From: Mobula hypostoma
Taxonomy: Eukaryota
Direction of reading: 5' to 3'
DNA length: 64,000 nt
Assembly (NCBI RefSeq): GCF_963921235.1
Contig: NC_086108.1
Location: forward strand, 93,870,001-93,934,000
Shown here: piece after piece, positions 1 through 64,000 of the stretch
Layout of the letters: each line of letters begins with the position of its first letter
Numbering within the stretch: position 1 is the first letter of the stretch
Position numbers and translations under genes: made by a program
Notes under the pieces: model-generated
Told to the model about the DNA's origin: nothing
What the model saw: only the letters and a program-made list of their open reading frames with translations
Databases searched by the model: none

Positions 1-239
1 TGCAAACAGCTACTTGGAGCTACGGGGGAGAGCTGAGTGTCCGGTGGGGGCCAAAGCTTAGAAAACTGTCCCAGAATTGACATAACAAGCCCCTTTGGAA
101 GAGAATATGGATACTATAATTAGTAAATTTTCAGATGACATCAAAATTGGTGACGCAGTGGAGAATGAAGGTGGTTTCAAAGATTAAAGCAGGATCCAGA
201 TACTTGGGAAGGCGGACAAACAAAAGGCAGGTGGAAGTT

Positions 240-275
240 AGTCCTGACGAAGGGTCTCGGCCTGAAACGTCGACT
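240..275 (+). ncRNA. Minimal type-I hammerhead ribozyme (intact core)
   Basis: AGTC-CTGACGA-AGG GTCTCGG CCT-GAAA-C-GTC^-GACT: stem I AGTC/GACT, CUGANGA and GAAA core, palindromic ACGT minimal stem III. Confidence 0.8.
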
Positions 276-1854
276 GCACCTCTTCCTACAGATGCTGCTT
301 GGCCTGCTGCGTTCACCAGCAACTTTGATGTGTGTTGCAGGTGGAATTTAACTCAGACGAATGTGACTTTGTGCATCTTGGGAAGTTAAACCAAGAGATG
401 ATAGAGACAGTGAAAGGCAGGGAGTGTTACTGACCAGACAGACATTGATTTATTGTCCATAACACCGCTGGTGTTTAGGGCAGCAATGAAGGTCCACCAT
501 CTCTGACGGTGTTCAGGATTTCCTTCACTCAAGTCAATAGCTTCCTCCCAGTTTTCACTACAGTCGGTCATGCAAGTCCCAGGTGGAGACTCAGGAATAC
601 CATTGAACTCAGATGTAGAAGAATTCCTCATTGCTGTTTCCATAACAGTTTTGTTTAACCAGTCAGTGTTGTTAGCACTGAGCTGAACCCCCGAACCTGG
701 AGGACCAGTGGACCACTCTTAGTCTGGCCTCTACCCTTTGACCTGTGTGGCATGGATAACCCTACCAAGAGCCAAAGCATCAAGCCCTGATGCCAGCCAA
801 CGTAGCTCTCTGGGTCACTGAGGCACGCAAGACTCCAAACCCAACAAGAAGGTTGTGGCCCTCTTGGAGGACAGAGGCCTTGGGATAAAAGAAAATATTT
901 CCCTGAAAGTGGTGACACAGGTGGACAGGGTCAAGAAGAACACATATGATGGAAAAGTCACAGGGAGATTAAAACATCGAAGTATACAGTGAAATGAATT
1001 ATCTGTTTTCTTGACCAACACAGACCAGAGGTACGCTGGGGGCAACCCGCAACAGTCGCCATGCTCCTGGTGCCAACATGGAATGCCTAAATGCCCACAT
1101 CTTAGTAACCCTAACCTATACATCTTTTGTAATGTAGTAGGGAACCCACATGGTCACGGGGAGAACATACATTCTCCTTACAGACAGCAGTGGGAATTGA
1201 ACCCAGTTTACCGATCAGCTGAGTTACTAAATATAGGAATTGGGACATTATGTTATGGTTGTAGAGTCTGGTGGCAAGGCTGCAAAAGAGCATCATTTGC
1301 AATTCTGGACTCTACACTATAGGAAGAATATAGAAAGTTGCAGGTGCAATTAGAACATTTAAAAGATACTCTGTCGAGGTCATGGTTAAGAAAAGTTTAC
1401 AGGGATATGGGCAAAATTCTGGCAATAGGTTAACATAGGTAGGCAACTTGGTCATCATGGATGAATTGAGACATACGGCCTGTTTCTCTGCTATAGAATT
1501 CCATGAATTTCTCCAAAAGGCACGTGGACAGAAGTTGGTAACATAATTTCCTATCTGAGTCTGAGTTCTGTCAAAGGGTCTTTGACCTGAAAAGTTCCAT
1601 CTGTTTCTCTTCCCACGAATGCAACTAGATATATAGAACATAAGACAGCACAGTACAGGCCCATCAGGGGAGCAGTTAGGATTAAGAGCCGTGAGAAAAC
1701 GTTGCAGCTCTATAAAACTCTGGTTAATATTGTGTTCAGTTCTGGTCGCCTCATGAAAGGAAGGATGTGAAGTCCTTAGAGAAGCTTCAGAGGAGATCCA
1801 AGTGACAGAAGTAATGCATTTTTCAAAGGTGCTAGCTTGCAAGGCAATCTCACC

Positions 1855-1989
1855 AACACATATACACACACACATATACACACACACACATACACACACA
1901 CACATACACACACACACACATACACACACACACACACACACATACACACACACACATACACACACACACACACACATACACACACACAC
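1855..1989. repeat. Compound (CA)n/(TA) microsatellite
   Basis: Directly visible; further CA/GT tracts at ~10965-11000 and ~22205-22238. Confidence 0.97.
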
Positions 1990-2168
1990 TTCTTCGGTTG
2001 TCCATCGAAATTTGACGATGAAGTCCACTCCTTTAGTGGTGAGATCTTTGGTGACTATACTGTCCTATCTTGGACCCACAAACTATGCAGATGCTGGAAA
2101 TTCAAGCAACACACACAAAAAATGCTGGTGAACGCAGCAGACCAGGCAGCATCTCTAGGAAAAGGTAC

Positions 2169-2204
2169 AGTCGATGTTTCGGGCCGAGACCCTTCGTCAG
2201 GACT
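2169..2204 (-). ncRNA. Minimal hammerhead ribozyme (AUC triplet)
   Basis: Reverse complement reads AGTC CTGACGA A GGG TCTCGG CCC GAAA C ATC GACT. Confidence 0.65.
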
Positions 2205-3031
2205 AACTGAAAGAAGAGATAGTAAGAGATTTGAAAGTGGGAGGGGGAGGGGGAGATTCAAAATGATAGGAGAAGACAGGAGGGGGAGGGATGGAGCCAA
2301 GAGCTGGACAGGTGATTGGCAAAGGGAATACAAGGCTGGAGAAGGGAGAGGATTTTGGGACGGGAAGCCTAAGGAGAAAGAAAGGGGGAGGGGAGGAAAA
2401 ATACCCAGAGGATGAGCAAGGAGTTACAGTGAAAAGGACAGAGGGAGAAAAAAAAGAGAGAAACAAAAGGGGGGGGGGGAGAAAGAAAAAAATAAATAAA
2501 TAAATAAATAAATAAATAAGGGATGGGGTACGAAGGGGAGGTGGGGCATTAACAGAAATTAGAGAAGTTGCTGCATGAACATTAACTTCTCTAACTTCCA
2601 TTAATGCCCCACCTGCTCTTCGTACCCCATCCCGTATTTATTTATTTATTTATTTATTTTCTCTTTTTTCCCTCTCTTTTTTCTCCCTCTGTCCCTCTCA
2701 CTCTAACTCCTTGTTCATCCTCTGGGTTTTCCCCTCTCCCCCTTTCTTTCTCCCTAGACTTCCCATCCCATGATCCTTCTCCAGCCTCGTATCCCCTTTG
2801 CCAATCACTTTCCAGCTCTTAGCTCCATCCCTCCCCCTCCTGTCTTCTCCTATCATTTTGGATCTCCCCCTCCCCCTCCCCCTTTCAACTCTCTTACTAT
2901 CTCTTCTTTCAGTTAGTCCTGACAAAGGGTCCCGGCCCGAAACATCAACTGTACTTCTTCCTATAGATGCAACACACATCAAAGTTGCTGGTGAACGTAG
3001 CAGGCCAGGCAGCATCTCTAGGAAGAGGTAC

Positions 3032-3067
3032 AGTCAACGTTTCAGGCTGAGACCCTTCGTCAGGACT
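3032..3067 (-). ncRNA. Minimal hammerhead ribozyme (intact core, GUU triplet)
   Basis: Reverse complement reads AGTC CTGACGA AGG GTCTCAG CCT GAAA C GTT GACT. Confidence 0.7.
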
Positions 3068-3571
3068 GCATCTGCAGAATTCCTGTTTGCGTTCTTCCTA
3101 TAGATGCTGCCTGGCCTGCTGTGTTCACCAGCATTTTTTGTGTGTGTTGCTTGCATTTCTCTTGGCTGTCTTCTGCTGTCTTTTGGTTGTTCACACATCC
3201 TTTAAAATAGAGTTGTTTTGCATAAAACCTCTGCAATCCTTGATGTTTGTCTTTTGTTTCACTCTTGCATAATGTTTGTACTGGCAGGAGCTCATGTCGT
3301 TCCTTTTTTACAGGCCCTTCGTAAATCAAGTGGTATCAGAGAAAAAAAGCTGAATTGCTCAACATGCGATTGTAAAATCTGCAACCCTGGCTTGGATATT
3401 TATTACTGTCTCATCACTGTGGCTGGCAAACTCCTGAAATTCCTCAACTAGCGGGAGAGTCGTTGATAAAAGCACTAGTGCAATTCACCTTCAACAGGGC
3501 GGTAAATACCAGCACAACACACACAAAATGCTGGAGGAACTCAGTAGGCCAGGCAGCAACTATAGAAATGT

Positions 3572-3973
3572 AAACACAAGATACTCTCCAGATGCTGGGG
3601 TCGAAGCAACACGCACAACACGCTGGAGGAACTCAGCAGGTCAGGCAGCATCCGTGGAAAAGATCGATCGACGCTTCGGGCCGCAACCCTTCGTCAGGAC
3701 TGAAGAGGGAGGGGGCAGAGGCCCTATAATGAAGGTGGGGGGAGGGTGGGAAGGAGAAGGCTGGTAAGTTCCAGGTGAAAAACCAGTAAGGGGAAAGATA
3801 AAGGGGTGGGGGAGGGGAGGCAGGGAGGTGATGGGCAGGAAAGGTGAAGGAGGAATAGGGGAAAACACAATGGGTAGTAGAAGGAGACGGAACTATGAGG
3901 GAGGTGATAGGCAGCTGGGGGTGGGGGCAGAGTGAAACTGGGATGGGGGAAGGGAGGGGGAGGGAATTACCAG
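3572..3973 (-). mobile_element. Penelope-like 3' fragment, different subfamily
   Basis: Variant terminal repeat with a degenerate hammerhead (GAAA>GAAG) at ~3666-3701. Confidence 0.75.
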
Positions 3974-4045
3974 TGGGGTTTAAGGCTGACTGAATGACAC
4001 TAGTGATGACCGAGAAGGAGTGTGAAGGTTTGTTGCTCACAAAGG

Positions 4046-5443
4046 CAGACATCCCACCCTGCAAAAACTCAGTTCAGGGAGGTAGTACCACCATTTTAGG
4101 GAGGTAGCACCCCCGTCCCCCACAACCCTATATCCCCACCCCCGCACGGTTGACCTCCAAGGGTGTATGTAATACTTTGTTCAGTGATTTTGTCTAATCT
4201 GTAAACCAAGTTGGATATATGCAGAAAATGTGACATTAAAATATGTACTTGTATTATATTATATTATCATGTTTATTCTATTACAATTTTTAGCAAGTCT
4301 ACAGGGAGTTTGGCATCATCACGTAGGACATCAATAGAGTAGCTCCTTAGCAGCTAGCCAGCTAGTTTAAATAACGTTAGCTATGCTAATGATCGAATGA
4401 CACCTGTTAAACTCACTTCAACATGTTTTACATTTTAACCCACCATGGGCAATAGAAAAGTCACTGTTGCAAACAGTGCAGTGAGCAACACTGTCATTAT
4501 TTTTGAGGTCGACTGTAAAGCCCACCAACAGAGAAAACTGATAGGTAGGTCTACTTAGCAGGGGCCCGCAATCGTTTTTGCACCCCAGACCGGTTTAATA
4601 TTGACAATATTCTTGCCGACCGGCCGGCCGGGGGTTGAGGGTGTTAATCACAACCGGAATATAGGTGATTAAGTCAATCGCGTCATAACATTTTAAGTAA
4701 TGTTTGGATATTAAACACACAGCGCATATTTTCCCCGTATGAAGATATAAAATCATTGCAACACACCAGTATTGCTGAATCAGTGGGAGCCCTGGGCTTG
4801 TTTTCCTGCAACAAGACGGTCCTATCGAGGGGTGATGGGAGACAGCGATAATCGAAGGGGGTTCCTTATGTCCAGTCTATTCCGCAATTTAGTTTTCGTT
4901 GCATTCATTGCAGAAAACCCCGCTTCACAGAGATATGTTGGAAATGGAAGCAATGTTTTCAGTACTTCCGTGGCTGTCTCAGGATATTCAGCCTTGACTT
5001 TGATCCAGAATGCCGGCAGAGATGTTATGTCAAACATACTTTTCAGCCCGCCGTCATTTGCAAGCTCGAGGAGTTGATCTTTTCCCGTGCTGATGTGGAT
5101 GATTCGCCGGGGACATTCACAAATGGGTCATGGACCCATTCCTTTGCATGTCTTGGGTCACTGATGACCTCGTGTGCGTTCAAATTCAACAGTGCGTGAC
5201 AGGAAATAAGGAAAGGTGCAGCTGACTCATATTGTTTCATATCGCCAAATCATATTGTTTCCTTGTAGCCCAGTGGTTGGGGACCACTCTTAGCACGAAG
5301 AAAGACCAATCAGGATGCTTGCTCTCCCTCTCCCTCTCAAAAAAAATCTATTTCCAGGATATTGTACATAATTTCCGGGCGTCAGGGAGCCACTATTGAT
5401 ATGCAGGAGACTCCCGGAACTTCCGGGAGAGGCTGGATGTCTG
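4046..5443. mobile_element. Same CAGACATCC-TIR family in opposite orientation, carrying the nested Charlie element
   Basis: CAGACATCCCACC ... GGCTGGATGTCTG; internal homology to 29062-29635. Confidence 0.75.
4559..5288 (-). mobile_element. Non-autonomous hAT (Charlie/Buster-type)
   Basis: CAGGGG... / ...GGTTGGGGACCACT termini; dimerisation-domain FWIKVKAEYPE...PFPTYLCEAGFS. Confidence 0.85.
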
Positions 5444-6001
5444 GAAAAGCCTAACAACAGAGGGACCTTAATGCGGAAAAGAGGAGTGAAAACAAAACTG
5501 AGATACAAAACACTGTAGTTGCTGTAAATCTGAAATAAAGAGGATGCAGGAAATGTCCCATGGATCAGACAGCATCTGTGGATAATGTGCCAGGTTCCCC
5601 AGATCTCAGGATTACGCTACCTTGAAGCTGTGGCCTTGATAGGAGCTTTCATTTGGGGCTGCTTTCCAATAAAGTATTGCTTTATTGAGGTATCAATTCT
5701 GGGGACTCAGATTCATTTATTTATCACATGTACATCGAAAAATACAATGAAATTTGTGTCTTGGCAAAGAGTCTCGGCCTGAAATGTTGACTGTTTACTC
5801 TATTCCATAGATGCTGCTTGGCCTGCTGAGTTCCTCCAGCATTTTGTGTGTATTACTTTGATTTCCAGCATCTGCAGATTTTCTCTTGTGAATGAAATGA
5901 GCTGCTTGCGTTTACAAACACAAAGACGTGCTGAGCATAACCCGTAAGTATCACATACATTCTGGCGCCAACATAGCAGTCCCACCATACTGAGCAAAAC
6001 G

Positions 6002-6346
6002 GTGAGAGGCATTGATCGTGTGGATAGTCAGAAGCTTTTCCCCAGGGCTGAAATGGCTAACATGAGAGGGCACAGTTTTAAGGTGCTTAGAAGTAGGTAC
6101 ACAGGAGACGTCAGGGGTAAGTTTTTTTTTTACACAGAGAGTGGTGAGTGCGTGGAATGGGCTGCCAGTGACAGTAGTGGAGGCGGTTACGATAGGGTCT
6201 TTTAAGAGACTCCTGGATAGGTACAAGGGGCTTAGAAAAATAGAGGGCTATTGGTAAAACTAGGTAATTTCTAAAACAAGTACATGTTTGGCACAGCATT
6301 GTGGACTGAAGGACATGTATTGTGCTGTAGGTTTTCTATGTTTCTA
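6002..6346 (+). mobile_element. CR1 LINE 3' end
   Basis: RGIDRVDSQKLFP...RGHSFK; TTTCTATGTTTCTA tail. Confidence 0.85.
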
Positions 6347-7713
6347 AAACAAGCCCCGTTCCTCCCTCCCATCCAACCCATGCACGTGCATGGTCCTCTA
6401 GCTCACAACAGCATCCAGTGGGCTTGCGGATTCACAGACAGTGGGCCTCCGCCGTCCACAGCAAACTCATAGAGATTTGCAGGCTTGGGGCACTGGACAA
6501 TTTATTAGGTACATGAGGTACCTAACAGAGTGGCCACTGAGTGTATTATGTAAAGTTGGACTTTCAGAATATAACCTGTCAGACATTGTGTGATTATTTT
6601 TCTGTGTGGTGTTAGGTACAAAATAGATAATTCTGTTGGTTACTGTGGAAAATTTCTCTACAACTGAACAGTAAATTCATCACCATGGAGAGTGAAGTTT
6701 GAACAATAAATAATGAACAGAATCCAGTGCTCTTTGTAGGTGCAAAGATAAAGGAAGCATTTAAGACTGAGATTCTTATTAATTGAGGGTATGGAGATGT
6801 ATATTAGTAGGCTATTCAGCAACTGAAGAGTTTCACCACTCAGATCATAGTTCTACTTCTTAATCACATTAACTAGCCTTGGTTCCACAACTCTTGGCTG
6901 TCTGAAATATATCGATTTCAGGACTTGCGTTTTCACCAGATTCCCAGGCCTTTTGGGGAAAATTGTTCCTGATTTCTACTACTCTTCCTGTGAAGAGGGG
7001 ATATGCTTTCTTTCAACTCCCCTGTACAATCTCATCCTGAGTTGAAGAATGTGCCCCTCATTCTAAACTTCTTCACTGGGTCCTCTCTGTTTGCTATATC
7101 GAACCTGTGGTGTATGGGATGTCCAGGGAGGGTCAGCACCACTGGTGAAGGGGTTGGTCATGTCCATTCTGGGGCAGCTCACTCACCTTTGGCCTCCACT
7201 GAACACTCAATTCTCACCCGTGGCTCCATGTAGCTGTTTGCTTGTGACAGCGGCCACACACCGGTACACCACTTCGACAGGTGGGCTAAACCAGGTGAGG
7301 GTAGCTGGCAGCCTCATACCCGGGTGAGAAATGGACATGCCTGTCCTAACAGGCAAAGTCAGCTCTGGCAGACTGGGCAGATGAGATCGACAGTTGGGTT
7401 CAACAACCAATTCTGCAACGCTTTGTGGAGAGCGAAGGGCATGATATGGGACAGAATAAGTCATGGTCATCCATTGCAGCCATAAAAAGACCCCAGTTGT
7501 GATAACTTCTTATACCACTGGGGCCGGACTTCCGAGATCAACAAATAGCAACTGCCCCAGAGCAGCAGTTTCTCCACTTTAAAAACCCTCCCGCACAGGT
7601 GCAGAAAACAACATCTAAACACGTTCCAATGCACAACAGAGGAACTGCACAAATCCAATTGTCATCATCGGATATGACAGACTGCCAATCAAATCAATCA
7701 CTATATTGAATCA

Positions 7714-8865
7714 CGCAAACACAAGGAAATCTGCAGATGCTGGAAATTTCAAGCAACACACACAAAATGCTGGTGAACCAGCAGGCCAGGCAGCATCTCT
7801 AGGAAGAGGTAGAGTCGACGTTTCGGGCCGAGACCCTTTGTCAGGACTAACTGAAAGAAGAGATAGTAAGAGATTTGAAAGGGGGAGGGGGAGATCTAAA
7901 ATGATAGGAGAAGACAGGAGGGCGAGGGATGGAGCCAAGAGCTGGAAAGTTGATTGGCAAAAGGGATACAAGGCTGGAGAAGGGAGAGGGTCATGGAAGC
8001 CTGGGGAGAAAGGAAGGGGGAGGGAAGCGCCAAAGGAAGATGGAGAGCAGGCAAGGAGTTTTTGTGAGAGGGACAGACAGAGAAAAAAAGAGAGGGGAAA
8101 AGGAGAAAATAAATAAATAAATAAGGGATGGGGTACGAGGGGGAGGTGGGGCATTAACGGAAGTTAGAGAAGTCAATGTTCATGCCATCAGGTTGGAGGC
8201 TACCCAGACGGAATATAAGGTGTTGTTCCTCCAACATGAGTGTGGCTTCATCTTGACAGTAGAGGAGGCCATGGATAGACATATCAGAATGGGAATGGGA
8301 TGTGGAATTAAAATGTGTGGCCACTGGGAGATCCTGCTTTCTCTGGCGGACAGAGCATAGGTGTTCAGAAAAACGGTCTCCCAGTCTGCGTCGGGTCTCA
8401 TCAATATATAGAAGGCCGCACCGGACGCAGTATATCACACCAGACGACTCACAGGTGAAGTGTCACCTCGCCTGGAAGGACTGTTTGGGGCCCTAAATGG
8501 TGGTAAGGGAGGAAGTGTAAGGGCATGTGTAGCACTTGTTCCACTTACAAGGATAAGTGCCGGGAGGGAGATTGGTGGGGAGGGATGGGGGGAACGAATG
8601 GACAAGGGAGTTGCGTAGGGAGCGATCCTTGCGGAATGCAGAGGTGGGGGGAGGGAAAGATGTGCTTAGTGGTGGGTTCCCGTTGGAGGTGGCGGAAGTT
8701 ACGGAGAATAATATGTTGGACCCAGAGGCTGGTGGGGTGGTAGGTGAGGACAAGGGGAACCCTATTCCTAGTGGGGTGGCGGGAGGATGGAGTGACAGCA
8801 GATGTGCGTGAAATGGGAGAAATGCGTTTGAGAGCAGAGTTGATGGTGGAGGAAGGGAAGCCCCT
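7714..8865 (-). mobile_element. Penelope-like element, 5'-truncated
   Basis: GIY-YIG ORF 8154-8438; 3' repeat; 12-bp TSD TATATTGAATCA (7702-7713 / 8866-8877). Confidence 0.92.
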
Positions 8866-10962
8866 TATATTGAATCAATTACTTTTTTTTAAAAAAACAG
8901 TACAGTTGTAATACTGGCATTTACCCAATAATGTGGAAAATTGTCCAGATACGAACAATTTGGAAATAGCAAAACAAAACCAATCTGTCTGGTTGATGCT
9001 CTGTCAGTTAACACTCAATCATCTGCAAAGTAATGAAAACTGTCACCGACATTGCTATTGAGTGCTACTTATTTAACAATAACAGTCACTGATGCCAAGT
9101 TTGGATTTTACCGGAACCACTTACCACCAGACCTCATCATAGCACTGAGGTGAATTCCAGAGAGACTGTGACTGCCCTGGTAATTAAGGCATTGACCAAA
9201 TTTTCTGAACTGATTCCACAATCTATAGACTCACTTCCACAGATTCCACAACTCATGTTCTCAGTCTTATTTATTTTTTAATTTATTTGTTGTTGTTGAC
9301 CTTTGTTTATGTATAATTTTTCATAAATTTTTTGTATTTATTTTCCTGTAAACTTACTTTGACTTTGACCCTGACTCGGACTCTGAAATGTGCTATCAAG
9401 GCACACTGGAGTCAACAGGCATGAAAGGGAAAACATTCCGGTGGTTGGGACCATGTGATAAGGAAGATGCACATGGTTGTCAGAGGTCATCCGTCCCACT
9501 TCTAGGATATCACTGGAAACAGTTTCTTCGAGCTGTGACTTGGCCCCAACCATTTTCCGCTGCTTCATCGATGACCTTGCTTCCTTCATGAGATCAGAAG
9601 ATGAAGAGAATCACAGATGGTCATGCAATGTTCGTCGCCTGAGCAACTGAAACAACCCATAGCTGCCGACTGCAAGACTGTCCTAAACAATATTTAATTA
9701 AGGACTGGTAAGTGGTAAGTAACAATGAGGCCACATGCACACCAGGTAATGAATAGCAACAGCGAGAGAGAGAGAGTCTAAATTCATGCATTCTGTGGTA
9801 TTACCATTTGCTGAATCCACTTTGATCAATATTTCTGAGGTTGGTAATAACTGGAGGAGCTAAAGATGTCACCAGAGGTTTCTGTGGACCTGTGCGTCTT
9901 CCTCTAGTTTGTCCTCGAAACAGGTGGCTGGGGTCCTGTCAGAGTTCGTGATCTACAGCTGCACTCAAACTGCAGTTCTTCACAGGTGGTGGGTTCTCAC
10001 TCTCAGAACTTGCTGAGCAGCCCGGCGTTCCAATATCTCCAGGTGCGGCCTGGAAGACATGCGCCTTCGGAATGCAGCCCTGTAGATGAGCCAATTCCTC
10101 GTTGATGCCACCAACTGAAGCACCGCGGGAGATTGAAACTTCGAGACAGCAGGCATGCAATTGAAGGAGGGTGAGAGAGCGAGAGAGCAATGTTTCTGCC
10201 ATTCATTCTTCGGGGTTTTCCTGTTTTGTGGATGTCTGTGAGGAGTAAGAATTTCAGGTTGTATACTGTATACATTCTCTGATATCAAATTGAACCATTG
10301 AACTAGGAACTCAACTGGATCAGCCACAAAGTACCAGAGTGACAAAGCAGGTCAGAGGTTGGATATGTTGTCATGACACTCCCATGCTTTTGGCAAGATA
10401 CTAGTTGAAAGCAAGAGTCCAATGTATCACCCAGCCCCGCCACCCTCCACGAGAAGCAGCAAGGGCATCAGAACACCAGTATCTACAGGCCCTGCTCCAA
10501 GTTGCACACCATTATGATGATAAGAAATACATCTCCCATTCTTCATTGTCACTAGGTCTAAATCTGAACTCTCTACTCATCAAAATTATGGGATTACCTC
10601 ACCACAAGGACTATAGGTACACCATCACATCCTCAAGAATATATTCTAGTTTATCATCATGAATAAGCATGCCCAGGATACAATTGTCATGAAAACTAGC
10701 TATTTGCTTCAGCAGCAGTTTATTACAAACGTAATAAATCTAAATTATATAACCTTAAATGAGCATAAATTACATGAGTACATGACTTATGTCACAATAA
10801 ACAAAATAACATAACATTAGCGCAGGTTGAGGGAAATAAAGTCTGAGGTAGGATTAAGGACAATAAATTCTGTCCTTATCAGCAATACCCGTAGTCTGCA
10901 AAGTTAATTATTAAATATCACCAAGTAAATATTAAATACAAGGGGTTCTGCAGATTCTTGAA

Positions 10963-11003
<41 letters not shown>

Positions 11004-12649
11004 CTTAAGGAACTCAGCAAGTCAGGCAGCATCTATTTAGGGGAATAATTTACCCCTCTGTACAGTAGATGCTACCCGGCATGCTGAGTTCCTCCAGCAG
11101 TCTGTGTGAGTTGCACCAAATAGATCTTTTCTTAACCTATTATCAAGCGCATACAGTCCTCAATGTTGTAAATTCTCTTTGCCCAACTACAGATGAAAGC
11201 TAACAACAAGTTGGCCTTTTTAAATCTTATCAAAGTGGCTCACCTAGCTCCACCTTCTCAAGGCAATTGAAGATAGACAGTTGCTGGTGAACGCAGCAGG
11301 CCAGGCAGCGTTCACCAGCAACTTTGATGTGAGTTGCTTGAATTTCCAGCATCTGCAGAATTCCTCGTGTTTATGAAGATAGACAGTAATTCCTGGGCTT
11401 GCCGAAATGCTCACGCCCTCTCAATGAATAAATGTAAGAGACTTATTTTTAGATGAATGATTAGATAAATGTAAAGGTTGCTGAATACGATTGGGGAGGT
11501 CAATTAGCCTCTCAAACCGACTCGGGGAATAGGCTTGAAAATTGACCATTCCAGTGTTCCCAAGGTAAGAAGGTGATAAAACAGCAGTCCTGTAAAGTTA
11601 ATTACCGTTTACTCAAGGGTAACTTTAATTCATTGCAAGGTGCAGGGGTGGGGGAACAGTGTACAGTACTACATAACTTCACTCACCCATCCCAACACTG
11701 GACTGATTCCACAACCTGTGGGCTCACTTTCAAGGTCTCTACAAATTGTATTCTCAATATTTATTATTGTTATTATTCTTTTGTTTTATTCTTTTTTTTG
11801 TATTTGCACAGTTTGTTGTCCGTGGCATACGAGTTATTTGTTCATCTTTGTTGTGTGCAGTTTCTGATTGATTACATTGCGTTTCTTTGTATCTACTATG
11901 AATGCCTGCAAGAAAATGAATCTCAGGGTGACATACATGTACTTTGATAATAAATTCACTTTGAAGTCTAAGTGGCAACACTAATTCATTTCAGTTGGTT
12001 TTTCAAACTGTTGTTTCTCTGCAACTACATATCGATTAAATAAAAGCACTCTCATGGGAGATGGGTTAACTGGTGCATTCACATTTCAGCAGGAGAGATC
12101 AATGTACATGTGGAGACAACAGTCCACATGTAGTGCTAAGGGGAGTCATTGTTCCAAAAGAAATAGATCCTTACAGAACACAAATCATTATAAAGTATTA
12201 AAAAAGGCAATATATTTCAACTTTTTAAAAGCTTGGCATAATTCATAGAAGTTTTTTTTTCCAATACAGCTGCTTGTGATCAAGGACCTTTGTACAAATG
12301 CTAGAGCATGAAAAACATTTTGACTACAGGCAAGGTGATCTTGGTACACTAAATCCAAAGCAACTGATCTGACTGAGAGCAGAGTTACTGCTGAACTGGT
12401 TCTTCTGCCTATTATAGATCATGTCTGGTTATTGACTTATAGAATAAGCTGCCACTCATAGCAGGGAAAGCTGTGTCAGTAGATTCTTCCAGCTTGTCTA
12501 ATTTCTCTTCCAGGCAGTTCCAGAAGATTATGTCCTAGCTGTGGAATTGGCTTCTTGACATTGAAGCATTCTGATGAAGATATCAGAGAACCTGAGTTCA
12601 CCACGTTTGTGTACTTGTTGATTTATTTCTGCTGCAATAAATCTATATT

Positions 12650-12955
12650 AGTGTTGGCGTGTGGCCAAGTGGTTAAGGTGTCGGTCTAGTGATCTGAAGG
12701 TCACTAGTTCAAGCCTCAGCTGAGGCAGCATGTTGTGTCCTTGAGCAAGGTACTTAACCACACATTGCTCTGCGACGACACTGGTGCCAAACTGTATGGG
12801 TCCTAATGCCCTTCCCTTGGACAACATCGGTGGCGTGGAGAGGGGAGACTTGCAGCGTGGGCAACTGCTGGTCTTCCATACAACCTTGCCCAGGCCTGCG
12901 CTCTGGAGACCTTCCAAGGTGTAAATCTATGGTCTCACGAGACTAACAGATGCCT
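12650..12955 (+). mobile_element. tRNA-derived SINE
   Basis: A box TGGCCAAGTGG, B box GTTCAAGCC, central GTGTCCTTGAGCAAGG...CTTAACC. Confidence 0.75.
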
Positions 12956-13222
12956 ATTTTATTTTAAGTCTATATTAAAATCGAGATGTATACTTCTCCT
13001 GCCATTTTTTTACCCATTACTTTTATACAGTGACAGCCGCCCCCCCCCCCAGTTCGAGATTCTCCCACAAGTAGAAACATCCTCTCCACACTTATCCTGT
13101 CAAGACCCCTCCCTCAGAATCTTATGTTTCAATCAGGTCGCTTCTCACTCTTCTCCATGAGAGACTGAGTCCCAATGTCTGCACTCGTGCAAGACTAACT
13201 GGTACAGAAAGGTATATGATAT

Positions 13223-16200
13223 TGTAGGATTTTGTGAATAAAACACGTGAGAGTCATTTTATGTGCTTTAACAAAAGCCACAGCCCTTTACCTCCAATAC
13301 GAACAAACCCAAAAGTAGTCACCTTACACTGACAACATTATGTCAGACAGTATCTCAAAGTGAACACAACTCAATGACAGTGTTTGTGAATTATGTAGAA
13401 CAGGTTCTATTATGAACAAACACACATGGTTATGCCATGATGCATGGGTTATGGCAGTGGAACCATCTGGTTTAAAGCAACCTACAGAAATACATTCAAG
13501 TTTACGCTTCCTATCTACGACAAAAGTCTCTTCTCGCCATTTCAAAATGCAGAACGGACATTGTAAGAGCTTAAAGGGCGTTGACATACATCATGGCGGA
13601 CAAGAACAAACGAGGTAGAACATGGGTCGACAGAACCCAAGAGACTGTACGCCATGATGGGAGGTGGGAATAGGTGTCAAAGAATTGAGTTTACTGAGGG
13701 ATCAGAACGTTGCTGAGACACCAACCAGGCGGTTGTGGCATCAGAAATAAAATCACCCGGTACACGTCCCAGCTGCCCGCACACCTGCTTAACTATGGAA
13801 GCCTGTGGGCCCTCTTTTGGAGCCATTCTGAGCCCCAGCAGGACCCACAGGAGATGATCATGTCAACACATCCATCAGGGAGACCGTCAGAGGAGCCTTT
13901 AAGGAGCGTTGAAACTACTTGCATTGACCGCTGGACTGCGGGTGATACGCTGTGGTGTGATGTTGAGGTTCTGAGCCATTGTGGCCCAGAGGTCTGACGT
14001 GGATTAGGGACCATGGTCAGAAGTAGTGTCAGGGATGCCAAATTGTGTGACCCAGGTGCTGATGAATGTCCAAGCTCTGTCTGCATTGTCATCAACGCGA
14101 GAGGAACAAGTTCTGGCCTCCTGGTGGTACAGTCCACCATGCGAGGTGCAAGAAACCGCAGGAGGACGAGGAGAGGACCAACCAGGTCCACATTGACATG
14201 GTCAAGCAGTCGCTCAGGGACCTCAAAGGGTGCCGATGGTGCCCAAACCTGACAGTTAATTTTTGCCCACTAACATACAACACAGGCTGCACGCTCGTCT
14301 CGTACGTCCTTCCTAAGGCCATGCCACACAAACGTTAAGACAACCAGTCTCCATGAAACCTTCTCATCTTGATGCGAGAAGCTGTGAATGAAACAGTGTT
14401 TGCAGGCACTATGGGACGAGGGCGACCAGTTGAGACATCACACAGGAGAGCAATTCCTGCATCCCCAAACATGACGTCAGCCAACCACAGGCCTGTGCCT
14501 GCTGTTCTGTAGGCCTGGACCTCTGGGTCGGTAACTTGATCAGCTGTCATATTGGCACAGTCAACCCCAATGTGTATTGCATCAATGGTGAGCTGTGAGA
14601 GGCAATCAGCCACAGCACCACTTTTCCCTTTGATGTGCTGGATATGTCAGTCGTAAATTCCGAAATTCCCATGCAGGCCAGCTGGTATTGCTGCCATGCA
14701 GACCGAGGGTCTGGAGCTTTGCCCGTTATGTGCATGGGGTGGGGGGGGCAGGGGTTTGTGGTCAGCAAAAACTGTGAAATGATGACCCTCCAGTAGAAAA
14801 TGAAAATGGCAGATGGGCAGATAGAGACCAAGAAGTCTTTCGGCCTGAAACGTTGACTATACTTTTTCCCATAGATGCTGCCTGGTCTGCTGAGCAATCC
14901 TCCAGCATTTTGCGTGTGTTGCTTGGATTTCCAGCATCTGCAGACTTTCTCTGTTCACGGCCAATCATGCTGGTGGGGGGGGTGGGGGGCGGAGGGGGCA
15001 TCACTGCCACGTGCTGCCACCCAACTGTTTGGACAGCACCCACAGCATGGTCTGAGGCGTCAGTACTGATGACTACAGGTGCACTGGGGAGCAGGTACGC
15101 CAGTAGGGTTGTGTTGGATAGAGCTCGTTTGGTGTCATCAAATTTGGTCAAGTCCACTGAGCACTCAAGCTTATGTTTAGGGGAGCTTAAGTTCAGCAGC
15201 TCATGGAATGAAACGGTGATACAAATTCACCATACCTCAAAGCCCTTGCAGTGCTTTGGTAGTGCAGGGCAGTGGAAAGTCCCTAAAAGCAGCAGCTTTT
15301 GATGGCAGGCGTGTTGCACCTTTTCCAGAGAAAGAAAAAGTCAACAGTAGTCTGGCTTTTAATGGGGTTAATAATCAGCCCATATTGACTTAAGTACTTG
15401 AAAAGTGTACAGAAATGTGGCAAGTGTTCAATTTTGGATGCGATGTCGACAAATATGTCATCCAATTAAACAAAATGAAAAGCTAAGTCTTTAACAAAGT
15501 TGCTTAGTTGCTGGAAAGTCTGTGCTGCATGTTTCAGCCCAGATGGCATGCGCAGAATCTCAGATAGGGCAAATGGGTTGTAACAGCGGTTTTGAGAATA
15601 TCCTCAGCACACACAAGAACCTGGTGGTCCCCCTGACTAAGTCTGCTTTAGAAAAATTTACCTTTGCAGCTAAATGTGCAGAAAAGTTTTGGATATGTGA
15701 GACCAGGTAATGATTGGAGGTGACGGCATGGACAGCAATGACCAATGGGCTTAGGGACCACGTCCAGTGCTAAACCCCAAGGGCTATTCAACCTGCGTAC
15801 AATGCCAAGCATTTCCATGTCAGCAAACTCAGCCTTCGTGCTAGCCAGCTTTTCTGAGTCTAGTCTACGTGCATGGGCGTGGACCGTCAAGCCAGTTGAG
15901 GAAATGTGGTGCTTGACCCAATGCCTTGTGACTGTGGTGGAAAACGTTGGCTTGGTGAGGTTTGGGAATTCGGCCAGCAGCAGACTGAATTCACAGGTGG
16001 TGGTGCATGCACTAGACAGAGTCATCACAGGGAACTTACTGGGGGTACAAGGTAACGACACAAAGTCGTTTGCAACCACAAGCTGGCAGTTCTGAGGACC
16101 TACTAACAGTCCTTTGGCGCACAGGAGATCTGCACTGAGCAGATGTCTAGCCACTTCAGCCAAGACAAAGTCCCATGTGTAGTGTCGCCCACTGAAGCAG

Positions 16201-17231
16201 AGTATCATGTGTCATGTCTCAAGACCAGATCCTGCCTTCAGCAAGGGTTCGTGGCTCTCCAGCTTGTAATCAATGGGCAACGCTGGCCACACACTCACGT
16301 GAGCATCCCTGTCACACAGGAAGCATCGCCCTGAAAGAATAGACGGCCCTGCCGGATGGAACCCACGGTGTTCACAGACCTCCTACCTTCTGATGCGCTG
16401 GCACCATCGAAGCTGCAAGGCAGTCGGCACTCATTGCCATTTGAGCCGAAGCACGTGTGGGTAAAACACAGACCTGGTGTTGTCTGGTTTGGAGCCATGG
16501 GCGTGAGACTGCTGGAGGCCGATTGAGACAGCGAAAGGAGGAGGAACGATACACCTCTACCTGACCGAGTGTAGACTATCGGGCATCTAAGCAAGCTCCC
16601 TATAGGCCTTCATGTGTGTTAGTGTGAGCTGTACAAACTTGATCAGGCATTTATTGCATAAAGAGTTCTTTCAAAATAAAACTAGAATGGTGATTGGTCA
16701 GAAGAGATAGTATGTAGTCCATTAGTTCTGAAGGCCTAGGAGATGGGCAAGGAGAGCAACTGTTTGGTGTACTCGCTCAGATAGACAGTCCAGAAGTCTG
16801 TAGAAGGTGAGTTTTTGGAGCGACATATTTATCACATGCAGGCAGATTGTCCAGCAAGTAGACGGACCACTCTGGCTCCAGTGGAACTACTGAGCGATGC
16901 TACAACACAGAAAAATTTGGTATCTCTCACAGCACAAACTGGGCTTCACCTGTGCAAACTACGTGGTAGTGCCCTGCTCCCAAAACTCCGGCAGCTTCAA
17001 AGTGGCTGCATTGGTCGACATGTCATTGAGTAACGCAGGAATCGTCTGGGGTCACCAATTTGGGATTTTGTGAATATAACACGCAAGAATCATTTTACGT
17101 GCTTAACAAAATCTATAGCCCTTTACTTCCATTATGAATAAACCAAAGCAGTTGCTGAGACTCTTAAAGAGAACGCAACAACTCAATGATAGTGTTTGTG
17201 AATTATGTAGAACAGTTTCTATTATGAACAA
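13223..17231 (-). mobile_element. Degenerate Gypsy/Ty3 LTR retrotransposon
   Basis: Diverged LTR remnants ~13223-13420 and ~17061-17231; PBS TGGTGACCCC (- strand, 17049-17058); gag-like LPEFW...FAQVEAQF; RT MDDIFV; RNase H TDASDHAVGAV; integrase DLVGPL; many stops and frameshifts. Confidence 0.88.
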
Positions 17232-17377
17232 TATGAGTAAGTTATCACCCATTACCCTACAATGTCTTTGGAGCTTTGAAACTCCTCACGTTGGGAAGGT
17301 GGGAGAATAACTGATGGAAATAGGAGAATGAGGCCCCTGCTCTCAAAAAGTAGAAGGGAACATCAAATAAGCTGAAT

Positions 17378-18120
17378 TGAGTGGTGTCAGCACAACAACC
17401 TTGCACTCAACTCAGTAAGACCAAAGGAGTGAATGTGGTCTTCAGATAGGGTAAGACAAGGGAACACACCAGTGCTCATCGAGGGATCAGAATTGGAAAG
17501 CGTGTCAACAGCTCTGAGGATCTAACCTGGGCACAACATATCGATGCAGTTATTAAGAAGGCACGACAGTGACTATATTTCATTCAGAGTTTGAGGAGAT
17601 TTGCTATATCACCAAAGACACAACTTTCTACAGATGTCCCGTGGACAACATTCTAACTGGCATGCTGTCTGGTATTGTGGGGGGCTGCTACTGCACAGGA
17701 TCAAAATAAGCTGCATCAAATTGTGAACTCATTCAGACCCATCATGGGCACTACCCTCCCCAGCATCCAGGATATCTTCAAGGAGCGATGCCTCAAAAAG
17801 GTGGCATCCATCTTTAAGGACCCCATCACCCAGGACGTGCCCTCTTCTCATTGCTACCATCAGGGAGGAGGTACAGGAGCCTGAAGGCACACACTCAACA
17901 ATTCAGGAATAGCTTCTTCCTCTCTGCTGTCAGATTTCTGAATGGACGTTAAACCCACGGACACTACCTCACTTCTTTATTTTCCTCTCTCTTTTTGCAC
18001 TACTTACCTAATTTAACTTTTAAAATATATGTAAATTACAGTAAGTACAGTTTTTATGTATTACAATATACTGCTGCTGCATAACAAAAATCAATGCTAG
18101 TGATATTAAACCTGATTCCA
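17378..18120 (+). mobile_element. Rex1/Babar-type LINE 3' fragment
   Basis: Degenerate C-terminal RT region and AAACCTGATTC tail. Confidence 0.7.
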
Positions 18121-19530
18121 ATAATCGCTGATGTTGGGATCTCTGCTTTGATTTCAGAAAAGAGAGATGGATCTGAATGATAAATTGGCACAAATGTGCT
18201 AATGCAGCACATTGACAGGAGATTGAAATCGATTTCAATCTGTTGCTACAAAAACTTTTAGTGTCAATTCACTAATGGTTGACAATTATGATAGCGGAAT
18301 GAACATTAGTACCAGTGTATTAAACATGACTAATGTTATGAGAGTTCATCAGTGTTTTAACAGAAGCATTTAAAATATCCATATATCAGATGGCACTGGA
18401 GATAGAAATTGATATCAGTGGCTTCTCTCAATACAGGAAAAATGGCCCTGGATAAATCCTACTAAGCCCCAGACCAAGAATGGACTTCCTGTTGCTTCTG
18501 AGGATAATTCATAAAACATTCAAGTTCCAGGACTCCTGTCTTGGGGTTGTTGCAAAAGCGAACACTATCTCCTTATTCATTTTTATTGCACTATTTATGT
18601 TTTTGAAATGTATAGTAATTTTGTACTCTACTGCCACCGTAGATCAGGAAACTTCACCTTTACGAGCCAGTGACAATAAATCTGATTCAGAAAGTACAGA
18701 GAGTTAAAATGGATAGCATAGAGGTTAGCGTAACACCACTGTCTGGTAGAAGTTTGTATGTTCTCCCTGTGACCGCGTGGATTCCCTCTGGGTGCTCTGG
18801 TTTCCTCCCACATTCTAAAGGCATACGAGTTAGGGTCAGTAAGTTGTGGGCTTGTTACGTTGGTGTCGGAAGCATGGTGACACTTGCGGACAACCCTTAG
18901 TACATCCCCAACACAAACGATGCACTTCAAGCTATGTTTCGATGTACGTACATGTGACTAACAAAGCTAATCTTTAACCAAAAAAAGAAAACTAGCAGTG
19001 TAGTCTTCCTTTGTACAAGGCTGTGGCTTGGACAAATACAGATTATTATCCAGTTTTGGTTCTCTCCTTTGGCAGGGCTAGATTCAGACGAGGACCACTT
19101 AGTTGGCATCTTTTTTTTAAAAAAATAGTTAACAATAACCGGGAGTAGAAAACTGGGTATACTTCACGTGAAAAATCAGAGTAAATTGCACAGAAACAGG
19201 CCCTTTGGCCCAACTGGTCTATGCTGACTGAATTAAACTCCATTTGCCATTCCCCGGCCCACTTAATCAGCTGATCAATATCCTTCTGTAAATTTTGATT
19301 TCTTCTTCATTGTCCTCTATACAACCTATATTAGAGTTATCTTACTAACCATGCCTTGTACATTCCTATCCAAACCATTGATATAGATGACAACAAAAAT
19401 GGGCCCAGCATCCACCCCAGAGGCACACAACTAGTCACAGGCCTCCAGTTCAAGGAGGAACTTTCTACATCACCCTCTGCTTTCTACCATCAGGCCAATT
19501 GTGTATCTAATTAGCCAGCTTTGTCCAGAG

Positions 19531-19609
19531 CAGGGGTTCTCAACTTTTTTATGCCATGAACCAACACCATTAAGTATGGAATTTGTAGACCCCCAGCTGG
19601 GAACCCCTG
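19531..19609. mobile_element. ~80-bp hAT MITE (other copies at ~21392-21473 and partial ~62503)
   Basis: CAGGGGTT...AACCCCTG termini; imperfect 8-bp TSD GTCCAGAG / CTCTAGGG. Confidence 0.75.
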
Positions 19610-20071
19610 CTCTAGGGGGATGGTGATGGTGAAGGAGAAATATTGGCAAACGCCTTAATAGAATATTTTAATAAATTAGCTCTCTGTCATATTCCTTTCT
19701 CCAGAAGACTTCATGGCTATGCAACAGGGGAGTTAATGGCACATGAAGATAAATGGTACTGTGACGGAATTAGGCTTGATAGACCAGAACATCATTTCCT
19801 GATCATGTTCATAGGCTCTAAAAGTTATATTTACCCAGAATCAGTGAGTGTCATTTGAAGATCTCTTCCTCGCTGAATTCGACAGATTCTTAATCAGTGG
19901 AACCTCCAATGATCAGATCAAGTTCGCTGTTCTCACACATCATATAATAGTCAATAAGAAGCAGTAGCATTCGTGTTCTCTCTCCCCTCTTCAGTCCCTG
20001 ACTGATAAAATCCCTATCTATCTCAGCTTTGGACTTATTTCAGTGGTCCAGCACTCATGTGGTTTCTGGAT

Positions 20072-20731
20072 TTCAAGATTCAAAGATTCAAGTTTCAAAA
20101 AACTTTATTGTCATTCTAACCATACATCAGCTCTGCAGGGCAGAATGAGACAGCGTTTTCCAGGAGCAGTGCAATCATAACATAATAAACACAACATTAA
20201 ATAATAAACATAACAATAAATAGTGAAAACACAACAGCCACATGTCAGTTAAAATCAAGTTATACGTGTCCAGTGCAAGTTAAAAGTGTCCAAAGCAGAG
20301 TCAGGTAGAGCAGCTATTTAGTCGTCTGACTGCCTGTGGGAGGAAGCTGTTTTAGTAGCCTTGTGGTTTTAGTTTTGATGCTCCTGTAACGTTTGCCTGA
20401 TGGCGGAAGAACAAACAGTTCATGGAGAGGGTGTGAGGGGTCTTTAATGATGTACCGTGTCTTCTGGAGGCATCGACTCTGAAAGAGGCCTTGGACAGAA
20501 GGTAGGGAGACCCCAATGACCTTCTCTGCTCCCCAACCACCCTCTGCAAGGCTTTTTTGTCGACAGCACTGCAGCTGGAGTACCAGGTTGTGATGCAAAA
20601 GGTCAGCACACTCTCAACCACGCCTCTGTAGAATGTAGTTAAGATGTTAGTGGGGAGTGATGCTTGTTTAAGCTTCCTCAGAAAGTGCAATCTCTGCTGG
20701 GCCCGTTTCACAATCCCAGTGGTGTTTCTGA
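20072..20731 (-). mobile_element. Rex1/Babar-type LINE 3' fragment
   Basis: ORFs 20352-20711 (QQRLHFLRKL...ESVLTFCITTWY) and 20314-20598. Confidence 0.8.
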
Positions 20732-21133
20732 CATGTACTGCTCTTCCTCATGATCATCACTATCGAATTTCCAATATCTGTTTCTTTTGTGATTCAATGG
20801 ACATGCATGGTTAAAATAATGAATCGGGTACACAATATACAAATCAAAAGTAAAAGCAATATCAGGAAACAATACACTTTAGTCCTGAAGAGACACAAGA
20901 TGAGACAATGATTCGAGTGTGCCGAGGTTACTGGTAAACATTCTGATTGTAGTGACCACCTGGAAAATACTGTTTGCTGACCCTCTGGCTGGCTACCTGT
21001 ACCTTTCATTCTGTATTCATGAGGTATTACAATGATCCATGGTCACTTTTGTGGTCACTAAACTACTCACAAATGCTGTCCATACAGGATTCACATAGAC
21101 AATTACACATGTGTGATTGGATAAATGCAGAAT

Positions 21134-21782
21134 TTACTCCCACCATATTAGGTACACCAGTACACCTGTTCATTAATGCAGGTCTCTAACCCCCAGCCTA
21201 TTCTGTGGCAGCAAATCAATGCATTAAAGCATAGAGATCTGGTCAAGAGGTTCAGATCAAATATCAGAATGGGGAAGAAATGCGATCTAAGTGACCTTGA
21301 CCATGGAATGATTGCTGGTGCCAGATGGGACGGTTTGAGCATCTGAGAAACCACTGATCTTCTGGTATTTTCATGCACTACAGTCTCCAGAGCAGGGGTT
21401 CCCAATCTTTTGTTACGCCATGGAGCCCTGCCATTAACCAAGGGGTCCATGGACTCCAGGTTGGAAACCCCTGCTCTAGGGTTTACAAGGATGGGTGCGA
21501 AAAACAAAAACATATCCAGTGAGTGGCCATTCTGTGGGCAAAAATGCCTTGTTAATGAGAGGGGTCAGAGGAGAGTAGCCAGACTGGTTCAAGCTGACAG
21601 GAAGGGGACAGTAACTCAAATCACCACACGTTACAACAGTGGTGAGCGAAAGAGTATCCCTGGATGCACAACATGTCGAACCTTGAACTGAACGGGCTAC
21701 AGCAACAGAAAACCACAAAGATACACTCACTGGCCACTTTTTTTAGATATAGGAGCTACCTAATAAAGTGGCCACTGAGTGG
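21134..21782 (+). mobile_element. Internally deleted Tc1/mariner element
   Basis: Transposase N-terminus MGKKCDLSD...GQRRVARLVQADRK; TIR-like ATAAAGTGGCCACTGAGTG; MITE nested inside. Confidence 0.75.
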
Positions 21783-22204
21783 ATGTTAATCCTAATCTGT
21801 AATCGGGTACAAGACCCACAGAGAGAGTTAAGGAGTTAAAAAAAATAAAATCACACAATGCTGGCAGAATTGTCAGTAACTAGAGTGTCTGCTGCTCCCA
21901 CTCACAGAGCGGTCAGTAACTAGAGGGTCTGATTCAAGATATCTGGCATGCGCGTCAGAAGTTGAGGTGAAAATATTTTGTACCTAATAATAAACTTCAA
22001 TTGACATAGTATCTCTGATATAAAAAAGAATTGCCAAGGTACTGCACAGGACTCTGGACAAACAAAGAACTGGTACCAAATCTTACCTATTAGTCCAGAT
22101 GCATATAGGTGTTAAGAAACATCTTAAAAGAGGGGCGAGTTAGAAAATCCAGAGCACAGATACAAAATGCTGGAAGAATTCAGCGGATCAGGACCCCTGA
22201 CCCG

Positions 22205-22241
<37 letters not shown>

Positions 22242-22356
22242 CACGCATATCTGCAGAAAGCCTTTAAGATGGAAAAGCCAGAAATGTTTCAAAAGAGAAT
22301 CCCACTGCTTCTCACCTTGACAGCTGAACAAATGCCTGCAAATGTTCAGTTGAGTA

Positions 22357-23141
22357 AATAGAAACATCGAAAATCTATAGCACAATACAGGCCCTTCGGC
22401 CCACAAAGCTGTGCCAAACATGTCCTTACCTTAGGAATTACCTAGGGCTACCCATAGCCCTCTAGTTTTCTAAGGTCCATGTACCTATCCAAGAGTCTCT
22501 TAAAAGACCCTGTTCTATCCACCTCCACCACCGTCACCAGCAGCCTATTCCATGCTCTCACCACTCTCTAGGTACAGAGCAGATCTCCCTGACATCTACA
22601 CTGTACCTACTTCCAAGCACTTTAAGACTGTGCCCTCTTCTGTTAGCCATTTCAGCCCTGGGAAAAAGCCTCTGACTATCCACACGAACAATGCCTCTCA
22701 TCATCTTATACACCTCTATCAGGTCACCTCTCATCCTCCGTCGCTCCAAGGAGAAAGGGCCAAGTTCACTCAACCTATGCTCATAAGGCATGCTCCCCAA
22801 TCCAGGCAACATCCTTGTAAATCTCCTCTGCACCCTTTCTATAGTTTCCACATCTTTCCTGTAGTGTGGCGACTAGAACTGAGTACTCTACAGTACTCCA
22901 AGTGGGCTCTGACCAGTGTCCTATATAGCTGTAACATTACCTCTTGGCTCTTGAACTCAATCCCACGGCTGATGAAGGCCAATACACTGTATGCCTTCTT
23001 AACCACAGAGTCAACCTGCACAGCAGCTTTGAGTGTCCTATGGACTCGGACCCCAAGATCCCTCTGATCCTCCACACTGCCAAGAGTCTTACCATTAATA
23101 CTATATTCTGGTATCATATTTGACCTACCAAAATGAACCAC
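22357..23141 (-). mobile_element. CR1 LINE 3' fragment
   Basis: LVRAHLEYC, VQRRFTRMLPG and RRMRGDLIEVYK motifs; (TTCTATG)-type tail. Confidence 0.88.
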
Positions 23142-23397
23142 CTTACACTAAATGCTGGGGATACTCAGCAGGCCAGGCAGCACGTGTGATGTCTCAGGCC
23201 AATGACTTTCAAATAGTCAATAATCTGGAAAATCAATTATTTTACTCTCTACTAGAGTCATCAAGTCATAGAGAGATACAGATCAGAACAGGCCCTTCAG
23301 CCCACTAAGTCTGCACTGACCACCAGAGAGGTAAAGCACAACCCATCAAGTTCTCAAACACCTCCAAGCATCCTTTCATATTCATCCTACCATAACC

Positions 23398-23972
23398 CAA
23401 AGGCATGACATTGGCTATGTTTCATTAAAAGTTTGAGGAGATTTAGTATGTCACCTAAAACGCTCACACGTTTCTCGAGATGTACCATGGAGACCATTCT
23501 AACTGGCTGTGTCACCACCTGGTGTGGGGGGAACTACTGCGCAAGATTGAAGAAAGCTGCAGAGAGTTGTAAACTTAGTCACCTCCATCACGGGCATGGG
23601 CCTCCACAGAGTCCAGGGCATCAACAAGGAGCGATGTCTCAACAAGGTGGCATTCATCCTTAAGGATCCCCCATCACCCAGGCCATGCCCTCTCCTCATT
23701 GCTACCATCAGGAAGGAGGAACAGAAGCATGAAGACACACACTCAACAGTTCGAGAACAGCTTCCTCTCCACTGCCATCCAATTTCTGAACACTACCTTA
23801 CGACTTTTTTTATTTCAAATTTTGTACGACTTATTTAATTTAACTATTTTATATATATATACTCTCTGTAATTTACAGTTTTTTCTTGATTATTATGTAT
23901 TGCATTGTACTGTGGCCACAAAGTTAACAAATTTTACCACATACTGTATGCCAGTGTTATTAAACTTGATTC
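23398..23972 (+). mobile_element. Rex1/Babar-type LINE 3' fragment
   Basis: ETILTGCVTTW and ILKDP motifs. Confidence 0.7.
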
Positions 23973-24254
23973 TCCCCAAAGGTTCTATCACTCATCTAAC
24001 ACTGGGAGCAGTGGAACCTCCCAACACACGCACACACTCACATCTTCGGTGTATGGGGGGACACTGGGGCACACAGAAGAAACCTGCCTGGTCATAGGCA
24101 GAACATACAAACTCTGCACAGACAGCACTGGAACTCAGGATTGAACCCTCCTCACTGAGATTGTCAGGCAGTAACCCTCCTTTCTGTGTCACTGTTCCCT
24201 GCTGAGTGTTTCTGGTGACTTCTGCTTCTATTTCGGAGCGGTCAGTGCCTTGAG

Positions 24255-24431
24255 TCAGACTCCGAGGTTGAGCTCGAGTTAGGATGCAGTACAGCAAAGG
24301 AAATGCGCGCACTTGATGCAGTGAGGCGCACTCGCTGGGCTGAAGAAGGGCTGGGAGCTGTCGAGCTGGCTAAAGCTGCACAGAGGGCTTCCAAACTGCG
24401 CAGTGACTTCAAATTCCTCTATGATTTAGAG
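24255..24431 (+). pseudogene. Orphan MTHFD1-like fragment (formyltetrahydrofolate synthetase C-terminal region)
   Basis: SDSEVELELGCSTAKEMRALDAVRRTRWAEEGLGAVELAKAAQRASKLRSDFKFLYDLE aligns without gaps to MTHFD1 [59 protein letters not shown] (recalled from memory); followed by GTAAGA; no other exons seen. Confidence 0.75.
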
Positions 24432-26174
24432 GTAAGAATTTGCTTGCAGGCTGGAAAAACTTGTAAATCTGATGGCGGAGGGGAAGAGACGGTTCCAAAA
24501 TCAAGGAGTGTGGTTTTCAGGCTCCTGTACCTCCTCCAATACATAGGATTGGTCCCTGCCTTGGCACTCTGCCTCACCCTCTCAATGGATGCTGCAATGA
24601 GGAGTTTCCTTAGTCAAAGGATAGTGAATCTGTGGAATTCATTGCCGCAGACGGCTGTGGACGCCAAGTTGGTGGATATATTTAAAGTGGAGGTTGATAG
24701 GCTCTTGATAAGTCAGGGCATCAATGGTTATGGGGAGAAGGCAGGTGAATGGGGTTGAGAGGGATAATAAATCAGCCATGATGGAATGGCGGAGCAGACT
24801 CGATGGGCCCAAATGGCCTGAATCTGGTCTTCTGGCTTATGGTCTATTTCTGTTACTTTTATTTTTTTTTTGTTTCTCGTTGATGATCTACATATGCACG
24901 ATTGATAATGGAGAAGTGATGCTCTCTCAGAGGGTTAAAAAACTGGATGGAGATTATAAAGATGAGACTCAATTTCTTTACAATCAAGGGGTTACTTAAG
25001 CAATTGACATTAGGTCATGGACAGTTTTGAATGACAGGTGGATTACAGGGAGTAGGGGGGAGAAAAGCCAGCCGGAGCATTCTGAAATGGCGGATAGATG
25101 AGATTTAAGCTGAGGTGGGCAGGGGGAGAACAAATTTGAGCAATGGTAATAATATTGTGGGTTAAGTGGCACCTTTACACTGTAAATCCATTCATGATAA
25201 GTAATGTGCTGCCTGAGAGAGTGAAGAACATAGATTTGATAGCAACTCTGAAAAGGGGATTGAATGAATCGTTACGGGGGATTAAAATGACGGCGAGGAC
25301 AAGGTATGGGGGCTTTCATCAAGCTGGCAAAGCACAAAAGCCTCGTGCTCTTTGTGTGCGACATGGTTCTGTGTTTCTATATCAAAGGAAATATGATCTT
25401 AGAGAATTTTATTGGCTGGAGTTAATAGTACGTACACACTGTATCATGCCCAAGACACCAGAACTAGAATTAAAATCAATTGCAATCCTGAAACTTTTCC
25501 AGCATTTAGAAACCAGTCCTTAATTCATTCCCCCAAACTCCAATAAAGTCAAAATATTTTGGCTGTCTGAAAGACACAGTGACTTCTTCATATTCACCAG
25601 TATCAATCAGTTCTACTAATGCATTCATTGTGACTGTCATTTATTAAAGTTTTTATCCTTCCGTATAATTCAAGATATTTTCTCATGCTATTCAGGATTT
25701 GTAATGCGAATGTTTTCAAGAAACTGGTCCATGCTTTGATACACTTGATACTAATGCAGAAATCACTTATAGGAGACGACAGTCCCTGTCTGAATGAACC
25801 CAAGATATACTGACATCCACTCTGCCGAAATACGGAATTGTGCTGCAAGCTGTTTCCATCTCCCCGAATTGAATTGAATTGACTTTATTACTTCCATCCC
25901 TCACATACATGAGGAGCAAAATTCTTTACGTTACGTCTCTGTCTAAATGTGCAATTCATAAAGACAGGGTATCAAGCAGTTACAATGTGGGTCTGAATTA
26001 GACAAAAAGTGTAGCAGTAACCCGTACACTACTTTTAGCCACACCATACAAGAGTCCATAGCAGTACATCGCTAAATGTTAAAGAAAAAACCCCGCACGC
26101 CCTCGTTCATTGCATGCAGATCTCTTTCGTTAATACCACACAAAAACCGCCACTATTTTTGCGTTTCTTCCTAC

Positions 26175-26198
26175 CTCGAAGAAGCTGACCCGGCTCAT
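26175..26198 (-). CDS. Putative first coding exon (MSRVSFFE) of a divergent gene, likely TECR-like (trans-2,3-enoyl-CoA reductase family)
   Basis: GCAGCC-ATG Kozak context, 8 codons, then GAG|GTAGGA donor inside a CpG-rich patch; TECR-family exon 1 ends ...Y/F-E|VEILD; exon 2 not found in the window. Confidence 0.45.
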
Positions 26199-26500
26199 GG
26201 CTGCAGGAGTTCCCGGGCGGTCGGTGCTGGTGCTGGTGCCGGTCCCCCGTGCGATCTAAGGAGTAACCCCGGCGGCTTGCGCTCGCTGACAGCTCGGTTG
26301 AGTTAAGGGAGCAGAAGTCGGAATCAGAGAGTGTCTGGCAGTGGACCGCGTACTGACCATCTCCTCTCTGGGCCCTGGGAAATTCTATACAGGGTGGAGC
26401 TAAGGACGAAATGTGACTTAAGGCCAAGAATGGGAGCATCACTCACATCCACGACTCAATGACTCCACGAGAATTTAGCGCAGTCTTCAATTCCCCTTGC
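26199..26500 (-). promoter_or_regulatory. CpG-rich 5' UTR/promoter of the minus-strand gene
   Basis: Local CpG enrichment in unique sequence; TATA-like TATAGAA (- strand, 26383-26389); NF-kB-like GGGAAATTCT (26377-26386); AP-1-like half sites near 26452-26466. Confidence 0.45.
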
Positions 26501-26624
26501 TCTACAGGAGGGAAAATTGGAACTGTTTCTTATTTCCCTCGCTGATTGCAACAGGAGAGTGTTTGACTACAAAGCTATCGTCTCTTGGAGTTGAGCTCAG
26601 ACGTTTAGATACTGCTCTACTCCC

Positions 26625-26841
26625 AGCATCTCCCCCCTCCCCCACCCCATCCCCTCTTCCCCTCTCCCCTTCCACTCTCCTCTTCCCCCTCTCTTCCCCT
26701 CTCCCTCTCCATCCCCACCCCTTCTCCCTTCCCTCCCCCTCGTCCCCAGTCCTCCTTCCTCATTCCTCCATTCCTCCTCTCTCCCTCCCTCTCCCCCCAA
26801 CCCATCTCCCTCCCAACTCCCTTCTCTCCCTCCCCCTCCCT
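26625..26841. repeat. Polypyrimidine/polypurine low-complexity tract
   Basis: About 215 bp of near-pure C/T on the + strand with many C3-C6 runs. Confidence 0.9.
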
Positions 26842-27088
26842 GGGCTGGGTTGTTTTGCATATGAATCTACATTAACTGCTATCCTTAACATAGCCAAAAC
26901 ATCCCAAAGCATTTTACAGCAGCATTATCAAACATGGATCTACAACACAACATGAAAGGAAAGTTAAATATTTAGCAATTTCAGAGACAGCATACTCTTG
27001 CAGCCCAACAAGCCCATGTTGCTCAATTACACCTATGTGACAAATTAACCTGGTAAACCACAGGTCTTTGGAATGTGGGAGGGGAGGA

Positions 27089-27895
27089 TGTTATGGTCCA
27101 GTCCGTGAAATCCACATTCCGGTTCATTGATCCTTATTCCGGGGTTTCCTATTTTCCCTTGTTCCATTGGGTGCCTTAATTGAAGCACCTGATTCTTGTT
27201 TTGGGCTGGCACATGAATACCTCTGCAAACCAAGGATTTCCTGCTGGACTGTTCCCTTCCCCTCCTCATCTGAATCCCTGACAGTTTCCTCAGCGGTCAT
27301 CCCAGCCCTGCGTCCTAGGAGGGTCCCGACCCCGCGTCCTCGAAAGGGTCCCGGCTCTGCGCTCCAAGGAGGAGTCCCCGCTCCGTACCCAAGAGCTTAA
27401 CCAAGCTGAGTCCAAGATCCAAGTCCTGCCCTGGAGTACCTTGCGCAGTCCAGGAGTCTCCCTCGCCCAACCCAAGCCACGTCGAAGAACCTCGTCTTGT
27501 CCAAGCCAAGGCTTTGTGTTCTCGTCCTGTCCATGTGCCTCGTCCTGTGCAGGAGTTCCATGTCCAGTCCTGTAGCCACGTCCAGTCATGTAGCCTAGCC
27601 ATGTCCAGTCCTCGCCTAGTTCCGGGGTCCAAGACCCAGGTTCTGGGTCCCTGTCCAGTCTCTGGCTCAGAGTCCTCGCCCAGCCTCCTAGTTCCAAGTT
27701 CCTTGTCCTGGTCCCACTTTCCTAGTCTTAGTCGTAGCCCAGGCCCAGTGTCCTTGTCTCGTCCAGGGCCTGTGGCCATGTCCAGCGTCGTTTCTTCCTG
27801 ACTCCCCTTGCTTTCTTGATAAACCTTGTCCTCTTCCTAGTACTTCAGTGCCTGTGTCTTGCATTTGAGTCCACTCCCAATGCCCCCTTATGACA
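27089..27895 (+). mobile_element. Solo LTR
   Basis: TG...CA termini (TGTTATGG...TATGACA); 5-bp TSD GAGGA; inserted in a SINE-like fragment. Confidence 0.85.
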
Positions 27896-29061
27896 GAGGA
27901 TACCAGAACGTCCAGAGGAAACCCTCGCCGTCACGAGGAGATCGTACAAGCTCCTTAGGGACACCAACAGGGATTGAACCCAGGTTACCAGGGCTGTATA
28001 GTGTTACACTACCATGCTGCCACTTCCTGTTTTGGTGTTAAGTACAACTCTGTTCTGCGCATATCAATTAATATATTTAAAAGGCACTTATTGCACGTTG
28101 AAAAGTGCAGTAGAAAATAGGTGCAGTTACATTGCGTGTGGGTGCAGTAACATGAACCTGCAGCATATTCTAGTCTGAGCCAATAAGACTTGTATCTTTC
28201 TGATGAAGTGCTCCAAGGAACAATAAACACTCTAGTACTATTTGCTGAGATCATCATTCCTGTGGTCTCCAGTTGTGACAGCATCGTACAAGATGAAGAC
28301 ATTATGCTCAAAGCACGGGCCGTGTACATAAGCCACAGTCAGTGAACAATCAACACCTCATTTCAGATAATGGTTCTACATCTTTTGTCTCTCGAAACAC
28401 ACAGTGAAATGCATCATTTGTGTTAACAACCAACACACACTTGGGTGTGTGCTGGGAGCAGCCTGCAAATGTCACCACACATTCCAGCATCAACATGGCA
28501 TTCCCACAATGCTTAGCACCAACATAGCATTCTCACAATGCTCAGCACCAACATATTATTCCCACAATGCTCGGCAGAACAACACAGAACACAACAAAAC
28601 AAGATGCGACAAGCAACAAAACAACAACAGCAAAGCAAGTCCTGTCCCACCCCATGTGCATACAGTCCTCCGACCCCAGGTTAGGCCATTTTTGGCCTCC
28701 AGCCTCAAGCGGACTTGGACTCGAATATTGGGCTTCGGCTTTCCCAGTGGACTCACAGAGATCTGCAACCTCAGAGACTCCAGCGATCAGACCTCAACTT
28801 CTGGTCTTCTGATTGACCTTCAGACCTTGATCCTCGGTATCGACTGCAGCACCCACCGATCACCGAATACTAGGCCTTGAATTCTGGACTCGCCAGTAAC
28901 AGGGCCTTGAACTCCAGTCTCATCGCTTCATGTACCCTGGAGGTAATCAGACTTCAACTTCTTTATGCATGTCCTTTACATTCTCTGATGCTTTGCACTC
29001 TTTGTAACCTTCTCTGCCTTCCACGTTACCTCAGACTTCCTCTATTATCCCTTTTCCATTC

Positions 29062-29635
29062 CAGACATCCCACCTCTCCCGGAAGTTCCCGGAGTCTCCC
29101 ACATATTAATAGTGGCTCCCTGATGCCCACAAATTATATACAATATCCCGGAAATCAATTTTTTTGAGAGCGAGTGAGCAAGAGAGCAGGAGAGCGAGAG
29201 AGAGAAAGAGAGAGCATTGAGAGAGTGACCGCGAGAGCGACCACGAAAGAGAGAGAGAGCGCGCAAGAGGGAGAGATCACGCCATGACAGAGTGTTCCAA
29301 AAAAAGAAAATATAAAACGTACATCACCCCAGACTACACTAAAGTGTACCCCTGCCTAATAGAGGTCAAAAATAATGACAGGGTTGCTCGCTGCACTGTT
29401 TGCAACAGTGACATTTCTATTGCCCATGGTGGGTTAAGACTGTAAGAGACATGATGAGGTGAGTTTAACAGGTGTCATTTGTTCATTAGCATAGCTAACA
29501 TTATTTAAACTAGCTGGCTAGCTGCTAAGGAGCTACTTGATTGCAAATATCCCACCTCTCCGGAAGTTCCAGGAGTCTCCTGCAAATTGATGGTGTTACC
29601 TCCCTGAAGTGAGTTTTTGCAGGGTGGGATGTCTG
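29062..29635. mobile_element. Non-autonomous DNA transposon with CAGACATCCCACC TIRs
   Basis: TIRs CAGACATCCCACC / GGTGGGATGTCTG; flanking CCATTC duplicated; BED-finger-like fragment (ARCTVCNSDISIAHGG). Confidence 0.8.
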
Positions 29636-30272
29636 CCATTCCTTTCCTCCATATCTTAAAAACTGCTTTATCTCCAACCTTTTCCAGTTCTGATGAAAGT
29701 TCTTCAATCTAAAACACCATCTTATTCACCCATTTCCAAGTCAAAGTATTTTTTTATCAAAGTACATACAGCACTGTGCTAAAGTCTTGGGGACATATGT
29801 ATATATAGCTGGTAAGACTTTTGAATAGTACTATATTTGTCAATATAGAGCAGAGAGTGAGTTTGTAAATGTGGTGGGAGAAAGGGATGTTGGGAACGGT
29901 GAGGGTGGAGTGCCACAGAAGGGGTGTGGAACAGGTGGCAGAGAAGGGGAAGGGGTTGGCACAGGTGCAGACACATCCAGCCCGAGACACCAGGCAAGGT
30001 CATTTGATTCCAAACAATTGGTTTATTGATTATTACAGAATGTCTCTCTGGTGCTTCCCACTCCCTCCCCTCTCCACTCCCCTTTTCCCAACTATGATTC
30101 CTCTCTCCCTGCTCTCTTCCCAGTCTCAGTCCACAATAGGGACCCATATCAGAATCAGGTTAATCATCACTCACGGAGTACTTGGAATTGTTTTTTACAG
30201 CAGCAGCACAGTACAGTGCAAAACATAAAATTACTACAGTACTGTGCAAAAGTCTTAGACACCCTAGCTATA

Positions 30273-31722
30273 GTCAAGTCAAGTCACTTTTTATTGTCAG
30301 TTCAACCATAACTGCTGGTACAGTACACAGTAAAAACAAGACAATGTTTTCCAGGACCATGGTGCTACATGAAACAATACAAAAACTACACTAGACTACA
30401 GACCTACCCAGGACTGCATAAAGTGCACAAAACAGTGCAGGCATTACAATAAATAATAAACAAGACAATAGGCACAGTAGAGGGCAGTAGGTTGGTGTCA
30501 GTCCAGGCTCTGGGTATTGAGGAGTCTGATGACTTGGGGGAAGAAGCTGTTACATAGTCTGGTCGTGAGAGCACAAATGCTTCGGTGCCTTTTGCCAGAT
30601 GGCAGGAAGGAGAAGAGTTTGTATGAGGGGTGCGTGGGGTCTTTCATAATGCCGTTTGCTTTACGGATGCAGCGTGTGGTGTAATTGTCTGTAATAGCGG
30701 GAAGAGAGACCCCGATGATCTTCTCAGCTGACCTCACTATCCACTGCAGGGTCTTGCGATCCGAGATGGTGCAATTTCCGAACCAGGCAGTGATGCAGCT
30801 GCTCAGGATGCTCTCAATACAACCTCTGTAGAATATGGTGAGGATGGGGGGTGGGTGATGGACTTTTCTCAGTCTTCGCAGAAAGTAGAGACGCTGCTGG
30901 GCTTCCTTTGCTATGGAGCTGGTGTTGAGGGACCAGGTGAGATTCTCCGCCAGGTGAACACCAAGAAATTTGGTACTTTTAACGATCTCTACGGAGGAGT
31001 CGTTGATGTTCAGCGGAGAGTGGTCGCTCCGTGTCCTCCTGAAGTCAACAAACATCTATTTTGTTTTGTTCACATTCAGAGACAGATTGTTGGCTCTGCA
31101 CCAGTCCGTTAGACGCTGCACCTCCTCTCTGTATGCTGACTCATCGTTCTTGCTGATGAGACCCACCACTGTCATGTCATTTGCAAACTTGTTGATGTGG
31201 TTCGAGCTGTGTATTCCAGCACAGTCGTGGGTCAGCAGAGTGAACAGCAGTGGACTGAGCACGCAGCCATGGGGGGCCCCCGTGCTCAGTGTGATGGTGT
31301 TGGAGATGCTGCTCCCGATCCGGACTGACCGAGGTCTCCCAGTCAGGAAGTCTAGGATCTAATTGCAGAGGGAGGTGTTCAGGCCCAGTCGGCCCAGCTT
31401 TCCAATCAGTTTCTGAGGAATGATTGCGTTGAATGCTGAACTAAAGTCTATGAACAGCATTCAAACGTATGTGTCTTTTTTGTCCAGGTGGGTGAGGGCC
31501 AAGTGGAGGGTGGTGGCGATGGCGTCGTCTGTTGAATGGTTGGGACAGTACGTGAGCTACAGGGGTCCAGTGAGGGGGGCAGCAGGGTCTTGATGTGTCT
31601 CATGACAAGCCTCTCGATACACTTCATTATGATGGATGTGAGTGCGACGGGACGGTAGTTGTTGAGGCAGGACACTGAATACTTCTTCGGCACGGGGATG
31701 ATGGTGGCGACCTTGAAGCACG
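30273..31722 (-). mobile_element. Rex1/Babar-type LINE, 5'-truncated
   Basis: [30 protein letters not shown] motifs; GACTT tail; sits inside a small CAGTACTGTGCAAAAGTC MITE. Confidence 0.85.
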
Positions 31723-32431
31723 TAGCCTTAGACTTTTGCACAGTACTCTATACTGTGCTACATATAATGCCTTGAGATTCATTTACAGGAGCATAAAGAA
31801 GCACAATAGAATTTATGAGAAGCTATACATAAACAAAGACTGACAAATTTCCATATATGCTACCAACATAGATACTGGACATTCCCATCAACCCCATACA
31901 CATATCTCCCCAAAGCCTATGGTTTCTCACACCTTGATTCAGGTTATGTGTGAAAGAATAGATTATGGCGAGACAAAGGATCCTTCCAGCAGCACCTATA
32001 CAATGAACAACTTATAGTTGTTTATTAACCTAACAAATGACACATCCCAGAGGTGTGGAAAGAAACTGGTGTACCTAGAAGAAAGCTGTGCAGTCGTAGG
32101 GAGAACTGCAGACTCCACACAGGCAATGCATACAGTCATTTTTCTATAATTCTCACATGTGTTTTGCTAAACAATTTCTTGAGCAATATATTGTTATCTT
32201 TTTTTAATCATTTAGCATGATCATGGATAAAGAAACATAATATTTATCTGCATGCAGTAACTAACCACCTGGTGTCAACAAATCAACTCAAAAAAAAACT
32301 TATTCTGGATGATTTTACCAAGGTTAATAAGAGTTATAGATTCACACAGCATGGAAACAGGCCTTTCAACCCAATCGGTCCATACCAAACAAGATTCCCA
32401 CCTAGTCTCGCTTCCCTGCGTGGAATTCTTT

Positions 32432-34620
32432 CCTTTACTCCCCTCCTTTACTCTGTTTCCCCATGACTGTGTCGCCACCCACAGCTCCAATCTGCTAATT
32501 AAATTTGCTGATGATACTACACTTATTGGACTAATCTCAAATAATAATGAGGCAGCCTACAGAGAAGAAGTGATGAAATGCTTTGAGAGGTTGGTCATGA
32601 CTAGACTGAACTCCTGCCTCAGCAAGGACTTGGACCCATTGTAAGTTGCCTATTCCCACAATAGGTCAATGGCAGATGTAATCTCAATGGCTCTCCACAC
32701 GGCTTTAGACCACCTAGACAACACAAACACCTACATCAGGATGCTGTTCATTGACTATAGCTCAGCACTTAATACCATCATTCCCACAGTCCTGATTGAG
32801 AAGTTGCAGAACCTGGGCCTCTGTACCTCCCTCTGCAATTGGATCCTCGACTTCCTAACCGGTAGACCACAATCTGTGTGGATTGGTGATAACATATCCT
32901 CTTCGCTGATGATCAACAATGGTGCACCTCAGGGGTGTGTGCTTAGCCCACTGCTCTACTCTTTATATACCCATGACTGTGTGACTAGGCATAGCTGAAA
33001 TACCATCTATAAATCTGCTGACGATACAACCACAGTTGGTAGAATCTCAGGCGGTGACAAGAGGGCATACAGGAGGAAGATATGCCGACTAGTGGAGTGG
33101 TGTCGCAGCAACAACCTGGCACTCAACGTCAGTAAGACAAAGGAGCTGATTGTGGACTTCAGGAAGGGTAAGATGAAGGAACACATACCAATCCTCATAG
33201 AAGGATCAGAAGTGGAGAGAATGAGCAGCTTCAAGTTCCTGGATCTAACCTGATCCCAACATATTGATGCAGTTATAAAGAAGGCAAGACAGTGGCTATA
33301 CTTTATTAGGAGTTTGAAGAAATTTGGCATGTCAACAAATACCCTCAAAAACTTCTATAGTTGTACTATGGAGAGCGTTCTGACAGGTTGCATCACTGTC
33401 TGGTATGGAGGGGCTACTGCACAGGACTGAAAGAAGCTGCAGAAGGTTGTAAATCTAGTCAGCTCCATCTTGGGTACTAGCCTACAAAGTACCCAGGATA
33501 TCTTTAGGGAGCGGTGTCTCAGAAAGGCAGTGTCCATTATTAAGGACCCCCAGCACACAGGGCATGCCCTTTTCTCACTGTTACCATCAGGTAGGAGGTA
33601 CAGAAGCCTGAAGGCACACACTCAGCGATTCAGGAACAGCTTCTTCCCCTCTGCCATCCGATTCCTAAATGGACATTGAATCTTTGGACACTACTTCATT
33701 TTTAAATATACAGTATCTGTGTTTTTGAATTTTTTTACATCTATTCAACATACGTAATATTTTTACTTATTTTTTTCTCTCTGCTAGATTATGTATTACT
33801 TTGAACTGCTGCTGGTAAGTTAACAAATTTCAAGTTGCATGCCGGTGATAATAAACCTGATTTTGATTCTGATTCTGACACAGTGGTGTCAAGAAAATAA
33901 CCTTTCCCTCAAAGTCGCAAAAACAAAGGAGCTGGTTGTGGACTGCAGGAGGAATGAAGACAGGCTAACCCCTATGGACATCAGTGGATCTGGGGTTGAG
34001 AGGGTGAACAGCTTTAAGTTCCTCTGCATACACATCACCGAGGATCTCACGTGGTCTGTACATAACGAATGTGTGGTGAAAAAGGCACAACAGTACCTTT
34101 TTCACCCTGGACGGTTGAGGAAGTTTGGTATGGCTCCCCAAATCCTAAGAAATTTCTACAAGGGCACAACTGGGAGCATCCTGACTGGCTGCATCACTGC
34201 CTGGTATGGGAACTGTACTTCCCTCAATCGCAGGGCTCTGCAGAGAGTGGTGCGGACAGCCCAGCGCATCTGTAGATGTGAACTTCCCACTATCCCGGAC
34301 ACTTACAAAGACAGGTGTGTAAAAAGGGCCCGAAGGATCATTGGAAACACAAGTCACCCTAACCACAAACTGTTCCAGCTGCTACCATTCGGGAAACAGT
34401 ACTGCAGCATAAAAGCCAGGACCAACAGGCTCCGGGACAGCTTCTTCCACCAGGCCATCAGACTGATTAATTCATGCTGATACAATTGTATTTCTATGTT
34501 ACATTGACTGTCCTGTTGTACATACTATTTATCATAAATTACTATAAATTGCACATTGCACACTTAGATGGAGACGTAATGTAAAGATTTTTACTCCTCA
34601 TGTATATGAAGGATGTAGGT
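32432..34620 (+). mobile_element. Two nested Rex1/Babar-type LINE RT fragments
   Basis: Outer copy (KFADDTT...EEV | TQWCQENNL...) interrupted by an inner copy ~32571-33877 ([22 protein letters not shown] tail); outer tail resumes at 37746 after the hAT. Confidence 0.85.
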
Positions 34621-37600
34621 CAGGGGTCGGCAACCTTTTTGCCTCTGTGGGCCGGATCGCATATTAATGAGCGGACGGTGGGCCAGATAATTGCCATAAA
34701 AAACTTGAAATATGGGAATTATCCATTTAAATACATTTAGTTATGTTTTGCCTTAAATTAATGAACAACACATGCTAGAAAATCATTTGTGCTTAACCAA
34801 GGATGCCAATTAGAAATCAAAGAACTCAATTTAGTTGCAATTTATTTCAATCAAGGCATCTTTTGAATCTATTAAAAGGACACAAGGAATCTTTAAAAAT
34901 AAAATGTATGAACATGATGCATTGAATGGTGGTAAATTAAGTATAATAAAAAAGAAAATTTTAATGCAAACAGTCCATACATCACTGTGAAACTTGATGT
35001 TGTTTGTTACTTGAAAGCTTCTCAATATTGGGTGTCAGACTCGTTGATGCCAAGAGCAAGACATTATCCAGATGGGCATCAGTCAATCTTGTTCTCAAAT
35101 GGTTCTTGGTGTGCTTCATTTTTGAAAATAATTGCTCACACAGATAAGTACTGCCAAACAATGAGGCCATCTTTTTTGCATGGTCCACTAAGTTAGGATA
35201 CTTCCCACTTGGATGAATATATTTTCTGTAGAAGTCAAGCACTGACACATCTTCAGAATGAAGTTTTGATCTCAATATGCCGTCACACTGCATCTCAATC
35301 AATTCCACTTGAAAAATTTCTGAAGCAGTGTCCACTTTTTGAGACAATACGTTTTGAGACTTCGTAGCGGGCACAGGTATTTCCTTCATTTTCACTGCTT
35401 TTCTTGGCAAAAAATGACGTAATGAATTAGTCCTTACTCTTAATAATTTCTCCTTTGGCTCCTCCTACTTCCTCCAAACTAAAGGTGTAGCTATGGGCAC
35501 CCGTATGGGTCCTAGCTATGCCTGTCTTTTTGTTGGCTTTGTGGAACAATCTATGTTCCAAACCTATTCTAGTATCTGTCCCCCACTTTTCCTTCGCTAC
35601 ATCGACGACTGCATTGGCGCTGCTTCCCGCACGCATGCTGAGCTCATTGACTTCATTAACTTTGCCTCCAACTTTCACCCCGCCCTCAAGTTTACCTGGT
35701 CCATTTCTGACACCTCCCTCCCCTTTCTAGATCTTTCTGTCTCTATCCCTGGAGACAGCTTAGCTACTGATATCTACTATAAGCCTACTGACTCTCACAG
35801 CTATCTGGACTATTCCTCGTCTCACCCTGTCTCTTGCAAAAATGCCACCGCTTTCTCGCAATTCCTCTGTCTCCGCCGCACCTGCTGTCAGGATGAGGCT
35901 TTTCATTCCAGGACGGGGGAGATGGCCTCCTTTTTTAAAGAAAGGGGCTTCCGTTCCTCCACTATCAACTCTGCTCTCAGACGCATCTCCCCCATTTCAC
36001 GCACATCTGCTCTCACTCCATCCTCCCATCACCCCACTAGGAATAGGGTTCCCCTGGTCCTCACCTACCACCCCACCAGCCTCCAGGTCCAACATATAAT
36101 TCTCTGTAACTTCCGCCACCTCCAACAGGATCCCACCACTAAGCACATCTTTCCCTCCCCCCACCTCTGCTTTCCGCAGGGATCACTCCCTACGCGACTC
36201 CCTTGTCCATTCGTTCCCCCCCCATCCCTCCCCACTGATCTCCCTCCTGGCACTTATCCGTGTAAGCGGAACAAGTGCTACAAATGCCCTTACACTTCCT
36301 CCCTTACACTTCCTCCCTTACCACCATTCAGGGCCCCAGACAGTCCTTCCAGGTGAGGCAACACTTCACCTGTGAGTCGACTGGGGTGATATACTGCGTC
36401 CGGTGCTCCCGATGTGGCCTTCTATATATTGGCGAGACCCGACGCAGACTGGGAGATCGTTTTGCTGAACACCTATGCTCTGTCCGCCAGAGAAAGCAGG
36501 ATCTCCCAGTGGCCACACATTTTAATTCCACATCCCATTTCCATTCTGATATGTCTATCCATGACCTCCTCTACTGTAAAGATGAAGCCACACTCAGGTT
36601 GGAGGAACAACACCTTATATTCCGTCTGGGTAGCCTCCAACCTGATGGCATGAACATTGACTTCTCTAACTTCTGCTAATGCCCCACCTCCCCCTTGTAC
36701 CCCAACTGTTATTTATTTATATACACACATTCTTTCTCTCTCTCTCCTTTTTCTCCCTCTGTCCCTCTGACTATACCCCTTGCCCATCCTCTGGGTTTTT
36801 TCCCCCCTCCCCCCTTGTCTTTCTTCCCGGACCTCCTGTCCCATGATCCTCTCATATCCCTTTTGCCAATCACCTGTCCAGCTCTTGGCTCCATCCCTCC
36901 CCCTCCTGTCTTCTCCTATCATTTCGGATCTCCCCCTCCCCCTCCCACTTTCAAATCTCTTACTAGCTCTTCCTTCAGTTAGTCCTGACGAAGGGTCTCG
37001 GCCCGAAACGTGGACTGCACCTCTTCCTAGAGATGCTGCCTGGCCTGCTGCGTTCACCAGCAACTTTGATGTGTGTTGTTTGTTTTCCGAAACTAGCCTT
37101 CATTTGCTCAACTTCATCTTTCCTTGCTTGCCCAGTAAACTTGTTAAAATTTCCACTATGGTGGGTCTCGTAATGTTGCCTGATATTTGCCACCTTCTTC
37201 ACAGCAATATTTTCTCTGCAAATGAGACAAACTGGTTTCACAGCTTGCTCAATGAAGTAATCTAGTGTCCAACTGTCTTGGAAATTTCAGCACTCAGCGT
37301 CTACCTTCCTGCGTTTTGCATTCATTGCCATTGGAATTTTTTTCTTTGATTTTATTTTGAAATGTGAGTTATTCAACAAGTATCGTAGCACATGTAAATA
37401 TCTGGATATTTAGCGCGGATTTCTTGTTAAAACACAGTGACACTGTTTCTGTTTACAAATTTGAACGATCCCATCTGAAAACCTGCGCATGCACGGAGAT
37501 TATCTAATACATATTAACAAGGTAGTCTGCCTTCCCGTCATTCGTATATACCAGTGTTTGGTTTGGAACAAAACAGAACCTGGGGCCAGTGTAACAAGAT

Positions 37601-37745
37601 GCCATGCGTGTCCATCAGTGTGGTCGTGTGAAATACTCAGAATAAGGGGAAAAAAATTGCTCACGAGCCAGATAAGCATAGTATCCCAATATTTGCTTGC
37701 GGGCCAGTCAAAATACCTTTGTGAGCAATAGATTGCCTACCCCTG
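34621..37745 (-). mobile_element. Internally deleted hAT transposon (GTF2IRD2/EPM2AIP1-type transposase)
   Basis: TIRs CAGGGGTCGGCAA / TTGCCTACCCCTG; 8-bp TSD ATGTAGGT / ATGTAAGT; N-terminal KPVCLIC...HYETHH and C-terminal FGSTYLCEQLFSKMK; catalytic core missing. Confidence 0.9.
35424..37078 (+). mobile_element. Penelope-like retroelement, 5'-truncated (RT + GIY-YIG + hammerhead-bearing 3' repeat)
   Basis: RT motifs MGTRMGPSYA and FLRYIDD; GIY-YIG GVIYCVRCSRCGLLYIGETRRRLGDRFAEH; frameshifted; hammerhead at 36981-37016 with a GTG triplet; inserted in a hAT element. Confidence 0.93.
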
Positions 37746-38644
37746 ATGTAAGTAATAAAGACAATTCAATTCAATTAGCTTAGATGGGTATCTTGTTCAG
37801 AGTCACTCTGAGACTGCCAATCCTATCTTTCCTTATCAACTTCCTCCATTCAAAGTTCAAAGTTCGAAGTAAATTTATTATCCAAGTAAAATGTATGTCA
37901 TTATATATAACCCTGAGATTTGTTTTCTTGCAGGCATTCACAATAAATCCATAACAGAATAAATGAAAAACCACACCAACTGGGCAAAAGACAACAAACT
38001 GTGCAAATACAAAAAGAAATAATAATAATAAATAAATAAACAATAAATATTGAGAACATGAGATGAAGAGTCTTTGAAAGTGAGTCTGTAGGTTGTGGGA
38101 ACAGTTCAGTGTTGGGGCAAGTGAAGCTGGTTCATGAACCAGAATCAGAATCAGGTTTAATATCACTGGCATATGCCAAGATAGTTGACTTATTTGTGCA
38201 TTAACTTCATCCTTATCAACTGTGGCTTCCTTTGATGGTCAGTAATTTGATGTTGCTTCAAAGGAACGCTTCCACAGCAGGACCAGAGATTAGTTATCAA
38301 GTTGGATTCCTGCCCACTTTCACTCCATTTTGCTCAAGTCAAGTCATTCAACTAACGATTAAACAAGGCAATATTTCTCTGAATCAGGGTGTAAAGCACA
38401 AAACACACATGTAACACACAATACCTTATGAGAGTACGAATAAAGTCTACTAATGAATTACTCATCAGTAAACAAAGTGCATAAATTAAATATTGTAAAG
38501 TACAGAACAGATTAATTGGTCACACTTTGAATGCAATGAGGCATCCCGTTCAGAAGCCTAATGGCCTGAGGGAAGAAACTGTTCCCATCCTGATTGTTCT
38601 TATTTTTATGCAATGGAGTCTCCCGCCTGAAGCTAGAAAGTCAA

Positions 38645-40140
38645 CGTCATAAGTGGGGGTGTTGGTGCGGACCCAAATGCAAGACACAGACACTGAAGTA
38701 CTAGGAACAGGACAGGACTAGAGACTAGAGTTATGGATGTGTCTGGATGCAGACTAGGAGCTGGGACAAGAACTCAGACTTGGGCTAGGACATTGGCTAA
38801 GCAAGTGAGACCAGGACTAGGAACTGCGAACTGGGAGCCTGGGCTTGGACTCCAAGCCAGAGACTGGACAAGGACCCAGAACCTAGGTCTTGACTCGAGC
38901 TCGGACCCCGGAACTAGGTGAGGATGACATGGCTTGGGTTCCTTGAGGTGAGGACATGACGAGGCTTGGGTTCGGACTCCAAGCCAAAGACTGGACAAGG
39001 ACCCAAAACCTGGGTCTTGACTCGGGCTCGAACTCCGGAACTAGGCGAAGACATGATGTGGTCTTAGGATTCAGGACTAGGCGAGGCTACAGGACTGGAC
39101 AAGAGACTCCTGGACAAGACGAGGGAACTCCAGTACAGGACGAAGCACATGGACAGGATGAGGCACATGGACAGGAAGAGAACACGAAGCCTTGAATTGG
39201 TACTCAGGAACAGCCAAGCCTTGGACTTGGAACAACAGGATCCTCGGAACCTTGGACTTGGGACGATAGGAACGCAGAACACAGAGCCGTGGTCTTGGGG
39301 AGGACAGGAACACAGGGCCTTGGTCTAGAGCATGGGAACACGGAGCCTTGGACTTGAGAGACGGGAACACAGGGACATGGAACACAGAGCCAGAACCCCT
39401 CCTTGGAAACAGGACGTAGGGCCAGGACTCATACAGAATGCTGAACACGATGAGACGGTTCCCAACACTAGGTAGCAGCAAACGGCCGGACCTACCTAGC
39501 AAAGGCGTGGACTCAGAGACAGTTTCCAACACTAGGTAGCGGCAAACGGCCAGACCTACCTAGCGAAGGTGTGGACACAGAGATGGCTCCCAACACTAGG
39601 TAGCGGCAAACGGCCAGACCTACCTAGCAAAGGCGCGGACACAGAGACAGTTCCCAACACTAGGTAGCAGTAAATGGCCAGACCTACCTAGTGAAGGCGT
39701 GGACACAGAGACAGTACCAACTCAATGATAGACAGTTCCTTATCCTGATACAGCAAGGCTCCAGTCTCGCTCTGGTGGTTGAACTTGACAAGGTTGCAGG
39801 CAAGGCTCCAGAAGGAAGGGGAAGGGAAAGGAACAGTCCAGCCTCAGGGTAACAGCAAAGATGGCCTGGCTTACCCAACAGAGGCAGGACAGGAAGGGAC
39901 AGATCCAACTGCAGGGTAACAGCAAAGACAGCCTGACTTACCCCACAGAGGCGAGGACAGGATACTGACGAAACGAACCAGCACCCACACTCGAACCCAG
40001 GGCCACTTATATTCCCAGCGCCAAGACAAGCATCAGGTACCTATGATTAAGCCCAACTGAAACAAGTAGTAGTAGTAGAAACAAGGTCCTCAGACCAGAC
40101 TGTAAACCGGAACACAGACCTCACGGACCAGACCAGGACA
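38645..40140 (-). mobile_element. Solo LTR related to 27089-27895, expanded by internal tandem repeats
   Basis: Homologous ends in opposite orientation; 5-bp TSD GTCAA (38640-38644 / 40141-40145); splits a Rex-type LINE fragment. Confidence 0.82.
39449..39715. repeat. 64-bp minisatellite x4 inside the solo LTR
   Basis: CCAACACTAGGTAG at 39462, 39526, 39590 and 39654; each unit contains CTAGGTAG...CTACCTAG. Confidence 0.9.
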
Positions 40141-41122
40141 GTCAAAGAGGATGTTGGAAGGATGGGTGAGATCCTTGATAATACTAAGGGCCCTGCGTAC
40201 ACAGTGCTCCTGACAAATGTCCCTGATGGATGGAAGGAAGACCCCTATGACCCTCGCAGCCATTCTCACATTCCTTTTTTTCCCCAGTCTGATGAAAATT
40301 CATTATCCCATTTCCCTCATTTTCATCACTCATTTTCCAGTCACCACAGTAGTTCCAACTAGCACCACCTTTCCACGATCCAGCAGCCACCTAACCAGTC
40401 ACACTCCAGCAACCCACACTCAACCCCAAGGCTACTTATATTCCAAGCCCCAAGATGGAAATCAGGTGCCTATGATTAACTCACTGAAACGAGGGACAGC
40501 TGGAAGACCCAGAGTCCTGAGTCCATGGACTGGACCGTAAACCAGAATGCGGACTTCACCGACCGGACCATGACATCAAGGATCAGTCCCTTTAGAAGCA
40601 TCTGCTGGATTCTGGTTTCAGTCCACAGTGTTGCAGCAGGTGATAGTATGACTATTATAGGTCAGTCTAGATTGCTCCATGTTGAATGCTAAGGCAATAT
40701 TTTATTGGTTTAGGGTCTCTCCATCAGCAAGGACATCTATATGATGTCTCAAAAAGGCAATATTGATCATTAAGAACCCTCCCCCCCCCCAACATCTGGG
40801 CCAAGCCTTCTCCATTCTTCCATTAGGCAGGAGGTACAGGAGCCTGAAGACCACACCTTTAGGTTCAACAGCACCTTCTTTCCCACTACCATCAGGTTCT
40901 TGAACTGACCTGAATAACCCTAACACGATCTGGAATTTTTTTTCACTTTTAACTTAGATTGATGGCCTTATCTTTTGTTTATTTTGCCTTGTACATTATG
41001 TATACTTTATCTTAATATGTTTATGTTGTAACAACAAGAATTCTGCAGATGCTGGAATTTCAAGCAACACACATCAAAGTTGCTGGTGAACGCAGCAGGC
41101 CAGGCAGCATCTCTAGGAAGAG

Positions 41123-41156
41123 GTCCTGACGAAGGGTCTCCGCCTGAAACGTCGAC
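41123..41156 (+). ncRNA. Minimal type-I hammerhead ribozyme (intact core) at the apex of a fold-back insertion
   Basis: GTC-CTGACGA-AGG GTCTCCG CCT-GAAA-C-GTC^-GAC. Confidence 0.78.
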
Positions 41157-41473
41157 TGTACCTCTTCCTAGGGATGCTGCCTGGCCTGCTGCGTTCACCA
41201 GCAACTTTGCTGTGTGTTGCATGTTTATGTTGTGTTTCTTCTGTTTGCAATGTAGAGTGCTGCTGCTGCAAAAAAGACACAATTTCATGGTATTTATACC
41301 TTGTACATAATATATAGATATAGATATCTGTGAATTTGAATTTTAAGTCGGAGGAAGCTGAGCCGCGGCTCCACGTTACTGCTTTGATGGGCGTCACACA
41401 CAAGATGCTGGAGGAACTCAGCAGGCCAGACAGCAGCTATGGAAAGTAGTCGACGTTTCCGGCCGAGACCCTA

Positions 41474-41665
41474 CAGGGGCAGCCAACCTTTTAGATTCCA
41501 CGCGTCAATTTTTTCACACACGAGTTCAGATGTGCCTTACAGCTCTTGTACCCCCACAATTCTTGTAAAAATATGTTAATATAGAACGTGCGTGAAAAAA
41601 AATCGCATCTGAACTCGTGCGTGAAAAAACCTGACGCATGTAATGTAAAAGGCTGCCCACCCCCG
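41474..41665. mobile_element. Palindromic hAT-type MITE directly upstream of the GCLM core promoter
   Basis: CAGGGGCAGCCAACCTTTT / AAAAGGCTGCCCACCCCCG termini; internal inverted arms CACGAGTTCAGATG / CATCTGAACTCGTG. Confidence 0.7.
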
Positions 41666-41914
41666 CTTCCTCAGGACCATGGGGCGGCGCTTCCCGCTCT
41701 GCTGCTGACATTGCGCAGTGAGCGGCGTTTGCGGACCGAAGGGGCGGGGCCGTGGCTCTGCAGAGGGCGGGGCCATTTCGCAGAGTGACAGGCCGTCAGC
41801 CAGCGTCGCGATTGGATCGGGGTCGGTCGGTGACGCGAGCCGGCGGCTGCACGTTTTGCGACGGACGGGGCAGAAGAAGGGGAGCGAGGGCTCGGTACGG
41901 CAGCTGCCGCCGCG
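41666..41914 (+). promoter_or_regulatory. GCLM: GCLM CpG-island promoter / 5' UTR
   Basis: GC boxes GGGGCGGGGC (41741) and GAGGGCGGGGC (41763); inverted CCAAT (ATTGG, 41811); ARE core TGACATTGC (41706-41714) within TGCTGACATTGC; no TATA seen. Confidence 0.8.
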
Positions 41915-42049
41915 ATGTCGGACCCCGGCGTTCAGGTGGTGGCCGGCAGACAGCTATTCGCTCAGGCTTCGGCCGTCTCCATCCACACCGGAAACATCGT
42001 TAACTGGAGCCGGCTCAAGAAGAAGTGCCCGACCTCGCCGAGCGAGGAG
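41915..42049 (+). CDS. GCLM: GCLM coding exon 1 (MSDPGVQVVAGRQLFAQASAVSIHTGNIVNWSRLKKKCPTSPSEE)
   Basis: Resembles the vertebrate GCLM N-terminus (LHLQTGNLLNWGRLRKKCPSTHSEE); CpG-rich context; donor GAG|GTGAGC; 135 nt, phase 0. Confidence 0.96.
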
Positions 42050-42234
42050 GTGAGCGGAGGGTGGCCGCGGCTACTGGGGTTGAGGTTGGGTGGGGGGAAC
42101 GGTCGTGACCGGCCAGCGGGAAGCCCAGATCTTTCCGCCATTCAGATGCCGATAAGCTGGTGGGCAGGGGCGGTCTCCGGGTGCCGCGCCTGTCTGCTTT
42201 AGCCCCTCGCTCACTCTCTCTCGCTCTCTTGCAG

Positions 42235-42300
42235 TTGCAGGACTGTATCCGTGAGACTCTGGAAAAGTGGTGCACCCAGGTCAACCCAGAGCTCCTGGAG
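42235..42300 (+). CDS. GCLM: GCLM coding exon 2 (LQDCIRETLEKWCTQVNPELLE)
   Basis: Pyrimidine tract + GCAG acceptor, donor GAG|GTGAGT; matches LHDCIQKTLNEWSSQINPDLVR; 66 nt. Confidence 0.95.
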
Positions 42301-45300
42301 GTGAGTGTATCTTCACCTACGTTCCCAGCGTTTCCTTACAGTGATAGCCACTTGCTTTCAAGCGATGCTGTCTCAAAGCATCAGTACTGAAGGTAAACAG
42401 TCCTCTCAGAGAATGACAGGGAGCGCCAAGCCATTCAGGCCAGAACTGTTATGCTCTGAAGATGGTTTATATGTTGCCAACCATTTGCACAAACATGAGA
42501 CATTTATTCTTCAGGATTTATGTTTACTGTAGCCAGTGGAAGATCTGGCCACTGTTGCACACATTTCTTTTTGTTAATTGTAATTTTCAAAGTCAGTGTT
42601 ACCTGATTGATATATATATTTTTTTACACCTTTGATCCCTTTGCTGATATTTGGAGCTGTGAAATTCCCCTTATATGGAGTAGAATTTTACTTCTATTCA
42701 AAAGAAAAGTCTTACATCCTCCATATTTTTCCACACTTGGCACACTCTCCGAAGTTCCACTCTAGAGAACTGAGTACGCACATTTAGACTGACACCGTTT
42801 CACTTCAGGGATTAAAGCTGTCCTCGTTTATCGTTTTGGTTAAGTGTAAAAGATGGAATGATTTCAAAGATGTAAATTTTGCTGGTGTTCTGGCCAATTC
42901 TTATGCTGTAACTTAAAAAATGTTCACTGTGATCTGGTGGGAAGTTGCTGTGGTATTTTACACAAGTACATTTCAAAGGTAATCCATTGGCAATGAAGCA
43001 CTGTGGTACCACCAGACCATGAAAGGTGCTATATAAATGCATGTTTTCCTCCTCCTGCTGCATTGACTTCCCTCCCTTCTACACATCTGAAATAAAATGT
43101 TTTTTTTCTTTTCACACTAAACTAATTTTGTAGGGAGTTTCCCTTTTTTATGTGACACTTTAAATTTCAGCAATTTTTTTGCTTTCCTGGAAGACATTTT
43201 CAGGATTAATTGTCCATAACATCTTTGAACTCTCCAATCCTGGGAATAGTATGACCATTGTGGTTTATAGTTCATTAACCATGATCCATGACCCACTTTT
43301 CTAACTAAGTTTTGGTTCTCATTTTATGATTCTTTTATTTGTACTTGGATAGTTATAAATTAACGTTTAATTTAACTATTTCAGTTTTTGAAACAATACA
43401 TTGGATATTGTTGTATATGTGTTTTTTTTTAATTTCTCTCCTGGCTGTCAATGAAGTACTGAATTATATTATATTAACTTTTCCGGTTTACTTAAGCATA
43501 ATGTCTTGTGACAAGCTTGGCTGATTTTGAGGAGGCAGAGAGTACAATGTCCCTTTTATTCTTACTAACAGTTCTGTACTTTGCCTAAGTTATCACTCAT
43601 TCTACATTAGAGCAGGGATGATCAAACGCTACAGTTTTGTTTTTAAGTATGCTGATGATATAAATTAGTGTTTTAATTTTGGACTGAACTAACTAATGGG
43701 AGAAGTGTGAGGTGGTTCATAGTTGGGAGGGGGAAAACTCAACTGAGCCAGTTGAATGAAATATTGTGGCTACATTCAGAGATCGGAGGTGGAGTCATTT
43801 TCGAACACCTTCAAATTATTTCCATCAACCAGGCACGCATCAGAATTATGATGGGAGATGCTCTGCTGTCTCTGAGTGTTCCAATCTGTGCCCTAAATAT
43901 TCATTTTCTCCAATAATGTATTGTGGTTGCAGTTTGTTACATCCTGAGAAATCTATTGCCAAGGCTATTCCAGCAGTACTTTCCAAACTCAATACTACTT
44001 ACAGCATAAAGAACCTCCACTTTAAATATACCCTGTGACTTGGCCTCTACAGCCATCTGTGACAATGAATTTCACAAATTTGCTTTAATCTTATTGTTTA
44101 TCAAAATCCTATCTACTTCTGATTTAAGTATTTAGAAACTATGCTTCTGTGTCCCTTGAAACCAATTCCAAAGTGAGAAGATCTTCCCAAAATATATTTT
44201 GCTTAATCTGCTCTTAAATGTGTGACCCCCTTATTTTAAAATAATGACCACCTAGTTCTAGATTCTCCAACAAGAAACATCCTTTTCACGTCTTCCATGT
44301 CAAGTAGTCTCAGGATTTCATATGTTTTAATCAAGTTCTCCATCTTCAAAACGCTAACAGATTCAAGTCTAGCTCAGACAACCTACCCTTTCCAGGTATT
44401 AGTCTAATAAAGTTACTCTGAACTACTTCAAAAATATCAAAATCTGTCCAGTAAGGAGAGCAGTACTTCTGAAGTGATGTCATCAATGGTCTGTATAACC
44501 GAAACATAATCTCCCCAATTTTCATTCAGTTATCCTTGCAATAAATATTCTGTTAGCTTTTTTTCTTTTCAAATCTTTATTATTATAATCCAAAATTAAC
44601 ACGAGTACATCGAAGTAAGCAACACTTACAATGTCTCAAGAAAAAAGACATTATTTTAAAGATTGAAAAATTTTGGTGATTTTTTAAAAAAAACCTACTA
44701 AGCAAGAAAAAGTGGGGGTGGGGGGGGGGAGAAGCCCTGTTAAGTGTTCCAACCCAGAGCCATGTGTCATACAAAAAGCTTCTAAAGATAAACATCAAAC
44801 TGCCAGCAAGAAAAAAAAAGTACCAAAAATTTACAGTTGGATCGTGGAGGAAATCTATCAGTTAACTCAGATGATAATAACGAGCAAATGAACCCCATCT
44901 TTTCTCAAAATCAAACATAGGTTCAACGGTTTGACTTCTAACTTTCTCCAAACTAAGACATGGCATCACTTGAGAGAATCGTTGTGACAAAGTGGGAGAT
45001 GATGTGTCCTTCCACTTCAGCAAAATGGCCTTCCAAGCTATCAATGTAACAAATGCAATAACATGTTGGTCAGACGCAGAGATACCACGGATATTTTGAG
45101 GAATTATTCCAAAAAGTGCAGTTAATTTGTTAGGTTGTAAATTAATTTTAAGTGCTTTAGAAATTGTTGAAAAAACTGACTTCCAGAATTTTAAGCTTTC
45201 TTAATTAAATGTACTTAAAAATGAGACATCATGCACTTGAGCATTCAGATTTCTCTGCACCTCAACACCATATTATCTAGTAGGTTTAAATTTTCTTACT

Positions 45301-46756
45301 GTGACACTAATTTTTCCCACAGCCTATCTACATCCCTTTATAAGCTTCTTGTGTTGCCTTAACAACTTTCTTAGTGTCTTCATGAAATTTAGCTACCATA
45401 TCCTTGCCTTTGTTCATGTTATTTATATAAACTGTAAAAATAGAAGTTTTGGCATTGATCATAGGCACACCACTCCTGCTAACAAGAAAAAGAACATTCT
45501 CTTCTACACTGCTTCCTGTTAGCCAACCAATGTTTTGTCAACCATGCAATTTTATTTTTCAGAAAAACATTTAATACAACATCTTATCAAAAGTATTTTA
45601 GAAATCTAGGCGTAGTGTACCAGTTCCTCTTTGACCACAACACATGTAACATCTCTAGAGAATTCTTCCACAAAACCGTACAGGCATTTGCTGAGGATTT
45701 TGTGTAGAAGCTTGTAGCATTTTCTCAATGATAGGCTGACAGGTCTGCAGCTTCCTTTTTTTTTAAGAATAATGCACGCAAAATGCTAGAAGAACTCAGC
45801 AGGTTGGGTTGTATCTATGGAGAGGGGAATAAACAGTCAACATTTTGAGCTGAGCCCCTTCATCAGGACACTAATGAAGGGTCTCAGCCGGAAACTCTCA
45901 TCACTGTCCTGATGAAGGGCTCAGCTCAAATCATCACCTGTTTTATTTCTCTCCATAGGTACTGCCTGATAATTTTCCTGAGCTCCTCCCTCACTTCCAA
46001 TTCCCAATTCAGAACAATTTCTTGATATCAATGATTTGAGAAAACTACCTTTTCGCTTTGCACAGAGCTAGCTAGTTCTGATGTAAAACCCATAACATCA
46101 ACTCAGTTTTACTCTTTCCGTGTAATGTCTTATGTGCTGTATAATTCCAGCACCCTTTTTGTTTCGAATCTTCAGTTATTGCAATATTTTCATGTTTTTA
46201 TTCTCTCATTCTTCTATATCTCAAATCAATTTTCACTTAGACATTCTCGGCAATCCCTCCTCTCCCCTGAAATTTAAAACATAAAATAAGCTGTTAACCA
46301 TTTGGAACATTTAACTGTGTTTTTATCTGCACAGGTGCTCCCTAACTTGAATCTATCCAGTACTTTCTATTTTATACTGGGATTAGAATAGCCTGCTGTC
46401 AGATTAATTTCAGAACGTACAGCTTTACGAAACTACGAATTCCTTTTGACAACTTTTGTAGTCTATATGTAGATAAAAATCACCATAATTAAGACTGTAC
46501 CTTCCTGACAAACTCCTATTACTTATCCTTCTATTCCCCCATCTGTGTTTTAAGCAGTGCGTTGAGTATAAGTAAGAAAGTTAATTTGATATGATATAGG
46601 TTTGGTGATGAGCATCAATATCTTGGCCCAGTCTTTGTAGACGGAAGCGCAGCACTATATCTGGGTCATACCTCAGGTGACTATTATTGTTTCATCGCCT
46701 TTCTCATCCTATTATATGAGCCAAATGTAGAAATCTGAGACTGTCGTAAAGGAAAT

Positions 46757-47460
46757 AAGACAATGAGATGCAGGAGCAGAATTAGGCTATTTGGCCCGTG
46801 GGGTCTGCTCCGCCATTTCATCATGGCTAATCCAATTTTCCCCTCAGCCCCAATCTCCTGCCTTCTCCCTGTATCCTTTGCCCTGACCAATCAAGAATCT
46901 ATCAACCCCTGCCTTAAATATACACAAAGACTTGGCCTCAACAGCTGCCTGTGGCAAAGAATTCCACAGATTCACCACTCTCTGGCTAAAGAAATTCCTT
47001 CTCATCTCTCTTCTGAAAGGACATCCCTCTATTCTGAGGCTATGTCCTCTGGTCTTAGACTGTCCAACCATAGGAAACATCCTCTCCACATCGCAGCTGA
47101 TTTATTTTCCCTCTCAACACTGTTCTCCTGCCTTCTGCCCCTAACATTTGATGCCTTCACTAATCAAAATCATATCAACCTCTGCTTTAAATATACCCAG
47201 TGACTGGGCCTTCTCTCCTTCTGTGCAATGAATTTCAGAGATTGACCACCCTCTGGTTAAAGAAATTCCTCCTCATCTTTGTTGTAAAGAGAGGTCCTTC
47301 TATTCTGAGGCTGTGCCTCCTGGTCCTAGACTCTTCCACTATTAGAAACATCCACTCTATGTCCAGTAGGTTTCAATGAGGTCCCTGCCCACCCCCCCCC
47401 CCACTGCCCCAATTCCAGCAAGTATAGGTCCAAAGCCATCAAACACTCCTTGTGTGTTAA
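46757..47460 (-). mobile_element. CR1 LINE 3' fragments (tandem) in GCLM intron 2
   Basis: RRNFFSQRVVNLWNSLP motif, present twice. Confidence 0.8.
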
Positions 47461-48570
47461 GATAGAGGGTAGTGGTAGGTGTTAGTCTGGTTGGATGATT
47501 GTTACCAGTGATGTTCTGCTGGGATCAGTTGTGGGACCTCTATTTGCATGTATGGAAATTATAGATTAGTTAGTAAGGTTGTTGATAACACAAACTGGTG
47601 GAGTTGTGAATCACTGAGTAGCTTCAGTGTGAAGAGGGCATGTCCTGGGTGGTGGGGATCCTGAATGATGGACGCCACCTTTCTAAAGCACCGCTCCTTA
47701 ATGATGTCTGGGATAACATGGAGGGTAGTACTCATGATAGAACTGACTAATTTTACAAGTTTCTGCCAGTTCGATCTCATACAGTAGCCCTCCCACCCCC
47801 CCCCACCCTCCAAAACACGCAATACCAGATGGTGATGTAGCCAGTCAAAATGCTCTTGGTGTTAGACAAGTTACGTGCAGTTCTGTAAAACTTTAGTCAG
47901 GTCATACTTGGAGTATTGTATAATTTTGGTCCTCCCATTATAGAAAAGATGTGGAGCCTTTAGAGAGTGTGCAGTTGAGATTCACCAAGATGCTGTTGGA
48001 TTAGAGGAAAAATAGATACAAGAAGAGGTTGGATAAACTTGGGTTGTTTACTTTGGAGTCTTGGCAGTTGATGTGAGATCTGTTAAAGTTTATAAAGTTA
48101 AGAGAAGTAGAGACAGTAGATAATCAGTCTTTTTCCCAGGGTCAAAATGTCAAATACTAGAGTGCAGAGCTTAAAGTAAAAGGGAGAAAGTCAAAAGGGG
48201 ATGTGCAGGGCAAGATTTTTTTTACACAGTGGATTGTGTTGCTAGTAGTAGTAGTAGCAGTAGATGCAACAGTGGTGTTTAGTAGACTTTTTAACGTGCA
48301 CATGAATATGCAAAGAATGGATCAAGTACAGGAAGAAGGGATTAGTTTCATTTGGCATCATGCTTGATGCAGATGTTGTGGGCCAAAGGGCCTTTTCCTG
48401 TGGTGTGCTCTGCTAATGTACTGTCTTCACCCATTTCAGTCAGAAAACATGATCAGAATTTTAGAAATATACCATTTGTAACTCTCGCCTATTTGAACAA
48501 ACACCGGAGAGCTTTATCATCTCTAGTTTCTAATCTACCAAATTTATTGTCTCCCTTTGATTTGTTGCAG

Positions 48571-48655
48571 GATCCACCTGCTACACTGGAATGTGCTCTT
48601 ACTCAGGACGTAGACTCAATAAGCCCTGAAGAGAGGGAGGAAGTGAAAGTGTCAG
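48571..48655 (+). CDS. GCLM: GCLM coding exon 3 (DPPATLECALTQDVDSISPEEREEVKVS)
   Basis: TTGCAG acceptor, CAG|GTAAT donor; matches EFPDVLECTVSHAVEKINPDEREEMKVS; 85 nt. Confidence 0.95.
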
Positions 48656-49118
48656 GTAATGTAGGAACATGAACGACGTGGGTTGCTTGTCAGTATCCTG
48701 TTGAATTTAATGTGGGAACATCAAAATACTCTTCACTACATTTCCTGCACTAAAGCCGGCTATAGAAACTATGAACTGAACAATAGGAAGGTGTTGCCTC
48801 AGAGCAAGGAAGGAATAGGATAGGATAGGGGACTGGGAAATGGTAGTTTTGCTTTGTGGTCTTGGTTGAGCTGTCCTCCAGGTCTACCTGCTGGGAAAGG
48901 ACTTGAGTTGCTGTGGATCTTAGCTGCCAGTTTTATCAAGTACTGCGAAATCTGGGCCATTCATTGTTGGCACATATGTGGTGGGCTGAAGAGCTTGTCC
49001 TTGTGCTATATGATATCTTTATTAAATTTAAATAGCTGGAAAATCTGAGGAAACCAATCCCTTCGAAATTATTTTCACCATTCCATTTCTCCAACACAAA
49101 GAATGCACATGGAATAGA

Positions 49119-50781
49119 GCAACACACATAAAAATTGCAGGTGAACGCAGCAGGCCAGGCAGCATCTATAGGAAGAGGTACAGTAGACGTTTCGGGCCGA
49201 GACCCTTTGTCAGGACGAATTGAAAGAAGAGATTTGAAAGTGGGAGGGGGAGATCCAAAATGATAGTGGGGGAGGGATGGAGCTAAGAGCTGCAAAGTTG
49301 ACTGGCAAAAGGGATGTGAGAGGATCTTGGGACAGGAGGCCTAGGGAGAAAGAAAGGGGGAGGGGGGAAGCCCAGAAGATGGGCCAGGAGTATAGTGAGA
49401 GGACAGAGGGAGAAAAAGGAGAGAGGGGAAAAAAAAATTAGTAATAACGGATGGGGTACAGCTTATCTACTGATGTCTACTATAAGCCTATGAACTCTCA
49501 CAGCTACCTGGACTATTCCTCTTCTCACCCTGTCTCTTGCAAAAATGCCATCCCCTTCTCGCAATTCCTCCGTCTCCGCCGCATCTGCTCTCAGGATGAG
49601 GCTTTTCATTCCAGGATGAAGGAGGTGTCCTTTTTTTAAAGAAAGGGGCTTCCCTTCCTCCACCATCAACTCTGCTCTCAAACGCATCTCTCCCATTTCA
49701 CGCACATCTGCTCTCACTCCATCCTCCCACCACCCCACTAGGAATATGGTTCCCCTTGTCCTCACCTACCACCCCACCAGCCTCTGGGTCCAACATATAA
49801 TTCTCCGTAACTTCCGCCACCTCCAACAGGATCCCACCACTAAGCACATCTTTCCCTCCCCCTCCCCCTCTGCTTTCTGCAGGGATCGCTCCCTATGTGA
49901 CTCCCTTGTCCATTCGTTCCCCCTCCCCCCCCCACATCCCTTCCCACAGATCTCCCTCCCAGCACTTATCCTTGTCAGCGGAACAAGTGCTACACATGCC
50001 CTTACACTTCCTTCCTCACCACCATTCAAGGCCCCAGACAGTCCTTCCAGGTGAGGCAACACTTCACCTGTGAGTCGGCTGGGGTGATGTACTGCGTCCG
50101 GTGCTCCCGATGCGGCCTATATATTGGCGAGACCCGAAACAGGCTGGGAGACTGTTTCGCTGAACACCTACGGTCTCTCCATCAGAGAAAGCAGGATCTC
50201 CCAGTCGCCACACATTTTAATTCCACATCCCATCCATTCCCATTCTGATGTGTCTATCCACAGCCTTCTCTACTGTAAAGATGAAGCCACACTCAGGTTG
50301 GAGGAACAACACATATTCAGTCTGGGTAACCTCCAACCTGATGGCATGAACATTGACTTCTCTAACTTCTGTTAATGCCCCACCTCCCCTTTGTACCCCA
50401 TGAGTTATTTATTTATTTTCTCTCTCTCCTTTTTCTCCCTCTGTCCCTCTCACTATACTCCTTGCCCATCCTCTGGGCTTCCCCCCTCCCCGTTTCTTTC
50501 TCCCTAGGCCTCCTGCCTCATGATCCTCTTGTATCCCTTTTGCCAATCAACTTTCCAGCTCTTAGCTCCATCCCTCCTCCTCCTGTCTTCTATCATTTCG
50601 GATCTCCCCCTCCCACTTTCAAATCTCTTACTATCTCTTCTTTCAGTTAGTCCTGACGAAGGGTCTCGGCCCGAAACATTGACTGTACCTCTTCCTAGAG
50701 ATGCTGCCTGGCCTGCTGCGTTCACCAGCAATTTTTGTGTGTGTTGCTTGAAATTCTAGCATCTGCAGATTTCCTCGTGTT
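49119..50781 (+). mobile_element. Penelope-like element with an inverted 5' copy of its 3' repeat, in GCLM intron 3
   Basis: Minus-orientation 3' repeat 49119-~49458, then plus RT C-terminus/GIY-YIG and 3' repeat; 15-bp TSD TGCACATGGAATAGA (49104-49118 / 50782-50796). Confidence 0.92.
50649..50684 (+). ncRNA. Minimal hammerhead ribozyme (AUU triplet), sense to GCLM pre-mRNA
   Basis: AGTC CTGACGA A GGG TCTCGG CCC GAAA C ATT GACT. Confidence 0.65.
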
Positions 50782-52191
50782 TGCACATGGAATAGAACCG
50801 TGTTCAGCATTTCCCATTGGTGTGTGGTGAAAGGGGTGGTGTGTTTGCAGGCGGTAAGGGTTGAAGTGCCGCTTTCCTGTTTGAGACTAAGGCATTTTCT
50901 CCTGTTATTTCTTCTCTTCCCTCAATTTTAGTTAAATGTTACTATTCTCAATTATAAGAGCAGGGGATCTAACGAACTAAATTTAGGAAATCATGGAGAA
51001 ATTAACTTGTCTCCACGAGTTATGGTTGTGATGATTCTAATAACTTTGCCTTCAAGTTAGAAAGAGAAAGGAAAAGAATAAGGCAAGCAGGTGGAGGTTA
51101 AACATTATCCTTAATTCAAGAAGTCTACTTCTGTGCTGTAAGTTCATACTGCTTTTGGAAAAACACATCATACCTCCCTCATTCCTACAAAATGATCAAA
51201 ATCTGATGCTTGTTACCAATTCACTGACAGCTGAAAACCTTGCAGTATGTACCTTCAAGCCTGATTTGTAATCTTTAATCCACCATTCTATGGGGAAAAA
51301 AGCCAGCAGTATGATGAAGGTTCCCACACCCTGCTTATGGACTGTTTGTCCCACTCCCATCAGTAAAAACGCTCCGCGGCATCCCCACCAGGACCACTGG
51401 ACTCAAAGAAAACAGTTACATCTTCCAAGCCTCCACCCCACCACTACTACGTACATCACCTAAAGTCACTGTGTATGTAACAGTTACTTGTCCATTGTGT
51501 TTTATAGGATTGCTTTTATATCTATTGTTTTTAAATTGTGTTCTTTATGCTGATTTTTTAAAATTCTGCATCAGATCCAGTGTGACAATCATTTTCTTCT
51601 CCTTTACAATAGTGTACTGAAGAATGATAATAAGGAGTCTTGACTCTTAATGTAGTTCTAGTTTTTCCAATTTACATTATGATATTGTTTCTCAGGTGAA
51701 TTTATTTTCCCATTTTTCCATCTCCATTGCTCCCAGAGCTACAGCCAAGGCTGAACAAATACATCTTTCAAGCTCATCATTTCATCACTCTCATTTTCAA
51801 TGCCACAGAATTCACTTTCTCTTTATGCCTACTTCAATGTTCAGTCTCCATTCTCAATCTCGTACTCTTCAGTAGAAAAACCACATCCTTTTCTGATTCC
51901 CAAACCATTTTCCAAGTAAGTGCTGCCCATACTGCTCTTGTCACTAAATGGAACCAAACACAGTCAACCTCAGGAATTACAAAGATGCAACTTAATGGTG
52001 TTGTGGAGTGTGTTGACTAGCTAACTGATAAAGAGCTTTGACTTGCAGGTGCATCTGTTTTGTGTGAACAGTATATTGTAGTTAAATGATTTGTGTTTAC
52101 ATTTGTATGTTCAAAATGACTTGTTAGCTACAATATTTTATTCTATAGTAGCAATTACTTCTGGAGTCAATCAATTATTTTTTTAATGCAG

Positions 52192-52248
52192 CCAAACTTT
52201 TCCTCAATGATCCTGACTCCTCAAGCATTAAGGATGCTGTGGAAAAAG
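52192..52248 (+). CDS. GCLM: GCLM coding exon 4 (AKLFLNDPDSSSIKDAVEK)
   Basis: TTTTAATGCAG acceptor, AAG|GTATGT donor; matches AKLFIVESNSSSSTRSAVDM; 57 nt, phase fits both neighbours; not in the ORF track. Confidence 0.93.
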
Positions 52249-54595
52249 GTATGTGTCACTGAATGAGATATTTACTTTTGGATTTTTATTGTTCTGTTAT
52301 ACTTTTTTTGATGCATTTGAATGTTTTTAATGTGTATTCAACACATTAGATGAAGTCCACTTGGTGCTTTATAGTGCTGAATGCATTGATACGGATAATC
52401 CATGCTGGGTAGTAATGTGCTTTTATGGTAGCTGTGGAATCATTTTATGACTGCTCTTGATGCTTGCAGCTGGTGACAAAGTCAAACTCTCATCGCACTT
52501 TTGCTAACCTCAAGATCAAATTACTCTCTTCAAAGAAAATTGACAAAGGAAACTTCCTTGGCACAAAAATTAGATCTTTCACAACTCAAAGGTACACAGT
52601 GAAAATTCCTTAAGTGTGAAAAGATTAGATAAAGCGTAAATACCACTAACCCCAAATTAGTCATATAGCATTCTGTCTGTCTGAGGCCTCCGTCAGTCAG
52701 AGTTGACCATGGATATTGTGTTCTAGCTGTCTTGATACCCATGCCATACAATATGGAGTACAGTACAATATGGAAAGCAAGCGGTTGCCCGTGTAGCAAG
52801 TTCCCCCTCTCCACACCAATGAACCCAAAGATACGACAGGGACCAATACAGTTTGGTACCAGCAGCTTTGCAGGAATTGCTAGTCAGCATTGAACTCAAT
52901 ATAGGACTCCCTTAGAACTCCAGCTTCTGATTTTTTTTTCCCCTCAAGGTTTACTCTCGAAGCCTTCTCCATAAGTGGGTATAGCTGCAGGGCAGCGGAG
53001 GTTTGAGATCAGAGTTTTCCCTCTAGATGAGATGCCAGCCACAGCTTATGAGCTCCTTCTGCCCAAAGTGACTGGTTTTTAAGGTGCCAGTAACCCACCT
53101 ATACCCCTTCTGTCAGTAGAAATGGTTCTGCTGGGCTTAGTGGTTAAGCCACACGTGGTTGTCAGGGCTGATTTGAGAGCATGGCATTGGGAGCATTTAA
53201 TAGGTAGTGGGAGCCTGTCCCCATTACCACCCCGTCTCTCTCCCCCCCCCCGAGTATAACAACCTTAAGTCGCATGGCGTTAAAGCATTAAGAAATGCAT
53301 AGGTATCTGTTAAGTTAGTTATATTTTTTATCTAGCCTTATTTTATGATGTTGATTAGACAGTACCTCAATGAAATATCACAGGTTTTTCATGATGCTGT
53401 TTTTAAACAATAAATGAATCCAGCTCAAGTGATATTTGAGGATCCTCCCTCACTTGAGAAGCCTATATCATAGAATCAGAAGAGTATAGTGCTGAAGAAG
53501 CCAATTTGATCTAATCAATGAATATTGGTATTTGTGGAAAACAATTAAGTGAACAATATTTAGCTATGCTAAATACTGAGGAAAAACTGTACAAGATCCT
53601 TACAGATAATAGTGGGAATCGAACCCTGATCGGTGATTGCTACTGCTGTAAAGTGATTGTGCTAAATGCTATGATGCTGTATCGTGCAAGTCTTTATTAC
53701 TAAAGCTGATTTGTCTAGATGCAGAGCCTTTACTTAATTGGTGCTTTCAGCCATTTCCTGACAGTTAGCTGGATCTGTTGGAACGGGCTAAAGTATTGTG
53801 TCCTGCGATCTTTGGAGAAAACTGAAATGGGTTATCAGCTGTACCTCCTGAACATGTTTGTGATGCTCCATCCTTGGCCGTGGCACTTGCTCACTGGTCC
53901 TTGTCTTTGAGGAAGATGGAGATATCCTTGGTGGGGGTGGGGGGAGTATTTTCTTCTGTTCATAAGAAAATAGGAGCTGTAGCAGGCCCACTTCAGCTGC
54001 TGAAGCCTGCCTCACTGTTAACATGATCATGGCTGATCTTTGCTGGCCTCAACTCAGATCTGTTTCTAGTCCTGTAATTCAAACCTTTCTCCATACACAG
54101 AAACCATGAAAAAGCAGGTTTTAAATATTCATGGCCCTGCCATTTTGTCTGTAACTCAATTCCTGCATCAATTCAGTATTGCTATCTGCTGCAAATGCAT
54201 ACAGCAGTGCTTTGGAGCTGCCACTAAACCTAGTTCAAGTGTAATTGAATCCTAAATATTTTGTTGCCAAATAATGTAGTTTCTGCTACATTAATAACAA
54301 GGCTAATGCCATTTGAGAACAAATCTACTAAAACAAAGAATACCTGAAAGCAGAAACTATGTCTACTTGAAGAGCTAAATGACTCTTTCTACAGTTCATA
54401 GCTTGACATTTCGCCACTGCCTTGAAATAATGCTAGGATTTATGGTTCTAGTGGGTGGTGAGAGTCTGTTTGCAATGTAGTACTTGTGTCAATTTGATGT
54501 AAAGTGTATTCAGATAAAGTGTATTTACTGTAATCCAGGATATTAAGACTGAAGGAACTAAGGTTCTGATAGTTTTGCAGTGCTTTACCTTAGAA

Positions 54596-55700
54596 CAGCG
54601 GTCCCCAACCACCGGGCCGCAAAGCATGTGCTACTGGGCCGCGAGGAAATCATATGATTTGGCGTTATGAGTCAGCTTCATTCCCTGTCACGGGCGGCAC
54701 CTTTCCTCATTCCCTGTCACGCCCACTGTTGAGCTTGAACGCACGCGAGGTCATTACCTGCGCATCGTCCATGTCAGCGCAGGGAGATCAACTCCTCGAG
54801 CTTGCAAATAACGGCGGGCTGAGAAGTATGTTTGACATAACATCTCTGCCGGTATTCTGGATCAAAGTCAAGGCTACATATCCTGAGATAGCCATGAAAG
54901 CACTGAAAATGTTGCTTCCATTTCCAACATTTTTCTGCAAAGCGGAGTTTTCTGCAATGAATGCAACAAAAACTAAATTGCGGAATAGACTGGACATAAG
55001 GAACCCCGTTCGAATATCTCTGTCTCCCATCACCCCTCGATAGGACCGTCTCCTTGCAGGGAAACAAGCCCAGGGCTCCCACTGATTCAGCGATATTGGT
55101 GTGTTGCAATGATTTTATATGTTCATGTGGGGAAAATATGTGCTGTGCGTTTAATATCCAAACGTTACTTAAAATGTTATGATATTGACTTACTTATAAC
55201 AATTACATCACGGAAACAGGCCATCTTGGCCCTTCTAGTCCGTGCCGAACACTACTCTCACCTAGTCCCACCAACCTGCCATCAGCCCATAACCCTCCAT
55301 TACTTTCCTGTCCATATGCCTATCCAATTTTTCTTTAAATGATGATATCGAACCTGCTTCTGCCACTTCTACTGGAAGTTCGTTCAACATGTACTTCAAG
55401 CTCCCCTGCCCTCCCCTGATAATTGACATCACTATATTCATGTGAGGAAAACGTGCGCTGTGTGTTTAATATTAAATTCGTTAGATAAACCCTTTTAGAA
55501 ACAAAATTGAGTGTATAAGCTGCTTATCACTTGTATTCCGGGTGTAATTAACAACCCTTCCCCCCCCCCCCCAGAACAGAATCGCCAAAAACGATTTGCA
55601 GGAAAAAAAAATCGGCAGGTACACGCATGGGCAGGTCACGTATGCGCACTGGTGCCCGCGCAAGGCTTCATGGCCATTGTGGTCTTTCTCTGGGTAAACA
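54596..55700 (+). mobile_element. Second copy of the Charlie/Buster-type hAT, GCLM intron 4
   Basis: CAGCGGTCCCCAACC start; same transposase C-terminal fragment; 3' end truncated; CR1-tail-like insert inside. Confidence 0.8.
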
Positions 55701-56468
55701 CAATTTTGTTTCACCAATCAGGGTTGTTAGCCTGAGTCTGGATGACCAGTGAACCACATAGTCTGGCCTCCAGCCAACACAACTGTCCGGGTCATTCAGG
55801 CACACAAGCCTCCAAACCACAACTAAGTTGTGGTCCTCTTGGAGAAGGTATTGAAGGTGATTGTGATTAAATGTGTTGGTATTTTAGCCAAATATGAGTA
55901 TATGGACTAAATGGCTCCGATTGTGTTTTATTTGCCTGGTTATGTATGTCATCATTTGTTAGAGAACATTTATGAGCTCCTGACAACATCGAGACAATCA
56001 ATATCCATACTTTTATATTGAAACTATTTTACTTTGTGTTATATATGACTGTGTTATTAGTGAGTAATCTTTGCACACTGACAAAGGCACCAGCCATTTA
56101 ATATAGCATCTGGAAAAAATAGCTTGTTTATAATGTTTCAAATCCACTATAAATGTTAAATTTGATCAGTTTTGTCATTTGTATGTAAGCAATATTAGTT
56201 CTACGATGCCTGCAGTACTATATTTGGTTAGTCATTTCTGGACTGCTTGCTAAATGTCTTGCTAGTTAATATCTACACATTGTCAAACGTGGAACATTAA
56301 ATCACTCCTTCTTCCCCCATATTCCTTCCCACCCCCACTGACTACTACCATCTTAAACCCATTTACATGGTAAGCTTCCTCTTGAAGTCCAGTAGTTTTC
56401 CACCAATATTGTTTACTGTCATGTTATCCTGTTGTTTACTGTATAACTGCATTGTTTAAAAGATTATA

Positions 56469-57879
56469 CAGTGGATTTGGTTAATGGGCCATTGGTTAAT
56501 CAGGACAGTCACTTATTTGGGACAACTCTTAAGGAGCAAAAACTAATTGAGTAAAGAGCCAGATTTCCCTTCATTAAGCTGGATACTGTACTGCTTAATT
56601 GAGGCAGGAGACTGTTCCTGGATAGTTTCTAACTAGCATCAGACACGTGTACTTATGTGACTGTTGGATACTAAATCATGCTTAGAGCGGAGGATCTCCC
56701 AGTGGCCACACATTTTAATTCCACGTCCCATTCCCATTCTGACATGTCTATCCACGGCCGCCTCTACTGTCAAGATGAAGCCACTCTCAGGTTGGAGGAA
56801 CAACACCTTATATTCCGTCTGGGTAACCTCCAACCAGATGGCATGAATATTGACTTTAACTTCCGTTAATGCTCCTCCTCCCCTTCATACCCCATCCCTT
56901 ATTTATTTATTTTATATATTTTTTATTTTTTCCCCCTTTTTTCTCTCTCTGTCCCTCTCACTATAACTCCTTGCCTGCTCTCCACCCTCCAGGCTCCCCT
57001 CCCCCCTTTCTCCCCAGGCTTCCCGTCCCATGATACTCCCTTCTCCAGCTCTTAGATCCACCCCTCCACTCCTGTCTTTCCTATCATTTCAGATCTCCCC
57101 CTCCCCCTCCCACTTTCAAATCTCTTATTATCTCTTCTTTCAGTTAGTCCTGACGAAGGGTCTTGGCCCAAAATGTTGACTGTACCTCTTCCTATAGATG
57201 CTGCCTGGTCTGCTGCGTTCACCAGCACTTTTTGTGTGTGTGTTGCTTGAATTTCCAGCATCTGCAGATTTCCTAGTGTCTGAGTTTTTAAATGGTATTA
57301 GTTGCATGTGTTTGTGTGCAAAAAGCAGAGATCTTTGTCACTGATATTCGGCAAGAAATAAGCGGTAAGACAATACAGTACTGCTTTGCTCACTGTGGTT
57401 TCAAGCATTCAGGCTTGGAGATGCCAGATGGCCAGGAGTGAAAACTAAACAATTTCACTACTGGAAGTTGGGAGCTACAAAGAATTTGAAGGTTACAATG
57501 AAAATGAAGATTTGGAGGATGCAGTCATCAATTGCATTGTTTGAAATAATCCATTATCTAAACCAGGTGCCTGTGCTGATTTTGCTTATTTATGGTAAAT
57601 CAAAAGAACATGGCAGTGTGCAGGTACACTGGGTGAATTCCTCCATTAACAATTAGGAACTAATTCAGTTTATAGTATTGTAGTAGAATTGATAGTGTTC
57701 TAATTTGTTCTCTATTTAAATACATAATTTGTTACTCAGTTAAATGGTAACTTGCCTTTTTTATATCTTTTTAACTACTTCCATATTTTAACAACTTTAA
57801 CTTCAGCGAATTGAGGCAGCCACTTAATTGGGCCAAAACATACTGGTCCCGATGTGTCCCAATGAACTGGTTTCCACTG
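56469..57879. mobile_element. Tigger/pogo-like non-autonomous element ending 44 bp before GCLM exon 5
   Basis: TA-CAGTGGA...TCCACTG-TA termini; split by the Penelope fragment. Confidence 0.6.
56688..57280 (+). mobile_element. Penelope-like 3' fragment in GCLM intron 4
   Basis: DLPVATHFNSTSHSHSDM...QPDGMNIDF plus 3' repeat with a mutated hammerhead; nested in a Tigger-like element. Confidence 0.88.
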
Positions 57880-57923
57880 TATTAGCGGACCAAAATCTAA
57901 TCTGAATGTTGTATTTATTGCAG

Positions 57924-58126
57924 CTTGTTCAGCGCTTGCAGTATCACAGCTGGACTCCGTGATACTAGCTCCTCCTCCTCTCACAGATGGAGCTTGTCTT
58001 TCCCTCGCACACCTGAAACCCTATTGGGAAGAGCTGGAAACTCTGGTTCGAAGTCAAAGCATTGCAGCAATTGGTACCTCTGATCTGGATAAAGGGCTTT
58101 TAGAGCAACTCTATCAATGGGCTCAG
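57924..58126 (+). CDS. GCLM: GCLM coding exon 5 (ACSALAVSQLDSVILAPPP...PYWEELETLV...IGTSDLDKGLLEQLYQWAQ)
   Basis: TTGCAG acceptor, CAG|GTAG donor; high identity to the GCLM aldo-keto-reductase-like core; 203 nt. Confidence 0.97.
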
Positions 58127-58304
58127 GTAGCTGGATTGTGTAATTCTTTGATGTAGATTTAGGAAGGCTTTAAGATTTGCTTTTTAAAATGTATCCTTTG
58201 TTGTTTTTTTTTGGAAAATGCTGTACTCAGTTCATTTTAATTAATGCTAATATTGGAGCAAAGTGGTGGACCAGGATCCATTAAAATGCTAGTCCTAAAT
58301 CTGA

Positions 58305-58580
58305 CGCGATTCAGTGGCAGAGCTAAGAGCTGCTTCCTCACAGCTCCAGTGATCCATCTTCAATCCTGGTTTCCAGTGTTTTGTGTAAATTGTACATTCT
58401 GTGCATGAGCATGGGTTTCTTCTGGGTATGATTGCTTCCTCCTGCATCCTAAAGTTTGGAAGGTTGGTAGATTAATTGTTATCTCTAAATTGTCCCTCAT
58501 GTAGATGAGTGGGGGGGGGCGGGGAGCTTGATGGTCAGCACAGATTTGTGGGGATGAAGGGCCTATTTCTGAGCTCTATG
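58305..58580 (+). mobile_element. Degenerate V-SINE-like element in GCLM intron 5
   Basis: GCTGCTTCCTCACAGCTCCAG head and GGGTTTC...CTTCCTCC...CATCCTAAAG core. Confidence 0.55.
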
Positions 58581-59044
58581 GCATTGTCCCTAAAGTATGT
58601 TATTGCATGATGTTGGCTTGCCTCAATGCGTCCTGTCTGATCTCGACTAGAATGCTCTTTGATGAGTTGGATTTAAACTCGTGCTACTCAGCAGGAAAAA
58701 AAGCTTGCCATAGTTTTTGAAATTGTAATGATGTAATACCTTGCTCTTAAAAAGATTGATTGGCGGGCATAGACGTAGTGGTCACTCCTATCAAGGAATG
58801 ATTTTTTGAAAGAGACATTTTTAAGAGGATTTCTATAAGTGATTTTGCTAATAGTTTGGGTGAAGGGGAGCAAAATCGAGAGAGGGTTAGGTTCTTTTTG
58901 TAGTTTGATTTGAAATTATCAACACATGAACTCAGAATATTTTGCCACACTAATATTTCAAAATACATGTGTGTTTGTACCTTGTATTTGCATTGCCTGT
59001 AACCTATCACTTTCTTCCTCCCCTTCGCCCCCCCCATGACCTAG

Positions 59045-59159
59045 GTAAAACCTAGCAGCAACCAGGTAAATTTAGCCTCCTGTTGTGTGATGCCGCCAGA
59101 GCTTACTGCCTTTGCTAAAGAATATGACATACAGTTACTGACCCACAGTGACCCCAAAG
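59045..59159 (+). CDS. GCLM: GCLM coding exon 6 (VKPSSNQVNLASCCVMPPELTAFAKEYDIQLLTHSDPK)
   Basis: CTAG acceptor, AAG|GTGAG donor; near-identical to the conserved NQVNLASCCVMPP motif; 115 nt. Confidence 0.97.
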
Positions 59160-59974
59160 GTGAGACTGCGTCTATAATTGTCTATACGTCAGAAGTGCAG
59201 ACTCTTAATGAGGTTGATCTTTGAGATGGAGTCAGTTTGGAGGTTGCTTTTGGAGGTGAGCAGGAGTTCTGGTTCCTTTCTCCCACCTCAACCCATTACC
59301 TTTTGTCCTGTCCTAATGCTGCAAGCATGTAAATTTCTATTTCCCTAAGCCTTGGCCAAACCAAATCATTCTCATGAGAGACAATCAAGTGAATCTCAAG
59401 GTACCATTAAACCATTGGGAACAGCATGAGTGACTCCCACATGGATGTGCAAATCCTGTGCAAGATTTCTTTGGTCATTGGTGCTTTGTATAAATTTGTT
59501 GTTTTATAAGCACCATATTAAGCTGCTTGTTATAGCCATTTGGGCTTCAAGATCCAATGGTAATAAGCAAAACCAAGCAGTTGGACATCTGGCCAACACT
59601 GAAACCTGAGCTAAACTACCAAAAATAACCCTGAACTACTTGATCCAGTAATATATCTCATTTACTGTGCACAGAAATAGCAAGCTCCCCACCACCGTCT
59701 TAAAGGCAATAACGGATGGATAATATAAATCCAGGCCTTACCAGTGATGCATGCAAATTAACTTGAAATACTGTAATGTGTAAAGGTGTAATGGTAAAAT
59801 CAATGACCATTATGTCTTTGTACATAGTATTTTAAATTAATTTGCAAGTGAAGCAGTTTAGTTTTTAACTAATTAAGTTCTTGTAATGCCATCAATTTAT
59901 TCTCTAAAGCATACTTTGTACATTGGAAAATTTAAATGATTTTACACTAATTACATTATTTCTTTTCCTTCAAG

Positions 59975-60144
59975 AATTGATCCCCATGTTAAGTTTTCAA
60001 GAGGCTGTCGTTGCCAGCATGCAAGACAAATTGGCGTATGAATGGGTAACTAAGTGGGTACTGCGTTATTCAGTAATTGTTAAAAGCAGAGGAATTATTA
60101 AATCAAAGGGCTACTTTGTATATGCTAAAAGAATACATTATTAA
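59975..60144 (+). CDS. GCLM: GCLM coding exon 7 to stop (ELIPMLSFQEA...WVLRYSVIVKSRGIIKSKGYFVYAKRIHY*)
   Basis: TCTTTTCCTTCAAG acceptor; C-terminal RYSVIVKSRGIIKSKGY motif; TAA at 60142-60144; summed CDS 831 nt = 276 aa. Confidence 0.96.
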
Positions 60145-61780
60145 CATCTTTGACAAACCAGTTAGTTGGAATAGCACTTTTATGAACCAATTTATGCATG
60201 ATATGCAGAGGAAGAATTTTTAGAAGCTGCACTACTGACCAAATGCCTTTTGATCCTTGATCTATTACTGGGTCCAAGATAATTTTTTTTTAAGTGGGGG
60301 GGGTGGTCTGAAAGGAATGGATTGCAAAACCAGTTTGTTTTGCATATTTTGTTTTTTTTAAACCAACTAATTTAGTTGGCAATTCTGTTAAAATCGTTTG
60401 CCTTTCAAAACGCTTTTTGGTTTAAATCTATGTGAAGAATGTATTTCATGTGGTTCATGTATTTTTTTTCTTGGAACAAGTCTAATGAGCATTTCAAAAA
60501 ATAATAACAGAACACAAGAAAATCTTCAGGTAGATGCTTATTTATGGTACACAGGCTATTTGGTCTGGCCTCTGTTTGAACCTTTGTTCAAAATAAATTG
60601 ATTAATAGTTAAGATATTGCTAACTTATGCAATTAAACATTTTCATTGTTCTTTTAATTTGATTTTCCAAGAACAGAACTTGCGCTACACTATTAACATG
60701 TAATGAAGTTTAGGGTTATGGCATATACGGCAGTAATGTTTCAGAAAATATTGTATTGATGGTTTATTGTTGATTTATAACCACAAAGCCTTGAAGTGGA
60801 GTTCATTAGAATGGAGTGAAATATCTTAAATTCTCTCCACACGTCTGTCTCAAATTCTCCACTAACTTCAGATTAGTTAATAAAAGGATGTGTTTCAATG
60901 TGTGAATTCCATTGGTAAGCAGAAGTTAGACAACTGGACCCTGGTGTTGCCTGGAAAAGGCATACAGAATAACAAGCCAGACTCACCTGCAATTTTTTTT
61001 TTCTTTTGCAAATCACTGACTTTTATTTTGATGATGCCTCATAACTTCTTTGTTTAACTTTAAAATTAAGACAATTTCTTTCTTGTGCAAGAACAAGGCC
61101 ATCACAAAATTGTATTTACTGGCATGCAGCATCACTGTTCTGTGATGTTATCATTTGTTGGCAAGCTCTGTGTCCACGTTGACCATGACGCAGTGATTTA
61201 GAGGCAGGTTTGTCATAATGTAGGTTATATTGAGTGGAACAGAGTGAACTGGCAGTGGATTTGCTATGGGCTCTTTTCATTGTGTCAAGTTCAGTGGTGT
61301 TGTCCACCAATAATTGGTGAAATAGGTAATAGTTTAAAATGTTCTTGCCATTCTGCATGCATGATTGCATCATGTAAACCACTGGTTTTTGTGGGCAAGG
61401 ACTTTTTAAAGGAAAGGCCAAGTTCAAATATGATTTAACCGCAAGTGCTGGTTTCAATCTACATGGCTCATCTACTCACTGCCCTTAAATCTTGACGACA
61501 AATCATGAGGATGCACATTGCAGCATTATCCTTGCATTGATTGAACTTGTAATTCGGGGCTACTTTGGCCTTAACTTCTAGTTTTAAAACCAGCAATCAG
61601 TTTTGTGCTTAACATTTTAGGCTGAAGTACTTTACAGGATTGAATGTACAGTAGTTCCAATGAAATAGTAAATATTTGGAAATAGTGAATCTATGAAAAT
61701 GTTATATTTTGTTTACTTGGCCATGTAATGCATTTTAAGTGATTTGCACATTAAAAGTGTGATTGAAATATTTCGCTGAT
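60145..61780 (+). other. GCLM: Probable GCLM 3' UTR with candidate poly(A) signals
   Basis: AT-rich stretch with no recognisable repeats; AATAAA near 60592 and 60879; ATTAAA 61750-61755 followed by a U-rich tract. Confidence 0.55.
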
Positions 61781-62519
61781 TTTTCTCTTTATTCTACATG
61801 CCTCTCTGTTACTTGCTGCTTGTGATAATGTCTCTTAGGCATTACTCTTTTTTAAAGTCCATTCCATGGTGACACAAAAGTCATTAGATCATTGAGTTGC
61901 AGATCCAAGGCTTCAGTGGTTTCAAAGATTCAAAATACATTTATTATCAAAGTATTTATAAATTATACAACTTTGAGATTTGGTTGCTTATAGGCAGCCA
62001 CAAAGCAAGATGCCTGAAAGATCCCAATTTAAAAAAAAAGACCAACACCCAATCTGCAGAGAAAGAGGAGAAAAAACACATGCAAACAATAGAAGCAAGC
62101 AACAACATTCCAAACCAAAGTGTTTCGATCCCGAATCCCCGGAGCAGCCAGAGTGGCCCAAATTCTTGGTCTCAGTTCATCATGTAGTAGGGCAAATCCC
62201 CATGAAGCTTGCAGACAAGAAGTGTGTAACAGTGGGAGCAGTCTCACAGCCTTAGCCCTGTGGAGAAAGGAGAACATTTCAGGAGAGTGACTGAAATCTG
62301 TGTTTAACTTGATATGAAAATATGAAAAACCAAATTGCCTTGTGCATTTCTTCATTATTGAAGAAGTATATGCAACATATAATTTCAACTTGTTCTCATT
62401 ACAATAATTTTATTTAAAGCTCTTGCACTTCAAAGTTTAACACGGGAGCTGGTGACTCTTGCTTTATTATGATAGAATTAATAGGTAAATGTAACTCTGG
62501 AGCAGGGGTTCCCAACCTG

Positions 62520-63625
62520 GGTCCATTCATTCCATTGAGTCTGCTCCACCATTCCATTATCCCATGCAACCCCATACACCTGCCTTCTCGCCATATCCTT
62601 TGATTCCCTGACCAATCAGGAAATGATAAACTTCCACCTTAGATATACCCATGGACATGGCCTCCATCACAGTCTGTGGCAGAGCCTTCCACAGATTCAC
62701 TACTCTGGCCAAAAAAAAATTACTCCATACCTCTTTTCTCAAAAAGTCACCCTACAATTTTGAGGCTGTGCCTTCTCGTTCTGGATACCCTACCGTAGGA
62801 AATATCCTCTCAACATCCACCCTATCTAGTCCTTTCCAAATTGGGTAGGTTTCAATGAGATCCCCACACATTCTTCTAAACTCCAATGAGTACAGGCCCA
62901 AAGCTGCTAAATGCTCCTCGTATGTTAACCCTTTCATTCCTGGAATCACCCTCGTGAACCTCCCGGACTCTCCAATGGCATACATTCTTTCTGAGATATG
63001 GGGCCCAAAACTGTTGACAATACTCCAAGTATGGCCTGACTAGTGTTATAAAGACTCAGCATTATGTCCTTGCTTTTATATTCTATTCCCCTTGAAATTA
63101 ATGCCAACATTGCATTTGCCTTCTTTACCACACTCAACTTGTAAATTAACCATCCGGGACTCTTGCACAAAGACTCCTAAGTCCCTCTGCACCACCTCTG
63201 ATGTTTGAACCTTCTCCCCATTTGGATAATAGTCCACACTATTGTTTTTTTTTACCAAAATGCATTATCATACATTTCCCAACACTGTTCCATCTGCCAG
63301 TTTTTTGCCCATTCTTCCAATTTATCTTAAGAAGAAGAAGAATAGCCCTTAACGCGGCAGTGGAGTTATCGGGGCACTGTCATGACGGTGTTTCCGTAGC
63401 AAGCTATTCTTGTTTTTACAAGGCCGAGTTGCTAGCTTGATGCTCAACCTGACTTGGATTCGAACTCGGGAACCTTTGCTCCGGAGTCCGGCGCTGATAT
63501 TATTGGGCCACCGAGCGGGACAATTTGTCTTAAGTCCCGCTGCAATTGCATTGCTTCCTCAGCACTACCTACCTCTCCACCTATCTTCGTATCATCCATG
63601 GACTCTAGGGAATAATGACCATAAT
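62520..63625 (-). mobile_element. CR1 LINE fragment interrupted by a SINE
   Basis: GLYSLEFRRMCGDLIE and RVVNLWKALP motifs. Confidence 0.82.
63332..63520 (-). mobile_element. tRNA-derived SINE
   Basis: A-box-like GGTGGCCCAATAA, B box GTTCGAATCC, (TTC)n tail; 14-bp TSD CAATTT[A/G]TCTTAAG. Confidence 0.8.
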
Positions 63626-64000
63626 CCAGTACATCATTAATTCTGGAAGTAATATTAAGTCACACAACAGTAGAGCCTTAAAAGTCAACATGCATGTGGG
63701 GGAAATTGGCTTTGACTTTAAAATATATAACTGGATAAATGGTGCAACAGTTAAAGAATTATTTAATCTCAAAAACATCGATTCTGTTCAGAAACAAGAT
63801 GAGTAATCCAATAGAGGCTTACTGAAGTTCGAGGATATGTAACATAGTAAAGGTTTCAAAGAATAATAGTAGTCTTGAGGATTGGGAGAATTTTTGAAAA
63901 TAGCAAAGAATAACTAACAAAAATTGCTGGAGGAACTCAGCAGATCAGGGTGGTGGGATTTGATGCTTTTGCTGGAGCAAGTGGGGGAAGATGAGGGTTG

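Follow-up and report, generated by a model that had tools for sequence, protein, structure and literature searches.

Minimal type-I hammerhead motifs in a 64-kb window of Mobula hypostoma, probably carried by an abundant Neptune-type Penelope-like element

The motif that recurs along a 64,000-nucleotide stretch of Mobula hypostoma DNA (NC_086108.1, positions 93,870,001-93,934,000; hereafter the window) is the minimal type-I hammerhead already published for Penelope-like elements (PLEs). Very probably, it resides in the pLTR of a very abundant Neptune-type, endonuclease-bearing (EN+) PLE of a cartilaginous fish, whose reverse transcriptase (RT) would have produced the dispersed copies by the mechanism proposed below.

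An earlier note on this DNA had listed 12 motif sites. We searched the full window, filters off, with a covariance model of 11 rows, two of which were window copies, and obtained 14 matches at E≤1, of which those with E<0.01 were exactly the 12 listed sites:

239-276, 2914-2951, 36980-37017, 41121-41158, 50648-50685 and 57145-57182, plus strand: minimal hammerheads
2168-2205, 3031-3068, 3665-3702, 7812-7849, 45834-45871 and 49181-49218, minus strand: minimal hammerheads

Because inverted pairs belong together, these sites count as about 9-10 insertion events. About five further degenerate or partial copies were detected in the window with nhmmer, near 1564, 5758, 14838, 41472 and 45906. A strict descriptor matched three times in the 64-kb window and never in 60 order-3 Markov simulations (0/60). 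The Rfam Hammerhead_1 search suggested earlier would miss the window sites, as none of the 25 Rfam matches at E≤10 was a hammerhead; the miRNA matches were rejected and coincide with inverted junctions. DNA patterns had no match in viral or metagenome contigs, and the endonuclease search of viral contigs gave one weak locus, the searches with alignments none.

The identity of the motif follows from its agreement with the published consensus, comprising CUGAnGA, an extra A, G10.1-C11.1, GAAA, a loopless palindromic ACGU and a short helix I. Among 13 tabulated copies, the canonical letter is the majority at every core position, and the unpaired base between 9 and 10.1 is A in all 13. The 10.1-11.1 pair is G-C in nine copies and G-U, via CpG loss, in four; G10.1-C11.1 is present in 11/11 family rows. 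The palindromic stem III reported previously is indeed the majority state, with ACGU retained in 6/13 copies, while no copy (0/13) agrees fully with the majority motif. The estimate of about five intact cores holds if the core is taken as CUGAnGA, GAAA and UH (5/13 copies, C3 at 244, 2200, 3063, 41126 and 50653), but falls to three (244, 3063 and 41126, all with G10.1-U11.1) when ACGU is required as well. The G at position 17 of the 36985 copy is decay, because C17 is the majority in contigs of all four sequencing runs (96, 95, 81 and 51% of depth; their RNA status is a guess).

The longest copy in the window encodes the following parts of the carrier:

35418..36356, plus strand: C-terminal half of a PLE RT (MGTRMGP, YIDD) with thumb and CX4CXXC linker; truncated at the 5' end, with a frame break close to a 14-bp duplication at 36287-36321
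36266..36679, plus strand: GIY-YIG endonuclease with CCHH (Pfam PF01541, E 6.9e-5, 23.5 bits against a cut-off of 22.6; C47, C50, H69 and H85 conserved)

The Penelope origin is supported by the RT, the linker, a GIY-YIG domain above the Pfam cut-off and the motif in the pLTR. The arrangement of an RT followed by a C-terminal GIY-YIG with CCHH is that of EN+ PLEs. The RT fragment is 65-67% identical to two Chiloscyllium punctatum (bamboo-shark) proteins, its nearest named relatives, in a starred 100/100 clade. The CX4CXXC linker between RT and EN (P0001) fits the CX2-5CXXC pattern of Neptune, and the carrier appears to be a Neptune-type GIY-YIG PLE, a clade label that rests on a linker common to Neptune and Nematis and on motif likeness, the RT tree being one without clade-labelled reference rows. 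The motif lies sense to the ORF, 306 nt past the GIY-YIG stop on the same strand (four ORF-bearing copies). EN or RT sequence precedes it in four copies (7844, 36985, 50653 and 57150) and pLTR only in another four (2200, 2919, 49213 and 3697, the last with the pLTR of its own subfamily); the remaining copies begin at or near the motif. Its placement downstream of the RT/GIY-YIG ORF, or alone, is therefore as first described. Every copy in the window is 5'-truncated, and none is a full-length element with two pLTRs.

The insertions are as follows:

237..336, plus strand: 100-bp 5'-truncated PLE insertion; hammerhead 239-276 with cut predicted after 271, then a short tail; target duplication of 10 bp at 227-236/337-346; core and ACGU intact, G10.1-U11.1
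2086..2568, minus strand: pLTR copy, inverted partner of 2573-2970; hammerhead 2168-2205, core letters intact, ACAU for ACGU
2573..2970, plus strand: pLTR copy with decayed hammerhead 2914-2951 (G8A, ACAU, helix I change); ends 24 nt past position 17
2970..3068, minus strand: motif and short tail; hammerhead 3031-3068 with intact core and ACGU, U17, G10.1-U11.1 and a cut predicted after 3036
3583..3975, minus strand: pLTR of a second subfamily with a different 3' untranslated part; hammerhead 3665-3702 (A15.1G, different loop 2, 3-bp helix I), long tail
5756..5890, plus strand: older degenerate motif and long tail; possible 8-bp target duplication
7714..8865, minus strand: 5'-truncated PLE with RT thumb/linker, GIY-YIG, pLTR, hammerhead 7812-7849 (G8A) and long tail, flanked by a 12-bp target duplication
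11282..11373: inverted insertion of tail only, lacking the motif; 14-bp target duplication
36680..37079, plus strand: pLTR of the longest copy; hammerhead 36980-37017 (C17G; C3 306 nt past the stop), short tail
41030..41220: inverted composite, minus-strand long tail (to 41124) joined to plus-strand hammerhead and short tail; 13-bp target duplication
41121-41158, plus strand: hammerhead of this composite, with intact core and ACGU, G10.1-U11.1 and a cut predicted after 41153
45780..45990: two old, decayed motifs forming an inverted pair, 45834-45871 (minus) and about 45904-45940 (plus), both G12A
49119..50781: inverted composite, minus pLTR copy joined at about 49459 to plus RT/EN/pLTR copy; 15-bp target duplication
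49181-49218, minus strand: hammerhead of its minus pLTR copy, G8A, short tail
50648-50685, plus strand: hammerhead of its plus RT/EN/pLTR copy, ACAU, U17, long tail
56684..57282, plus strand: 5'-truncated PLE with end of GIY-YIG, pLTR, hammerhead 57145-57182 (G12A, AUGU, U17) and long tail

The copy at 2970..3068 belongs to a rearranged cluster, together with a tail fragment at 3093-3153 (plus strand), and a candidate 9-bp duplication flanking 35420-37079 is doubtful and offset. Safe 5' ends at helix I number three, too few to speak of clustering; apparent 5' starts at helix I in copies of the other subfamily were rejected as artefacts of different upstream sequence.

The many copies without coding sequence noticed earlier are 5'-truncated PLE insertions and not a separate non-coding family, because they share target duplications, inverted pairs and two 3' ends 36 nt apart. 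Clear target duplications of 10-15 bp flank 5/16 blocks tested, with two doubtful and nine blocks without a usable one, and microsatellite targeting is not evident at the five clear ones. Inverted pairs occur at 2086-2970, 11282-11373, 41030-41220 and 49119-50781. The 3' ends fall at about +66 in five of 12 copies and at +100 to +103 in another five, in keeping with the published 30-40 bp tail, and the 5' ends form a ladder from RT to tail. In three of the four sequencing runs, whose RNA status is guessed, summed contig depth is 6- to 53-fold higher at the tail than at the RT end. We propose that cDNA synthesis by the element RT begins either about 66 or about 102 nt downstream of the cut site and mostly terminates early, such that nearly any insertion longer than about 100 nt would include the motif; many ORF-less copies would then be expected without further cause. 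Copies extend across the cut site, so the RNA that templated them was uncut or had been re-ligated. In master elements that are active, the motif would be under selection and, by analogy with other PLEs, probably cuts slowly, only as an ACGU:ACGU dimer and/or with an element protein. After insertion, copies would be methylated and decay neutrally, leaving most of them inert.

In relatives at 35-64% RT identity, a search 30-290 nt past the endonuclease found an exact core in 15/40 eligible loci, at 83-133 nt, versus 0/40 antisense and 1/140 distal windows. The core is absent, even at one mismatch per box, from 20/40 eligible loci, for which old or truncated copies might account. One family bears the motif published for the Acropora digitifera Neptune element. 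In the 11-row family alignment, with one representative per family (9/15 downstream matches were dropped as same-family duplicates, some with mismatches) and three motifs (L035, L052 and L063) added after being seen, 93.2% of cells pair and 28 are changed on both sides; this pairing was reached by 0/500 shuffles, and slid controls gave 15-46%. Both-side changes affect 4/4 pairs of helix I and 2/4 of helix II. The permutation test gave 30/30 pairs in 10 families, and the seven families found by position alone gave 21/21 pairs (permutation p 0.0007). The stem I/II covariation whose absence the earlier note had named as refuting is strong across related families, but none of the window's own copies carries a compensatory change.

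The motif might instead be a conserved RNA structure for binding or initiation, such as protein docking, translation start or a splice region, that does not cut in vivo, a reading we hold to be somewhat unlikely. The Anolis motif is reported as dispensable for insertion in vitro, with no RNA-seq ends reported to map to its cut site (PMC11167929), and inserted copies in the window span the cut site. For the three intact window copies and 6/9 related families, the monomer is predicted to fold into an inactive hairpin in which GACG pairs with CGUC; in 16/16 cases a pair of such monomers outscores the active dimer, by nearest-neighbour energies that ignore tertiary contacts. In one full-length relative (L052), the first ATG of the ORF lies inside the core. 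However, the catalytic letters do not vary between families, whereas those of the helices are exchanged, and low dimer cleavage and protein-assisted cleavage have been published for other PLE motifs (PMC4209133, PMC11167929; dimer work also by Lunse et al.). Among the 15 listed of 1507 joints, none ended at a possible splice acceptor before helix I, the CAG at 36976-36978. A non-cutting signal and the origin of the copies by truncated insertion can hold together.

We consider it improbable that the copies lacking an ORF form a non-autonomous family of their own, of non-LTR retrozyme or SINE-like type, multiplying via its own self-cleaved circular RNA. Three main-subfamily copies do start ≤5 nt from the helix I 5' arm (237, 3067 and 41123), an opposite-strand joint falls at that position (36982) in a contig of run X4, and pLTR-derived retrozymes have been reported from one cartilaginous fish (10.64898/2026.07.22.740005). 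Against this, none of the 26 rows returned by Tandem Repeats Finder for the window contains the motif, the 5' ends form a ladder reaching from RT to tail, and tails, inversions and target duplications are common to short and ORF-bearing copies. Moreover, none of six tail-only segments begins at the cut site; their starts lie 7-35 nt past it.

The attribution of inactivating changes to CpG-type decay was borne out in the 10 main-subfamily copies, with 20/100 CpG cells changed versus 11/410 others (Fisher p 2e-8). Core CpG letters show no sign of sparing (8/30 changed versus 12/70 outside the core, p 0.29), and the copies are decaying motif relics with putative catalytic activity. Non-CpG letters were changed in 0/90 core cells versus 11/320 cells outside the core (p 0.13), a weak hint of constraint. 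The "ribozyme population" proposed previously overstates what decaying relics with unspared core CpG letters represent, and its genome-wide size is an extrapolation from one window. It is very improbable that the host retains some of the intact copies and that these cut pre-mRNAs as trans-dimers, although core and palindrome are retained in 3/13 copies, the high density makes partners likely, and a plus-strand FTHFS-like exon, for which we found no solved relative, suggests an intronic window: core CpG letters decay at least as fast as the rest, and all three intact copies have lost G10.1-C11.1. A chance likeness to the hammerhead within a repeat, which the lack of an Rfam hammerhead match at E≤10 and the descent of many copies from one ancestor (a single observation) might suggest, is scarcely credible and already refuted: families at 35-64% RT identity have this core in the corresponding place, and their helix I pairs show compensatory changes.

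Minimal hammerheads of PLEs, their need to dimerise and their solo relics have been described, and as a kind nothing here is new; it is an ordinary case in which only abundance stands out. It seems unlikely, yet would be of consequence, that the lineage holds on the order of 100,000 core-intact minimal hammerheads, at least 10 times published vertebrate counts; the figure extrapolates three strict matches per 64 kb from this one window, if typical, to an assumed genome of a few Gb. If true, ACGU pairing between intact copies, whether on one pre-mRNA or on two, could lead to the cutting of host transcripts. The 5' junctions would then be a fossil record testing PLE hammerhead cutting in vivo, by an excess of insertions starting after position 17, and testing whether a splice acceptor just before helix I remodels the ribozyme. 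Cleavage by PLE ribozymes is described as slow, protein-assisted and dispensable for insertion in vitro. A very large insertion family permits tests beyond small families, namely 5' ends at the cut site, intronic strand bias of intact versus broken copies, and selection in the master lineage.

Outside subscription journals, we found no publication on these motifs in cartilaginous fish beyond a preprint on animal non-LTR retrozymes, which describes type-I motifs from pLTRs and dispersed monomers, including one cartilaginous fish (Li, Clavereau and Pollet 2026, bioRxiv 10.64898/2026.07.22.740005). Retrozymes are defined by tandem units, whereas no such units occur in the window, where the copies are ends of elements truncated on the 5' side. 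In the Poseidon element PAc of Anolis carolinensis, as in the window family, the motif lies upstream of a pair of RT starts, which delimit a 30-40 bp tail, and the template is uncut RNA (Frangieh et al. 2024, PMC11167929). Unlike the window family, PAc belongs to the Poseidon clade and is without the Cys linker; its RT starts lie 111-118 nt into the ORF. Minimal hammerheads in PLE pLTRs, mostly solo motifs from truncated elements and thousands per genome, were published in 2014 (Cervera and De la Pena, PMC4209133), with about 4,000 motifs in coelacanth and 9,000 in Xenopus, whole-genome counts against our three strict matches in 64 kb. The accessible supplement gave no text match to shark, skate, Callorhinchus or Leucoraja. 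The window motif has in common with that set the core, the unpaired base after A9, G10.1-C11.1, a loopless palindromic helix III, a short helix I, the pLTR location and the prevalence of solo motifs tied to truncated elements; its 4-bp helix II is at the short end of the published range, and the A. digitifera Neptune row is the motif present in related loci here. With the Neptune clade of EN+ PLEs, the carrier shares the RT, a CX2-5CXXC linker that also fits Nematis, and a CCHH-bearing C-terminal GIY-YIG, and with EN+ PLEs in general the inverted 5'-truncated partner and a tail confined to one end (Craig et al. 2021, PMC8557442).

All twelve sites of a putative minimal type-I hammerhead motif of Penelope-like elements (PLEs), listed in an earlier note, were recovered in the window by a loose scan and again by profile searching, which also revealed about five further degenerate or partial copies. 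A covariance model with filters off returned 14 matches in the window, and the 12 with E <0.01 were the listed sites, two of which were among its training rows. A strict motif descriptor found three sites in the window vs. none in all 60 simulated windows. An Rfam search gave no hammerhead match in the window. The motif is real and had been correctly read. In its majority form, the first helix I arm is AGUC, followed by CUGACGA, a single unpaired A, and a helix II of 4 bp closed by a four-base loop; GAAA and C-G-U-C then lead to the second helix I arm, GACU. Positions 15.1-16.1 form the loopless palindrome ACGU. This form is the consensus printed for PLE minimal hammerheads (Cervera and De la Pena, PMC4209133), a kind of motif known since 2014. 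For cartilaginous fish, literature searches outside subscription journals turned up no account beyond a retrozyme preprint (bioRxiv 10.64898/2026.07.22.740005) and a whale-shark preprint noting expanded PLEs; the tables of the retrozyme preprint and file 1 of the supplement to the 2014 paper may bear on the matter.

The coding part of the longest copy (35420-37079) comprises the C-terminal half of a reverse transcriptase (RT), a linker of the form CX4CXXC, and a GIY-YIG domain with CCHH residues that scores above its Pfam cut-off; the RT fragment by itself stays under the Pfam RT cut-off (E 0.24). The RT fragment matches 151 longer proteins, and most of the 120 listed combine the RT with this same endonuclease region. 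Among the matches listed, the nearest in identity are two Chiloscyllium punctatum proteins (65–67%), which form a starred clade with the window fragment and point to a cartilaginous fish as the probable host. The linker sequence points to Neptune or Nematis. This copy is inserted at or in a hAT DNA transposon relic (34985-35464, minus strand; dimerisation domain PF05699, E 4e-6). Other features of the window are:

~24250-24431, plus strand: exon resembling FTHFS (PF01268, E 7e-5, under the Pfam cut-off), ending at a GT donor at 24432
30498-31055 (minus), 32645-32998 (plus), 33824-34480 (plus): non-LTR retrotransposon fragments (RVT_1, E 4e-11; ALKBH8_N model, E 7e-22 and 6e-5)
39277-39962: arrays of 59-67 bp tandem units that have no relation to the motif
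41471-41667 and 21719-21786: short MITE-like elements whose terminal inverted repeats are long, the former interrupting a PLE copy of the motif at 41472

The gene with the FTHFS-like exon is presumably MTHFD1-like, and its introns may contain the window.

Metagenome contigs supplied 80 related loci, the best of 456 (35–64% identity). Of the 81 loci examined in all, 40 were eligible, containing the endonuclease end and ≥250 nt beyond. The exact core occurs 83–133 nt downstream of the endonuclease in 15 of the 40 and with one mismatch in five further loci; in 20 it is absent even with one mismatch. Exact cores appeared in 0/40 antisense and 1/140 distal control windows. One related family carries the very motif printed for the Acropora digitifera Neptune element (PMC4209133). 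Covariation was counted with one representative per family, dropping nine of the 15 downstream loci as same-family duplicates, some with mismatches, and including three motifs (L035, L052, and L063) chosen after inspection. In the seven families found by position alone, 21/21 helix I pairs form (permutation p 0.0007); over ten families, the first three pairs form in 30/30 cells vs. 14.4 on permutation. The 11 rows are 93.2% paired with 28 two-sided changes, and 0/500 shuffles reached this (slid controls, 15–46%). Related sequences can outscore such shuffles without structure, but in this set the arm bases change one by one from family to family. Stem covariation, proposed as a check, thus holds across families; among the window copies we found no compensatory helix change.

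As the earlier note estimated, five of 13 tabulated copies keep all core letters. Three keep both core and ACGU (core position C3 at 244, 3063, and 41126), all carrying G10.1-U11.1; none of the 13 has the exact majority form. In ten main-subfamily copies, 20/100 CpG cells changed vs. 11/410 others, bearing out CpG-type decay. Core CpG letters are not spared relative to those elsewhere (8/30 vs. 12/70, p 0.29); the non-CpG comparison (0/90 core cells vs. 11/320 outside, p 0.13) is too weak for a verdict. Position 17, the predicted cut-site base, is mostly C in four sequencing runs of related material (96, 95, 81, and 51% of depth). Together with the changes in the copies, this indicates that the motif is intact in the source elements and that the window copies are in decay. 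Three same-strand motifs lie inside 1.5 kb at 2168-3702 (minus). On one transcript, ACGU of the 3063 copy could pair with GCGU of the 3697 copy, but the inverted copy adjoining the 3063 motif would probably sequester it.

The lone motif is predicted to fold into an inactive hairpin, GACG pairing with CGUC, and two of these hairpins are predicted to be more stable than the active dimer. These modeled folds fit slow, partner- or protein-dependent cleavage. PLE minimal hammerheads showed no cleavage as monomers and low cleavage as dimers (PMC4209133); by analogy with other PLEs (PMC4209133, PMC11167929), the window-type motif presumably cleaves. In tandem master elements, the pseudo-LTR probably combines the promoter region with the motif and with the beginning of the unit that follows. 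Two full-length relatives have open frames of 1049 (L052) and 1139 (L063) codons, the first ATG lying inside the core in the former (L052:323-350) and 19 nt before it in the latter (L063:319-365); where L052 has this ATG, the window family reads ACG. Directly before the helix I 5′ arm in the main subfamily (36950-36978, plus), and within that arm in the second (3702-3725, minus), there is a pyrimidine tract terminating in CAG. It resembles a 3′ splice site, and this is also where the intron of Drosophila Penelope ends. The tract is absent from the invertebrate relatives, and no spliced joint occurs among the run-contig joints listed.

The PLE copies share 3′ ends and vary at their 5′ ends, ranging from 1.66 kb to <70 bp. 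Summed contig depth rises toward the tail in three of the four runs; in the fourth, more distant run, it falls beyond the stop codon, at a point where loose ends reveal other subfamilies. The 3′ ends lie ~66 nt (5/12) or 100–103 nt (5/12) after position 17; of the remaining two, one lies at 87 nt and the other is cut at 24 nt. The two classes represent the optional 30–40 bp PLE tail, a feature that reflects two internal start sites of the RT in Anolis (Frangieh et al., 2024, PMC11167929). Clear 10–15 bp target duplications flank 5/16 blocks tested. Four PLE insertions are inverted pairs, three with target duplications, and at least two of these three show the published pattern of inverted partner copies with the long tail at one end only (Craig et al., 2021, PMC8557442). 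RT initiation this near the motif would leave it in the majority of truncated copies and would account for the many ORF-less ones. In coelacanth and Xenopus, 4,000 and 9,000 motifs are mostly single and linked to truncated elements (PMC4209133).

No tandem units holding the motif occur in the window, which rules out its copies as retrozymes by the definition in the preprint (10.64898/2026.07.22.740005). None of six tail-only segments is an insertion starting at the cut site. Motif-bearing copies cross that site, so we infer that their templates were uncut or re-ligated RNA, in agreement with Anolis, where uncut RNA is the main substrate (PMC11167929).
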